The notes under the pieces: generated by a model
Seen by the model: only the letters and a program-made list of their open reading frames with translations
Databases searched by the model: none
Told to the model about the DNA's origin: nothing
Part shown: piece after piece, positions 1-64,000 of the stretch
Numbering within the stretch: the first letter of the stretch is position 1
Layout of the letters: each line of letters opens with the position of its first letter
Translations under genes and position numbers: made by a program
Assembly (NCBI GenBank): GCA_951406725.2
Contig: OX597821.1
Span: 69,068,001-69,132,000 of the forward strand
Length of the DNA: 64,000 nt
DNA from: Octopus vulgaris
Taxonomy: Eukaryota
Direction of reading: 5' to 3'

Positions 1-1023
1 ATACATAGAAGCTATATGTATTCAGTTAATCATACGGGTATAGTGTATACTAGTGTGTAGGTGGTATGTGAACTGTGTGAATGTTACTCAGTGGTTCTTG
101 TAAGCCAACCCCCTCTGCATTTTCTTCGATTTTTGTTGGGTGTGACACTTCAAATACTTAATCTCTCTCTCTCTCTTTATCTCTCTCCCTCACACACGTT
201 TTGGTGCTTTAACACTCCACCATATCTATTCCAACACCAGCAATGATCGATGTGACAAGAGCTTACGTTACAATAAATGTACCTTAGGGTCTGACTGCTA
301 TAATTAGTTTTTGTTAGTTACACCGAAAGCACTACGGTATATTTGTATATATATATGTGTGTAGGTACGTAAGCCATCCTGAATACTAAGCCTTTGCTAC
401 CAGCACTTCGATGTTGTTTAATTAGTTAGCTTGAATCAGACAGGACATTTTTCAGTAGTAAATTTAAAGCGTGAAAAATAAAAGAAATAAAACAAAACTC
501 TGCCAGTTTCATCTCGGTCTCTTTCTTCTGCTAGTATTTCTAATAACTCGGCGATGCATCAGATTTTAGATTTATCTAATACATTTTGTATGGTACCTTT
601 GTACTCTTGTAATGCTGTTCTTTGGAGACGTTCTCTCATTCATTTCAGCGTCACCATAGCTTGAGTCTGTTCTTGGTTTCTAATATTTCTTCCGATATTC
701 TCCATCTTGTATCTTTGTTAACGCTTCTTCCTACCTACAGTGTAGTAGTAACACTTCCTACATTTCTGTATCTCCATGTAGTATCCCTTCTGCCGTGTCT
801 ATATTTAAAACATGTATCCCACCTCAAGCCTCTTATAAGCACCATGCAGTTATTGCACCATTTAAAATATTCTTTCTAAACACCTCTGTAGCAATACGTA
901 TTATAATTTCTAACGCCTTCACATAATGCATGTATTACATACACCTTGCAATATCTCTTGAACACTCCTCAGGTAGTATCCTTGCTCACATAATGTACGC
1001 GATTATAGTATTTCTTAATCGTT

Positions 1024-1064
<41 letters not shown>

Positions 1065-1408
1065 ATGCACAAACTGCTGCTGTAGTCCTTCCGACTTATT
1101 TATCCACACTATGTATTTAAGTTTTTACATACTCTTTGTATTCATTATAACGCAATAGATCTTTAATTACAGTACCTTTTAATTTTATTTTCTCTCCACC
1201 ACTGAAGGGTGACCGCTTTATATATATATTTATATATTATAGATAGATAGGTAGGTAGACAGATGTAGTCTTTTGGTGAAATTACTCAAAACTACTTGTG
1301 TAAGAGAGAATGAGGAGTGACAATGTGTAGCAGTGCACACATACACATACTGACTGCAGTGTTGTGCAGCAGAGAAGCTGTTTTGTTGAATGGTCATTGT
1401 AAATCATT

Positions 1409-1444
<36 letters not shown>

Positions 1445-1899
1445 ACTAATTGAAGCAAACGGTCGTTCTATAGTGAGTTAATGATGATGTTTAGCCAGAG
1501 GTCTGTTCTCGTCAAACACCTATGATCAAAGGTGTTTCAGCACTTTGACTATCCTATCTTTTCGTATTTATCAGGGATCACATTGTCCTGTGGAATAAAT
1601 AAATAAATAAGACTGACAGGTCATATTTGCCTTCAGGTGGCCTGGTGAAAACGTTCACAAAGCTTACTCGACACATTACAAAGCTTGTTTTTGTCAAAGC
1701 TTCCTTTCGCAATTCAATCTATCCCACAAGGAGTAAATTGAATCCGGTCCGTCCGACAGGTTTCCTTCCCCATAGTGGTTGCAAAGCAAATTTCTCTTAC
1801 ATATGCATCCTTTATTTAATAGGGTAAATATATGATTTGAAGGAAATTTGGTTGCTATTTCCTGCTTGTCGAATGGCTACATAGATTTCCTTCTTTTGC

Positions 1900-2544
1900 G
1901 ATCGTGCCGTACTGTAGAGTTTTTTTATGTTAACACACGTATGTTTATTTGCACGTTGTCGTTTAACTCCAAGTGAGCCTTCCTGCCGTGACCATCCCGT
2001 CTATTTTTCAGGTTTTGCGTGCCCAGACAATCTTAATTCAATGTCTTTTTTCTAAGACGGTAGGATGTGACTTGGCTGCTATTTCTAGCAGTTTGAGTGA
2101 CCACGTAGAGGCTCACTCGCGGCTCTTCTATTTGCACGTATTTATGCTTGAGTGTGCGCCTGCTTAGTGTCCCCACTCCCGGTCCCGAAGCGGAAGTGTG
2201 GAGTGATCGACATCCAATCTCCAATCTGCCTTGTCTTCCTGTCTCTTTCCAGTTGTAGCAGCAGCGGCAACATTTATCCTTATTCTCTCTCTCCTTCCTT
2301 TTGTTTCTCATTACCTCCCGTCGCCGCCGAAGCTGCTATTAGGACTACTACTAATTCCACCACCACCACCACTACCACCATATTCTCAACCCTTCTCATT
2401 AGCATCGAGTTGTATATGTATGCATTTTCTTTCCTTACCGTCCAGTCCGGATTTCTGCACCGAGAACAAATACATTGAATATACCTGTTTCTGATCGTTT
2501 GACGGTTTTTACCATCCAACAGTCGAATCTACCACCACCACTCT

Positions 2545-2594
<50 letters not shown>

Positions 2595-2600
2595 TGACTC
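1900..2600. promoter_or_regulatory. Putative CpG-retaining promoter/5' region of a host gene
   Basis: CpG is common up to ~2980 and scarce afterwards. ETS-type CGGAAGTG at 2191-2198, followed by pyrimidine-rich, UTR-like sequence with (CAC)n/(CTA)n runs. Confidence 0.35.
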
Positions 2601-3368
2601 TCCTCCCACTTACTTTTGCATTAGTAATTTATTGACTTGTGGAAAAAAATTATTGTTCAATTAAGATTTTCTGTAGGCAGCCCCCTCTTCCCACAAAACA
2701 CATTCCGATGCCCCCCTCACCTACTTTAACACTGGCACCATTACCTCATAATTACACCCCCCCTCTTTTCCAGCACCTAATGTAAATCCTTGTTGATCCT
2801 TCCACTTTCTCTTCTAAGACTTCCTATCTGCTGACCTTTAGATTCCAGACGTGGTCGCCCGAACTCTTAGAAATAGCAGCCAAAATGTCTTTCACATTAA
2901 ATACCCTACTGTTTTAAAATAAGAACGATACATTCGTGACATTGTAGTTGTAGTGCATGAAAAAAAGGTGGGATCGTCACTTCTGGAATGCTTCTAAAAA
3001 TAGGGCTGCTTGATTGTGTCTCACCTGGTGCTAAAGACCCTCAACAACCTTCATTCTTCTTTGACTCTCCAAATTCCATATCTGATCTCCCTTCTTCCTT
3101 CTGTTCCACACTTGCCATGTACACCTTGGTTCTGTTACCAAGAAAATTTGCTTGTGAACATTGTGGTGCTAACTTTTGTACTTTTCTAAGAATTTACTTT
3201 GAGTATTTATGAAGATATGGGACATTTTTTTTTCACACAGGGATCTATTCAGGATCCATATTCCGCTGGGCTCTCAACTCCTTATTGGATGCCAGAGCAT
3301 TACAGTGTTCATCATACACACTCCCACATCTATATCTATCTATCTATCTATATATCCATCTATCTATA

Positions 3369-3415
<47 letters not shown>

Positions 3416-3446
3416 ATATATATATATCTATATACACACACACACA

Positions 3447-3491
<45 letters not shown>

Positions 3492-3650
3492 TACAACAAA
3501 TTATGGACCCATGGCCTTGTCAGTTGCTATCTAGCTGTCCAACCCATGCCAGCATGGAAAATGTACATTAAAAGTTGATGATGATATATATGTGTGTGTG
3601 TTTGTGTGTGTATGTTTGTATGTGTGTCATCATCATCATCATCATCATCG

Positions 3651-3685
<35 letters not shown>

Positions 3686-4869
3686 CTTGCTAATGTTTCT
3701 AGACATGGTTGCTTGACTTGTTAAATAGAGGAGCCAAATACCCTTAAATCACACTTCATTCCCTTAAAACCAGGACATATTGGATAGTGTGGTCCTTGAT
3801 AAGTAAAATGATGGGATGGTTATCATTAGAATGGTTTAAGATCATATTCCTGTTTTATCAGGGCTTACTTTGGGCTAAACATATTATGTTCTTAGCCATA
3901 TATACTTCTGTGTTTGTGTCTGTGTGCACGGTAAAACCTGATGAGTAGATTTTGTAGTTGTTATTCACAGGGCTAGCTAGTTGTGAATAGGCCCAGTTAG
4001 AACGGAAACATGATTAACTGTGAAAACTAGTCACGAAATAAAGAATACAACATATTGTACCTCTTGAAGAATTGAGTGTATTAATCAATATGTTTGAGCC
4101 TTGTTATTATGAACAAAGAACAACATTTATCTGTGTACTCTATGTATCTGTCTATCTGTCTGTTTATCTATTTGTCTGTCTGGTCTGTCTAGCTCTCTCT
4201 CTCTCTTTCTGACTATCTGTCTCTCTGTCTCTCAGTCTATCTGTCTGTGTATCTGTCTATCCATCTGTCAGTAAACTGTTTTTCAAATTCTGCTTCTTGC
4301 AACAATTTCCATTGGCATTGTCTCCCAGACAAGAGGCTCAACAACTACAACAATCAGAACTAACAACAACTATAGCAGTAAAGCTACACCTATTTCCTTC
4401 TACACTTGGAATGGTGAATGCTGCCATCTTTAATATACCCAACTACTGCTTACATTTTAAACACCATAATCCTCCTCATTGAAGGCACACTAAACACTGT
4501 TCCCCTTTAAGCCTGCTATTTCTCATAGGTTACCATATTAGATAGTGAAAATGCATGAATGTTGCACCATCACATTTGCCCCTTTTTATTAATTTGATTA
4601 CATCATTTTTAAATAAGATTACTATCCCCTGTATTCATTTGTTGTAGCATATAGTGTGGAAAGAGTGAGTGTTATGTTAAGCATCACTGTTGAGGCTTTC
4701 TGATTCATCTGTATATTAATCTTAGTATTCAAGATACCTTACCTGTATATGTTCCTCCCGTATTATTTAGCCCTCTGCCTGTCTCTATTATATATATATA
4801 TATCTTTACATACACATGTGTGTATTATATGTATCTGTAAATAATTAATATGGTTGTAAGAAAAATGAA

Positions 4870-5091
4870 CCTTCTTGCATTTAAACCAGCCATATTCGGC
4901 CAAAATATTCTGTCTACTTTATGTTCAACCTGGCCAGATTTGGCCTCTCATACCAATCCTACACTATCATTCTAAAAATTAACAAGTTACCTCATCATAA
5001 TTTCAATGCTTACAAGATAATGCATGATTAATTCAAAACAATGTGAATAAATAAGCATTGCTTTTGACAGAATAATATGGATGGTCAAGGG
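4870..5091. mobile_element. piggyBac-like MITE, decayed copy
   Basis: Homologous to 34118-34337 in the opposite orientation. CC...GGG ends, flanked by TGAA on both sides. Confidence 0.6.
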
Positions 5092-5876
5092 TGAAGCAAT
5101 GTGTTAGCATATCTATGAAACCCAGAGCAATAACCATGGGGTCCATATTGCTCGCATTTGTCAACAATAGACCTGGTTACAAAATCCTTATAATAATTTA
5201 GCATGAGTAGATTAGCATGAAACCTGTTTGGAGACTGACACAATAGGCTGGCTGCACATTTCTGTTGAACAGGAACAATATAATCACAGCACATGTAACC
5301 AGGTATGCATGTGTGTGTATGTATGTATGTATATGGGTGTGTGTGTGTTTGTGTGTATATATGTATGTATATATATATATACATATATATAAGCATACAT
5401 ACACCATTTTTTGCTTTATGTCCATTTTCCCCATGCTAGCATGGGTCAGATGGAGAGATTTTAAAGCATCATTTTATGGCTGGATGCTCTACCTGTTGCC
5501 AACATTTACTTGTTTGCCAAATATAGGATTTCTTTATTCTACTAGTCTGGAAAATTAAGAACAATCACTTGTAATGCCATGAGACTAAGCATCACATTAC
5601 TGCTGTACACTCAGACAGCGATGAATGAAAGCCTGGGCTGTTAACATTTACATGCACACATGGACACACACAAGTACATAACATGCTTCTTTCCAGTTTT
5701 TGCCTACCAATTCCACTCACAGAGCATAGATTGGTTTGAGGCTATTATTAGAAGACACTTGCTCAGGGTTTCATGCTGTAGGGTAGAATTTAAAAAACCC
5801 AAAGAGCTATGAAGTTCTCTGTAGCCACAAAAGTACGCCTGTGCCTAGATATGCACATTCATACATATATAGTGAA

Positions 5877-6145
5877 GGTACATGGCTCAGAGGTACGGGT
5901 GTTGCATTCAATAGCGAGATCATGGGTTTGATTCCCAGACCAGGCGCTGTGTTGTGTTCTTGAACAAAGAACTTCATTTCATGTTGCTCTGCAATCATTT
6001 CGACATCTGACATGTGGCACCCAGTTGCACCTGTACAGGTAATGTCGATTTGATGGAGGGAGTGAGCTTATGTCTACACAAATATCTGATCATTATAAAC
6101 AGATCATCTCTGTGTTTGTTTGGTAAGAAATTGTCGAACCCTCAT
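5877..6145 (+). mobile_element. tRNA-derived SINE (family with TGTGTTCTTGAGCAAGACACTT body)
   Basis: A-box/B-box-like head; body shared with 43770-43930, 18720-18840 and 55850-56090. Confidence 0.6.
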
Positions 6146-6179
6146 ATGTTAGGAGAGTCCATTATATATATGTGTGTGT

Positions 6180-6536
6180 GGAGGCTCAATGGCCTAGTGG
6201 TTAGGGTAGCAGACTCGCAGTCATAGGATCACAGTTTTGATTCCCAGACCGAACGTTGTGAGTGTTTATTGAGGGAAAACTCCTAAAGCTCCACGAGGTT
6301 CTGGCAGGGGGTGGTGGTGAACCCTGCTGTACTCTTTCACCACAACTTTCTCTCACTTTTTCTTCCTGTTTCTGTTGTACCTGTTTTTCAAAGGGCCAGC
6401 CTTGTTACCCTGAGAACTATGTTAAGGGCACACATGTCTGTGGAGTTCTCAGCCACTTGCACATTAATTTCATGAGCAGGCGGTTCCATTGATTGGATCA
6501 ACTGGAACCCTCGTCGTTGTAACCAACGGAGTGCCA
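6180..6536 (+). mobile_element. tRNA-derived SINE, second family
   Basis: TGGCCTAGTGG A box and TTTGATTCCC B-box-like motif. The 3' part recurs at 27520-27686 (GGAACCCTCGTCGTCGTAACC). Confidence 0.65.
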
Positions 6537-6980
6537 TGTATACATGTGTGTGTGTGTGTCTTTATATGTACATATGTATTAAAAGTCAGGGTACAGTATG
6601 TACCTGTTTGCTTGAAAGAAGAATAAAACCATGTACTTCTCACTATATGTAAACACGCATGGAGAATGTTGCAAATACATTTAGAAAAACGGTTCTTCTA
6701 GTTTGTAAGTCTACAAACAGGAGCATAGATATCCCAGTATCAATTGATTTCACTTTATAATCATCATCATCGTTTAATATCCAGTCTCTGTGCTGGCATG
6801 GGTTGGATAGTTTGACATGGAGCTTGCTAGCAGGGAACTGGCTGAACTCCAACTGTCTGTTGTGGCAAGGTTTCTACAGATGGATGCCCTTCCTAATGCC
6901 AACCACTTGGCAGAGTGTGCTGGGTGCTTTTTACATGTCACCATATATTTTTTTCTCTCTAGTTTCAGCTGTGGCCAACC

Positions 6981-7024
<44 letters not shown>

Positions 7025-7037
7025 CCATATATACATA

Positions 7038-7270
7038 CAGGGTTGGCCAAAAGTCACCTGACAGTAAATCAAAGCCATTTAATTCCAAGATTTATTTATG
7101 TTTAACAACTGAATGAATTTAATAAAAGCATCTAGATATGAAACATCATGAATGTTGTTCAAACTGAAGTCCTTCTTGAGCGACATATTTTATCATTCGA
7201 GTCAGTACAGAATTACAGATAGTATTTATGGAATTTTGATTTACTCTTGGGTGTCTCTTGGCCAACCCTG
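7038..7270. mobile_element. Tc1/mariner-type MITE
   Basis: TIRs CAGGGTTGGCCAAAAGTCACC and GGTGTCTCTTGGCCAACCCTG, with TA on both sides. Confidence 0.8.
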
Positions 7271-7294
7271 TATATAAATCTATATAGATATATA

Positions 7295-7648
7295 TTCTTT
7301 TATTTTTTTCAGTCATTTAACTGTGGTCATGCTGGAGCACTGCCTTTAGTCAAACGAATCGACCTCAGAACTTATTCTTTGTAAGCCTAGTACTTAGTGT
7401 ATCGGTCTTTTTTGCCGAACTGCTAATTGAGGGGGACATAAACACACCAATATCGGTTGTAATGCGCTGGTGGAGGGACAAACACACACAGGCACACACA
7501 CATATATATACAATGGACTTCTTTCAGTTTCCGTCTGCCAAATCCACTCACAGAACTTTGGTTGGCCCGAGGCTATAGTAGAAGACAATTGTCCAAGGTG
7601 CCATGTGGTCGGGAAGGAAGCTTCTTACCACACAGCCACTCCTGCGCC
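7295..7648 (-). mobile_element. Dominant tRNA-derived SINE (octopus OR-type/CORE-like)
   Basis: Head GGCGCAGGAGTGGCTGTGTGGTAAG, internal microsatellite, tail GCTCCAGCATG...TGACTGAAA. Roughly 20 full or partial copies in the window. Confidence 0.8.
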
Positions 7649-8152
7649 TATACATATACAAAATGAAATTCATAATTTGTTGGAATTTCCTTTTGAAATT
7701 TTTGCAATTGTGAGTTATTCTCAAGAAGAGGAAATCATTGCAAGAAATTAAGATTACTTTCTGGAGTGGATTTGCATGCTAGCCTGAACTTTGCTGCACT
7801 CAGTGAACAACTGTGGATAAGTGTTTTGGTTCTAGATGTCTGTCTAGATGTGTATGCTTGTATATACATGGGTGTATGGTTAAGAAGCTTGCTTTGCTGC
7901 CATATGGTTTCAGGTTCAGTTCCACTACATCTTGGGCCTGCATCTATAACCCCGAGTTGACATCTTGGGAGTGAATTTGGTAGATAGAAACTGTGAGGAA
8001 GCCTGTTGTGTAGATATGTATCTGTGTGCGTATATACATATATGTATATATTTATATATAATATAATATGAATGTGTGCATGTGTGTTTATATGTGTGGT
8101 GCCCCAGTATGGCCGCGGCCTTTGGGCTAAAACATTAAGGATTTAAGGATAG

Positions 8153-8440
8153 ATATTTGTATATATTACATGTATCCACACACAAACACACACGCATATA
8201 TATGTATACGTATATATCTATATATACATAACATACATAAATATATATATAATGTGTTTACATAAATATTTGTATATATTACATGTATCCACACACAAAC
8301 ACACACACATATATATGTATACGTATATATCTATATATACATAAATATATATATAATGTGTTTGCATAAATATTTGTATATACTGCATGTATCCATATAC
8401 ATACACACAAACACATATATACATATATATCTATGTATAC
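8153..8440. repeat. Tandemly duplicated (TA/CA)-rich minisatellite, period ~113 bp
   Basis: ATATTTGTATATATTACATGTATCCACACACAAAC repeated at 8153 and 8266, with a diverged copy near 8370. Confidence 0.7.
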
Positions 8441-8443
8441 ATG

Positions 8444-8478
<35 letters not shown>

Positions 8479-8893
8479 TCATATATATGTGTATATGTAT
8501 TCGCATATATATGTATATATATATACATATATGTATACATAAATGTATATGTGTACATATGTATATGTGTGTATATATATATATATGCATGCGCATATAT
8601 ATAAATATATACACACATGTATTTATATGTATATGTACGTGTATAAAACTGCACAAAGAAATGTGTATGTTTGAATTTACAAACAAGGAAAAATTATTGC
8701 TGAGTTTCCTCTGTTGCATATTGGAAGGATAATCAGAGTAGGAGCTGAAAGAAATCTCAGCCCTACAGTATTGTGTCTGTGTTGGGTATATGAGGCAGAA
8801 AGGAGTAACATTTTCAGCTCTAATATATATTTTATAATCCACTGTGTGTTTAGGTTTTGTGTTCTTCATGTTGAAAGTGTCTGGTTTTTATGA

Positions 8894-8929
<36 letters not shown>

Positions 8930-11320
8930 TGTGTGTGTGTGCCTGCCTTTTGAAAAATATCATTCACTTATTTTTTTTTTTTTGCAATGTGATGTGTTTG
9001 GAGATGTTAAGCAGCTGAATGAATGGTGGTGCGTTGGTGATTTCTCTGTTTCCATTCTCTGTCTGAATAAATTACCCGGCCATGCTGGTAGAGTGGCGAC
9101 TAAGCATGAGTAAGCTGCACTAGCACCGGTGTGTATGTATCTATATATGTATGTTTGTATGTGTGTGTGTGTGTGTATTATAGCCAACCGAGATGACTGG
9201 CTTGTTGGACATAAACCAAGTAATGCTGCAAATATTGTCAAGGGAAAACCAGATGATGCTGTAGCTGCTGTTTTATATCTTGTCTAGATGTGGTAGTTAG
9301 TGGCAGTGTTTGTGGTTGAGTTAACTGCTGCTACTAATGCTGATGTTGTCATTATTGTTAAAGTCCCTGGTCAACCCTGATTGAGCAACACAATGATCAA
9401 AGACATTTCTGCTCTAACAATTTTTTTTTTGTGTATATCTAGGACTATATTTTTTTTTTAGTGTAGCTATGTTTCTTTATGATAGTAGGAAATAATTTGA
9501 AGGAATTTGGCTGCTATTTCTAGCAGATCGGGTTACTGTGTAGAGGCTCAATCATTAGCTCTTACTACTAATACTGTTGTTCAGCCCAGGTCGACAACCC
9601 TGACTGACACAGACCAGACCTGTGATAAAAGATGTTTCAGGTGTGACTGTCCCATCCTTCTCACAGTCATTGTTTATCTAGTACTTCATTATTCAGGTTG
9701 CGCCCCCTACTCCCATTTCCTTTATGACAACAGTAAGGAGTAATCTGAGGGAGATTTGGCTGCTATTTCTGTCAGGTCAGACTACCATGTAGAAGCTCAT
9801 TCTTTGGCTGGATGTTGCTGCTGCTGCTGCTAGTGGTATGACTGCATGACAATGTCTTTGCTGGTTGATCTTCTCCAACTACATAAAGCATTCTAGATAC
9901 TAAATAAAAAAGAAAAAAAGGGCATAGAACCCCCGAAGTGTTGCTAATCCCTTCATTTTGTTGTTATTTTATGCCTTAGAATTGTGGGTAAATCAGCCCA
10001 AAGCTTTCTACTGTACACTTCAGTTGGCTTCCTTTTTTTTTTTCTCACCTGCTACAATGATGACTAAATGTGCTGATCATTCATCTGTTTATCTATTACC
10101 TAAACATTGATTGATTTAGATGTTATGACATATTCTATCATTTTTAATCATATTAAAAAGGAGAGGGAGAGGGAGAGAGAGACAGGGAGGAAAGAGATAT
10201 GGGATGAATCTTTATATTTAGTGCCAGAGACATTTTCTTTGAAAGACACAAAAGAAAGTGGGAACCGAAGAGATAAGAAAAAGAATATGACAATTCATTA
10301 AGATTAGTAGATTTTTCTCCAAGAAGAAACATAAATGCCTGTGTGTTGTTTCTCGCTTCTTTCTTTAAATTATTTCTCATGATTAATTTTGTTGTTATTG
10401 TTACCACTGTTGATGTTTATTTGCTTTTCTGTTGTTGGATTATGATACGATTGATTGCTAGCAGATAAGTGGTGTGTATGTGCCCCCGTTTGTGTATGTA
10501 TGTATGTATGTACGTGTGTGTTTGTGTGTGTGTGTGTGTGCTGGTGTTGCAGTCGAATGCAGTAGCATACTGAAGGCTTGTCTGAACACAACTAGATTGT
10601 ATGTAGAGAAATGAGTTCCTAGCACTGTATATCTGGTCAATGATTCACACACACAAGCCGTGTTGAATCACAAGATAATAAGATTGATAGTGTGTGTCTG
10701 TTATATAGTTTTGTAATGGCCGGTAAATGACTTTGGCTTTTGTACAGTTACTGCAATACAGACACACACATACACATGTACATATTTATATATATGTCTA
10801 CATAATATTATATGTGTGTGATTTTACCTTCTAATGCCTGTAGAATAAGTGAAGAGACAAGGGTAGAATTAATGAACAGACAAGGCATAGAGATATGATT
10901 TTATTAAGTATAGGGTTATTATTTAAGAGTGTTACCATACATTCCTGCACACTTTGCAGTCATTATATCTTTTGTTCTGTATACTAATTGCCAAATAAAG
11001 CTTTCATAATATTAAATACCACACCTGTGGTATTTAACTTATATGTTAATCATCCAGCTGCACTGGAACTGTCTCTGGATGTGAAACCAGGAAACTGAAT
11101 GATGATATATATATATAGGCCAGCCATGGACCAATCAGTACCTTTTGAGTGATATTGGTCGATGGAAATTCTGTAGATCTTTGCGTGTGTTCATATATAT
11201 ATATATATATATTATACATGTTTATATGTATATAATATATATATATATATTATATACACATAAACATGTATAATATATACACGCACACACACATAATGTG
11301 TGTCTATATATGAATGTATG

Positions 11321-11351
<31 letters not shown>

Positions 11352-11410
11352 CTCATATGTATATGCGTATTTATATATGTGTGTGTATATGTGTATATTC
11401 ATGTGTACCT

Positions 11411-11459
<49 letters not shown>

Positions 11460-11936
11460 CACACATGCATGTATATATATTTATATACATACATGTATAT
11501 ATGTGTATAGATATATATACATGTGTGTAGGTTTGGCTAGGATGTGTGGTAAGAAGTTTGCTTCCCCAACCACTTGGTTCCAGGTTCAGTCTCACTGTAT
11601 TACACCTTTGTTTTGTGTCTTCTATAACTCCTGCACTAACCAAAGTGTTTGGGAATTGAATAAGTGGAAACTGAAAGAAACCCTTTGTATATATATATAT
11701 ATGTATGTGTTTGTGTGTGTGTGAATGCATGTGTGTTACTGTCTGCTTGCCCTGGCATTGCGCAATAGTTGTGAGTGTCACCATCATATAAAGCAATATC
11801 CTCTGCTTTCAATCTTTTAAGACATGTCTACCTTACTGGGAAACAGGTTGAGGTGACAGAAAATCTACCTCAACAATTTCTGTCTGACTGATGTGGACTT
11901 TAAAGGATTATGTATATATGTGTGTGTGTATACACA

Positions 11937-13024
11937 CAGAGTGCTGTGAATAGACTGTCGTCTAAATTACGCAGAAATGAAAATAACTCTAACATCTCAT
12001 TTTAACAGATATCCCTCTCTCTCTCTTTCGGAGAGGCACTGAGCAGCTATACGCACACATACACACACGGCAGTAACTTCCACCTACCGAATTCAATCAC
12101 AAAGCTCCGGTCGGCTCGGGGCTATAGTGAAAGACACCTACCCAAAGTGCCATGCAGTGGGACTGAACCCGAAACTATGTAACTAGGAAGCAAGCTCCCT
12201 AACCACACAGCCATGCCCGCGCCTACGTTTGTCAAAATTACATATAAATATCTTGAAATACTAGAGTAAAGTTATTCAATAAAATTACCATTGGCTTCAA
12301 CTACAGCCTCCGGACGACTTTGGAATCTGCAACTCTTCTGGATGGTCTACTTGTTTAAGTTGGTGAATGCTGCCATAATCCTTGTTTTCAGTTCATCTTT
12401 GGTGTTACAAGGAGTTTTGTTGGTCTCTCGCTCAACTGCGCCCCACACATAATAATCAAGGGGGTTGCAGTCTAAGGAGTTAGGTGGCCAGATGTTAGGG
12501 GTGTTGTGGACACAGAAATTGTCTGACAGCTATGACTGGGTTCTCCTGCCTGTGTGGCATGGTGGAGAGTCCTGTTGCGAGACATAGGGTCTTCCAGCAG
12601 CCACCCTCTTGACCCAGGGCAGCACTACCTCCTCCAGGCACTTGATGTAGGCCGTCATGTTGATTGAGAGGCCATGTGGGAAGGGGAATAAAAGCAGAAT
12701 GTTAACATCACTAGTGATCACTCCAAACACCATGATGTTGACTGGATGTTTGATTTTGATCACTCGGTACATGTCCTCAGATTGCATTGTTCTCAGACTG
12801 ACACCCAAGCACTCTGAAATGTTCATATTGGAGCTTCCGGCGCAAATGCCAAGCATGTTGTTTCCAAATTTCTGGCAGAGTGAATTGACCATGGTGCTGT
12901 TTTTCTCTCAGATGGTGCTCAACTGACCCTACTATACTGTGTAGTCAACAAAATCAAAAGCAAACAATGTGCATGCATGAAATCAAAGAATATAAAATGG
13001 CAACAAGTTATCCATTACACCATG
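11937..13024 (-). mobile_element. Decayed, internally deleted Tc1/mariner-superfamily transposon of maT (DD37D) type
   Basis: Minus-strand translation QQDSPPCHTGRRTQS*LSDNFCVHNTPNIWPPNSLDCNPLDYYVWGAVERET gives 37 residues between the catalytic Ds. Imperfect TIRs at both ends; in-frame stop. Confidence 0.8.
12069..12223 (-). mobile_element. SINE head nested in the maT element
   Basis: Matches the 5' half of the dominant SINE (CAGTGGGACTGAACCC...CACAGCCATGCCCGCGCC on +). Confidence 0.75.
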
Positions 13025-13313
13025 TATAAATAAATGTTGACCAACAAGAATGAGTGCTCAACATGGCATTGGTGGATAAAATTTCTTTATTTGCCTATTA
13101 AGGCTACCATTGGTTTCCTGTTAAGAAAAATATCTTAATATCTTTACAATTTTTCAAGCCGATCACATGAAGGAATGATGTTCATGTCCATCCTGGATGA
13201 AAACACAAAATGCCAGATACTGGATCAGGATGCAGTTCTTGGAGCTGCTGGATCCTGTCTAGTCGTCCCATCCATGCCAGTATGGAACATGGACATTAAA
13301 TGATGCCTACCCC

Positions 13314-13348
<35 letters not shown>

Positions 13349-14103
13349 TGTATCTCTTCTCCAGCCACTCCTGCCCTAGTCATTCCTACTCACCTTGTAT
13401 CTTGAAGGTCCACTCTGACACTAATTTTGAACTTTACCCTACCCTTACCCCCATCTCTTTTAAGCTATGAGTGGTTGGTGCTAGGACGGGCATACAGCCT
13501 TAGTAACTATGCCAGTTATTGGAGCATAGACATTAAATGATGTCCCCTCTCCAACCATACACACACACACACACACACACAAATGCATATACATGCATAC
13601 ATATACACACATTACATAACCAGCTATGTTAATACCAATATATTGTCTGAAGTTTTTCTGAAGATTGACTTTGTGGGAAACTAAAGGTAAATGGGGGCAT
13701 TCCAGGACTGAAAACTATTCTGTATAAAACTTTCCATATTATTGCTTTTTGGATACTTAAAATTTGGAAAACTAAAACAGAAACGGTGCACTAGAATGGG
13801 ATTATTGAAGTATTACTAGATGTTAAGCTTCTACTCACTTCTTAAGTCAAAATCAAATGTAATGTTTGTTTACAAACTTTCTCAGTCAACTTTAGGTAGA
13901 GTATCTGCATTATACTTGATTTTATTGCGATGCTATCTGCAATGAAATGATATTATCTTTATTAATTTCTTTTTAATATAATTTCCGTCACTTGTGCATC
14001 AGCTATTCTGTGTGTACTACTATTCTTAACTTGCTATACATTAAACCATCAAATGTTGGTTCAAGTTTGAGCAGGATATCTTCAAATTAATGAGACATAT
14101 ATC

Positions 14104-14344
14104 TTTTATCTTGTTTCAATCATTGAACTGTGGTCATGCTGGAGCACACTCACTACCTTGAAGGCTTTAGTTAAACAAATTGACCCCAGTACTTATTTTT
14201 AAGTCTGGTTCTTATTTTTTCTGTTGCTTTTACCAAAACACTCAGAGCTATAGCAGAAGACACTTACTCTAGGTACCATGCAGTGGGACTGAACCCAAAA
14301 CTGTGTGGCTGCAAGGCAAGCTTCTTAATCACGCAGCTATGCCT
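14104..14344 (-). mobile_element. Dominant SINE, internally deleted copy
   Basis: Tail and head motifs of the family are both present. Confidence 0.65.
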
Positions 14345-15215
14345 ACACTGTGTAGGAGGTTTAGAAAGGTTGGATGTCATGATGTCGCAGTTCTTTCTCA
14401 AAACCCATTCTCTTGTTGTATTTGACATCAGTTGTATAACATCGCCATAATAGATCTGTTACAAGGGAAGCTACACTATGGAGTGATAGTAATGTTGTGC
14501 AACAAGTTCATCCTTGAATATGTTAAATTTGTTGCTGCTACAAAAGAGATAATGGTGGAAAGGTAGACATTTTGTAGTCATTCATCGAAATAAAAGATCA
14601 GAGGATTCTTATTCAAATGAGCTGACTCTAGACCTCACTTAAACTCAGTGACTGGCGAGTGCCTTACCATATTTCCATCATTAAAGAGAGGAAAGAGGTT
14701 ATATATACTTAAAGCTACTATTTATCATGATAATCTGACGGTAGCATCTATGACATTCTTGACAATAGCATCTGCTCAACTGAATGATGTAAAAGTACTT
14801 AATCACACATATTTACAAATACGCGCGAGTAAGTATATACACACGAATGAAATAAAGAGGCACTCAAGGTATTTAATTGGAGTTACATGTATTTTGAATA
14901 GTTTGATTCAGCCATGTTTCTGCTGGCCTGTAAGTCCCTCCTTCAAAGTTCTTCCAAAGACTTGCCTGACACCATGGTGCCCCCAGCTTCCTGTCCAGCC
15001 ATGCGGTCCAAGAAATTCTCCCTTCTAATGTATCTGGTATCAATGAAATGTTCATCTCACTTATGATCAGCAACACCTTATGATCCACCTTGGCCAGTAG
15101 CAGCCATCTTGGACTTCCTGTATATCTCCATTTGGTAAGCTGATAAGCTGATCCTGTCAGGAGCCTGAGGAACTTTATGTTGCTTGGAGCTGAATCAAAT
15201 AATCAAACTGTTTTA

Positions 15216-15268
<53 letters not shown>

Positions 15269-15337
15269 CATATATATGTGCTCCAGCATGGCCGCAGTCA
15301 AATGACTGAAACAAGTAAAGAGTATACACACACACAC

Positions 15338-15368
<31 letters not shown>

Positions 15369-15439
15369 CATACATACATACACATATATATATATATATA
15401 TATATATACGCGAGAATGAAGCAACAAGAATGGATAGGT

Positions 15440-15530
15440 TTTTAGTACAATCGTTTCATACAAGGACAGGTTTTATTAAAAGTTGCAAAAATTACAGCAT
15501 ATAAACGTGTCCCGTACTCATCAGCTAAAA
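15440..15530 (-). ncRNA. Type I hammerhead ribozyme motif with 60-nt stem II
   Basis: UUUUAG CUGAUGA GUACGGGACA...UGUCCUUGUAU GAAAC GAUU GUA^CUAAAA. Complete core, 6-bp stem I, near-palindromic stem III ACGAUUGU. Confidence 0.8.
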
Positions 15531-15829
15531 TACATGTGAGTTCTCTAGACATCCTAGTGGTTGAGGCTATACTCATGAAGTAATGTAGATAATTAAGTAA
15601 CATAAACAGATTTCAAAAGTTCATTAAAGTTCTTTAAAGATGATGTACAGTCTTATCACAGAATTTTAAAAAAGTCTTAATAGCATCACAGAGAAGGTGA
15701 CCTAATCCATAGTGCACATATGAATTTCCAGAGATATGATGAGGGATTACATACTCACAGAAGACAAATTTATCCATTGTTAATTACAACGAGGTGGGTT
15801 TCAATTCCTGCTTATTAGCATTACAGAGA

Positions 15830-15956
15830 TTTTAGCTGATGAGTACGGGACACGTTTATATGCTGTAATTTTTGCTGATGAGTACGGGACACGTTTATAT
15901 GCTGTAATTTTTGCAACTTTTAATAAAACCTGTCCTTGTATGAAACGATTGTACTA
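15830..15956 (+). ncRNA. Rearranged copy of the same hammerhead
   Basis: Same core. 39-bp tandem duplication (15835/15874) gives two CUGAUGA boxes, and the 3' strand of stem I is shortened to CUA. Confidence 0.55.
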
Positions 15957-16119
15957 TCCATTCTTGTTGCTTCATTCTCGCTTATAATCACCCCACATTA
16001 CTGTATTGTTAAATCAGTATAGTTTTTTTTGGTGCATCTAAGTTAGGTACCATATTCAAGTAAATTCATTTAAATTAACTTGAATCTTTATTGCTTTTTA
16101 TATATATATATATATATAT

Positions 16120-16181
<62 letters not shown>

Positions 16182-17891
16182 GTACATATATATACATACA
16201 TAAGCATATATATATATATGAAGGGCTTCTTTCAGTTTGTGTTACGGAAAACATTCAAGGTTTTGGTTGGCCGGGGCCTATAGAAGACACTTGCACAAGG
16301 TGCTACGTAGAGGGACTGAACTCAAAAACTATGTGGTTGAGAAATAAACTTCATACCACACAGCCATGCTTGTGCTACCCTCAACGTATCTATGTTTTTA
16401 TGTATTTCACAAACTTCTCTCTATGTTAATATTACATGCTTTGGCTCTGCAGTGTTAGAAGACTTCCTTACTGTTGCTCTGGCCATAGTTGTTACTTGGT
16501 ATACCATATGCCTTTCTATCACAATCAGTACCAGAAAACCCTGAATGTAAATAAAATGATGGTAGCCTTTATTTTATCAGTGCTCATCATCCCATATATA
16601 CTTGGTCATCTATGTGATAGGTTGGTACCAAACTAAGGTTAATAATGTTTGTAATATGCACGACTGCAGTATATTACTGGTCCTCATTTTATTAACACTT
16701 ATATACATACATGAAAAATAAAACTATCCTTTTGTATCCAAGAACATGAAAGGCAATTTACTGTGAGTCTTTGTCTTAGAGAAAAAACATATTTTTTGTT
16801 AATAGGCTTTGTGTGTAAAAAACTTATGAAGCTGAGCTCCAAGTGACATCAATGAACTACCAGATACAGTTTTTGGTGTGATTTCACCTCTTCAGTTACA
16901 GATAGCATGTAGGTCATTTGCAGTTAAGCCAGAACTTTTATTGATCATCATCATTATCACATATAAAAATTTAAAAAATAATCCTAGCAGAGTATGAACT
17001 CTGATCAGTGAAACTCCAAGCTAGGCACCAAACTGTATCCAATATAGCGTCTACCATTTACTGGCTCCATGATATGTGAGACAAGTACACTGGAATCAGT
17101 TGATCCTAAGACTTGGTTTCAGTTTCCAGTTGTATGTCATTTCACTTCACATTTACTGGTAATGCTCTTGAACACCACACAACTTCATTTGTTCTCCTCT
17201 GTAAATATCAAGTATGACTGGCTTTGAGTGCCTGTTTATAAAACTAAGATCAGTTTTCCATAGTTATGCAGTGTGCTCTACTTTCTCAGATAACCCATGT
17301 CAGTTATGTTCTGTTTACAACTAGGTTATCCATCCAGCCATTGCCACTACGCACAAGACTTTAACCCCTTATCTCTGGAGCTATTTCTAATCTGACATCT
17401 TTGAAGAAATCTTTTTGATATTTCCCTCAGTTTTCCTCTTTCACTTTTATAAAAAAAATGTCCTTCAACACTTGGGAATCTTTATTTGTTTTGCTTAGAA
17501 TTTGTGGTCTCTCTTTTTTCATTTCTATAGACACCTCCTATAAGTTAATTCCACTCTAATTTTGCAGCAAAAGCCATATATCTAGTTGACCTGTTTCTAG
17601 TTTTCTTTGAAACAACAGTCTACCATAATTTAAATACAAAGTAACCTCTACATAGTCACTGATCCTACTAGAAATAGCAGCCAAATCTTTTAAATCACAT
17701 CCTGCTATCTAAAAGAAAAAGCGAGACATAATGGGTATTGTGATTATAGGTACAATGTCTGAATACATATCTTGTCTAGTAGGATTTTAAATACCAGCAA
17801 AATATCCCCTGAACAACAAATAAACTTCAAATTCTCCACTCTATCTATTTGAGTTATTTCAAAGTTGACTGACCTCTTTCACCTATAAAGC

Positions 17892-17937
<46 letters not shown>

Positions 17938-18947
17938 TAGAAGCATACTCTTGACAGGGAGACTTAGTGGTGAATAATAAATAGTTACATTTGATTTGCA
18001 ACACTTCTGCAGTTACTTTAGTTTTGGGGTAGTTGTTTTTACAGTTTAATGCAGTTTATACATTTAACCATTCAACTATGATGTAAGACTGAAACTTGTT
18101 AGTTTAAACACACTGAGACAAGTGGAGTCATGAGCTTTGTCCAAGGACAAAAATCCGTGGCTGTACTAAGATTTGGACTTTTGATTATTTAGTCACCTGT
18201 CCACCAACTTAATTTCTCTCTCTCTATTTTCCAGGTTTACCCTGGATAAGATAAATGTTTGATGGATTAGTTCTTGCTACAACTGGATGCTTTTCCTGTC
18301 TCTGATCATCTTGAAGTAGAGGTTTAGGAACATAATGCCAGTCAGACAAACTTGAGAAAGCAGATTTATTTGTTTTATTCAGAGATATTGTACATTGTAG
18401 TGGCTGTGACAGTGACACTCACATCAGAATAAATATGGTAGTGATATTAAGCATGGTGTTCATAGCCCAACAGCTTAGGCTCTGATACCCATAATGCAAC
18501 AGCTGTGACATATACCCATTCTATAACACCTTTGGGTGTATTGCTCACACCACATAAGCTGGGTAGTGATGCACTCACCACAATTGTGATATTTATACCT
18601 ATGCAGTGCAACAGTTGTAATGGTTAGTTTACATTACTCCACAAGGAGCATAGATCTGGTTTCTCTGGCGTATATCTTCTTCCTTGGTTGGGGCGCCAGT
18701 CTGCTACAGGATTACTCATTTTTACAAGCTGAGTGGACTGGAGCAATGTGAAATGAAGTGTTTTGCTCAAGAACACAACGTGTTGCCCAGTCCAGGAATC
18801 AAAACCATAATCTTATGATCATGAGTCCAACACTCTAACCTCCACATTATAATAGTGGCACCTATTCCAAAATAACTGATAGTAACACCTACATCACAAT
18901 AGCTGTTTTTATGGTATGGCTATCACTGTCATAAGTCATATCTCTTA

Positions 18948-21900
18948 TGATTGATTGATTGATTCTAGTTTCAGCTTATGAGCTGTGGCCATGCTGGGGC
19001 ACCGCCATTTGGTGTTGCTACTTGGTTTCACTTCATGGAGGCTTTCTAGCAACTGCTATTTGGTGCATGAGAGAGTTCGATGCAGCTGCCCTCATCTGCC
19101 CCTCCTGCCGTGAAGTTGGTTCATCTGGGACACCTGACAGGAAGAGATCCAGCTTCATTTTAAAGACATCTGTATCCACCCCATGCAGGTCTCTCAGGTT
19201 CTTCGGGAGGATATTGAAGAGCTGTGGGCCTCGGAAGCCCAGGCTATCACAGTATCTTGTCCTACATCTTGATGGCAGGTTTGGAGTCCTAGGCACCACG
19301 CAGTGGCGCCCAGTTCTGGCATTTGCGTAACTCTCGATGCCAAAGTTCAGGACACTTCCCTCCAGGATCTTCCAGATGTATATTATGGCATATCTTTCCC
19401 GCCTACGCTCCAGGGAATATAATTTTAATCTCTTGAGTCTTTCCCAGTAGCTTACATTCTGCATAGAGGCTATCTTCTTTGTGTAGCTTCGTTGGATCGC
19501 CTCAAGTTCTGTGATAAACTTGACACTGGATGGTGACCATAGCTGAGAGCAATAGTCAAAGTGGCTTAGGACAAGTGTCTTCCAGAGGACCATCATGGTT
19601 TCTTGTTCTCTTGTTCTAAAGGTTCTAAGAATCCATCCAGCCAGCCGTCTACATTTCATTGTCAGTTTAGCAACATGTACATGAAAGGTCGCGTCATCAC
19701 TCATGTGAATACCCAGGTCACGCACTGATTGTGCCTCTGGGATTGCAATCCCTCCGGGTCCAGTGTATTCATTGGGTATTGCATTCAGTTTTGCATGCTG
19801 ATAGTATAAAGCTTGAAACTTTCCAGCATTGAACTGCATGCTATTCTTTTCAGCCCACTTGTATATTTCGTCCAGCTCACATTGCAGGTGTTTAGTGTCC
19901 TCAGGGTTCTGTATTGCCTGTGAAACTTTTGTATCATCTGCATAACTTGTGATCGTGGCTCTCTGCGTGGCTGAGGGCATGTCTGAGAGGGCCATTATGA
20001 ACAGTAGTGGTCCCAGAACAGTGCCCTGCGGAACACCGCTCACTATTTGTGTGTTAATGGAGGTGGCCCCATTGGCTACTACCACCTGACTTCTATCCTT
20101 CAGAAAGTCATGAAGCCATTCTCCCAGTTTTCCAACAATGTTGAGATCACGCAGTTTGTGACATATCATTCCATGATCGACTTTATCAAAGGCCTTTGCA
20201 AAGTCGAGATATATCACTTCCACATTTGAGTGGTTGAGCAGCCGTTTCAGCACCCAGTCATAGTGTTGTAGGAGCTGAGTTAAACAGCTTCTCCCTGGTC
20301 GGAAACCATGTTGGGTGTCGGGCAGCAAGTCATTCTCTTCAAGGAAGGTGATCAGCTTCCTTCTGACTATTCGTTCCATGACCTTGCTGATGTGTGAGGT
20401 CAGAGAGATAGGTCTATAGTTCTTGGCTTCCGCTCTGCTACCTCCTTTATGAATGGGGCATATTTTACCTTCCTTCAGTTTTCCTGGAAGTTTGCCAGCT
20501 GCAAGGAAGCTCTGAAAGAGGAACTGCAGTGGTCTTGCTAGGACTCTCTTACATGCTTTTAGGAGGATTGCCGGGAATCCATCGGGGCCAGTAGCTGAGT
20601 CTGTTTTCATTTCATCTATAGCCTTGGTTACATCGTCTTCATTTATATCGATGTAATCTATCGTCGCCGCCTCTGATTTTATATCTGCAGTGGTAAAAAA
20701 GTCAGTTGGATTGGTGATTTGGAGATGCCCAAGGGGTGGAGTGAAAACACTCTTGAATTGCTCATTCAGTATTTCACTTACCCTCATTGGTTTTTCTGTA
20801 AGTGTGCCATCCTTTTCGAGGAGTGGCCCTATTCTACAGTGCACTGTAGCTGTTTCTTTGGCATACCTGTAGAAAGCTCTGGGGTTAGATTTTATGTTTT
20901 CTACAGCCCAGGCTTCTTTGTCTGCTCTTTCTTTTTCATGGGAGAGTTGCAGACATTTTTCGATTTCCAACAGTTTTATTTTTAGGCGGGACTTTTCACT
21001 GCTTTCAATCTGTTTGTTTAGGCGATTTGAAAATTTCGTACGCCGTCTCATTAAAATTTTCCTCTCTCTGGGGATTTTGTTCTTGTGTACAGTGGCCTTT
21101 CTCTCTGGGACACATTTGTAGCATATGGCTTGCATTACAGACATGAATTGTTGAAGTTTCACGTCGATGTCTGGCGAGGAGAGACATTCAGGCCAGTTTT
21201 GTTTGAGGATCTCTTTCTCAATTTGTTTCCAGTTTGCCTTATGGTAGTTCAAGCTGGAAAGATTTTGAGGGTTTCTTGTAGGCTGCATGTCCGTGCTCTC
21301 TTTTGGCCCGTACATGGTCAGCTCTACCATGTTGTGATCCGAGAGTAGTGTCGGTGTCACTTTCACATTATGGATGAGATCCATGTCATTTGTGAAGCAG
21401 AGATCCAGTGTGTTACCTGCCCTGGTTGGTTGGAGTATTACCTGCTCCATGTACAGGGTGTTGATGAGGTTCAGGAGGGACCTCGCCTGTCCTCGTTCAC
21501 ATCTTGTCATTCCTGGGAGAGAAAGGCCCTCGGGCCATCTGACATTGGGCAGATTGAAGTCTCCCATAAGAAGCACACCTATGTGTTGTTCTAATGTGGT
21601 TAGAATTTCTTCTATTTTTATAAGGCAGTCTTCGAACTTGCCCACATGGCTTGGGGCATCTGGAGGGCGATATGTAGCACACACAACTACATCAAGTTGC
21701 CTAATATGTACAATTAGTGTGTCACACACCGAGTTTGAGTATGACAAGAGGACCTGGGGTGTGAGGTCCTCACGGATGTACATAGCAACACCTCCATGAC
21801 TCCTTTCTTTCCTGTCGGTCCGTAGTACAGCATACTGTGGTATGTGTAACTCCGCATCTGCTATGTCCGGTTTCAGGTGCGTTTCTGTAAGTGCTATGCA

Positions 21901-22000
21901 TAAGGCTTGATTGCATGCAACAAAGTCTCTCAGGAACGGGATCTTTGTCCTGTTACTGAGTGTTTGCAGTCCTCTGATGTTCAGTAGGAGTATAGCCCTG
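18948..22000 (-). mobile_element. CR1-group (CR1/L2/Crack-like) LINE, 5'-truncated, ORF1 absent
   Basis: APE+RT ORF, ~70-bp 3' UTR with a stem-loop, (AATC)n tail at 18948-18964. Possible short TTATGA target duplication. Confidence 0.9.
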
Positions 22001-22071
22001 AGTATTATGACATCACTTGGTGTAATGTTATATTGCTTCCACAACTGTTCCAGTTGTTGAAATGTGGGCAT
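19033..22071 (-). CDS. LINE ORF2: apurinic-like endonuclease + reverse transcriptase (1012 aa from first in-frame ATG)
   Basis: Endonuclease motifs LLNIRGL, ALTETHL, YRPP, GDFNLP, TLDL, SDHN. RT motifs NYRPISLTS, QHGFRPGRSC, YLDFAKAFDKV, GVPQGTVLGPLLF, YADD. No stops or frameshifts. Confidence 0.92.
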   Translation of the reverse strand: MPTFQQLEQLWKQYNITPSDVIILRAILLLNIRGLQTLSNRTKIPFLRDFVACNQALCIALTETHLKPDIADAELHIPQYAVLRTDRKERSHGGVAMYIREDLTPQVLLSYSNSVCDTLIVHIRQLDVVVCATYRPPDAPSHVGKFEDCLIKIEEILTTLEQHIGVLLMGDFNLPNVRWPEGLSLPGMTRCERGQARSLLNLINTLYMEQVILQPTRAGNTLDLCFTNDMDLIHNVKVTPTLLSDHNMVELTMYGPKESTDMQPTRNPQNLSSLNYHKANWKQIEKEILKQNWPECLSSPDIDVKLQQFMSVMQAICYKCVPERKATVHKNKIPRERKILMRRRTKFSNRLNKQIESSEKSRLKIKLLEIEKCLQLSHEKERADKEAWAVENIKSNPRAFYRYAKETATVHCRIGPLLEKDGTLTEKPMRVSEILNEQFKSVFTPPLGHLQITNPTDFFTTADIKSEAATIDYIDINEDDVTKAIDEMKTDSATGPDGFPAILLKACKRVLARPLQFLFQSFLAAGKLPGKLKEGKICPIHKGGSRAEAKNYRPISLTSHISKVMERIVRRKLITFLEENDLLPDTQHGFRPGRSCLTQLLQHYDWVLKRLLNHSNVEVIYLDFAKAFDKVDHGMICHKLRDLNIVGKLGEWLHDFLKDRSQVVVANGATSINTQIVSGVPQGTVLGPLLFIMALSDMPSATQRATITSYADDTKVSQAIQNPEDTKHLQCELDEIYKWAEKNSMQFNAGKFQALYYQHAKLNAIPNEYTGPGGIAIPEAQSVRDLGIHMSDDATFHVHVAKLTMKCRRLAGWILRTFRTREQETMMVLWKTLVLSHFDYCSQLWSPSSVKFITELEAIQRSYTKKIASMQNVSYWERLKRLKLYSLERRRERYAIIYIWKILEGSVLNFGIESYANARTGRHCVVPRTPNLPSRCRTRYCDSLGFRGPQLFNILPKNLRDLHGVDTDVFKMKLDLFLSGVPDEPTSRQEGQMRAAASNSLMHQIAVARKPP

Positions 22072-23357
22072 CCGTTGTGTGTGTTGTGTTATATCACTTC
22101 CCGCTGTCAATTAGAATCATGTTATTGTAGACCTGCCAATTATTCCAATTTCAATCTAATGACTTAGTTAAGATAAATGTAATTTAGCTAAGTATTGTTT
22201 TGAATTAGTGGTTGATGTCTAAGTTAACACTCACCTACATTATATTCATTCACTTATCTAGTGCTTACATTTGACTATCTTGCCAGATGCTGTTTTTTTT
22301 ATTTATTATTATTTGATTTTTTTTTTTTACTTTTTGAATTTTTATGGTTTCATCAAAGGAGAGGAGGCAGCATCATTGTGACCTTTGCAGGACCTCCAAG
22401 ATTGGTGCAAGGAGGGGAAGGGAAGGAGAAATCACCACTTGTGGGTTTGATGCTAACCACTAGTATAGCCCTGCTGGAAGTCTGTGGTTGCAGGTGGGCC
22501 GGCAAATAAATAGGGCAGAAAATACAGCAATATATTTAAACCATCACACACACACACACACGTGTGCGTGCGCACATGTGTGTGTAGGCAATACAATGGA
22601 CTTGGGCCATGCCAAACTCTTGTTATATCTGAAAGCAAGCTTCTTCCTTGTGTAAAATTCAATAACACAAACAGTGACTCTTTGCAAGGGAGGGTGTGTT
22701 ATAGAACACAACCCATCAGCTAGAAATAACTGTCAAATATCCTTGTTTTCTATTTTAAATAGTTTCTCTTACTCTAGGTACCGATTTAGGGTCTATGGCC
22801 TATGGGGATATTGAATAGTAATGTTCCAGGTTTTACTAGATGGTTCCTTAGATTCTATATCATCATCATCAACCCTTGGCCATTACTGTGTCATGTCTTA
22901 TGACTCATAGGACCAGATACTTGATTTCCATGGCATATTAGTGACTGAGATCACAAATCTTTTTCCTGAATGGGATGCCAATCTGTCATAGTGTATCTAT
23001 TACATAGAGCAATGTGAAATGAAGTGTTTTGCGGAAGAACACAATTTACTACGCGCTTGAGGTATTGAAATTACAATCCTACAATCTCGAGTTCAACACC
23101 CTAGTTACTAGGCTATTCTCCTTAGATTAGAAGTACTTTATTATTTTTTGCTTTTGTTTTCACAGTCTTACTGAATATCATTTATGTAATATCAGCACTT
23201 TGTTAGTTGGTTAATTTTGTTTCTACTTGTAATTTCTGCTTGTATAATGCAAATTTATTTTCTCAGCTTTCAGTTTATGGTGTTTCATGATATAGTCAAT
23301 TTTTTTTTTTTTTTCATGTTTAAAAGAATTAAGAAACATTAAGAAACATAAAAATAA

Positions 23358-23572
23358 TCCTTTCTACTATAAGTATGATGCCTGAAATCTTTTAGGGGTG
23401 TGGGACCGGTCAATTACATTGACCCTAGTACTCAGCTTACACTAATTTCATCAACCCCAAATGGGTTAAAAAAACGAAGTCGACCATGACAGAATTTGAA
23501 CTTAGAATGTTGGGATGGATGAAATGCTGCTAAGCATTTTGTCTGGCACGTTAACAATTCTGTCAGTTTGCT
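23358..23572 (-). mobile_element. tRNA-derived SINE with GGGGTTGATAAAATAAGTACCAG-type central domain (Meta-domain-like)
   Basis: Homologous to 47247-47455, 48087-48300, 51460-51627 and 58591-58785. Confidence 0.55.
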
Positions 23573-24443
23573 GTAAATTGATTTGATAACGAACAACAAG
23601 AAGGCTTACTCTGTGTGTGTGCGTGCGCGCGCAGTAAGGTGACTGAAAGTTTAATGGAGTTTTTACTATAGAAATCATTGATGACATTTTAACTTGCTTC
23701 TGTATGCCATTTGACCATAGGTCAGCTCTGACTAAACAGGCCTGTGTTCAAAGGCATTCCAACCATGACCATTCTGTCATAGTTTTCAGGACTCATTCAT
23801 TATATAATGTATCTTTTCCTTTTATTAAGAGAGGTGTGTGTTATTTGGAGGAGATTTGGCTGCTAGGTCAAGTGACCTTGTGTGTAGAGAGGCTCATAGT
23901 TGTTTATCTATTTGGTAATAATCTAAATTGTTGAAAAAGAAGTCAGATTCTCTCTGTATTGAATATAGTTACAGTGACCTACTTTGGTACATAGTCACTA
24001 GTTACTACTATCAATATAATAAGGTTGTGTAAGTCATTAGTATTACGCATGTGTATGTTTGTGTGTGTGTGTGTATATATGTATGTATGTATACGTACAT
24101 GCACCTTTTGGGTGGGTCTTTTTTTATTTTAAATACTGTTTTTTTTTTTTTTTTTTTGGTTTTTTAATACTTATACTCATGTTCTGTATTTGCTAGAAGT
24201 TGACTCTGAAATAATATATATATAGTCTGGGAACAGCAGGGGAAAAATGTTAGCAAGTCTTTGTGTAATACAATAATTAATCTTTTGATTTATTTTTGCT
24301 TTAATACTGGAAATATTTTATTCTCAACTCTCATACACGTGGTAGAGGATGGTGAGAAAAAAGTACAAGTTGTATTTGCTTATAGTTGCTTTTTTTCTTT
24401 CTTTTCTGTTTTTAATTTTATTCATTATAGAACTTAATGTAGT

Positions 24444-24493
<50 letters not shown>

Positions 24494-27400
24494 CCACCTG
24501 CTGAATTGAAGATACTTAGAGATTATCAGTCTCAAGTTAAGCGCAAGTCCTAACCTATTCATTCAGTTAGGTTTTTATGTTGTGTTATGAGTTGACCTGA
24601 GTTAAGGAATGTTTAAAAGGAATGATTTAACCAGAAAGCAAAAAGTTGAAGCACGTAGTAGTAGTGGTGAGTAAAAAAAAAAAAATTTGTAATGATTAAA
24701 TAGATTCAAAAGTTTGAGATGATAAAAATAGTTGAGGTGGTGGTAGGTGCTGGTGTTTACTGCTCTTAATCTTTCATACATCTGAACTTCTTGTAGTATC
24801 AGTATCCTCTTTTTATTGATACTAGTGATATCACGTATTATGTAGCTGGATTTGAAACTCTGATACCACTTAAAGGCTGCGGAATAAATGGTGAGATGTC
24901 TGTCTGTCATTGGTTGAAAAGCTTATAAAGAAGGTTCAGCTAGTCTTGTTATGAACTATTCTGTTATATCTAAATACTATGCTCTGGTGCACATATAAGT
25001 GTATCACACATTATACTGTATTGTTATACCATATACATAAACACAAATATACCACTCATATATGACACTGTATGGCACACAAATTCCTATATCATACACT
25101 TACACTTGATTTTCTATACTCTCTCTCTCACACACACACTTACAAGCTATTCCTTTTACTGTGTTACCATAAAATATTTCTATAAATCAGGTTATCTGCA
25201 TAAATGTTGAATGAAGCAAGTGTTTTACAGCTGGAGGTCTGTTCCTATCATCAGACTTTATTGCAGAAGGCCTTTTGGCTAGTGCATTGCTTTACTGGGG
25301 TCCAAACTGTTACTTCCTGTCAACGGCTTGTTTCTCAGAAATGTTTAATGATTGTCGGTATTTTTCACAGAAACATGTTACCGCATAGTTAGTAACCTAA
25401 ACTCATGTGTAGGGTAATACTTCTGAAAGGTATTTCAACATTTGGAACATAATCTCACACCCTCTCTTTAAGTTCAATAGGTGGCATCCACTGAGTACAG
25501 AGTGGCTTACATTCTTTTTGCTTGGTGATTGGCACAATGACCAAGAAAATCCTTAGAATCTTAGATTCATTTCTTCTTACTCTTTCCTTGCAGCACAACC
25601 CTTCCTTGTTAACAACAAAAAAACAGTTCAACTTATGATAGAAATAGTGGCTAAATCAATATCATATTACATAACCATCTTAAAAATGGACTCAGTGGAC
25701 AATGTCATCCTGCATAAGCTCAAATAACTGGATGCTCATGGTTGGAATGCTTTTGATCAAACAGTGTTGATCTATCATCGTCATCATTGTCATCATCTAT
25801 GCAATGAGGTCTAAAGTCTACCAAATGAAAGGTTACTTAAATCTAAGAGGTGTGCAATAGATATTCAAAATGGGTATCAATCCTCACATAAGCTATATCT
25901 TTGATAATTTGCAAATATTGTGATTATTAAATGCATGCTGGAGACCACAACAATACTAAACATTGTACCGGATTATCAAGCAACTGTTGAAGACGTGTAT
26001 TCTTTTACACTCCATTCAAACGATGCCATGCTGTCTTTTTCTTTCATCTTTCCTGGATAGAATAAGTATCTGTCAATTTCTAGGTTGATTTTTTTTTAAA
26101 GACAATATTTCTTTCAAGGACATCTAGCATTATTGTCACTATCATGCCAAAGGCAGAATAATTACCATGTTGGCCCTTAATGCTTAACAACATTTCTTAT
26201 AGCTCTTTACATCCTGGGTTCAAATTCCATCAAGAGCAACTTTGCTTTCCTTCTTTTGCGGTTTACAAAACTAATACCCATTGAGCACTGGGGTTGAGAT
26301 AATCAACCAGCACCCTTCCTACACAAAATTTCAGGCCTTGTACCTGTAGTAGAAATAATTGTTACTATTATGCTTAATGATGAAGAGAGCATAAAATATA
26401 TTGGCAGCTAACAGTTGTTGATGCTTGTATCCTGTCACAAATACTAGCTCTGTTTGTAGCTAAGACACTTGAGTCTGAACAGCTAAGTTTATGTAGCTGT
26501 GAGTCATCTGGACTATAGTATTAGTAGTAGTAGGGGGTGGCATGTGCTGTAAAAATGAGTTGCAGCATCCACCATTTGTTGGTGAATTCCTACTCCTCCT
26601 GGTGGCTGACATCTCTGCCCCACTTGGGTGACAAGCCTCCAATCCATGGGTCAGTTTGGACAGCCATTTGATGGTGAGAATTTTACAAGGTCAAAGTGCA
26701 AATTCTACTTCAACCTCGTTTAGTTACTTTTTACCATGTGCAGAGAAAACATTGAGTCTTTTCTTTGACATACTGGTCCCAACACAACACACCGTCCGTC
26801 CTGGGAATCAAATCAAGCCCACTTTCTGATGATTGTGAGTGCAACACATTTACCACATCTTGGCTATAAGTCCACCTAATTTTGATTATTACTCACCAGT
26901 GTAAACAGTGACAGTTCTAGAGAATAGACTATTGATTTGTTGCCTTGCAAAATGCTTTGTTCAATTTTTCCCAGTGTGTAAAACTACCTGCAATATGCTG
27001 CCTTACCCAAGAGAAGTTCTATCTCTTTTATTTCACTATCCTGCTACAGAAAAAGAATGGACTTTTAACTAAGGATTAAGAGTGTACGTTGCTGATCACT
27101 GTGAGGCACTATCTTAGCGGGGCAAATGGTACTGGATGGTTTAATACAGAGTTTGTAAACTTTCTCAGTGTTGCTGATAAGAATGAATGTTTACTTCCTA
27201 ATATTAATGCCTAGAGAAATATGTTAAGAGAAAATATATTAAGGGTTTTAAGGAATAGAGAGGTGAGCACATTGGTTAATGGCTGTTGGTTTAACCTCGT
27301 AGGATTTAATATGAAGCATACAACTCAACACAGCTCTTGTAACTTGAGATTTAATTGATATTCCAGCTATTTTGAAGCTTTATGGTTTTTTTTTTTTGCG

Positions 27401-27690
27401 TGTCATCTTGCTTGAATAGGAGAGACCCTGTTTATTTAGATATTATCCTTACGTTGTAGTGGAAATAGCACACCCCTTCTACAGGACAACTTGGTGACAA
27501 TAAGTTGTACTTGTAATTCAAAGAGCTGACCATGTCACATTCTGTGTCATGCTGAATCTCCTTGGTAACTATGTTAGGAGTACACATGTTTGTGGAGTGC
27601 TCAGGCACTTGTACTTTAATTATAAGCAATTGTTCTGTTGGTTGAATCAGTTGGAACCCTCGTCGTCGTAACCGATGGAGTACCAATCAG

Positions 27691-27724
<34 letters not shown>

Positions 27725-29662
27725 ATTTATTTCTGTTGCTATCCAGTTTCACACTTCTTCCTTTAGCAATACTGTAATGATGAAAGATAACTTAAACTTT
27801 TCATAATTATATAAATACATACACATACATGCAATCTTGTCACTTTGGGTAAGTGTGGTTTTATAGACTCGGGCTGCACACTGTCTTCTGAGTGGAATTT
27901 GTCAACAGAAACTGTACAGAAATCAGTCAAATGTGTGTGTATTAACATCACATGATAATTCTACACAAGTGTTACTGTCATACATGTGGTGTTCTTTGTT
28001 TCTAGTTTGCTGTGGAAATGTGTCCAATCATGAGGAAATATTACTTTACTTGAGGGTTGGCAACTGGAAGGGCATCCAGCAAAAAAAAAAAAGCTACCTC
28101 AGCAGATTCCATCTAACCCATGCATACATGAAAAGTGGATGTTAAAACAGTAATGATGATGACACACACAGACACACACAAAACTCAGTGTTAAAAACGC
28201 ATGCATGCACGCACGCTCACACACACACACACAAAGTATGTTTATATTGATATATCCTGTGCATTCTCTCTGTACATACAAGTTATACAATCATGTGCAA
28301 GCGAAGCATATTTGTATGTATGTATATATATATGATAACTTTATAAGCAATATTTGTGTTATATAGTGTACGATTCCATTATTAGTGGGCTCAACAAAAA
28401 AAAAAAGTATTCCATCCAATGAGACACACACACATGCACGAATATATACACATATATACTTATCTATTTATATGTGTATCTTTTTCCATTGTCTTGAGTC
28501 ACAACAGACATTTCCCATTTCAAAACTATTTCACTTAATCTCATTCAATAGAAACAGTAAATTAATTATGCGTGGCAACACTAATTTAAAAGAAAAAGGG
28601 AGATATGAAACAAAGATGGTTGTATGTACTTTTTCTTCTTATCCTGTATGCTTAGTTACAGGACATCGGTAATTTATTGTGTCTCCTGTTAACAGAAAGC
28701 TTGGGAAAGGTCATTGCTAAACAGCTTGGGAGGCATCTAGCGAAAGTGTCGGAGTTGTATTGCAAATGTTTGTTAGGCAATATTTGTAAATGAGATCTGA
28801 AACTGCTTTGTTTCTTTGCCTTAGCAGCCAACAGTTTCCTCTCTTCTGAATTAAATCGACCAATTTAAGGAAGCTACCATGGCCATTTGTTACACAGTTG
28901 TGTTCATGTTGAATTGAAAAAAAAATATGTGTGCATAAGATACTGCACTAGAATGCTACCCAGTCGTTTGTAATTTCCTCTCCTTGCTCATATTTTTCTT
29001 ACTGGCACTGATCTCTACATATTTAATCTTACCAGTCGCAGAGGGTTTGTAAACTCCTTTGCTGTTGTTAGATGCACACACACACCCACAGCCACCATCT
29101 TCTCTCCCTTTACTTTTGGGGTGGCTATGAATCTCCTCTACAGCAAATCATTTATTCTTCCTTTTGTTATACACTTGCCTCTCAACACCTGGCTGAAGCC
29201 ACTTCCTTCAATACTACATTCACCCTCAATCAAAGAGTCTTATCCTGTAAGTTACTTGGTGATCTCATTAGTGCTAGTCATATGAAAAAGCAGCCAGTAC
29301 ACTTTGTAAAATGGCCTGCATTAGAAAGTGCATCTGTCTGTAGAAACTGTGCTAAAACAGACACTGGAGCTTGACACAGTCTAACCCGATCGATGCTAGC
29401 ATGGAATACAGATGTTAAATGATGATTGTGATATAGTAATAGCTCTTATTTATAATCATGGACAGTGTTAGAAAAATCAGTAGGTCCCAAGCTCTTTATT
29501 TAATACTAGGTTCCAAACTATTTAATGCTATGAGCCACTTATTTTAGCAAGCCAGGAAGGATGAAGGAAAAGTTGTCCTCAGCAGGATTTGAACTTGGAA
29601 CATGAAGGAATAAAACTAAATACTACAAACCATTTAATCTGCCACCCTTTAAAATCAGCATC

Positions 29663-30080
29663 ATCATTTAACATCTTTTCCATGCTCACATGGGTCAGAC
29701 AGTGTTTTGTCTAGGGAAGTTTTCTACAGGTATATGCCCTTCCTGATATCACCCTTCATCTGTTTCCAAGCAAAGTAATGTTTCTCCATAGTCAGGTATG
29801 TTTTACATGGAAAACTGGAAATGAACAGCGTCACTTGCATGATGATGCTTACTTACAACTATCACATTTTGTTAAAACTAGGGTACAAACATGGATGTGC
29901 ACACACACACACACACAAACAAAACAAACTTCTTTGGATTTCCATCTATTAAAGCCACTCACAAGGCATTGGTTGGCCCTGGGTTTGAAGTAGAAGACAC
30001 TTATCCATGGTGTCACATAGTGAGACTGAAACACAGAACCATGTGTTTGGGAAGGAAGCTTCTCAAACATGGTTGTCATG
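29663..30080 (-). mobile_element. SINE variant: dominant head plus (GAT)n-tailed body
   Basis: Same architecture as 44500-44910(+), 50873-51316(-) and 27830-28160(+). Confidence 0.6.
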
Positions 30081-30249
30081 TTTTAGCTAAGGATTAAGTG
30101 TGCCTAACAGCTACACCTGTACTTAACAGACTTGCTTATACCTAGTAGCAAGAATAAGAAATCGATCATGTTGAGGTGATAACTGCCTGATTAAATAATT
30201 TGTAGACTCCCTCTGCAGTTGTGTACATGTACATGTATATATATATATA

Positions 30250-30817
30250 TCATCATCATCATCATCGTTTAACGTCCGCTTTCCATGCTAGCATGGGTTG
30301 GACGGTTCAACTGGGGTCTGGGAAGCCCGAAGGCTGCACCAGGCCAGTCAGATGTGGCAGTGTTTCTACAGCTGGATGCCCTTCCTAACGCCAACCACTC
30401 CGAGAGTGTAGTGGGTGATTTTATGTGCCACCGACACAGGTGCCAGACGAGGCTGGCAGACGGCCACGCTCGGATGGTGTTTTTTATGTGCCACCGACAC
30501 AGGTGCCAGACGAGGCTGGCAGACGGCCACGCTCGGATGGTGTTTTCTTATGTGTCACCGACACAGGTGCCAGACGAGGCTGGCGGACGGCCACGCTCGG
30601 ATGGTGTTTTGTTACGTGCCCTCAGCACGGAGGCCAGTCATTGCGGTACTGGCTACGGTCACGTTCGGATGGTTTTCTTATGTGCCACCGGCACTGGTAC
30701 CACAAGGATACAAATTCCATTGATGTTCATCTATTTTGATTTGGTTTGATTTGATTCGATACGATTCGATTCTCAATGATTGATTTTGATTTTTCCAGTT
30801 TCAGCTAATGAGCTGTG

Positions 30818-30822
<5 letters not shown>
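30250..30822 (-). mobile_element. Young composite non-autonomous retroelement with internal 63-64-bp tandem repeats
   Basis: CpG-rich. 3' end AACCCATGCTAGCATGGAAAGCGGACGTTAAAC(GAT)n. 5' end carries the LINE 3' stem-loop plus an (AATC)-like run. Confidence 0.7.
30421..30695. repeat. 63-64-bp minisatellite: 3 near-identical units, 1 diverged, 1 partial
   Basis: Units starting TTATGTG/TTACGTG at 30421, 30484, 30548, 30612 and 30678. Confidence 0.9.
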
Positions 30823-30847
<25 letters not shown>

Positions 30848-30849
<2 letters not shown>

Positions 30850-31048
30850 CTCTTACTCTCTTACTTGTTTCTGTCATTTGACTGTGGCCATGCTGGAGCA
30901 TCGCCTTTAGTTGAGCAAATCGACCCCAGGACTTATTCTTTGTAAGCCTAGTATTTATTTTATTGGTCTTTTTTGCTGAACCGCTAAGTTAAAGGGACGT
31001 AAACACACCAGCATCGGTTGTCAAGCGATGTTGGGGGGACAAACACAG

Positions 31049-31093
<45 letters not shown>

Positions 31094-31247
31094 CGACGGG
31101 CTTCTTTCAGTTTCCGTCTACCAAATCCACTCACAAGGCTTTGGTCGACTCGAGGCTATAGTAGAAGGCACTTGCCCAAGGTGCCACGCAGTGGGACTGA
31201 ACCCGGAACCATGAGGTTGGTAAGCAAACTACTTACCACACAGTCAC
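30848..31247 (-). mobile_element. Dominant SINE, near full length
   Basis: Head, CCTTGGGCAAGTG core, internal microsatellite and stem-loop tail are all present. Confidence 0.85.
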
Positions 31248-31288
<41 letters not shown>

Positions 31289-32640
31289 CGCGCGTGCATG
31301 TGTGTGTATATATATATTATATTACAGTTTCATGTACTATATTTAGCTTCTCTGTTAACTTTTTGTCATCTTCCTTGTTTGTGAGGTCACATAAGTAGTC
31401 ATAAGGTTTTTGAATAAAAAGTTTTTGATTTTTCATATCAATGTCAGTGCTCAGAATTCCATTAACAGGATGTATCTCCTCTCTGGTTACCTCTTTGAGA
31501 CACTGAGAAAGAAGGAGGGTTTTATTCCTTTAAATGTTTAGAAATAGAGAAATGCTCTTTATCCTTCATTTCCTCCTCCTCCTCATACTCTCTCTACTTA
31601 GAGAAATGAATAGTATGCAACAGGTTTCCACCAACTCTTGGAGAGCTGGCAAAAGATTAATTCAAGGTTACATGGTTATCTTCTTCTTATCAGTTTGTAT
31701 TTGGTTTTATATTCCTCCACCATCCAACCCATTACATTGATAACAGAGGTGTCCTATTAAACTGATGATTTTATTATCAGAATTGAAAGCAAAAGCAAAG
31801 AATTATCAAAGAAAGACACTAAATAAAATTAAATAACAAATAAATGAAAACTAATTAAAAACAAAAATAAAGAAATTTTATTTCCTCTTCTACTTTTTTG
31901 TTTGATAATTTCACTTAAGTTTGAATTGGAGAAAGAAAAAATCCAGAAATGTTTTTTTTTTAAATTCTCATCTGTAGGATTCTTAGAGAAAGAAAAAAAA
32001 TATTTCTTACTGTGGCATTAAAAAATAAGGTTTGGCTTAAACCATAAAAACATGTTCTCCCCCCCTCCCCCCTTCTCTCTCTCATTCTCTCTCTCACTCT
32101 CTTCCCCTCTCTCTCTAAGACAAGATTACTTTTTATTGCACTGAAAATGTGTAAGAAAAGTTTCCCCCCTCTTCTACTGGATGAGGCAGCAAAACAAATA
32201 TGCTGCTCTATATTAAAAAGCTTACTCAAGCAGAACTTTTGAAACTGTTATTGATGGATTTTAAATTAACTGCTAAGATATTGATGTAAATAATATTAGC
32301 TGTGTGGCTGGCTAAGAACCTTGCTTTGCACCTCAAGATTTTATGTTCAGTCCTACTGCATGACACCTTGAGCAATTGTCTTCTAATGTAGGCCTGGCTG
32401 ACCAATGTGCTGTGAGGGAATTTGATAGATGGAAACTATGAAGAAGCCTGTTGTGTGTGTGTGTGTGTGTGTGTATAGGACTGGCTGTGTGGTAAGTAGT
32501 TTGCTTACCAACCACATGGTTCCGGGTTCATTCCCACTGCATGGTACCTTGGGTGAGTGTCTTCTACTATAGCCTCGGGCCAACCAAAGCCTTGTGAGTG
32601 GATTTGGTAGACGGAAACTGAAAGAATCCCGTTGTATATA

Positions 32641-32675
<35 letters not shown>

Positions 32676-32738
32676 CAACCGCAAAATAACATTAATTCCG
32701 CAAACCAGGAGAAAATTAAAAAAACATTTACCCTGTAA

Positions 32739-32843
32739 TTTCTTATACGATGCACCGTTTCATCTATTGTTTAATGGTAAACTAACCTGATTAAATTAAA
32801 TCAAGCCAATCATCCATAGGCCGATAGATTCGTCAGTAAGAAA
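32739..32843 (-). ncRNA. Type I hammerhead ribozyme motif with 68-nt stem II
   Basis: UUUCUUA CUGACGA AUCUAU...AUAGAU GAAAC GGUGCAUC GUA^UAAGAAA. 7-bp stem I, canonical CUGANGA/GAAA/GUA core, near-palindromic stem III. Confidence 0.88.
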
Positions 32844-33222
32844 CAGCCAGATCCGAGCAGATATTATCACGAGGCACCTCTATCCCTGCCTCGGCAATAT
32901 CTGACCTAAAATTTTCAAATCATCGCACTCGCGCCAAATTTATCGGCAGCAAATATAAGCCGCCGATTCCATTACGGAATTAACCAGAAAATTCATAATT
33001 AATCAATATAGGGTGGCAAAAAATTTCGTAGAATTTATTTGCCACCAGCGGCCTAGTGGGAAAAAATTAAATAGTCATAGACCATTTATAAGTTCAACAT
33101 CACAATCAAGGAATGGCCATAATAGGCCATTCACCCACTAGAAATAACAGCCAAAGCTTCAACCGCAAAATAACATTAATTCCGCAAACCAGGAGAGAAT
33201 TAAAAAAACATTTACCCTGTAA

Positions 33223-33327
33223 TTTCTTATACGATGCACTGTTTCATCTATTGTTTAATGGTAAACTAACCTGATTAAATTAAATCAAGCCAATCATCCA
33301 TAGGCCGATAGATTCGTCAGTAAGAAA
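33223..33327 (-). ncRNA. Second tandem hammerhead ribozyme motif
   Basis: Identical to 32739-32843 except one G>A in stem III (GAAACAGUGCAUCGUA). Confidence 0.8.
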
Positions 33328-34117
33328 CAGCCAGATCCGAGCAGATATTATCACGAGGCACCTCTATCCCTGCCTCGGCAATATCTGACCTAAAATTTTC
33401 AAATTTTTTAAAAAAATTTTCTCCTGGTCTATGGTCTATGACTATTTAATTTTTTCCCACTAGGCCGCTGGTGGCAAATAAATTCTACGAAATTTTTTGC
33501 CACCCTATATTGATTAATTATATATATATATATATATGTGTGTGTGTATATGTTTGTGTGTCTGTGTTTGTCCCCGTAACTTAGCGGTTCAGCAAAAGAG
33601 ACCGATACTATAAGTACTAGGCTTCCAAAGAATAAGTCCTGAGGGTCGATTTGCTCAACTAAAAGTGGTGCTCCAGTATGGCTGCAGTCAAATGACTGAA
33701 ACAAGTAAAAGAGTAAAAAGAGTAAAGAGAGCTTATATATGTGTGTATGTCTTTCTGTTTGTCCCCCACTAATGCTTGATGTCTGGCATTGGTTTATTTA
33801 CATCCCTGTAACTTAGCATTTCAGCAAAAAGGATCGATGGAATAAGTAACAGGCTTTATAAATATTGGGGTCAAGGTGGTGCCCTCAGCATGGCTGCAGT
33901 CAAATGACTGAAACAAGTAAAAGATAGAAGATATTCAAAGCACCAGTCTAAAGTCAAAAATGAGCAACAGGCCCTCCTATTGAGCTGGCCTCTGATGCTA
34001 CAGAATTTCAACTGTGTATGCCCGACTGGTGTTTAGATGTGATGTATGTTTGATGTCCATGGTAAAAGTGGACTGAAGTGTGTGTGTGTGCATGCTTAAG
34101 ATCATTTCAGTGATTAA

Positions 34118-34337
34118 CCCTTTAGTGTTCAGATTACTCTGTTAACTGTAATATTTTTATACTCAAATTGTTTTTAATTAATCATGCATTATCTCATAGC
34201 TTTGAGGTTTCAATGATGTGATTGTATATTTTTTGAATGTCAATGTAGGTTAGGTTTGAGGGGCTAAATATGGCCAGTTTGATTATAAAACATATAGAAT
34301 ATTTGGGCCAGATATGGCCGGTTTAAACACTAAAGGG
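34118..34337. mobile_element. piggyBac-like MITE
   Basis: TTAA|CCCTTTAGTGTT ... AACACTAAAGGG|TTAA. Confidence 0.85.
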
Positions 34338-34891
34338 TTAACAGGAGAAATTGATGTTATCTGAATCTTCATAACCATCTCTTTCTCACTCTGTCCATTG
34401 ATATATCATATCTTCATATTTCTCTTCATTGAACCATGAAAAAAAACAAAACAAAAAAAACAAAAAACCTCAGCTTCTCAAAGTCGTTTCAGATACATCT
34501 CTTGTTTTTATCTTTGAAGAAAGAAGTGAGTTTTACATTAATATTTTTCTATTAATTTCCATTTAGTTTTGAAATCCAATACATTAACTTACAATTATTT
34601 TACTAATGTTTCCACTAAAGGAAATTCTCTATGGTTGTTTGATCTGCTGGATATAGCAACCATATTTCATTGTAGTCTTTAAAAAAGGGAAGGATGTTTT
34701 GGGAAATGTAGTCCTAGATATGATATGACTGAATAAAAAACATGATCACAGCTCAAAAAACAGAACGATCATACTGGAATGGCTTTGTGTAGTCAGGTTG
34801 ACCTGGGGTTAAACCACAACAACAGGAATTAATTTTGATGGCACAAGAGACTATTCGTTAAAGTATAATAATTTCCTGGCCAGTAATTTAA

Positions 34892-35090
34892 CCATTTAAC
34901 ATTTAAACCAGCTATATCTAGCTAAAATATTCTACTTGTTTCATGCTCAAACAGCCGATATCTGGTCTCTTACACCAACCCTACAATATTATACTAAAAG
35001 TAAACAATCACATCATTGAAAACTCAAAACTACAACATAATGCATGATTAATTCAAGAGAATTTAAAAGAAGAATCTGAATGCTAAAGGT
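34892..35090. mobile_element. piggyBac-like MITE, inverted relative to the 34118 copy
   Basis: TTAA on both sides; internal homology (AATGCATGATTAATT). Confidence 0.7.
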
Positions 35091-37349
35091 TTAACAGCAG
35101 TTTCTGAGATGTCATGAGGACAAGAGACACGTTTCATCTGTGACAGGGTGCTTGTCTGTTGCCGGTAACTTTCTCAAAAATTTCTGGTACCTATACCTGG
35201 CAGCACAGTGGTTCGTGATACTGCACACTATTAACTTTGATTACTTATCCAACCAACACTCCTACTTTAATAACTATCTTTTATGACTTTTATATTGTTT
35301 TAAGATATTACATGTGGTTGTTTGGCATTTGGAAGGAAATCTTAACATAATGTCTTTTAATCCAGCTCTTCATATTTTGCTGCACATATAATCTGTCAGA
35401 CATTTATAACAAAGTTATTAATTGTAATCGTTGTAACAGTTTAAAATTGTGCAAAAATTGATATCAGATGAAGCATAACAACGAGGCTTGTAATATTTAG
35501 CATAAAATTTTGTTGAATAATAGTTTTTCTTCCTATTTCTTTTTATGTTTCCCATACTTAAAACCATTTTCTCTGCATATCTGAATTGAAATTTCCAATT
35601 TGCATCAGATATTTAATTCATGTATATTTAAAAAAAAAAAAAAAATTCTAAAGTACTGAATATCATATAATTTTTAAGATATTCCATTAGATTATACAGA
35701 ACAAGTGTAATTTTGCATGTTTAATATATATTAATAAATAAATATATATATAGTATATATTTAGTATTTATTCTCATTTAAATACCGGTTCCATCTCTCT
35801 CTTTCTCTCTGTCTCTGTCTCTCTCTCAGCTGCATATATCCCCATCCATGTCTGTTGATGTTAAACAGCCATGCTGCTACTGTGGATGCCTGTCTCGATT
35901 GCAAAGGGAAACCTCATTGTATGTGTTTGCAATTGGCGCTTGCTGCTCTTTATCTAAATACTATTTTATTTATGTATGATTGAGTGCCTGCTTGGATTGT
36001 TCTTTTAGTACTGAGATCTTCTTGCGATAAACAAAATATCAAAAGCAAATAATGGAAAAAGAAATAAAAGAACAAAACTATATATATATATATATACACA
36101 TGCGCGCACACACACACAACCGAACCCATTTGTCACTTGTTTTATTGATTTAGGTTCCATTGCCAGCTACTCACATTTTTACTGGCAATGAAAGATAATT
36201 GTTGTAAAAAGACAACAAACAACAGCAATAATATTAATCAACAGCAACAAAAACAGTCAAACATGTCGATTTACTAGCAGAGGAAATTTCCGAGAATAAA
36301 GGTGGCTTGTGTGAGTGCCACAGGATGGAAGGATGGATGGAGGAGGCTATACAGAATTAGATAAGTGTTTGATATTACAGTAGTGCTGTTTCCTCAGACA
36401 TCTGCTGCTGCTGTTGCTGCTTGTGTGTCTATGTAGGTTTGGATGCATCTGTATGTATGTATGTGTTTGCATATATGTGTGTGTGTGTGTGTGTGTCTGT
36501 CTTTCCAACAAAGACAGCCCTAGTTCTACTACATACATCTTAATGCATGTGTATGCTATTTATAGAATCTTTAAGCATCCCCTCTCTTCATTACTTTCAA
36601 AAAGCCCTATACAATAGTTGCTATGGTGCTGCATGCTCTTCCATTACCCCTGTCTCCACCAGTCCCTACACAAAAATATATCTGTTGTTTCAAAAAATAA
36701 ATAAACAAAATAACTTGCACCCCTTATTTCAATTTACTGAACGTAGTTCTCTGTTGGAAGGAAAATATGTTTTCTTTCTGTCTTCACCTTAAGATCCTCA
36801 ATGTCTTCTTCCTCTTATCTGCTCTTCCCCTTACGTCTCTTGTCTGTCTTTCTTTGAGGTTAAAATTACTGAATAAATAAATACACAAGGATGAACCGAA
36901 CATTGGATAGTTGCCTTTATACGATACTGCTTTTGTCAGTATAGCACTGTTGTCTTTTGGAAAGGCATGAATAATGCCACAGCATTTCATTCCTCTCTTC
37001 CTTTTTGAATCTGAAGCATAAAATCAGCAATGTCTTTTATTTTTGTAGTCATGTTTACCATTTGAATTACAGCTGCTGTTTTTATTTACATATAGTTGTA
37101 TGTTTTGTTTATTCAGTCCCAAGTCAGTGTGTTGATCAAAGACATTCCAGCTGTGTCCATCCAGCCTGTCTTTTATTCAGACATTACAGCTAAAACTACA
37201 CACTGTATTTTCTGGCATGAAAGTTGATGTAGTTTATAAGTTGAGGTAGATTTTTCAATAAAAAAAATCAATGTTAAATCTTTATTCACTGTATAAATCA
37301 AAGCCCTTTTTTCTGAATAACTATTTTACCAGAGATATTTTGGATATCT

Positions 37350-37690
37350 TTTGCTTGTTTCAGTCATTAGACTGCAGCCATGCATCTTGAAGAATTTCAG
37401 TTGAACAAATCAACCCCAGTACTTATTTTTTTAAAGCCTGATACCTATTCTATTGATCTGTTTTTGCTGAATCACTAAGTTACAGACATGTAAACACACC
37501 AGCACTAGTTGTCAAACGGTGATAGGCAACAAACATAGACACAAAGTCGCGCACACACACACATACATGTATGATGGGCTTCTTTCAGTTTCTGCCTGCC
37601 AAATCTATAGTAGATGACACTTACCAAGGGTGCCATGCAGTGGGACTGAACCCAGAACTATGTGTTTGAGAAACAAACTTCTTACCATAT
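37350..37690 (-). mobile_element. Dominant SINE
   Basis: Family head and tail motifs. Confidence 0.7.
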
Positions 37691-38849
37691 AGGTTTTTAT
37701 GGAGAAATCTAGTCATCATTGAGTTCAGTATGGACTTGTCCAGGGAACAGAGAGAAATGGAACATTTCACAACAGGATGAAAAAAGTCAAAATAAAAAAA
37801 AATGTTTCCATTTGAAGTAATATTTAATTATTTCACATTTGATTTTTAATATTTGCCTTTATTTATGATTATAATTTTACACCAATGGTAACACAAAGTA
37901 AGTATAAAGACAAGAGGTAACTAAAATTTTTGTTATGCCATCATAGCAACCTGAGGTGTAAACATTCTAACATTGTCCCTAGCTTTCTTAATTTAATCCT
38001 CACATATCTCCTCTTTAGGGTGAAGAGATGGGGTGTCTCCTTTTACGAGAAACATTGATCTTGGGCATTCTAGTTAAGATCCTTCATCTTCAGTTTATGT
38101 GTGTGTGTGGAGGCATAGCTATGTGATTGAGAAGTTGGCTTCACAAGCATGTAGTTTCAGGTTCAGTCCCACTGTATGACACCTTGGGCAATGACCTTTA
38201 CTGTAACTCTAGGCCAACCAAGCCTTATGAGTGGATTTGGTAGATGAAAACTGAAAGAAGCTTATCATATGACTGCATTGTTAATACATGATGTCTTTTT
38301 GATCTATGCACTATGCACTGAAGAGGTTTTACTGCTGTTTCTTGTAGGCTGAGCAACCACTTAGAGACTTCCTGATTGACTCATTGTTCATGTTGTTATT
38401 GTTTAAGGCCAGTTGGCTCTATTTCAGGCAAAATGCAATTGCCATAGACAAAAGATTGTTGTAAAATTTTGCTCTATTAAATATCTCCAGACATTATATA
38501 CAAGCTTCTTCATTTGGTTTGAAGTGCTTCAGTATGTGCAAATTGTGGTGAACAGGTCAACTGTTATCTAGATTGCATAGTTCACTATCGTGAGGTCAAG
38601 TTGTATTCTGATTGACATATGCATATACACACACACACTTACATGTGAGTATTTTTTTTTAAAAGCAAGCTAAAGAATACTGAATACATCAAATAGAATA
38701 AATACTTCTTATATTGTAGTTAAATATGATTTCCCATTACTTTCATTTTCTTGCCTGATAATAATACATGTACAACACACACACAGGCACAAGTACGTGA
38801 TTAAATGTGAATTATTTCACTTTATTTTATGACTTACAGTTCAAAGTAC

Positions 38850-39248
38850 ATCTTTTGTTTTATACTAGTTTCAGTCGTTGGGCTACGGCCATACTGAGGT
38901 TCACTCTTGAAGATTTTAGTTGAACAAATCAACCCAATTATTTAGTTTTTTAAAATCTGGTACTTATTCTGTTAGTCTCCTTTGCCAAACTGCTAACTTA
39001 CAGGGATGTAAACAAACCAACACCGGTTTTCAAGCAGTGGTGTTGAGGGGCAGACTCAAAAGTACTTGTATACACATACATATGATGGGCTTCAATACAG
39101 TTTCTTTTTATCAAGTTCACTCACAAGGCATTGGTTGGCTCAAGGCTATAATAGAAGACACTTGCCTGAGGTGCTGTGCAGTGGGACTGAACGCGAAACC
39201 TCGGGGTCCTAAAGCAGGTTTCTCAACCACATCGCCTTTACCTGCACC
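38850..39248 (-). mobile_element. Dominant SINE, diverged
   Basis: Family head and tail motifs. Confidence 0.65.
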
Positions 39249-39370
39249 TATTGCATACAGAAATTTTTTTACTCTTTTAAATTTAAACTTTTAAAATGAG
39301 CCTAATGATATTATTGACAGTATCAAGGGCATCAGAAAAATTAACATCATGCAATCTATGACCATTTGAT

Positions 39371-39644
39371 TCTTTTATCCTTTTACTTGTTTCAGTCAGT
39401 TGACTGCAGCCATGCTGGGGCACCACCTGGAAGGGTTTTTAGTTGAATGAATCGACCCCAGTATTTCTTTCTTTCTTTTTTTTTTTTTGAAAGCCTGGTA
39501 CTTATTCTATTGGTTCCTTTTTGCCAGGGATGTAAGCACACCAACACCGGTTATCAAGTGGTGATGAGGAGACAAACATAGACACAAAGACATACACACA
39601 TAGATATATTCATACATGCATGCATGCATACATACATACATTGA

Positions 39645-39680
<36 letters not shown>

Positions 39681-39687
39681 CATATAT

Positions 39688-39759
<72 letters not shown>

Positions 39760-39922
39760 GATGGGCTTCTTTCAGTTTCTGTCTACCAAATCCATTCACA
39801 AAGCTTTGGTTGGCCCGAGGTTATAGCAGAAGACACTTGGTGTAGGTGCCACACAGTAGGACTGAACCTGGAATCATGATGGTTGGGAAGCAAGCTTCTT
39901 ACCATACAGCCAGGCCTGTGCC
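39371..39922 (-). mobile_element. Dominant SINE with expanded internal microsatellite
   Basis: Family head and tail motifs flanking a (CATA)n(CA)n(TA)n run. Confidence 0.8.
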
Positions 39923-40059
39923 TCCACACAGCCAATGGAAGGCGTGCATTAAAGATAAATAAGAATAAAATAGCATTTAGTCAGATATCCAAAATTTCTC
40001 TGATTGGAAGGACATCCACAAGGCAAACCTGGAAGCCTACTAATCATGTTGTGTGGTGC

Positions 40060-40950
40060 TTTGTTCCATTTTTTAGCTTTATAATCATTCATATAGCTCA
40101 CTCAATTTCATGATTTCCTTTGTTGAATATTCATGTTCATCCATTTCCATAAGTTTTCTATTAGATTTAAATTCAGGGATTGCAAAAAAAAAAAAAAAAA
40201 GCCAAGAAAAAAGAAAACAGAACTACAGTAGTTCTGAAGTTTTACTTTTTGATTTTGATGAATTTCTTGTTTTATTCCTGTGGTATTCTTCAGGTTGTTG
40301 TAATGTTGAGAAAACCTATGACTAGTCCAAATGACTCTTGGCATATGAAAGCATAGGTTTTTTTTTTCCTCAAGAATCTCCAGATAGGCTGTACTCTTCA
40401 TGCTGCCTTTGGTTATGTGACTAACCCCTTTTCCAGGAGCATTCAATCTCAAACCATGTTATTTGTCACTGTTGTGCTTTAAGTCAGATTCATACTTCAG
40501 GTGAAATTAGTCTCATGTATGATATCGGACATACACTTAGCCATCAAAGCCTAACAAATTAAATTTTCACTTGACCACTTTGATGACATCCAATCCTTAT
40601 GCTCTTGAGCAAAGTGAATGCAAATATGTTGAATTTTCATTGTCATCTACATATTTTTTTTAATGCACTACACATCCTATCATCCCAAATTACTTAGGCA
40701 ATTTTTTCTATGGTAGTGACACCAGTTTGCATATGCTTTTTCTTTTGAAAATTATTCAAAATGTCAACAGCAGTCATTTTCCTCAACCTCATTGCCAAAT
40801 GGAATATTTATTGGTTTATCCTATCAGTTACGGCTGCCCTGTTTCAGGATGGTCAGAATAGCTGCCAATTTCGCTGAAAATGTTTGTAATATAGTGAGCA
40901 GCAGTTATTGAACAGCCAACTTCAGCTTTTTCATTTGCCCATCACAACAG
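40060..40950 (-). pseudogene. Heavily decayed Tc1-like transposase remnant
   Basis: QSLNLNLIENLWKWM resembles SPDLNPIENLW; FSQHYNNLKNT resembles FQQDNDPKHT; AYLEILEE. Boundaries uncertain. Confidence 0.6.
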
Positions 40951-41380
40951 ATCATAAGATATAAATAGTTTAGGAAGATATAAATAGATTATATACATGT
41001 TATAAATAGTTTGTCCTACTTACACGGAATATAGTATTCAAATAGGTTTTACCTAAAGTGTTCTTAAATTGCTGTTAATTTTCTGGCTTTATCGATATTA
41101 TCAGTTGATGCATTAGCTAATTAAAGTTTTCATATTATTTATAACAGTAAGTAAATAATTTTTTTATTTATATAATTTGAGTCCAAAGTCATTAAATGTA
41201 TGGAAATAATTAACATTTGATCATCAGAACTTTGTGTGTGTAAATTGTATATGTGTATATATACATGTTTTTATGTGCATGTGTGTATATACATGTATAC
41301 ATGCATGTCTATATGTGTGTGCATATATATATATATGTATATATGTATGTATATAGATTTATATACAAATGTGTATGTAT

Positions 41381-41430
<50 letters not shown>

Positions 41431-43609
41431 CTATATATAATAATAAGGTCTAGGGAGAGCTGAAGAGCAGAAGGTCTTCAAGGAAGAAACCTCGACCTCA
41501 TACATCTGTTCCAACCCATAACACTATACCACGGTAAGGGGTCCCGGGTCACATCCATGTCATGATTCCTGGATATCCTTCTGCTGCTACATCCTGTGCT
41601 GCTGTCTGTCTGTTTGATAAACTTCACTCACTCAGATATGTCATCTTTGTATGTGGCTGTTGAAGTATTTGATAAAGGTTTTCTTTATCTTAAGGAACAT
41701 CCGATTAACTGGTATTTGATGTTGTTGATTGTTGTTTAACTCCAGGTCAGGTTTGAGCCAGCAGATCTATGATCAAAGGCATTGAACTATGATGGAAGCA
41801 TTTCAGCTAGGAATGTCCCATAACTTTTCAGATGTGTTTTGTGAAGGGCTACATTATTCAATTAGTTCTTCATTTTTTAAATGCAGTTCTAAGCAGTTGT
41901 TAAAGCTGCTATTTCTAACAAGTTATGCAACAGTGGAGTGACACCCCTCCCACTCTGCATTGTGTGATAGTTTCTTTCTTTCTTTCTTTCTTTTCTTTTC
42001 TTCTTTTTTTTTTTTTTAAGCTGATGAATATCTGAACTCTCTGCTTATCAGTTTTAACTAGCAACAGACAGGTCAGGCTCATAGTTTTTCATGGATCTGT
42101 CTGACTGCTTGTTGGATCACCTAACTGGTTTGCCAGCTTTTCTTTCTGTCCAGGGAACACAGGCCTTCAATTTACAAGCCATTGCTATATAACAAGCAGA
42201 GATATGGTTGTTCTCTGTCTCTCTCACTCTCTCTCTCCTCCTCCTCCTCCTTTCAATTACTCTCTCTTTCTCAATTGTCAGCTGGCTCTCTTGCTATATT
42301 AGTCACCCAGTAACAACTGTGCTAATCATTCTGTTTTTGTTATAGAAGCTTCAGTGCATTGGTCTGTTATATGTGTGTGTGTGCAAAATATTGGTGGTAG
42401 TAGTTGTGAAATAAGGCTTGTACTTGTGTGTATGTGTGTTTATATCAATGCCACTCTTCTGCGTTTGGGATATGCCTTGTACAGTGTCTGCGTGGATTTG
42501 TGTGTGTTTAATATCAGTGTTGGTAATGATGGGATATCTTGTACACTGTGTGTGTGTGTATGTCAACAGTGCATTGTTATTATATTATTGGTTGGTAAGA
42601 TATAAGTGCGTGTGGTTGTTGATATTGGTGGTGCCAGGTTATGTTTTGCTTGTACATGCATATGGACATGTGTGTTAATACTGAGGGTGGGGCAATGTGT
42701 TGTGAACATGTGTGTGTGTGTTGGTGTGTGATATATGCAGAAGTGTGTTTATGTGTAGTAATATTGGTGGTAAAATTGTGTGTGTGTGAATATGGGGAGG
42801 TGACTGTGGGAATGTCAGGCTGGTGGTGGGGCACTGTATCATGTACATGGATATGTCTGTCTGTCTGTCTATCTGTGTGTGTGTGTGTGTGCATGTTGTC
42901 ATCACATCAGGTTAGTGAGAGTTTATGTCCCTGCACGGTATACGCATTTGTGTTGTATGACTTGCCTGCCTCAGATGTTATTTCTGTTGTTTTTCTCTAA
43001 TACCAAAAAAGAAAAATCAGAAACAATCTCATCATAGTTACGACAACAGCAATAGAAAATAATGAGGTTGGTTTGAGAACAACAGGCATACACAGTTGCC
43101 CTCTCTTTCTCTCCCTTTCACACACACATACACACTCACTCACGCAGGCACACAGCTGTACGATTGGTGAAATTTAATTATTTCAATCATTTGTGATAAC
43201 TGATTCTTATGCTGTCAGAAACAAGTGACTCTTATCTCAGCCCTGAGTTATTGGGCTATTTCTACTGTTATGAAAGGTCACATTTATTAACCCACAGTTA
43301 TATTGCTATGGCTATTCCTTTGGTACATAGTTGTCATAATGTCGTGTGGATATGTTTTGTATCAGGATGACCATATGTTGCACAACCATATTGTTTGTAA
43401 TGTATATAAAATGAGTGTCTTCATCTTTGCCCTTGAGTTGTTAGGTTGTTTGTATGATATTAGAATTCACATTTAATACTCAATAACCCACAGTAATTGA
43501 GTATTAAATTTACCTTGCTTTGTGGTTATTGTATTGTCAGATAATATCTTTGTTTTTATCCTTATAACCATATTCCTATGGATATATGGTAATCAGCATA
43601 TCATCTCTT

Positions 43610-43932
43610 GACTCAGTCAGTCACGAATGACCATGGGTGAACTTAAGCGATTCCCATTTTGGAATGCACAGGGTTGTTTTCATGGAAGACCATCAGTCGC
43701 CCATGCATACCAGCCTCCCCTCTCCATGCCACCGATGTTATCCAAGGAAAAGGCAAAGGCCGATACAGCTTGGCACCAGTGATGTCGCAACTCATTTCTA
43801 CAGCTGAGTGAAGTGGAGCAACGTGAAATATAAAGTGTCTTGCTCAAGAACACAACACGCAGCCCGGTCCAGGAATTGAACTCACAACCTCATGATCGTA
43901 AGCGTGACACTCTAACCACTGAACCATGTGCA
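43610..43932 (-). mobile_element. tRNA-derived SINE
   Basis: Minus strand TGGTTCAGTGG (A box) and GTTCAATTCC (B box), then TGTGTTCTTGAGCAAGACACTT body. Confidence 0.75.
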
Positions 43933-44499
43933 TATCATAGTGATGTATATATTGCAGTACCATTGTGATATGTTCATTGCCATGCCATTGTGCCAGTTTG
44001 TGATGGTCATTGCTCTCTCTTTGTGAGATGGCCTCTGTGGCACCATAGTAAGATAGCTATCACTACATAAAAGAGAGACAGCTGCATTTTGTGTTACCAT
44101 TATAGTGATATATTTATTACATCCTTCTATATTGCTATATGATAGAAATATAGTTTTTGTTATAATATACAAATTAGGTTATTTGCTACATACTTATTGC
44201 TATATACTTATTATAAACCAACTAAAATATAGTCTCTGTACGATAGTTATTGATGTTATAATTCAATAACAACTCAATATCATATGTAATCTTTAAGAGA
44301 AAAGATTTCATTTGGTGATATATTAATATTTTGTGACAGTTGCAATCATGCAACTAAATTCATATGATGGTGTAGGCCAAAAATAGATGTTCTTTAACAC
44401 GTTTCAATATTTTGAAACCTATTATATTAATCTTATAACATCTAAGTAAACAATATGGAAAAAAATAAATATTGTTCATTTTCACCTTATTTAAGGATA

Positions 44500-44635
44500 A
44501 AGTCCTAACTACATGGCTTTGAGTTCTGTTCCAATGCATGGCACTTTTGGCAAGTGTTTTGTGCTATAATCTAATCTCAGTCTGACCAAAGTGTTGTGAG
44601 TGGATTTGGTTGACTGAAACTGAAAGGAGCCTGTT

Positions 44636-44678
<43 letters not shown>

Positions 44679-44910
44679 ATGTGCTATTGACATCGTGTGA
44701 TAGTTGTAAACAGGTGTCATCATCTTGCAAGCAGTGTTTTCATTTTCAATCTTCTGTGAAAACATGTCTGGTCACGGGGAAAATATTACCTTACTTGAAA
44801 ACAGGTTATGATTGATAACAGGAAGAGCACCCAGCTGTATAATATTTGCCTCAACAAATTCCCTCTGCTACATGTGAGCATGGAAAAGCAGATTTAAAAT
44901 GACAATGATG
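44500..44910 (+). mobile_element. SINE variant with (GAT)n-type tail
   Basis: Dominant head, (GT)n, alternative body ending GCATGGAAAA...ATGATGAT. Confidence 0.65.
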
Positions 44911-45431
44911 ATATACACACAAACACACACACACACACAGAGTATTTTAACTGAATGTTAATAATTCAACAGCAACTACCAGACATAATTGTTTTATTAT
45001 AATAATGTACAAAACAAAAAATTTTTAGAGCTTGTCCAAGCTTTCAATTTTGTTTTATTTTTTCTTCCCACAAGGGTGTAGTATTTGAAGCATGGATAAA
45101 TTTTAACAATGAGTTCAAGCAGTACTCACCAAGCATTTCATTCAAAATTTCATTATAATTGTGCTTCAATTTTCATTAAAAATGTAATTCAGGGTTATAA
45201 TTTCCTAAAATATTAAATGTGAAACTAAAGAAGCCCACTCTTTATTGGATGATAACTATATATCTTGACTTCAGTGCATTTATGATAATTTTCCTAATTT
45301 TCCTGGTTTCAGAATGTTTATTTCTGCTATGATAACTGAAATTTTGGCCTAAAACCTCATATAACATTGAGAGTATGATTTCAGCCTTGACCTAATCTTA
45401 TTCTATGTCCAAATACATTTGACCACATGCA

Positions 45432-45649
45432 TGAGGGGGTGTTGAAAAGTTCCTGGTTTTGGATAAAAGAAAATACAGGAGGATCAATTAATTATGTTTT
45501 TATTGAACCTATATCCCTCGCAGATCCACACATGTATTGCAGTGGTTCCCCCAGTTTTTCTAAGCCCTGTTAAAGAACTTGGAATGTTGGGCCTCCGACC
45601 AAGCTTTTTACGATACTCTTAAAGCTAAGGAACTTTTCAGCACCCACTG
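45432..45649. mobile_element. mariner-type MITE
   Basis: TIRs GGGTGTTGAAAAGTTCCT and AGGAACTTTTCAGCACCC. Confidence 0.7.
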
Positions 45650-47246
45650 TCAATCTACAGGATAGGAATAGATTCCATATATCATGTATATATATATATA
45701 TAGATATATATATATAAAGGCCAACATGCCAACGAGTTATTGGTTCAACCCTCTTTAGGAGATACTGTAAAAACCAACAATATTTTTTTAATGCATCATT
45801 GGTTACCACTCTTTGATCTGAATTTTGTAGAAGAGGACATGCTGAAATGCTGTCATAGAGTACTTTATTTTTCTTAGCCAGTATGGTTGCTCAACCAGTT
45901 AGATATATCAGCCTGATCTTCCTTTGGCTTTACATTACTGTCTTAAAAAAAAAAAAAAAAGTGAAGACAGTAGTTGATAATTTGGCCCGCATTAAATAGG
46001 GCATTAAAAAAAAAAAAGCAACAATCATTGCTGAGACACCTTTGATCAAAGGTCTGCTTAATCAGAGCTTTGCTAGGTCTAAACTGATACAGAGGGATCT
46101 TCTTAGTGTGTATGTATGTATGCATGCATGCATGCATGCGTGTGTGAGGGAGAGAGAAAGAGAGGTGGATGAGAATAAGAAATTATCCTGTAGCTGATTC
46201 TGAGCTATTAGAGAGAGAGAGAGTAGATTAGATCAGTAGTATTGGGTTAATATTTGTCTGATGTCTGACTGGTTCAGCTGTGTTGACTGACTTTTGTTAT
46301 GTTTTTCCTTCTTGATTTGTTGCTCAAAGTTAATCAGGTCAGTTTTAAGCTAATATTCATCAATCCAAGTGAATGTGCTAAAAAAACAAAAACCAAACCA
46401 AGCCAAGCCAAACCAAGTAATGTATATAAATGCCTTCTTGTTATAAGAATGTTGTTTTGTATAAATACCTTCTTGTTACAAGATTGTTATTTTATGTGTA
46501 TGACTGTTCATGTGTTGTAGCCCCAGGTCATCTCTGATCAGGCTGTCCTGCATTTAAGGATATTGTTTCAGTATTACTCTACAGCACTGTATATATGTTT
46601 GGGTCTTAAGGAAATGGTTTTATGTGTAATGACTGGAAACTACAGTAACAAACTATGCCTTTTACAAATCCAGAAGCCCTTTCATTTTTAGTATATTTGA
46701 TTGAGTCATATTGTTTGTGGGTGCACTGTTTTCTATCTATTGTTGGGATATGAGGGACCTAAGTAGGACAGGTATAGTTCATGATGGATCTAATATGTTG
46801 TTTATACACTATTATTGTTGTTGTTTCTTTCTGTTGACTGAATATGGTATCTGTGATTGCTCTGAGCATGTTTGTTCATCATGTTGCATTCTTTCCTGTT
46901 TTCTGTGTGCTTTGAATGATGTGGACAAATTGCATGTAACATTTTGTCTTCTGTGTGTTATGTTTATGTTGTTGAGTATGGAGTGATTTGAAGTGGGTGA
47001 GAGGAGTTGGATACAGCAATGATGGTGAGGTGGAAAAGGGAGTGAATCAGGGGTGCTAAAGCAAAGGAATGTGGGACCAGCTAGCTCTGAAGAACAAATT
47101 GAGCTACTTAGAATCTCTATTGTTGACTTGTGTATCACTTGGAATATGTATTCTTGGATTTTAGAATCAAATCTTAACAATTTGACATATATTTCTATCA
47201 TCCTTAAGGTGTTACCTACAGCTTACTAATAATTTATATAAGTGAA

Positions 47247-47455
47247 GTGGTAAGCTGACAGAGTTAACATGCTGAGCAAATTGCTTAGTGGCATTTTGTC
47301 CATCTTTGTGTTTTGAGTTCAAATTCTGCTGAGGTCAACTTTGCCTTTTATCCTTTCAAGGGCGATGAAAAAAGTACCAGTTGAGCATCGGAGTTGATGT
47401 TTTCAACTTACCCTGTTCTCTGAACTTGCTGGCTTTGTGCCAAAATTTGAAACCA
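47247..47455 (+). mobile_element. SINE with Meta-domain-like centre
   Basis: GAGTTCAAATTC B box, then GCCTTTTATCCTTTCAAGGGCGATGAAAAAAGTACCAG. Confidence 0.6.
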
Positions 47456-48086
47456 GTATTTTATATATGTGAATTTAAACCATTGTTGTATTCCATTTCA
47501 AGAAAGTTCATCCTTTCATAATTCTTAATATTCTTTGTGTCATGTGTAGAAAGTTATGTTTTTCATTAAATTTTCATATACATTGGAAAAGCTTGAGGCT
47601 ATATTAGCAATCATCATTTCCACTGTTAAAATAGTCCACACTCTTCTCTTTGCCTTCCTCTTTCTCTTAATCTTCTTCAAGAAATGTTTAGTTCTAGTAT
47701 AGCTGGAATAATCTGTTGTATCAGCTTTATTGAGGTTTTCATTTCACTCTACTTTGTCAAGTGATTCTTAATGAGACTTTCAACAGCAAACATGCACACA
47801 ACCAAATTTAATCATATTGTCATATCTCTCACTTTGGAAATGAAAATAAAATGTTTTTGGTGGATTGCCAAATGTAAGCAACATTGATCCTGTTTTGTGT
47901 GAAAATGGGGAGACCATACGGGTATTGTCAGTCATTATCTAATTTATACTCATTTATGAAAATAAACTAAATTGAATTGACAAATGTAATGATGATCTGG
48001 ATGATTTCAGATATACTGAATTCTTGACTTTTCTAACCCATGCCAACATAAAGAAATAAACATCATCATTATTTTAAGTCAGTTTA

Positions 48087-48300
48087 AGGTAGCAAGCTGG
48101 CAGAATCATTAGAACCCCAAACAAGAGGCTTTGTGGCATTTCTTCTGGCTTTTTATTCTGAGTACAAATTCTGCCAAGGTCAACTTTATCTGTCATTCTT
48201 TTGGGTTTGATAAAATAAGTATCAGTTGAACACTGGGATTGATGTAATTGACTAGCACCCCCTGCCTAAATTTCAGGCCTTGTGCTTATCATAGAAAGGG
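48087..48300 (+). mobile_element. SINE with Meta-domain-like centre
   Basis: Homologous to 47247-47455 and 58591-58785. Confidence 0.6.
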
Positions 48301-48499
48301 TTATTTTAAGTCAGTTTTTCTATATTGCTATAGAGTGAATTGTACCTCCAACCCAGTGACTCATCACTTACTGTAGCCTCTTGTCAACTCCCTTGTCCAG
48401 CATCCTCAGATTTGACTTCACAATTTTTCTCTTGGTTGTCCTCTTCTGTTGGACCCTTCAGTATTACATCTTATAGCAGAAACAACTGTAATCTAAGGA

Positions 48500-48733
48500 A
48501 GTTAACATAATTGTTTATTCTTTTGTCATCCCAATTTCTTATAAAATCATTGGCGATTTTTTTTCCTCCGCCTTCCCTTCCTTGAATCTTTCCTTTTTCC
48601 TATGTTTCTGACAAAGAGCTCCGCTCGAAATGTTAAATCCTCCTTCTTTCTTTCCCTTCCTGAGCGTCCAATAACACTATACTTGTTTCACGTCCTCGCG
48701 TTGTTTCCTCTATGTGTTTTCATGTTTGGATTA

Positions 48734-48774
<41 letters not shown>

Positions 48775-49030
48775 TTTGTCTTTGTTGATTGTTTACTCTG
48801 TTGTTTGTTCGTTCGAAGCCCTCACTCATCACAAATTTTATATTTAAAAAATTTTCTGGATGCAGCTGTCTTCTGAAATTTTCCTATCTTGTCACCGAAA
48901 GCATGAAATAGGGAGTAATAAAACAGTCAACAACTGAGGAGGAGTTAGACTTCTTTTGGTATTTTGTCCAGTACTTGTCTCTACTTATGTGTTTACGTAT
49001 TTTTCACTTGTTGGTGATGTCCTGTACTTA
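48500..49030 (+). mobile_element. Penelope-like pLTR remnant (bipartite) with decayed minimal hammerhead
   Basis: Colinear homology to 62008-62390(-). Contains GTTTCTGACAAAGAGCTCCGCTCGAAATGTTAAA. Confidence 0.55.
48604..48638 (+). ncRNA. Decayed minimal type I hammerhead motif
   Basis: GUUU CUGACAA A GAGC-UCC-GCUC GAAAU GUU AAAU. Two CpG-type transitions away from CUGACGA...GAAACGUU. Confidence 0.5.
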
Positions 49031-49874
49031 ATGTGTATTTTTTATTTATTATATATATATATATGAAATCATCAGTACCATCATCATTTCATTTATATCT
49101 TTTTTTTTAATGCTAGCATGGGTTGGCTGTGTATATATATAACACACCACACATGCACAGTCTGTTGTGAATCAGGTATATTTTGTGGAAGTTTAAATAA
49201 CAAAATGGCTCCATTTTCATAGAGAAGCATTAGTTGGTTTCATTGCCAAAGGGTTAATCATATTTTAATAGTTAGCTTTTTTTGCAATTGTTGCACAATG
49301 CTGTTCGCTCATATAGTTTTATTCACTTGAATAATTAAATATTCATATAATTGGAGACAAATGTGAAAAATTGTTTTTCAACTTTAACTAATTAGAGCTC
49401 TGATTAGTGGGTTGTTTAGTATTTTATAAATTTTAATTGCTAATTTATTAAATTTTTTTTTATGGCCTTGTGCCTATGTTAGAATTTTTTATTTTATAAA
49501 TTTTGGGTCTCATTCATTTCATTCATGCATTCGTCATCATTAAAAAAACATTAACTATGAACTAAGCTCTGGTTTATGAGAGTTTAGTTGATATGATACG
49601 ATACCACATTGTGTTATTGAAAGATTGGGGAGCAAAGAAGGCAAGCAATGGTAACAGTAACAACAGCAATAATAGTTCTTTCTACTATCAACATAATACC
49701 TGAAATTTTGTGTGGGAGGGGACTACTTGATTATGTCAGCCCCACCGGTGCTTAACTGGTACTTATTTTCATCATCCCCCAAAAGGATGAAATGCAGATT
49801 TTTGACTTAGACAGAAGAAATGCTGCTAAGCATTTTACATGACATGTTAATCTGCCAGATCATTGCCTTCATAT

Positions 49875-50040
49875 TACTGTATTTTAACATGTATAAGGAA
49901 CCCTTTTTTGTGAAAAATTAGGTTTAAAAAATATGGGAGTTTCTTATACATGGATAGTGTTATAATTCCTTACAAAACCCTTTTCCCAAATTTTAAGCTC
50001 ATAAAATTAGGGAGTTCCTTATACACAAGGGTTCCTTGTA
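49875..50040. mobile_element. Probable DNA-transposon terminal fragment with internal palindromes
   Basis: GTATAAGGAACCC ... GGGAGTTCCTTATAC ... GGGTTCCTTGTA subterminal inverted motifs. Confidence 0.4.
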
Positions 50041-50129
50041 ATTTTTACTTTGTTTTTCCAGGCTTGTATGAATTGGACAGTTTTTCTCCAACATAATGCT
50101 TTGCTGCTGGTTACATTCCTTTGTCATTT

Positions 50130-50860
50130 TTGTTGTGAGGCTCAGCTTTCTGAGATCAGTTTTTACTTCTTCCATTCATGTCTTCCTTAGTCTCTCTTTT
50201 CCACTGCTACCTTCCATATGAATATCTTAGCACTCCTTTACCTAACTGCCAACATCTATATGAATCATTTCTCTATAAGAATGTAGTTTTCTCTCTTTCA
50301 TGCTTCATCTGATTCCTCATATATCCAATGTTTGTTTCAGCTGTATTGTACTTTGTCATTCATATATACACTATCATTTTGCATTCAGTAAAACATCATT
50401 GCTCCATTTTACTGCAACCTATGCACATGTTCTACATTCAGGGACCATGCAACATCTTATTTCACTACCATGCTACATCTTACTTCATATATTGGCATAA
50501 TACAGTCTACCTTTCTCTTGAAGTGAGGAACCCTTTATTGCTAGCAGAGGTAATAGTTCTTTGAACTTTTCCCATCCTATTCTAACTCTTGATATTATGT
50601 TTTTAGAGCACACCACCTCACTGAAAATTAGGCTACCTAGGTAACAAAAGCTATCAGTTATATCTCTGGATCTTCCTGACTAATTAAATGAAATCCCCAT
50701 GTGCCATTTCTCTTGTTCTCTTGTCACATATGAAGTCTTTCTTTACTGTTATCTTACCTGGGATGCCACTATACTTTCTTGTGTATCAATAGTTTACATT
50801 TGGTACAGTTTGTAGAGATTTTAAGTGCTCTTTTTCTGTATATTGAGCATTGCCACTACC
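50130..50860 (-). pseudogene. Decayed RTE-clade LINE ORF fragment
   Basis: Minus translations DSFCYLGS and KFKELLPLLAIKGSSLQEKGRLY...HGSE are typical of RTE C-terminal regions. Many stops. Confidence 0.65.
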
Positions 50861-50872
50861 TGTATCACAACA

Positions 50873-51316
50873 TCATCATTTAACATCCACTTTTCCTTGC
50901 TTGCATGGGTTAGATGAAATTTGTTGAGGTGGACTTTCTGCAGATTGATATGTTTCCTGCTGCTAACACTTGCCTGTTTCCAAGTAAGCTAATATTTCTT
51001 CATAGCCAGACATGTTTCTCATGAAAGACTAGAAACAAACAACTTCACTAGTATAATGATGATGAGGCTCATTTACAACCATCTTCTGATATCTAAACAA
51101 AGGCACACACACACATGCATGCACACTCAGACACACACACATGCACACTCAGACACATACACACCACACCACACATAACACTCATACATGCATTCGCTGG
51201 GCTCCTTTCAGTTTCTAGGGCTATAGTAGAAGACACTTTACCTATGGTGCTGCATAGTGGGACTGAACTGAAGACCACATGATTGGGAAGCGAACTTCTT
51301 AACCACACGGCCATGC
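50873..51316 (-). mobile_element. SINE variant with (GAT)n-type tail
   Basis: Homologous to 29663-30080 and 44500-44910. Confidence 0.65.
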
Positions 51317-51737
51317 AGTCAAGTAATATTTCTTTGTTTGTCCTTTGAAAAAAAAATAAAAGTAAATGAGTGAAATCAAGCTGGTGAGTGTGTTAAATAA
51401 TCTTTTCTAACCCTTTCTGCCATGGGCACATTGACTGTCTCCCTACCCACAAAATCCAGGCCATCACATCGACACCCAATACTCAACTGGTACTTAATTT
51501 ATCAACCCCGAAAGGATGAAAGGCAAAGTTGACCTGGGTGGAATTTGAACTCAGAACATAGCGACGAGCAAAATACCTCTAAGCATTTTGTCAGGCATGC
51601 TAACAATTCTGCCAGCTCATTGCCTTGAGTGTGTTAAATAATAAGGCACTAAAAGAGAATGACTCTCCTTTGTAAAAGGGTTATCTTGTTATTTTGATGC
51701 TTCTTGTATATACATGATTTTTAAAATTTATTATATA

Positions 51738-51879
51738 GGCATAGGAGTGGCTGTGTGGTAAGTAGTTTGCTTACCAACCACATGGTTCCAGGTTCAGTCC
51801 CACTGCATGGCACCTTGGGCAAATGTCTTCTACTATAGCCTTGGGCTGACCAAAGCCTTGTGAGTGGAAGAAGCCTGTC

Positions 51880-51930
<51 letters not shown>

Positions 51931-52124
51931 CATACGTTTGTGTGTCTGTGTTTGTCCCTCCAACATCGTTTGACAACCGATGCTGGTGTGTTTACGTCCC
52001 CGTAAAGAGACCGATATAATGAATACTAGGCTTACAAAAGAATAAGTCCTGGGGTCGATTTGCTCGACCTAAAGGCAGTGCTCCAGCATAGCCACAGTCA
52101 AATGACTGAAACAAGTAAAAGAGT
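51738..52124 (+). mobile_element. Dominant SINE, full length
   Basis: GGCATAGGAGTGGCTGTGTGGTAAG head to CAGTCAAATGACTGAAACAAGTAAAAGAGT tail. Confidence 0.88.
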
Positions 52125-52609
52125 ATTTAAAAATAGATATTTGGTATATACAACAGGAATTATTCAATGCTCACTATAATCTTGTGTTTAGTGTAGTATG
52201 TACATACTGTTTGTCTCTCTTTGGTTGAGGGAAATTTGTATGAGTGGTCAATATGTGAAAATGATTGTAAAATAAAGGATCTTAAGACAAGCACAAGGCA
52301 GGTGGTGGTGGCGGTGGTAGTAGTGGTAGCGAGTGTGAAGCTTGATTATTTCATTTATTTATACCACTAATGTATCTAAGACATTATGACACGTCACTCT
52401 CCTACAAATATGTAACTGTGTTAGCAATTGATATAATTACTTTTTGATTTTTCATTTATATATTTGTGAAAATAAGATCTTGTATTTAGAAGGGTTATTA
52501 TTGCAGTATAAAGAAGCGATAGGGATGAATGCCATCATTGTATGAAGAAATAGATGAAAAAAAAAATTTGGCCAAGTCAACAAGGGCAAACAAATCAATG
52601 AAGTTGTTA

Positions 52610-52800
52610 TGGGGTTTGCTCAACCTGCTAGAAATAGCAGCCAAATCTCCCTCAACTCACATTTTACCACGTTTACAAAAATAGAAAGACAGCTTGAATA
52701 ATGTACTCTGAGACACACTGTGTTCAAAAAAATTTAAAAAAATTGGATAGTCACAGTCAAGATTTCTTTCACCATAGGCTTGATCAGGTCTAACTTGGGC
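52610..52800. repeat. Unclassified ~200-bp interspersed repeat (CTAGAAATAGCAGCCAAAT family), representative copy
   Basis: Same motif set at ~1960-2120, 2840-3040, 3690-3880, 9350-9550, 9580-9800, 17660, 23700-23900, 25570-25770, 34630-34820, 41735-41940 and 45880-46085. Confidence 0.7.
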
Positions 52801-52834
52801 AAAATAACAAAACAATGAAAAAGGAAATAAATGC

Positions 52835-53345
52835 AGGCGTGGCTGTGGGGTTAAGAAGCTTGCTTTGCAACCATGTGGTTCTGGGTTCAGTTCCACTATG
52901 TGGCACCTTGGGTAAATGTCTTCTAACCTCTGGGTTAACTAATAACATCTTAGTAAATTTGGTAGAAACTGTGTGGAAACCCATCACATATATATATATA
53001 TATATCTTAATGTCAAACAACTGAGAAAGGAGTGCTCAGTACATATTGTAAGGGATATGGTTTTTCTTTTAGTTTTATTAATAAAAAAAGCTATACATGC
53101 ATGAGTGTGTGTGTGTATTTGTGTCTGTGTTTGTCACCTCACCTCTGCTTGACAATTGGTGTTGGTTTGTTAACATCCCCATTACTTGGTCGTTTGGCAA
53201 AAACAACCAATGGAATAAGTATCAGAATATAAAAAAATTCAAAATCAAATGTAATTCCTGGGGTCAAGTTGTTTGACTAAAATCCTTCAGGGCGGTGCCC
53301 CAGCATGGCCACAGTCCAATGACTGAAGTAAGTAAAAGACAAAAG
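52835..53345 (+). mobile_element. Dominant SINE with ~85-bp insertion in its microsatellite
   Basis: Head 52835-52985, foreign segment 53007-53090, 3' half to the tail. Confidence 0.7.
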
Positions 53346-54828
53346 AATATTTTATATTAAGTAGGCTGTAACACTGAAATGGAAAAATACTGCATGTTGT
53401 TATTTGAAATTAAATAATAATCTTGAAAGGTCTACAGACAGAAATAATTAGATATAGGACCACCCACTGCGACAGATCAGCATCCCATCCAGGGTAGGTG
53501 TTGTGCTGTAATCTCAGTCGCTTATTCACCATGGAAACTGGATTAATCTCCGACGTTATGAGTCCTTGGGCTCATGATAGATCTAAGAAGTTGGACCACC
53601 CACCAGGTCTCAGGGGCACCCGAAAAGAGATTCTATTAAATAATAATGTCAAGGCTAAATCATCCTGGCTGGGCCCCATCCCATCTAAGGTTGTTGACTT
53701 ATGGCTGAAATGACTAGTGGAAGCCAGATATTTTTTAGAGTCATGGTTATGGGAAGTAATGGCATTCATGCTATTTCCCAAGACTATTATAAATAGAAGT
53801 GAAATGAATTCAGAAGCCTGTAACCCTCCCCCCCCCCAAAAAAAAAATCATGTCATCAACATGGCTAGCCGAGTGCTCTCTCTCTTTTACTCTGCAACAT
53901 TTGTAGACATATGGAAATGTAAAACTAAGTTAATTTAAAATCTGCAGTAGAAAGAGGAGGAGGAGGAATCGAGGGAGAGAAGGAAATTTTCAAGTAATAT
54001 CCAATATCAGCTTGCCATTTAGAGTATGGTAACTATTCCAACAGTTCCATATTGTATCTCCTGATAGGCTGAACTATAATAATAACTGCAGTTGTTGTAT
54101 GTACTCTATTGACTGCATTCATTATAACCCACACGTTAACTCCTATCTGTCGTGATGCTTACTATATTATTTGTGGTTGAAATTAAGTTAAACTTTTGTC
54201 TTCTCTAAGATGTGTAATTATTATGTAGGATATTTGATATACTGGATCTGTGAACTCAAATAGCCGTTTTGCCGGAATTTAAATAGAATGAAAGGATTAT
54301 AAAAATAAAAGAAAAACTTTATATATATATATATATATATATACACTCTTTATATATAAAATGCAATTTGATATTTAGTTCAAACAGGAAATTTTCATCA
54401 ATGTTGCAAGTTAGGAGAAAATAAGATTTACTTTTAAGACTTGTTCATGTATCACAGACCAGAGAAAGAGAAGAAAAGGAAGAAAAAAAAATATAAATGA
54501 AATGTGTCAATTCTATGGGTATTATAAACGTGAAGGATTTATATGTGGTGACATATTTAAATGATTGTACAGATTTATTCGTTTTATAATCTGATTTTAA
54601 AACTACAAACAGCCATGTACGGGAGGCGGTGACGGTTGCTTTGGTGTTAGTGGTGTAGGGGAATTCAATTGTGATGGTCTCAATGGGAACAGTAGGTCCT
54701 TAACACCAGTAATTTCTCTTCTTTAACATCACCTTAGTCTATATTAAGAGACATAAAAACTCAGGGGAAAAATAGGAGGCTTGATCTAGTGCCATTTTCA
54801 AATTTGCCGCCTCCTCCTCCTCCTCCTC

Positions 54829-54877
<49 letters not shown>

Positions 54878-55259
54878 CACCACCACCACTGCTGCTGCTA
54901 CTATTAACAGTAATAAAGATAATCCTTTCTACAATAGGCACAAAGCCTTAAATTATGGGGGCAGGGGCAAGTTGATTCTATCAATCCCAGTGTGTAACTG
55001 GTACTTATTTTGACCACAGTAAGGCTCTCTTTGATAATTAAGATATCATCAATTAATGCTTGTTGGTTTTTAATATACTAACATGTTATATGCAAGTTAC
55101 AAAGTTGTAAATTTAAAATGTGTCCTTTGAAATGGTTTGCCATCTTTTTAGGGTTCAAGAAAAATACCTGTGGGTATATCAGAATATTTTTATTTGTTGT
55201 TTCCATAAAAGACAACATCAGATTGAATTCTCAAGATTGATGTTGTAGCAGCTGATTAA

Positions 55260-55480
55260 CCCTATAACATTTAAACTGGCAATATCCGTACCAAATATTT
55301 TACCAGTTTTATGTTCAAACTGACCAGATCTAGCCTCTTACACCTACCCTACAATGTCATTCTCAAAATAAGCAATCACATCATTGAAATCTTAAAGCTA
55401 TGAGATAATACTTGATGAATTGAAAACAGTGCAAATAAAGAGGCATTAAACTTGACAGAGTAATTGGAAGATCCAAAGAG
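55260..55480. mobile_element. piggyBac-like MITE
   Basis: TTAA|CCC ... AAAGAG|TTAA; homologous to 34118-34337. Confidence 0.75.
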
Positions 55481-57854
55481 TTAAATATTTGGCATAATCA
55501 ATAAGTCAAGAGTTCATATGTTGCAAAAAGCTGTGATTTATAGCTAAACATGGGTACAGTGGCTGAATGGATGAGCTGTCATCTTCTAAACTCATGTGAT
55601 ATGGTTTTGTATCTTGGCACTAGTTGTATACAATACGATTCTTGAGCAAGTTACTTAACTCCATATTCTGTGATATTGATTGAAAATGGGCACTATTAGG
55701 TTATGTTTGTTATTAACTGCTATTTGAATAAATACCATGTATTACTGGATACATGATATTTGATGTTATAAGCTAAACAGATTAGAAAAGGGAAGCTTCA
55801 TTTATAATTGATGATTTGAAATTTGATTGGTTATACAGCTGTTGGTGAAGGTATCTGGCTAAGTGATTAGGGTGTTGCACTCATGATTGCAAGATCATGA
55901 TTTCAATTCCCAGGTCAGGTAGTGCATTGTATTCTTGAGTTAAACACATCATTTCAACTTTCTCCAGTCCACTCAACAGAAAATGAGTAACCCAACAATG
56001 GACTAGTGTCTCATTAAGGGAGAATGTTGTGATCTTGGTCACTCATATACCATGGAAACTAGGTGACCAGCCCTATGAATCTTACAACTCAAGACTGTAA
56101 TGTCCAGCAGGACTTGCTTTGCTTTATAATACTGCTGTTGATAGAATATCTTCATAATGTCTATTCTCGAACATAGCAAAGACAAATCTCAATCAGAATT
56201 GTTTCATCTCCAGGAAAAGAAAAAGAAAATGTGTTGTGCATTTGCACAAAAACACACCTGCAAAAGCAATAAAAGCAGGTTTCTGCAACAACATTCAATA
56301 CCCCATGTACTGTGGATCAAAACTACATGATATGACATGTATTCTCTGTAAAAGTAACAAAAGGAAATGATTATACAATATAGAGTATTAAAAATTAAAG
56401 AAAAGGAAGAAATAGGTCAAAGAAAATAATTCCAGTAGCTAATATTAATCTTATATGTGCAATGATAACTGTAAGTTTATGCTTTAGTCAGTGTCATACT
56501 CAATAAATGTTTATTGTAAACTTAAGGTGGAGTACAAATCAGATTTCTTGGTCAACACATTTATTGCTTTGTTTACCTGAAAACTGGAATAATACAGTAC
56601 TTTTGCTGCAGTAGACCCACCTCTTGCCCTTCACCCATTCTCTTATCCCTCTCTTTGCTCCCTTCTCTTTGTTAGTCGGGTAGGTAGTTACAGGTGCTAA
56701 TTTCATTTCAATTCTTTTGCTTTAATATGTGCCATTAAATCTATTGCTGGCTATTATATCTTCCTAGCTCCTATTATCCTGACTTCTGGCTCTCATCCAT
56801 ACTCCACTTCCATGTTTGTCTTCATCTGATCAAAGTGCTCCCCTGCTTTCTGCTTTCTTATTACTGAAGGCTTCTTCATATTTATAGCCATTATTTTAAG
56901 ATTAACATCTACTTTCATCTCTCTCATTGCAGACTTGAATTGTATATATTTTTTATTTATCTGATGAGGAAGGATACTTATCTCTCTTGCATATGAAGAT
57001 ATATATATATATATAATATATGTATGTATGTATGTATATGTGTGTGTTTGAACTATTAAACGTAGCAAATACCTTGTTGTGACCTTTTGTTTTATTTTCA
57101 TTTGATATTTTTTTTTATTTAGTATCATACATCTAGTCAAATTTGGGGATAATAACATGAAATGTTTTTTGATCTACATTTAGAAATAGATCAAGGGAAT
57201 TAAAGGTAAATAGAAAACTGTCTTCTATATCCTGTATGAACCCTTCCAGTTGTATGAAATTATCCCTCACCTCTTTCACACACACATACACACACACATC
57301 ATTATCTGTTTTTTATTAATAATTAGCAGAAGTTACACAGGACTCAGAGTAGATAGATAATGCATTATCCATATGGCATTATGATTGTTTCTTATTCCAG
57401 AGCAATCCAAGGAAATACCATTATCACCGATATATAAATGTAAACCCCCTTTGATTTGAAATGAATTTGATAAGTGTTAGTATATGAAAGTAGGGGGTCC
57501 TTGAGTCACTCCGTAACTCCTGATTATTAATAATAAAAATATATATACTCGTGTTTTGAGTTTTATTTTCCTGTTTGGATCACCAAACCTATTTATCATC
57601 ATCATTTAAGCTGGAGGGCTGCACCTGACTCCAGTCTGATTTGGTATGGTTTCTATGGCTGGATGCCCTTCCTAATGCTAACCACTCAGAGAGTGTAATG
57701 GGTGGTTTTATGTGCCACTGGCATATATATATATATACTTTTTTTTCTGTGATATATATTCTTCCATTCCTTTTGTTTGGAGGTCATCACTTATTCTCAG
57801 AAGACTTTCTAATTAGTAGTACTTCAGTACTATATTAGCATTGATGCAGTAGAT

Positions 57855-58325
57855 CAGGGGTGGGAAAACCTCCACGAGTACTTTCTATTGCACCCACAGG
57901 CCGATATACTTGTATGTACAAAATATGATAAATTTTTCAATTATAAAATTTATACAATAATTATATGCCTATTTGCGACATAGGACATGTTTCTACTATG
58001 ACTTAAAATAGTTAGACTCAAATAGAAATCATCCGGTAATTGCCATTTGAATGGAAATTTTCTTTTCACTATAAAACACATATTGCTAGGTTTGCACTAT
58101 CTCCTTGAGACCCAATTACACTTTAGCTGAAAAATATAGAATACCGCATAAGTAATATAAACGTCCTAAATTCAGTGGCGGCGTTAATGAAGATGTTACA
58201 TGTTAATTTAATGTGTTAAACTTATCTTTATTAATGTATATTGAATTATACAATTTGTGGTCCACACACAGACCTTTTTCATTGGAAATTTTTGTCCACC
58301 ACACTAAAAAGTTTCCCCACCTTTG
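57855..58325. mobile_element. hAT-like MITE
   Basis: Imperfect 15-bp TIRs CAGGGGTGGGAAAAC and GTTTCCCCACCTTTG. No clear 8-bp TSD. Confidence 0.5.
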
Positions 58326-58559
58326 ATTTCTTAGAAGTCAAGTGACCATATAATGGTTCCCTTTTTGGTTTGCATACTTCTTTTGGCTTTCTGGTCACTT
58401 GTTTTTATTGAGTGAGAATTCCTCTGATTTTTCTAGCACATCAAATATTTTGGTACTCTTCATCTAATTATTCTTTTATTCTTTTACGTGTTTCAGTCAT
58501 TTGACTGTTGCCATGCTGGAAAACTGCCTTTGGTCAAACAAAGATTTTGTTCTTTTTTC

Positions 58560-58591
<32 letters not shown>

Positions 58592-58982
58592 GGCAGCAAG
58601 CAGGCAGTCATGAGAATGCTGGACAAAATGCTTAGCAGTATTTCGTCTGTCTTTACATTCTGAGCAAATTCCTTTTCATCTTTGTGGGGTTGATAAAATA
58701 AGTACCGGTTGAGTACTGGCGTCGATGTAATTGAGTAGTCCCCTCCCACCAAATTTCAGGCCTTGTGCCTTCAGTTGAAAGGATTATTTTTATTATTATT
58801 TGACTTCTCAGAGCTCTTGATCTTACTTGCTCAGGTTGATTCTGTGAGAGCAGACAGCAGTCTGTTGTCAGAGATCTCACAAGGTCTCTTTCCACAAATT
58901 ACGAGCTTTGGTACTTTGATTTTAACTTATCTTGGAAGGCACTCAACACCCAAGCACCAACCTCAAAATTCTAGCTGTCCCC

Positions 58983-59041
<59 letters not shown>

Positions 59042-59231
59042 CTTTTAAATTCATTTATGGTAACTTTAAGAGTATGCATATATAGCTCCTATTTCATTAT
59101 GCTAGTTACCATCTAATGATATTGACTAGTGTGTCAGTTTTTCAGGGTTGCATCATAGTTATTCCGATATAATGTAGGATAAATATAATAGTAACAATAA
59201 TTCTTGGATGAAATTTATTAATATTTAATAC

Positions 59232-59364
59232 ATTGCTACACGTGTTTCCACAAATCACATGATTTTAACATCAGTGCCCATGTCCTTGAGATTAGTACAG
59301 TGTAGTCCGTATTATCTGTGGGCATTAGGTTGATCATCATCATTGATTCATTTCATCAGGCGAT
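59232..59364 (-). ncRNA. Type I hammerhead motif with ~104-nt stem II
   Basis: AUCGC CUGAUGA [104-nt hairpin] GAAAC ACGU GUA^GCAAU. Perfect palindromic stem III ACACGUGU; one stem I mismatch. Confidence 0.65.
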
Positions 59365-59521
59365 ACTGAATTAGTGGATGAATCACAGAGGGATGTTTAT
59401 CCCTTCTAGCTAGTATGAAGGCCTGTCTAGCTAGTATGAAGGCCAATCTACATAGTATGAAGACCAATCTAGCTAGTATGAAGGGATAAACAGCTCTCTC
59501 TGATTCATTCACTAATTCAGT

Positions 59522-59655
59522 ATTGCCTGATGAAATGAATCAATGATGATGATCAACTAGATGCCCACAGATAATATGGACTACACTGTATTAATCCCAA
59601 GGATTACAGACTCTGATGTTAAAATCATGGGATTTGTGGAAATGCGTGTAGTGAT
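59522..59655 (+). ncRNA. Inverted sister hammerhead motif, more decayed
   Basis: AUUGC CUGAUGA [105 nt] GAAAU GCGU GUA^GUGAU. Confidence 0.5.
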
Positions 59656-59716
59656 GTATTAAATATTTATAAACTCCATCCTAGAATTATTGTTATATAT
59701 ATATATATATATATAA

Positions 59717-59879
59717 TGATGGGCTTCTTTCAGTTTCTATCTACCAGATCCACTCACAGTGCTTTGGTTAGATCGAGACTATAGTAGAAGACACTTGTTG
59801 AAGGTACCATGCAGTGGGACTGAACCTGGAACCATGTGGCTAGGAAGCAAGCTTCTTACCACACAGCCATGCCTGCGCC
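59717..59879 (-). mobile_element. Dominant SINE, 5' half
   Basis: Head motifs; its microsatellite abuts the foldback element. Confidence 0.75.
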
Positions 59880-60719
59880 TATATATATATATATATGCTA
59901 TATATATAGCATATATATATATATATATGCTATATATATAGCATTGTATCTACATCACACCAGTGCAGTCATGAAATTTCTGTAGCATACACCTGTTGCT
60001 GCCACCATACTTCTGTAGTCATTGCAACCTGGTAGTGGCTACACTCCAACAGTCACATACTAAGGAAGGGAGGAAGTGCAACTATATTTGTCGCTGTGAA
60101 AGTCTTGTTAATCTGGTGGCGGTTGTAGATTGTGTGTTTAATTGAAACATATTGCTAGATCATTGCCTCCAGTAATCACTGTTTAAACATTAGGAGCAAG
60201 AACTAACTAGTGAATTGGAAAACAAAATAATGGAAATGTGTGTGTGTGCTGACACACATAGATCTTTGTATTGTTGGTGGATCGTTGCTATCTGACCTGA
60301 TCAACATAATATGGGGTATTGAAGCAATTGATTAGATGCCTAGGGTTACCAGTTTACAACACAGTCCACGACTATGTGTGTTTGTTGCTTTGATGTGGTA
60401 ATTCATGGGTCGAAGTGACCTCAAAGCACTGAAATAACTGGTTAACCATTTGTGGGGATGTTGAAGGTAGGAAGGAGAAATTCACAATCTCTACACCCCA
60501 GATATGGATACATTAGTTATCTTATTTTTATAATCACAAACCCAACTGTAGATCTCATATTTATTACAACACACAATGAAGCACTTCCTCAGGCCCTGAA
60601 CTAATAATCACTCTGTGCCTACATTTTCCCTCTAGACTTATTTGCTCAACATGTTCCTGCAGGTATTGACTTACAAGTGTATCAAAGTGATTATGAAAAC
60701 TGATATAAATGATACAACC

Positions 60720-60775
<56 letters not shown>

Positions 60776-62007
60776 TTTACAGAACATAATTTTGATGCAC
60801 GTTCTTTGTTCAAATTTCTTTGATGTTGCTCAACTTTGTCTTCTACTTTGTCTGGTAAGGAGTCTGTAATTTAGTACCAGTAATATTTTGGTTGAATCAG
60901 TGATTTGTGTTTGGCCTTTCCTTTTGTTTGTGCTAAAATTTATGTGATAAACTTAACTGTTTTTTATTCCTGTCTCAAGCATTGTCTATTTTTGTTTTAT
61001 GTATATGACTATACGGTTAAAATTCTAGTCCCTCAACTTCTAGAATTGTCAGCTCAGATTTTGCTGTTACCATTGTCTTTTATTCTCGTACTTGACTCAT
61101 TCAACTGAGCTCCACTCTGATTTCATGTTGAAGTTCAAGAAGGAAAAAATCAAAATAAACCCACTTGATTGTAAAAGCTTTTTAAAGCATCTAATGAAAT
61201 TTACATTCTTTTTGTGAGTTGGTTGTGCATATTTACATAGGTGATATGAAAACAAAACCAGATTGTTACACATTTAGTTTGGGACTGTCATCAAACACTA
61301 CTTTCTCTTACAAATATTTCAGAGTAAGTTTTGTCATTTTTAGTGAATTAACAAACCTCTTGACTCCATGTTGATTTTCATCCAGTGTGGCACCACACCA
61401 CTTAGTGAAGTTTTGTTTTTTTGTTGGTATTTTATTACTGGAAGCATTGGAACTGGCATAATTTTTACTGCAATCTTTACTTTCAGTTTAATTGGTGGTG
61501 CTTGTTTTCAATATGATTTCGTAGATACAAACATGGCTGTATGTTTAAAAAGCCTACTTTCTAATTATGTGGTCTTGGGTTTAGTCCTACTATGTAGCAC
61601 CTTTAGCAAGTATCTTAACCAAAGCTTTATGAGCGGATTTGATAGGTGAAAACAGGAAGCCCATTGTGTGTGTGTGTGTGTGTATTAGTGAATGGGCAAA
61701 CGAAAGAAAGTGGCACTCAGCACATTTAGTAGGAGTTAAATGTATTATTTAATAACATTTTGATTTGGCAGAAGAGCTAGGTTCAGTTTACAAGCTCATG
61801 AAACTGAAGTTGCACAGAGCCAAGTTAAACTGTTATTAAATAATACACACACACACACATGTGCAGCATTTTTTGTGTAGCAAGCTTTCTACAGCTGGAT
61901 GCCCTTCCTGACACCAACCTCCACCTGTTGCCAAGTGAGGTAGTTTCCCAAATGTACATATATGTGCATATATACATACATATATATGTATATACATATG
62001 CATATAT

Positions 62008-62390
62008 GGGTACAGGACGTCACACAATGTAAACAACATGAAATATGAAAACAGGAAATACATAATATGAAAACATGGAATATGAATTTTTTTCAAACAA
62101 CAAAAGGAACAAATGGAAAACAAGACTATCGACATAAAGAACAACCTTTCATTAGTTGTCGGCTGCTTTTCTACTCCATATTTCGAGCAATTTCACAACA
62201 AGATATATAGTCAAATTGACTAAAGGAACATTAAAAATAACAATAGCAAACAACAAGAGGATGTGCACATGGAATGTGTTAGTTTGATGCTAAATAAAAA
62301 GAGTGAGTTTTTGATGGTTTGAGCACAGATCTTCATCAGAAAGGGAAACGTCCAAAGGAAGAAAAAAAAAAAAAAAGAATCACCAACAGC
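62008..62390 (-). mobile_element. Second copy of the bipartite Penelope-like pLTR remnant
   Basis: Minus strand TTTCTGATGAAGATCTGTGCTC at 62342-62321 and end GTGACGTCCTGTACCC, colinear with 48500-49030. Confidence 0.55.
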
Positions 62391-63784
62391 ATTGTTGTAA
62401 ATGAGAATCATCATCATACAAGCAAAGTTGTTCAGATCTCGCCTGCAATGAAAAACATGCTTAGTCATAGGAAAATGCAGCCTTGCTTGGAAACAGGTGA
62501 AGGCTGGCAGCAGGAAGGGCATCTTGCAGTAGAAAATCTGCCCCAACAAATTTCATCTGGCCCACACAAGCTTAGAAAAGTTGATGTTAAATGATTATGT
62601 TGGTGATGTTTCATTTCCCAGTTGAAGATAGTTCTCTTCACTTATATATTGATAGCGGCCTCAGGAAAAGGATGAAGATCACAATCCTTTTCTCTTTTCC
62701 ATCTATTTGATAAAATTGATTTTGAAAAGTCAGTCACAAATGATGGTACCTTGGTGCATGAACATTTCATGTAAGTGAAAAATATATAAACAATGGGTTT
62801 GAAATTAACATTTATTTCACTTCAAGAATTTGAAGGTTAAACTTGTCAACTTTTAGAAGGATTTGAAATCAAATTTGTTGCATGTATTAGCATGTAAACT
62901 GTCTTTTGATTCTTGAAGGGCTATTTACTCTTTTAATACCAACCCATCTAAAACAACCCCTATCTGTTTTAAAGGAATGTAAATGAATTTTTTCCATCAA
63001 AGTTTCACATTAATTTACATTTCAAACATATATTTCAAAATATTAAATTATATTTCTAATCAAAATATTTGCTAATAGTACAGTTAATTTAGTAGATTTG
63101 TCATTATTTTCAAAATTAAATGGAACAAAGGCGATTGTATTTCATGAAAATATAGTAATGAAAGTGTTAAGGGAAAATATTTAACTCTCTGGTTTCACAA
63201 TGTGAATAGGATGAGAGATAAATCTTTTCCTGGATAAATCACTTACCTGTCAGATAATATTCCCAGGTAATTTGATACCTGTTATTGACAGCTGTGTAAA
63301 CTGCGGCTCTGATGACTAAAGTGTTTTACTCAGAAACACAACAAAACACCTGCAGTTGATCATCATCATCACCATTGTCATTGACGTGTCTGCTATTCCA
63401 TGCTTACACAGGTCAAACAAGAGTGTTGAGACAGAGTTTTCTATGACTGGGCACCTTTTTTTTTTGTCACCAGCCTCTCTGCATCCAAGCGAGGTAATAA
63501 TTTCCCAGTATATCAAGCCACAAACATTCCAGACATGCTTATGGGGAGAACTGGAAACAGATGACACTGGAATGAGCCTTTTGTTTACAAACATGCAGTA
63601 TATGTATATGTACACACGTAATATATAAATACATTTACATAGTGTGTGTGTGTATTTACACACATACGCTGCTTCTCAGCCAGGAGTTTTTGGTTTAGTC
63701 CCACTGTGTAGCACCTCTTCTGCTATAGCCACAGATTAAGGTTTCTGCCTACCAGAAACTTTGTGTGTGTATGTACATATACAA

Positions 63785-63880
<96 letters not shown>

Positions 63881-64000
63881 TAGGTTGTCCTAAGCTAAAT
63901 CTTTTAGCGTTTCATTGAACACACCTGAAGTGTAGCAAAGTTAAAACCTTGGTGTTGCTTGAAGTGGTAGTGCATCTCTTCTTTGTTCCTGATAAAAATC

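Follow-up and report, generated by a model that had tools for sequence, protein, structure and literature searches.

The locus considered here raises the question of why two hammerhead motifs lying in opposite orientation within one insertion should differ, one having a complete layout and the other being rearranged, and whether this asymmetry was shaped by selection on a host transcript or by the way in which the insertion was made. The locus lies in a window of 64,000 nucleotides of Octopus vulgaris DNA (contig OX597821.1), which is the whole stretch analysed and to which all positions refer. An earlier note had proposed that, if the host gene is on the plus strand, the damaged ribozyme is the sense-strand one, as would be expected if cutting of the host pre-mRNA is harmful. 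The reading preferred here is that the locus probably represents a single insertion of a Penelope-like element (PLE), in which two 5′-truncated copies were joined head to head in (TA)n and the indels of one copy would be unselected slips at microhomologies.

A repeat search of the window places the inverted arms at 15410-15531 on the minus strand and 15829-15981 on the plus strand, and the features of the locus are collected in Table 1. When a 39-bp duplication and an 8-bp deletion of the right arm are set aside, alignment and exact comparison show no difference between the arms at any of 114 sites. The earlier note's statement that the arms are otherwise identical therefore stands, and its conclusion that the insertion is recent is only loosely bounded, as 0 differences in 114 sites allow up to 2.6% divergence (95% bound). 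At the inversion junction, 15829, a single nucleotide is common to the forward and inverted copies. Runs of (TA)n, which make up 1,048 of the 64,000 bases of the window, adjoin all four ends of its two hammerhead insertions.

Table 1. Features of the inverted hammerhead locus, in window coordinates.
Feature	Position	Strand	Remarks
(TA)n run	15385..15408	.	Left side of the target microsatellite; no readable target-site duplication
Inverted 5′-truncated repeat copy, long (420 bp)	15410..15829	-	3′ end at 15410, without tail
Left arm of inverted repeat, 122 nt	15410..15531	-	
Type I hammerhead, complete layout	15440..15530	-	Descriptor scan and fold; cleavage predicted only
Non-coding body (spacer) upstream of the left hammerhead	15532..15828	-	Member of the repeat family
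Forward copy, short (270 bp), 5′-truncated	15829..16098	+	Truncated at the outer end of stem I, 7 nt before the hammerhead core
39-bp tandem duplication	15829..15906 (15829-15867, 15868-15906)	+	Two CUGAUGA boxes, at 15836 and 15875
CTA left by 8-bp microhomology deletion	15954..15956	+	Directly after the predicted cut site, 15953
One-sided tail, 117 nt	15982..16098	+	Between two 3′ ends of the repeat family; covered in 4 of 4 runs
(TA)n run	16099..16122	.	Right side of the target microsatellite

The left arm carries CUGANGA and GAAA boxes, an NUH triplet and three helices on the minus strand. Stem I has 6 bp and is followed by CUGAUGA at 15524-15518, a long stem II that spans 60 nt together with its loop and is closed by G-U, and GAAA at 15457-15454; stem III has 2 bp and a self-complementary 4-nt loop, GAUU. 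The cleavage triplet is GUA, with the predicted cut between 15446 and 15445. A descriptor scan finds three hammerhead motifs in the window, all on the minus strand and belonging to two insertions, with an expectation of 0.02 per shuffled window (100 shuffles). Rfam returns no match at gathering thresholds in the window and, within 15300-16200, 37 weak matches of which none is a hammerhead; plain folds of the arms do not exceed shuffles in stability (z 0.03 to 0.48). As Rfam is silent and the plain folds are no stabler than shuffles, the hammerhead call rests on the descriptor. At 10.1-11.1 the left hammerhead has a G-U wobble, not the conserved G-C, and no variant is listed at 15458; the G10.1-C11.1 pair is reported as highly conserved in hammerheads, though not absolutely so (PMC4209133). 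The earlier description of the left arm as an intact minus-strand hammerhead thus holds by layout only, given this wobble, the short stem III and the missing Rfam match. A further CUGAUGA followed by strong hairpins occurs on the plus strand at 3938 but does not satisfy the hammerhead descriptor.

Contigs from four public DNA runs show six variant sites in the arm, none of them with a variant of at least 5% in the boxes or stem I. One family variant, at 15452, accounts for 17-49% of depth in the four runs and makes the stem III segment a perfect palindrome. The left-arm stem III is too short for a monomer. As judged from sequence, a short self-complementary stem III marks a ribozyme of the dimer type, and the palindromic variant is what would be expected of one.

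In the right arm, both rearrangements named in the earlier note, the duplication across CUGAUGA and the CTA-flanked deletion in stem I, are borne out in the assembly sequence. The duplicated 39 nt start at the inversion junction and lie between two 8-mers that are alike at 7 of 8 positions, and the second lesion removes 8 nt between two CTA triplets, reducing stem I from 6 to 3 pairs. After this deletion, stem I has 3 pairs when formed with the first core and 1 with the second. The duplication only enlarges loop II, and the first core stays usable; because stem II still closes around the duplication from the first core, the duplication alone leaves the motif unbroken. The predicted cost of folding into the hammerhead is 9.7-10.2 kcal/mol for the right arm and 5.3 kcal/mol for the left. 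The lesions thus amount to two microhomology indels with no substitution among the compared sites.

Both indels could in principle be assembly or read errors in a hairpin-forming stretch, the true allele having two identical arms, and inverted repeats with strong hairpins are indeed described as hard to assemble in the case of PLE insertions (PMC8557442). The 32 contig pieces listed (of 3,048) leave 15830-15955 uncovered, so that they confirm neither indel and both are known from this assembly, and the best run contains only 0.76 of the sampled words. The absent support nevertheless says little, as contigs of a high-copy repeat lose rare variants, and an error would have to account for clean microhomology ends at both indels in an alignment that is otherwise free of errors. 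An artefact is accordingly regarded as quite improbable.

The wider family was followed in the contigs of these four runs (4 of the 24 listed, from three organisms), mapped on 15400-16105. All 30 bins of this interval are covered in each of the four runs, with 365-1,101 contigs per run, and one contig identical to the window has a depth of 11,722, compared to 8-10 for the rarest contigs listed in that run. Because depth does not give copy number, the family is called only very abundant. The whole of 15410-16098 is high-copy repeat and belongs to a dispersed multi-copy family. The boundary 15531/15532 is crossed by 11 of the 32 listed pieces (of 3,048), none having 31 letters on both sides and the best having 36 and 29, whereas 15829/15830 is crossed by none of the 32; one piece ends at 15829, and a loose end present in three contigs continues differently. 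Since pieces cross the former boundary and none the latter, the spacer is assigned to the left copy as its upstream body and the inversion junction is placed at 15829. The continuation of the family past 15829 in the loose end resembles 15695-15716. The spacer may itself hold a degenerate internal repeat with a period of about 135, 15676-15716 being compared with 15811-15829 (17 of 19 bases alike); in the overall search, the scores of internal repeats (32-40) were not above those of shuffles (mean 31, maximum 50). Outside these runs, a 19-nt pattern was found at no metagenome locus, and an 18-nt pattern was found at 83 metagenome and 4 viral loci, of which 0 of 87 had the upstream stem I and core or an above-chance match.

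In ten joints from other copies, an inverted piece is connected with a forward one, each joint being seen as one contig with 23-35 letters on its short side. Five of them have starting points in the spacer, all different, two reach their forward piece at 15982 and one at 15832, next to the junction of the locus itself; two of the ten (15489-15906 and 15512-15892) lie near mirror positions inside the stem II hairpin and might be products of mapping. Together with the present locus, the joints represent variably 5′-truncated copies with an inverted copy at the 5′ end. These data also bear on the idea that the locus is a MITE or foldback DNA transposon with a hammerhead-like motif that lies in its terminal inverted repeats by chance. 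Such an element would account for near-perfect inverted arms around a non-coding middle, but beyond the right arm the repeat continues for 117 nt with no counterpart on the left, the middle is part of just one of the two copies and arm lengths differ in other copies. In place of the fixed ends and two-sided terminal inverted repeats of such transposons, the family has variable junctions, which largely refute this origin and make it hardly credible.

The hammerhead near the 3′ end, the head-to-head 5′-truncated copies, the one-sided tail, the (TA)n target, the high copy number and the variable junctions all support the earlier assignment to a Penelope-type inverted pLTR insertion, and a PLE insertion is very likely on structural grounds, perhaps one of a non-autonomous derivative. 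None of 12 translated frames of the spacer and locus scores above a Pfam curated cut-off, so that no reverse transcriptase (RT) or GIY-YIG sequence links the family to PLEs; a frame with a telomerase-like RT and a GIY-YIG endonuclease would be expected in the full element, of which the locus contains no more than the final 420 nt. Endonuclease-bearing (EN+) PLEs are described as inserting at microsatellites with an inverted 5′-truncated copy and a tail confined to one end (PMC8557442; PMC3846280). The EN+ groups (Penelope/Poseidon, Neptune, Nematis, Naiad) likewise share the head-to-head truncated copies, the one-sided tail and a hammerhead near the 3′ end, along with AT-rich or (TA)n targets and microhomology deletions (PMC8557442; PMC3846280; PMC11167929), the last being reported as common in Penelope copies of the rotifer Adineta vaga (PMC3846280). 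Opposite-strand hammerhead pairs 100-700 bp apart are likewise reported in Schistosoma mansoni (PMC4209133). The architecture, the opposite-strand pairs and the microhomology damage are thus already described for PLEs. In O. vulgaris, 30 recently active Penelope families have been catalogued, and hammerheads are unmentioned in the main text of that work (PMC13282606).

Two features set the locus apart from the EN+ PLEs. The tail has 117 nt here and 164 nt in the second family of the window, in contrast to published tails of 30-40 bp (PMC8557442; PMC11167929) or 31 bp (PMC3846280), and both the 420 nt upstream and the tail are without coding sequence. A literature search on PLE tails yielded no further primary paper. 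Compared to the metazoan PLE hammerheads described by Cervera and de la Pena in 2014 (PMC4209133), the left-arm motif has the same type I topology, conserved boxes, long helix II and short self-complementary helix III suited to a dimer, and differs in the G-U at 10.1-11.1, the lack of an extra base between positions 9 and 10.1, and the length of helix II plus loop (60 nt). Animal non-LTR retrozymes are likewise non-coding and high-copy with a type I hammerhead, and have been proposed to move with PLE enzymes (PMC7229834; bioRxiv 10.64898/2026.07.22.740005). As described in these sources, retrozymes are head-to-tail tandem monomers of about 220-350 bp, whereas this locus is an inverted pair. 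The tandem organization of a non-LTR retrozyme is lacking at this locus, which holds only the inverted pair and the 39-bp duplication.

In the proposed sequence of events, modelled on the published PLE mechanism, a GIY-YIG endonuclease would nick both strands of AT-rich DNA, and reverse transcription would start on the element RNA from two sites separated by 117 nt; in vitro, the tail has been described as the stretch between two such start sites (PMC11167929). The first cDNA would begin at the inner site and run for 420 nt to give the left inverted copy. The second would begin at the tail end and stop at the outer edge of hammerhead stem I, giving the right copy, and the 5′-truncated ends of both cDNAs would then be joined. 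TTATA opens the tail (15982-15986) directly after the inner 3′ end, and the left flank at 15405-15410 reads TATA after one extra base; this likeness suggests possible base pairing between target and RNA at the inner start site. The 39-bp duplication would be a slip between the two similar 8-mers and the 8-bp deletion a slip between the two CTA triplets, both most likely, as judged from one allele, during synthesis or sealing of the short copy, or otherwise soon afterwards in the hairpin-prone inverted repeat. The second insertion of the window likewise has an odd short piece, which is palindromic, at its inversion junction (33405-33430).

Alternatively, the right arm may derive from another template than the left, a donor or subfamily in which the deletion or the duplication was already present. 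The family does have several subfamilies, as judged from contig variants and loose ends, and the predicted dimeric state of the PLE protein would make two RNAs possible (PMC11167929). Yet both arms have the same letters at the six polymorphic arm sites, and the contigs that bear the tail show the undeleted form (two contigs of run X1, with a loose end at 15954). The 8-nt deletion is also absent among variants of at least 5% in the four runs, a result to be read with the caveat that deleted copies would map to the right arm unnoticed. A pre-damaged template is therefore considered very improbable, and slips in the copying of one template are preferred.

These slips must also be weighed against selection, which supposes that a plus-strand gene carries the insertion in one of its introns, that the plus hammerhead cut the pre-mRNA and that alleles with a damaged stem I were favored. 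In ordinary mutation, large indels are much rarer than point changes, and a ribozyme would be inactivated far more often by a point change in its core than by a pair of indels of 8 and 39 bp; a second lesion, moreover, would add nothing to the benefit. Copying slips fit better than selection because the damage consists of two microhomology indels without a substitution, one of them at the junction. The lower readiness of the right arm to form a hammerhead is as selection would have it, as is the reported depletion of retrozymes in Xenopus introns (bioRxiv 10.64898/2026.07.22.740005). A search of the literature found no paper on strand bias of intronic PLE hammerheads, and the text of the retrozyme preprint contains neither "antisense" nor "orientation", although its supplements may hold strand data.

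On the plus strand, T is in excess of A by +0.05 to +0.12 in each of the eight 8-kb blocks of the window (unmasked sequence), a skew that hints at a plus host strand and thereby favors the selection scenario. All three intact hammerheads and an intact LINE frame lie on the minus strand, which also fits, but as the hammerheads belong to two insertions, the placing of both on minus has a 1-in-4 chance. No host exon was found in the window: a splice-site scan gave 14 weak candidates, three of them inside the LINE, and a Pfam search of 127 of 314 filtered frames, selected by a composition score with seven longer ones added, placed only the LINE above a curated cut-off. The window may therefore be part of a single long intron or be intergenic. 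SINE-like copies are present in both orientations, 11 in one and 4 in the other, and no host strand is derivable from them; the content of SINEs and microsatellites has an octopus-like look.

The folding of read-through RNA bears on whether either ribozyme could have harmed a host transcript. In such an RNA from either strand, the complementary arm is transcribed first. An equilibrium prediction, which leaves out proteins and kinetics, gives a free fold with 113-116 long-range pairs, and forcing the hammerhead would cost 111 kcal/mol on the minus strand and 123 or 68 kcal/mol on the plus strand. All seven core bases are predicted to be paired at long range once the motif is complete, so that arm pairing would mask the core on both strands. 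Neither ribozyme is thus predicted to cut the read-through transcript, as the arms would form a duplex of about 114 bp and no same-strand hammerhead lies nearby for a dimer. Cleavage by lone PLE hammerheads is reported as absent or low in vitro (PMC4209133; PMC11167929): a single minimal PLE hammerhead gave no detectable cleavage (PMC4209133) and the Anolis PLE ribozyme needed its protein (PMC11167929), with monomers from axolotl cutting 6-22% in an hour and dimers much more (PMC7229834). The predicted arm pairing and the poor cutting by lone PLE hammerheads together suggest that even an undamaged arm was unlikely to threaten a host transcript, and the selective pressure invoked in the earlier note was probably weak. 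Considering the missing host exon, the predicted masking of the arms and a lesion pattern of two microhomology indels at one locus, the claim that the sense ribozyme was damaged because it harmed the host is not upheld, and selection is judged unlikely.

The second hammerhead insertion, at 32675-33521, offers a comparison within the window. It belongs to a different family without similarity to the first, lies inside (TA)n and comprises two direct 246-nt copies with two differences between them; both copies carry a minus-strand hammerhead that looks intact, with an 8-bp stem I and with CUGACGA at 33320 and 32836. Its 164-nt tail lies between its two 3′ ends and is accompanied by a 91-nt perfect inverted tail piece. 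As a direct tandem, this insertion could form an active dimer. Elsewhere in the window, the LINE frame at 19033-22110 (minus) is uninterrupted over 1,025 aa with endonuclease and RT domains and probably marks a young copy; an exact look-up of its protein gave no match. Minus-strand frames at 12350-12907, without a Pfam match, resemble what we take to be decayed pieces of a Tc1/mariner transposase.

On its own, the single locus matters little, being an ordinary head-to-head stub of a very common hammerhead-bearing repeat. The two insertions together prompt a broader and tentative proposal, which is rather doubtful as a whole: two unrelated PLE-type families would prime reverse transcription at sites 117 and 164 nt apart, 3-5 times the published tail, and head-to-head stubs would silence their own ribozyme by antisense pairing and thus escape a selection that purges sense direct tandems from introns. 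If such self-silencing of stubs were true, direct-tandem copies would be expected to show an antisense bias that inverted stubs lack, and the many perfect RNA hairpins left in introns would be possible substrates for editing. Should PLE hammerheads be active in living cells, direct tandems in introns, being able to form the active dimer, would be expected to be scarce on the sense strand; inverted stubs would not, and could serve as a control. Tails of this length would extend the range of priming geometries known for PLEs, and a sense-strand scarcity of direct tandems would bear on the question of whether PLE ribozymes are active in vivo.

Follow-up and report, generated by a model that had tools for sequence, protein, structure and literature searches.

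The analysed window, 64,000 nucleotides of Octopus vulgaris contig OX597821.1 (positions 69,068,001 to 69,132,000, assembly GCA_951406725.2), holds copies of three repeat families, F1, F2 and F3. All three sites have a type I hammerhead core, a palindromic stem III and a long stem II (Table 1). Stem III reads ACGAUUGU in F1, ACGGUGCAUCGU in F2 and ACACGUGU in F3, and the stem III self-duplex energies are −5.8, −17.5 and −10.3 kcal/mol. The 60-nt stem II of F1 contains an AAUAAA, and cleavage is predicted between positions 15446 and 15445. The second hammerhead, in the inverted F1 piece, is damaged by a 39-nt duplication and a shortened 3' strand of stem I. Stem II of F2 copy 1 has a 13-bp apical helix; F2 copy 2 was missing from the list in the preliminary description.

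Table 1. Features of the three families in the window (PLE, Penelope-like element)
Feature	Span	Core	Strand	Details
F1 3' end (pLTR) of young Hydra-clade PLE	15405..15829		-	5'-truncated, (TA)n terminus
F1 type I hammerhead	15440..15530	15524-15446	-	stem I 6 bp, stem II 60 nt
F1 inverted 5' piece and longer 3' tail	15830..16107		+	holds damaged second hammerhead
F2 non-coding retrozyme	32675..33521		-	484-bp unit, partial tandem, (TA)n at both ends
F2 hammerhead copy 1	32739..32843	32836-32746	-	stem I 8 bp, stem II 68 nt
F2 hammerhead copy 2	33223..33327	33320-33230	-	484 bp from copy 1
F2 inverted 5' piece	33431-33521			within F2 retrozyme
F3 3' end (pLTR + tail) of older Hydra-type element	59040..59432		-	copies 82-88% alike
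F3 hammerhead		59359-59237	-	stem II 104 nt
F3 inverted copy	59480..59702	59527-59650	+	stem II 105 nt, stem III palindrome decayed

With a descriptor that asks for ≥4 bp in stem I and for closure of stem II, the window gave four matches and none of 40 block-wise dinucleotide shuffles gave any. The earlier observation of three hammerhead motifs with a greatly expanded stem II is confirmed, at 60, 68 and 104/105 nt. The accompanying statement that stem I closes the core at all three sites holds for F1 and F2, whereas the F3 minus copy at 59359-59237 fails the descriptor through a C-A mismatch at the third stem I pair, a pair that forms in most of 36 aligned F3 family copies. With this one mismatch, each site has the CUGANGA...GAAA...UH core closed by three stems and ending in stem I. 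Each also has the palindromic 1-2-bp stem III of minimal PLE hammerheads, through which two copies can pair. The short stem II of canonical type I motifs, with a loop contacting stem I, is absent; no such contact was seen by eye in alignment A2, and minimal PLE motifs likewise lack it (PMC6155905). Rfam scans detected no hammerhead, either in the window or in three control loci; because two of these controls carry short-armed motifs, the miss is not due to arm length alone. When whole motifs were folded, F2 alone did better than shuffled sequences (z = −3.4); the values for F1 (−0.6) and F3 (0.0 and −1.7) were no better. The isolated arms of F1, F2 and F3 each fold into a rod with paired ends.

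The F1 piece is 99.5% identical to the 3' end of a full element in locus L091, where the unit is ~4.8 kb, and 40 other scored places are 99.8-100% alike over 420 bp. The ORF that lies between F1 copies has RWK, DKT, CxCx5C, GIY-YIG-like and CxxC/CxH motifs, which are Hydra features (PMC8557442 section 11) and, on visual comparison, agree with the published Hydra alignment. The ORF is intact in locus L131, encoding 954 aa with an RT followed by a C-terminal GIY-YIG. Against Pfam the GIY-YIG scored E 0.0017, below the cut-off, and no RT match was found in Pfam and PDB for the F1 protein, the L309 protein or profile A1. F1 has the single ORF with all named motifs, the (TA)n insertion, the pLTR and the inverted 5' piece of the Hydra clade; it is not an element of <3 kb with a canonical short hammerhead, but these are descriptive traits of the clade ("generally short") rather than diagnostic motifs (PMC8557442). 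Judged from its sequence, F1 is a young autonomous Hydra-clade element, the clade being called from motifs and structure. The F1 protein carries long Asn-rich insertions and is longer than that of a short-armed Hydra family (954 versus 727 aa). Four presumed-RNA contig sets aligned to F1 gave no pile-up of ends, and neither a poly(A) loose end nor an intron-like joint occurred among the matches listed, contigs being blind to starts, ends, strand and level.

At three places a Hydra-type endonuclease in the same orientation lies immediately upstream of F3 and runs into it without a break: L070, where the endonuclease is 39% identical to P0015; the C22 locus (L065/L071/L095, one place); and L081. 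No RT was found upstream of L070 (a truncated copy; L308), L195 or L201. Judged by sequence, F3 represents the 3' terminus of an older Hydra-type Penelope-like family. Across copies, conservation was 0.955 in the core, 0.921 in the arm and 0.931 in the flank, and the core is broken in 12 of 33 old F3 copies. For such old insertions the core-versus-flank check proposed earlier is not a fair test; across F1-lineage subfamilies the core is invariant.

F2 units contain no ORF, have a GC content of 38% and form arrays of up to ~9 units. As in non-LTR retrozymes, these non-coding tandem units each hold a type I hammerhead, and the exact pattern occurs in 195 copies genome-wide versus none in the control. 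No autonomous partner of F2 was found, and its arm shares no sequence with the autonomous families compared; a parent search gave only two short 74-85% matches, both to a 43-nt-armed family. F2 is likely moved by Hydra-type PLEs. The Penelope-like or retrozyme context suggested at the outset is supported for all three families: the position, the sense orientation and, for F1 and F3, the link to RT/GIY-YIG coding sequence are direct observations, and the hammerheads very probably belong to the pLTRs of Hydra-type PLEs in F1 and F3 and to those of a non-coding tandem repeat in F2.

The long-stem-II architecture, which the preliminary description had inferred to be recurrent, is far commoner than the window suggested. 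Counted directly, the genome-wide excess over the control is ~42,300 for cores whose spacer is 40-130 nt, compared with ~15,300 for 8-24 nt and ~6,800 for 25-39 nt, and the long-spacer cores are spread over dozens of unrelated families. They make up about two thirds (42,300/64,300) of the excess GUA-type core matches. By sequence matching, the long-armed form is the majority of hammerhead-like motifs in this genome, and this prevalence is the new aspect. The excess at 40-70 nt is 12-fold over control; at 71-130 nt, background accounts for almost half of the matches. In a sample of the 40-70-nt matches, stem III was at least 75% palindromic in 26 of 30 loci although absent from the pattern, and stem I had at least three uninterrupted pairs in only 19 of 30. 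Arms measure 51-60 nt in the F1 lineage and 55, 73 and 104 nt in others. In contrast, Hydra-like loci from other marine samples have 10-25 nt in 44 of 45 matches, and in 26 published Hydra rows the core halves are at most ~26 nt apart (PMC8557442 File S2). A young short-armed Hydra family with 63 scored near-identical full ORFs occurs in the same genome.

Across F1-lineage subfamilies the core is invariant and the stems covary, both observed directly. Among 24 subfamily sequences (24 of 52 distinct sequences, with length-variant subfamilies and near-copies left out), both sides change in 10 of 20 named pairs: 4/6 in stem I, 4/5 in basal stem II and 2/7 in the apical hairpin. Pairing was retained in 88.3% of cells versus 78.6% after shuffling (0 of 500 shuffles as high), for a structure drawn from the same related sequences. 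The RNAalifold consensus, with an energy of just −1.66 kcal/mol, contains stem I and the apical hairpin and lacks basal stem II. Between subfamilies the central part of the F1 arm shifts register, and the apical hairpin has invariant bases within its covarying stems. At loci chosen by RT similarity alone (n = 40), the core was retained in 38 of 43 full matches to a pLTR model built from an alignment that contains the core. Paired ends were found in 24 of 31 folded family arms versus 2.5 expected, and no arm sequence is shared at BLAST level among the 31 long-armed clusters. By these comparisons the arm is retained as structure, not as shared sequence.

We consider it highly improbable that these hammerheads are dead relics or have arisen by chance. 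The poor whole-motif folds of F1 and F3, the broken cores of old F3 copies and the background at 71-130 nt would fit this reading, but the shuffled windows gave no match, the 40-70-nt class stands far above control, the core is invariant with compensatory stems across subfamilies, and family copies are still 99-100% alike.

We instead favor PLE and retrozyme hammerheads that are predicted to cut as pairs, with the long stem II as a spare arm (probability roughly 0.7). The chemistry itself is probably ordinary, and the young families are probably catalytically competent, as predicted from their sequence. Two motifs, in adjacent F2 tandem units or in the two pLTRs of an element, would pair through the palindromic stem III, and the element's protein probably aids pairing and cutting. 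Dimer cleavage and protein help are described in PMC4209133, PMC6765202 and PMC11167929; according to the last, cutting by the Penelope-like hammerhead of Anolis requires its protein. Against this reading, related minimal motifs cleave poorly in vitro (PMC4209133), and Xenopus retrozyme dimers gave no product in 8 of 9 cases (bioRxiv 2026.07.22.740005). Cutting after GUA would free unit-length RNA, and a freed F2 unit would likely circularise. The RNA copied back into DNA was likely uncut at the 3' motif, since insertions continue beyond the site for ~37 or 155 nt. Stem II, with its long arm likely folded away from the core, would require only a closed base of 4-7 bp; with no loop I-loop II contact in these minimal motifs, the loop would be a free site for expansion. 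Engineered hammerheads tolerate long insertions in stem II. Selection would preserve the folding of the arm to let the core close, and individual lineages may have placed their own signals in it, in F1 the apical hairpin and A(A/U)UAAA. That the free arm is both kept folded and provided with lineage-specific signals we put slightly short of an even chance. The invariant apical-hairpin bases and the retained hexamer of F1 speak against a purely spare arm.

The arm could also be a candidate binding site for the element's own RT/endonuclease, chaperoning the ribozyme or choosing RNA for copying. The dependence of the Anolis motif on its protein (PMC11167929), the invariant bases inside covarying F1 stems and the Asn-rich insertions of the long-armed F1 protein are consistent with this. 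However, the 31 clusters have no common arm sequence at BLAST level, the F2 arm shares nothing with the autonomous families compared, and young short-armed Hydra families spread in the same genome without an arm, and we consider such a binding site doubtful.

For the F1 lineage, the arm might carry a putative poly(A) signal of the element 17-26 nt before the ribozyme site, in which case ribozyme folding would compete with 3'-end formation. AAUAAA or AUUAAA is present, in two registers, in 40 of 43 pLTR copies from the RT-picked loci, the subfamilies bearing it span RT identities down to ~54%, and a U/GU-rich tract lies 3' of the site. Genome-wide there are 10,804 matches versus 15 in the control, which are not independent because most are F1-lineage copies by eye; AUUAAA occurs at the corresponding place in F2 too. 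We nevertheless regard this role as unlikely: the hexamer is absent from F3 and most other families, such hexamers arise easily in AU-rich arms, and in some folds they are paired. As a general cause of long arms a poly(A) signal was rejected, with hexamers in 6 of 31 arms versus 4.8 expected. A broader scenario, in which host pressure made stem II lengthen independently in several retroelement lineages and the arm is a regulatory module, acting in the largest lineage as a switch between self-cleavage and polyadenylation, also seems improbable to us. If true, such a switch could end or cut host read-through transcripts.

The suggestion that the arm is an ADAR substrate found no support. Cephalopods show heavy RNA editing, and long arms are common here whereas the Hydra-like loci of other samples showed none, as if the host had driven arm growth in many families through ADAR or another double-strand pathway. 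In F3, paired A>G changes (33/551) exceeded paired T>C changes (14/654; p 0.0008), also without CpG-like sites (24/414 versus 6/309; p 0.013). However, this excess is gone among variants in two or fewer copies (11/414 versus 6/309; p 0.6), one shared F3 site weighs heavily, and a change from A-U to G-U preserves pairing as well. F1 and F2 arms each have two A>G and two T>C sites, with overlapping loci counted twice, and the longest helix per arm is short (median 7 bp, maximum 13 bp). A role as substrate of such a pathway is very unlikely. An A>G change in the arm at L091:3149 was rejected as editing; it is also a genomic subfamily variant.

The three families, described initially as unrelated, are so in RNA sequence, but F1 and F3 are both Hydra-type and one common origin is not rejected. 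In an RT tree made by a quick method (48 rows), 15 of 15 long-armed rows fall on one side with support 99 and a long-branch warning. The endonuclease tree (33 rows) needs three changes, and a single long-armed clade is not rejected (p-AU 0.71). Both trees contain Hydra-like rows only. The Naiad "half-core" was rejected as the same architecture for Naiad_Ovul, one of eight published cases; there GAAAC precedes a 3' CUGAUGA, a different layout by eye.

Published Hydra-clade PLEs share with these elements the RWK, DKT, CxCx5C, C-terminal GIY-YIG and CxxC/CxH motifs, (TA)n targets, inverted 5' pieces and, close to the 3' end, a type I hammerhead in sense orientation whose stem III is palindromic (PMC8557442, Craig et al. 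2021). They differ in core halves no more than ~26 nt apart (7 bp plus an 8-nt loop in Hydra-1_oBim), compared with 51-104 nt here, and in a described length of <3 kb, compared with the longer F1. Minimal PLE hammerheads (Cervera and de la Pena 2014, PMC4209133) have the same minimal stem III, predicted dimer, pLTR location, frequent extra base on the 5' side of stem II and dispersed copies, in thousands rather than the tens of thousands here; their "larger than usual" helix II has 7-8 bp, whereas here it is a multi-helix rod of 40-130 nt. F2 resembles metazoan non-LTR retrozymes (PMC7229834; bioRxiv 2026.07.22.740005) in its non-coding, low-GC tandem units with one type I hammerhead each and in its PLE-like insertion structure. 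It differs in its 68-nt stem II and 484-bp unit. A precedent is found in spike-moss PLE-X1_sMoe and PLE-X1_sTam, marked as deviating, with ~50 nt between core halves (PMC8557442 File S2); these are two isolated motifs of EN-minus plant elements and not a genome's prevailing form. The discontinuous Clec2 hammerhead of mammals also retains its core although one helix carries a very large insertion, but it is a type III motif with 150-1500 nt in helix I, in a single-copy gene and not a retroelement (PMC6155905).

Motif searches are length-limited, as the preliminary description had supposed: published descriptors allow a core spacer of 7-17 nt (PMC8557442 methods). Because ribozyme surveys rely on short-stem descriptors, the long-armed cores would be missed, amounting to about two thirds of GUA-type cores in the octopus genome. 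Other genomes and "hammerhead-less" elements would merit a new scan in which stem II may have any length. The arms form a natural series of stem II lengths, from 10 to >110 nt, for probing the role of Penelope-like hammerheads, and the series sits in young, probably still mobile elements.

The three type I hammerheads with an expanded stem II reported in the preliminary description were confirmed at their positions (see the table). They belong to a young Hydra-clade Penelope-like element (F1), a 484-bp retrozyme (F2), and an older Hydra-type family (F3). A descriptor leaving stem II free gave four matches in the window and none in each of 40 shuffles; it missed the minus-strand F3 copy because of one mismatch in stem I. 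In all three, stem III is palindromic or nearly so, as had been described, and each is predicted to be able to pair with a second copy. On folding, the isolated arms (the stem II spacers) each formed an irregular rod with paired ends, while whole-monomer folding beat shuffles for F2 only. Five loose core-pattern matches in the window failed the stem test and are possibly decayed copies or chance. The host is probably an octopus: among protein hits, the single one bearing a species name comes from Octopus sinensis (69% over 26% of the query), and the SINEs of the window resemble octopus SINEs.

Features of the window and of compared loci (plain positions count within the window; G000 is the genome searched, C1 and C2 its contigs, L309 and L131 single loci)
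Feature	Position	Strand	Details
F1 hammerhead	15440-15530	minus	CUGANGA to GAAAC, 60 nt
F2 hammerhead	32739-32843	minus	CUGANGA to GAAAC, 68 nt
F3 hammerhead	59232-59364	minus	CUGANGA to GAAAC, 104 nt
F1 inverted copy	in window		hammerhead damaged
Second F2 hammerhead copy	in window		484 bp from first
F3 inverted copy	in window		105-nt stem II
F2 inverted repeat	33010-33100 / 33431-33521		91 bp
Tandem at junction of two inverted F3 halves	59405-59484		21 bp, 3.8 copies
LINE, apparently intact	19036-22110	minus	1,025-codon open frame; endonuclease/exonuclease/phosphatase and RVT_1 domains
GC-rich tandem repeat	30421-30620		64 bp, 3.1 copies, 95%
Loose core match	895-972	minus	
Loose core match	3938-4032	plus	
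Loose core match	13658-13689	plus	
Loose core match	25165-25254	minus	
Loose core match	48994-49075	minus	
F1 protein	L131:2486-5350	minus	single intact ORF, 954 aa
Short-armed Hydra family (L309)	G000:C2:191030400-191033600		10-nt stem II; 727 aa; 63 scored near-identical copies
Tandem hammerhead array	G000:C1:13046490-13049456		~505-bp units, 25-34-nt stem II
Tandem hammerhead array	G000:C1:33099609-33101550		~545-bp units, 25-34-nt stem II

The genome (2.8 Gb in 227 contigs) was scanned for CTGANGA-N(x)-GAAAC-N(4,8)-GTA, with the reversed pattern as the control. Counting pattern matches rather than distinct ribozymes, some of them overlapping (L171, L217, and L220), we obtained 16,717 matches (control, 1,456) at spacers of 8 to 24 nt, 8,529 (1,724) at 25 to 39 nt, 37,449 (3,003) at 40 to 70 nt, and 14,543 (6,711) at 71 to 130 nt. 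The proposed recurrent long-stem-II architecture therefore holds genome-wide, with 42,278 of the 64,344 matches in excess of the control (66%) at 40 nt or more, a share that may be overstated because the count omits GUC and GUU sites, which are frequent among short published motifs. Stem III was palindromic in 26 of the first 30 matches at 40 to 70 nt, and in 19 of the 30, stem I also ran to 3 or more pairs without interruption. The gathered loci formed 38 clusters, 31 of them long-armed in a sample that fetching had biased toward long arms. Arms close on the core in 24 of these 31 clusters (2.5 expected), and arm folding gave z < -2 in 15. The long-armed motifs are a real feature, and the arm is maintained as a closed rod. 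Judged from sequence, they are Penelope-like terminal-repeat hammerheads with predicted catalysis; their arm is expanded 3- to 10-fold, and they dominate in one genome. Such terminal-repeat hammerheads are known; the expanded arm as the dominant form in one genome appears to be new. The literature searched gave no account of long-stem-II hammerheads as the prevailing class, and supplementary alignments of hammerhead surveys, Repbase, or Dfam could hold examples. In the available portions of that literature, octopus hammerheads were unreported beyond the Hydra-1_oBim and Naiad notes, and the main text of an octopus repeat paper contains neither "ribozyme" nor "hammerhead" (PMC13282606).

The F1 lineage makes up about a quarter of the 40- to 70-nt class, judged by eye on the first 100 matches, of which 25 belong to it, and its own pattern has 10,804 genome matches. 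At least 40 other genomic places match 420 bp of F1 at 99.8 to 100% (40 scored of 1,294 candidates). At one locus (L091), the motif lies on the sense strand both before and after the RT and GIY-YIG reading frame; the 5' side carries an inverted piece, and the ends bear (TA)n. The F1 ORF carries RWK, DKT, CxCx5C, CxxC, and CxH, features given for the Hydra clade in section 11 of PMC8557442. Between RT and endonuclease it has long, Asn-rich insertions of low complexity, and it is longer than most relatives (about 710 to 730 aa); open frames vary among subfamilies, up to about 1,090 codons.

In 40 loci chosen by RT similarity alone, terminal-repeat arms were 51 to 60 nt down to ~54% RT identity; a single variant had 36 nt. 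A profile search, the profile itself containing the core, found 43 full terminal-repeat copies, 38 with an intact core. Both partners changed in 10 of 20 named pairs (24 of 52 distinct F1-lineage sequences), in stem I, the base of stem II, and the apical hairpin, and sliding the pair partners lowered pairing from 88% to 25 to 52%. RNAalifold missed the base of stem II, although it recovered stem I and the apical hairpin; the arm middle shifts register between subfamilies. Insertions end 37 nt past the predicted cut, 3' of GUA, in 15 of 36 cases and 151 to 155 nt past it in another 15; therefore, the RNA copied into DNA had probably not been cleaved at its 3' motif, which is likewise reported for an Anolis element (PMC11167929).

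As to its role, the arm is best read as a free expansion site, where some lineages would place their own signals. One main rival is that the arm binds a protein; in its favor, the F1 apical hairpin holds invariant bases, and against it, no arm sequence is common to different families. The other is that it couples the ribozyme to poly(A) formation. The F1 lineage keeps A(A/U)UAAA 17 to 26 nt before the predicted cut, in two registers, and a U/GU-rich tract follows it; as a reason for arms in general, a poly(A) signal found no support across families. The suggestion that the arm is an ADAR substrate was likewise unsupported by a search for an editing footprint in genomic arm copies.

F3 copies are 82 to 88% alike. 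A Hydra-type endonuclease sits a few hundred bases upstream of the motif, a join recurring in three genomic places, and no RT was recovered. The proposed comparison of core with flank came out slightly in favor of the core but by a small margin (36 copies; core, 0.955; arm, 0.921; flank, 0.931), and 21 of 33 cores were intact, as neutral decay following insertion would predict. The F2 unit is non-coding, with 195 exact-pattern copies genome-wide and arrays of up to about 9 units, in which inverted pieces and (TA)n ends are frequent. The inverted 5' piece reaches the (TA)n flank, and the insertion therefore holds an inverted repeat. By its sequence, F2 fits the non-LTR retrozyme definition of bioRxiv 2026.07.22.740005 and PMC7229834. 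It is presumably moved by another element; a search among autonomous families did not find the mobiliser. The two tandem arrays are putative further retrozyme families.

Two more Hydra-type elements have long arms (73 and 55 nt), and the young L309 family is a natural short-armed control. Among 77 metagenome loci carrying a Hydra-like RT, searched with spacers up to 200 nt, 37 gave hammerhead matches; 44 of the 45 matches had spacers of 10 to 25 nt, and the remaining one (149 nt) was antisense inside an ORF. The other 40 loci gave no match at up to 200 nt; many are short contigs, and long forms could therefore still occur in those samples. File S2 of PMC8557442 lists 26 Hydra rows, whose spacers reach about 26 nt, in contrast to those of F1 and F3; two spike-moss PLE-X motifs, flagged there as deviating, have spacers of ~50 nt. 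Trees decisively favored neither one origin of long arms nor several. At the 3' end of Naiad_Ovul (File S5 of PMC8557442), GAAAC was seen by eye ~25 nt before CUGAUGA, and the flanks show complementarity; this permuted hammerhead-like arrangement may be a candidate for type II.

Follow-up and report, generated by a model that had tools for sequence, protein, structure and literature searches.

An inverted pair of hammerhead-bearing arms in Octopus vulgaris DNA is probably the coding-free remnant of a Penelope-like element insertion

Within a 64,000-nucleotide stretch of Octopus vulgaris DNA (the window), we analysed a foldback at 59193-59694. Judging from its sequence, we conclude that it is probably the coding-free remnant of one Penelope-like element (PLE) insertion, with pseudo-LTR (pLTR) 3' ends facing outward. 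The foldback behaves like an inverted PLE pLTR pair and most likely descends from one; it is neither an autonomous PLE nor a tandem retrozyme. Its layout, with head-to-head pLTRs, junction palindromes and opposite-strand hammerheads, is already published (Arkhipova 2013; Cervera 2014; Craig 2021). The new part is a long helix II, which is present in three families of one window. In a literature search that had most subscription papers outside its reach, we found no helix II of 60-105 nt in animal PLE hammerheads, those of cephalopods included. Lunse 2017, Arkhipova 2017 and Repbase/Dfam may already include such motifs or these families.

The two inverted arms of the foldback differ in 26 of 215 aligned columns (87.9% identity). 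Between them lies a tandem array with a period of 21, 86% matches and 3.8 copies, and the palindrome CTAGCTAG is undamaged in three of its four units. The original prediction of inverted arms of about 215 bp with outward-facing hammerheads, placed around a tandem 21-mer with a palindrome, was thereby confirmed. All of the 21-mer units are in right-arm orientation, so the centre of the foldback is asymmetric; the right arm thus represents the long copy, and its inverted counterpart on the left is shorter. Arm and array join through a 2-nt microhomology, TC, that directly adjoins the first CTAGCTAG; the junction could equally be a fold-back within the palindrome combined with a 4-nt deletion. 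Perfect 8-mer palindromes begin at 0.5% of positions outside TA runs, and the junction sits at one of them. At the outer ends, where the foldback has terminal inverted repeats, the right end lies in (TA)11 and the left end is merely AT-rich. The only target duplication that can be read is TA, or ATATA with the boundary shifted, within AT runs, and a target duplication of 8-10 bp is absent. With one copy of the foldback, no tail of 30-40 nt could be distinguished from flanking DNA, and blastn found no second copy within the 64-kb window. The repeat beside the (TA)11 run is presumably a SINE. Coordinates are collected in Table 1.

Table 1. Positions of the foldback, its predicted hammerhead parts and two comparator elements in the window
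Feature	Position	Strand	Remark
Left (short) arm, presumably a 5'-truncated inverted copy of a pLTR-like 3' end	59193..59406	-	214 nt; 87.9% identity to right arm
Small hairpin, 6 bp	59380..59406	-	-7.1 kcal/mol; short arm ends at its 5' base
Array of 3.8 x 21 bp with CTAGCTAG	59405..59484	+	part of right arm's 5' extension
Right (long) arm, pLTR-like 3' end	59480..59694	+	215 nt
(TA)11 run adjoining right end	59694..59715	.	SINE-like repeat beside
Left CUGAUGA box	59353..59359	-	stem I 5' strand at 59360-59366
Left helix II domain of 104 nt, predicted to be a single rod; 10.1/11.1 is A.G	59249..59352	-	z -1.96
Left GAAAC, palindromic stem III, GUA triplet, stem I 3' strand	59230..59248	-	N17 at 59237
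Right hammerhead (predicted)	59520..59657	+	stem I 59520-59526/59651-59657; CUGAUGA 59527-59533
Right helix II domain, 105 nt	59534..59638	+	rod lost
Right GAAAU	59639..59643	+	N17 at 59650
Comparator (a), unrelated young head-to-head pair whose arms have type I hammerheads, 60-nt helix II, ~300-bp spacer	15410..15982	.	left end at (TA)n
Comparator (b), young and unrelated partial tandem; 68-nt helix II in its two type I hammerheads	32675..33521	-	both ends in (TA)n

Each arm has the layout of a type I hammerhead, outward-facing and decayed, and is a predicted ribozyme. In both arms the order is stem I, CUGAUGA, 104 or 105 nt, GAAA, a palindromic stem III, GUA and stem I', so that the CUGANGA box, the GAAA box, the A15.1-U16.1 pair and the NUH triplet all occur in sequence. 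The predicted cut falls 44 nt from the outer end of the arm, which places the hammerhead near the 3' end. CUGAUGA was found in each arm as proposed earlier, at 59359 on the minus strand and at 59527 on the plus strand. The string GAAAC-ACGU-GUA, proposed for both arms, holds for the left one, and the right arm reads GAAAU-GCGU-GUA. Stem I has 7 of 7 pairs in the right arm, four of them G.U, and 6 of 7 in the left arm, with a C x A mismatch at pair 3. At 15.2-16.2 of stem III the left arm has C-G and is fully palindromic, and the right arm has U.G. Position 10.1/11.1 holds A.G, which is not a pair, in both arms, and the conserved G10.1-C11.1 is missing. Because both arms carry A.G, the template had it as well, and this makes the activity of the parent ribozyme uncertain. 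The hairpin of about 105 nt that had been expected in each arm survives in the left one, where the helix II rod is the free MFE fold (z -1.96; 8 of 300 shuffles as stable); in the right arm the rod does not form (z -0.83; 57 of 300 shuffles as stable).

Two further elements in the window, comparators (a) and (b), were found by descriptor and have no sequence similarity to the foldback. In comparator (a), the arms are identical except for one terminal base and for a 39-nt duplication and an 8-nt deletion in the long arm, both bounded by microhomology. The duplication begins at the template position where the short arm stops. The deletion shortens stem I, most of which is lost in the long arm. 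A 6-bp palindrome lies at the junction of (a), and a clean TA duplication is lacking. Comparator (b) contains a 246-bp repeat with a period of 484 that is 99.2% identical, as well as a 91-bp 5' inverted piece (a two-piece 5' inversion) with a 19-nt near-palindrome at the junction; the helix II of its two cores gave z values of -4.5 and -4.8. Three of the four comparator cores pass a strict descriptor, which matched none of 200 shuffled windows, and the core that fails lies in the long arm of (a). Across the three elements, four of the six outer ends adjoin (TA)n of at least four units, compared with 3.0% of window positions. Rfam misses all three hammerhead elements. One ribozyme anatomy, occurring both in tandem and inverted and placed in (TA)n, is what PLEs produce. 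As a side observation, the retrozyme-like comparator (b), with its intact-looking hammerheads, is the window's best candidate for a cleavage assay.

The original prediction had preferred an inverted pLTR pair to a MITE. The hammerhead anatomy, the asymmetric palindrome junction, the (TA)n end and the comparators make that reading the probable one; no PLE ORF or further copy turned up in the material searched, and a 2-bp TA duplication is formally possible. A PLE pLTR hallmark was found: one copy is inverted and 5'-truncated, lies head-to-head with the other, and meets it at a palindrome with microhomology. Head-to-tail tandem hammerhead units are not present in the foldback, which is inverted, and comparator (b) has two tandem cores. 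A PLE ORF (RT plus GIY-YIG) is absent in or near the element; the longest frame over the element itself is 63 aa, and no PLE domain turned up among the 150 of 789 window frames that were scanned. The antisense 63-aa frame gave no match at E<=10 among 10 predicted-protein candidates. It did give five weak, multi-stretch protein matches at 32-56% identity, which we read as probably reflecting a 7-aa repeat. None of four motifs, two from the foldback and one each from (a) and (b), matched the octopus PLE consensuses in the part of the PMC8557442 supplement covered, and by eye the Naiad_Obim and Naiad_Ovul 3' ends and the Hydra-1_Obim hammerhead given there are unlike the foldback. A 24-nt pattern had no matches in bacterial and archaeal genomes, as expected.

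In the strongest rival reading, a transposase moved the element as a MITE or foldback DNA transposon whose TIRs measure 214 bp and whose target duplication is TA; the hammerhead would then be there by coincidence or stem from a single capture from a PLE. The foldback resembles MITEs and long-TIR foldback DNA transposons in being short and non-coding, in its long inverted arms that stop at the same position, and in a possible TA, readable on either side of the ends. Tc1/mariner MITEs likewise prefer TA. We nevertheless consider this origin unlikely, because the foldback differs from such transposons in the ribozyme anatomy of its arms and in its asymmetric centre with a truncation-type junction. 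The same hammerhead anatomy is common to three unrelated families of the window, one of them in direct tandem, and an incidental hammerhead has a p of about 1e-4. Comparator (a) also lacks a clean TA duplication, and the TA at the foldback lies only within AT runs. Such a duplication would moreover account neither for the ribozyme nor for comparator (b). The occurrence of a similar hammerhead in (a) and (b), together with the partial tandem of (b), favours a PLE pseudo-LTR origin over a MITE.

Next in order, and improbable too, is the insertion of a single pLTR or retrozyme monomer, whose inverted duplicate arose later by replication fold-back at the palindrome, or else two independent head-to-head insertions. 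A palindrome and microhomology at the junction would suit either event, and PLEs tend to insert beside each other, as stated in the part of PMC6765202 consulted. Against both, the two arms share their outer end point and carry along none of the flank, and the layout recurs in two of the three window elements and is a described PLE insertion pattern.

We also weighed whether the hammerhead layout might be a chance match in an unclassified inverted repeat. A relaxed descriptor, loosened after the sequence had been seen, found five cores in the window. The mean over 300 shuffled windows was 0.037, with one core in 11 of them and never more than one. When the descriptor is tightened, the left arm drops out, and the right arm is retained only on condition that G.U counts as a pair at 15.2/16.2. 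Rfam reported no hammerhead at gathering score in the window, nor at E<=10 over the element, where only unrelated sub-threshold matches appeared, and we assign the element to no Rfam family. The free fold is not a hammerhead in either arm, nor is the two-arm RNAalifold consensus; one of its 39 pairs is changed on both sides, although two rows are too few to inform. The stability of the entire 161-nt ribozyme region of the left arm does not exceed that of shuffles (z 0.08). The missing Rfam match, the free folds, the A.G at 10.1/11.1 and the descriptor relaxed after the fact all speak for chance. Even so, chance is very improbable, since the relaxed descriptor fitted just 2 of 20,000 shuffles of the left arm, CpG correction restores stem I (see below), and the cleaner examples in (a) and (b) pass the strict descriptor that no shuffled window matched.

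The differences between the arms point to the cause of the damage. CpG-type changes make up 8 of the 26 differences and include three CA/TG doublets; when the same substitutions were simulated, 16 of 20,000 runs gave as many. Placing CG at the arm disagreements yields a 7-bp stem I, whose two strands are restored independently, and GAAACGCG at stem III. Forcing the hammerhead fold costs 7.7 kcal/mol in the left arm and 18.2 kcal/mol in the right arm (7.8 and 21.6 kcal/mol under other constraints), and 4.5 kcal/mol after CpG restoration. Even with CpG restored, the hammerhead is not the free fold of the arm, and one inner helix of stem II loses stability unless its partner has decayed too in both arms. 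From these results we infer that methylation-driven CpG decay damaged both ribozymes. The deaminated C lies on the genomic plus strand in 6 of 8 cases, too few to interpret.

The plus-strand copy had been noted as the more damaged one, and the forced-fold costs agree; the left arm is damaged as well, through its C x A mismatch. CpG deamination, present in both arms, accounts for the greater damage of the plus arm, so selection is not needed. The idea that selection disables the plus copy was set aside: n is 2, CpG decay suffices, and the antisense arm would mask either ribozyme. The entire foldback duplex is predicted at -321 and -305 kcal/mol, compared with about -20 kcal/mol for one hammerhead fold. 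Because read-through of either strand makes the antisense arm first, and the duplex outweighs the hammerhead, cleavage is not expected. A search of the DNA for a record of editing found that non-CpG A/G differences account for just 2 of the 26, and thus gave no sign of retroposed hyper-editing. The remaining rival, integration of a viroid-like RNA with symmetric rolling circle replication and a hammerhead in either polarity, would suit a rod-like element of ~500 nt with one hammerhead per strand, but is barely credible given arms that are copies of one sequence with DNA-type CpG decay rather than an imperfect rod, a unit that is not tandem, and an antisense arm that would mask each ribozyme.

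Separately, all four minus-strand cores in the window (15524, 32836, 33320 and 59359) keep GAAAC, and the plus-strand ribozymes at 15836/15875 and 59527 are both damaged. With n=2, this strand bias of core damage, together with an excess of T over A on the plus strand, could reflect host transcription on that strand.

We compared the foldback with known systems, drawing on parts of the cited sources. Penelope pLTRs are described as head-to-head and inverted, 181-218 bp long, with junction palindromes (PMC3846280). Pen2, Pen2a and Pen3a of Adineta vaga, from the same source, resemble the foldback in their head-to-head arms of ~200 bp, one of them shorter at its 5' end, and in a junction palindrome with microhomology. 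The foldback differs from these in having no ORF or direct pLTR between its arms and no target duplication of 8-10 bp, and its tandem 21-mer centre is its own, unlike the A. vaga pLTRs as presented there. Metazoan PLE pLTRs carry minimal type I hammerheads with low activity as dimers, and in Schistosoma mansoni hammerhead pairs on opposite strands lie 100-700 bp apart (PMC4209133). The foldback shares with these metazoan hammerheads CUGANGA-H, GAAA, a palindromic stem III, an AU-rich 3' flank and opposite-strand pairs. It departs from them in its helix II domain of 104-105 nt, compared with loops of at most 9 nt in all 56 motifs listed in that work, and in the missing G10.1-C11.1, which is usual in the PLE motifs given there. 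At 10.1/11.1, U.U (common) and C.A also occur in published PLE motifs (PMC8557442 File S2).

PLEs with inverted 5'-truncated copies and (TA)n targets, including the octopus Naiad and Hydra families, have been described (PMC8557442). Like Hydra-clade PLEs, among them Hydra-1_Obim from Octopus bimaculoides, the foldback has a hammerhead near its 3' end, a (TA)n target and a non-canonical 10.1/11.1, and its inverted 5'-truncated copy is as in Penelope-13_HM; unlike them, it has no sequence match to the members given in that source. Loop 2 is at most 10 nt in all 26 animal rows of the same work, and the longest of its 34 rows, from spike moss, is 35 nt. As an aside, the 3' ends of Naiad_Obim and Naiad_Ovul have a GAAA box ~20 nt upstream of CUGAUGA, which by eye resembles a permuted hammerhead; Naiad_Ovul is labelled 'half core' (PMC8557442). 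With non-LTR retrozymes the foldback shares a non-coding sequence, a type I hammerhead and a relationship to PLEs (PMC7229834; bioRxiv 10.64898/2026.07.22.740005), and comparator (b) is a 484-bp partial tandem as in those retrozymes. Unlike the head-to-tail retrozymes, the foldback is inverted, so that two cuts in one RNA could not set a monomer free. PMC6962438 and PMC8969392 also belong to the literature considered.

A possible model for the insertion begins with a parent RNA whose hammerhead would act on tandem read-through transcripts and cleave them 44 nt upstream of the 3' end of the element, the cleaving form probably being a dimer held by the palindromic stem III. Insertion of this RNA 3' end was most likely the work of a PLE RT/GIY-YIG protein acting in trans, which would nick a TA-rich site, and both DNA ends would prime cDNA from one RNA 3' point. 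One cDNA would halt after 214 nt, the other would continue into the 21-mer region, and the two would be joined by microhomology at the palindrome. After insertion, methylation-driven CpG decay would have hit both ribozymes. We predict that the foldback is now silent: the antisense arm, made first on either strand, would sequester the ribozyme, and the long duplex, if transcribed, would be an ADAR substrate.

Given a PLE origin, we tentatively lean towards such two-ended priming, at somewhat less than an even chance. On its strand, each arm has the polarity of cDNA made from the flank inwards, as expected from two-ended priming, and two antisense cDNAs can anneal only where the template is self-complementary, which fits a join at the palindrome. 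In vitro, an anole PLE protein cleaves the two target strands at AT-rich DNA and also extends them, and insertion there did not need hammerhead cleavage, according to the part of PMC11167929 consulted. The published alternative, in which junction palindromes are explained by self-priming on an antisense template (Arkhipova 2013, PMC3846280, as far as that source was consulted), would, again for a PLE origin, be a possible though less probable route. The 5' base of the hairpin that ends the short arm and the 5' base of stem I in comparator (a) are possible RT stop sites.

The original prediction had read the array as a possible record of repeated RT template slippage. Within its 80 nt the array contains five differences, where the non-CpG rate of the arms predicts 3.2 (P(>=5)=0.22), and the array is therefore about as old as the arms. 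This equal age fits a minisatellite in the template and slippage during insertion alike. Of these, a minisatellite already present in the template is the origin we tentatively put first, short of an even chance; slippage during insertion, as originally suggested, is possible and ranks second; and early slippage after insertion is unlikely. The 39-nt duplication in comparator (a) indicates that slippage does occur in very young insertions.

A wider proposal, which we regard as doubtful at present, is that octopods have abundant unlisted PLE or retrozyme hammerheads with a helix II rod of 60-105 nt, often inserted as foldbacks and supplying dsRNA behind hyper-editing. Hyper-editing and dsRNA potential are exceptionally high in octopus, and lizard Penelope repeats are heavily edited (PMC5625713, consulted in part); together these make such foldbacks candidate ADAR substrates. 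If the proposal is true, such hammerheads are invisible to Rfam and to published descriptors, with three unrelated families in one 64-kb window, and head-to-head insertion via two-ended priming would contribute a real share of the near-perfect dsRNA behind octopus A-to-I hyper-editing. Three families missed by Rfam in 64 kb suggest that ribozymes in cephalopods may be greatly undercounted, and that retroelement products may be among the elements now annotated as MITEs. Thousands of such junctions would allow a sequence-only test of two-ended priming versus self-priming in PLE inversions.

The window as a whole is AT-rich animal DNA with many microsatellites, a CpG o/e of 0.30 and T>A on the plus strand in 8 of 8 blocks of unmasked DNA. 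The CpG o/e and the skew would fit a methylated intron transcribed on the plus strand. No convincing host exon was found in a Pfam scan of 150 of the 789 frames of at least 38 aa, and a crude splice-site scan of the window gave two unconvincing candidates. At 3938-4040 on the plus strand, a hairpin comes after CUGAUGA and includes CTAGCTAG as well, with GGAAAC further on. This candidate core fails all descriptors and was rejected; it may be a decayed fourth family or chance. The interspersed repeats of the window we take to be Octopus SINEs. A 64-bp x 3.1 tandem at 30421-30620 lies within a GC-richer repeat, presumably a common Octopus repeat. An intact, uninterrupted LINE ORF of 1025 aa with endonuclease and RT domains occupies 19036-22110 on the minus strand, and among the 120 best matches listed its best species-named relative is an Argonauta hians protein with 63% identity.
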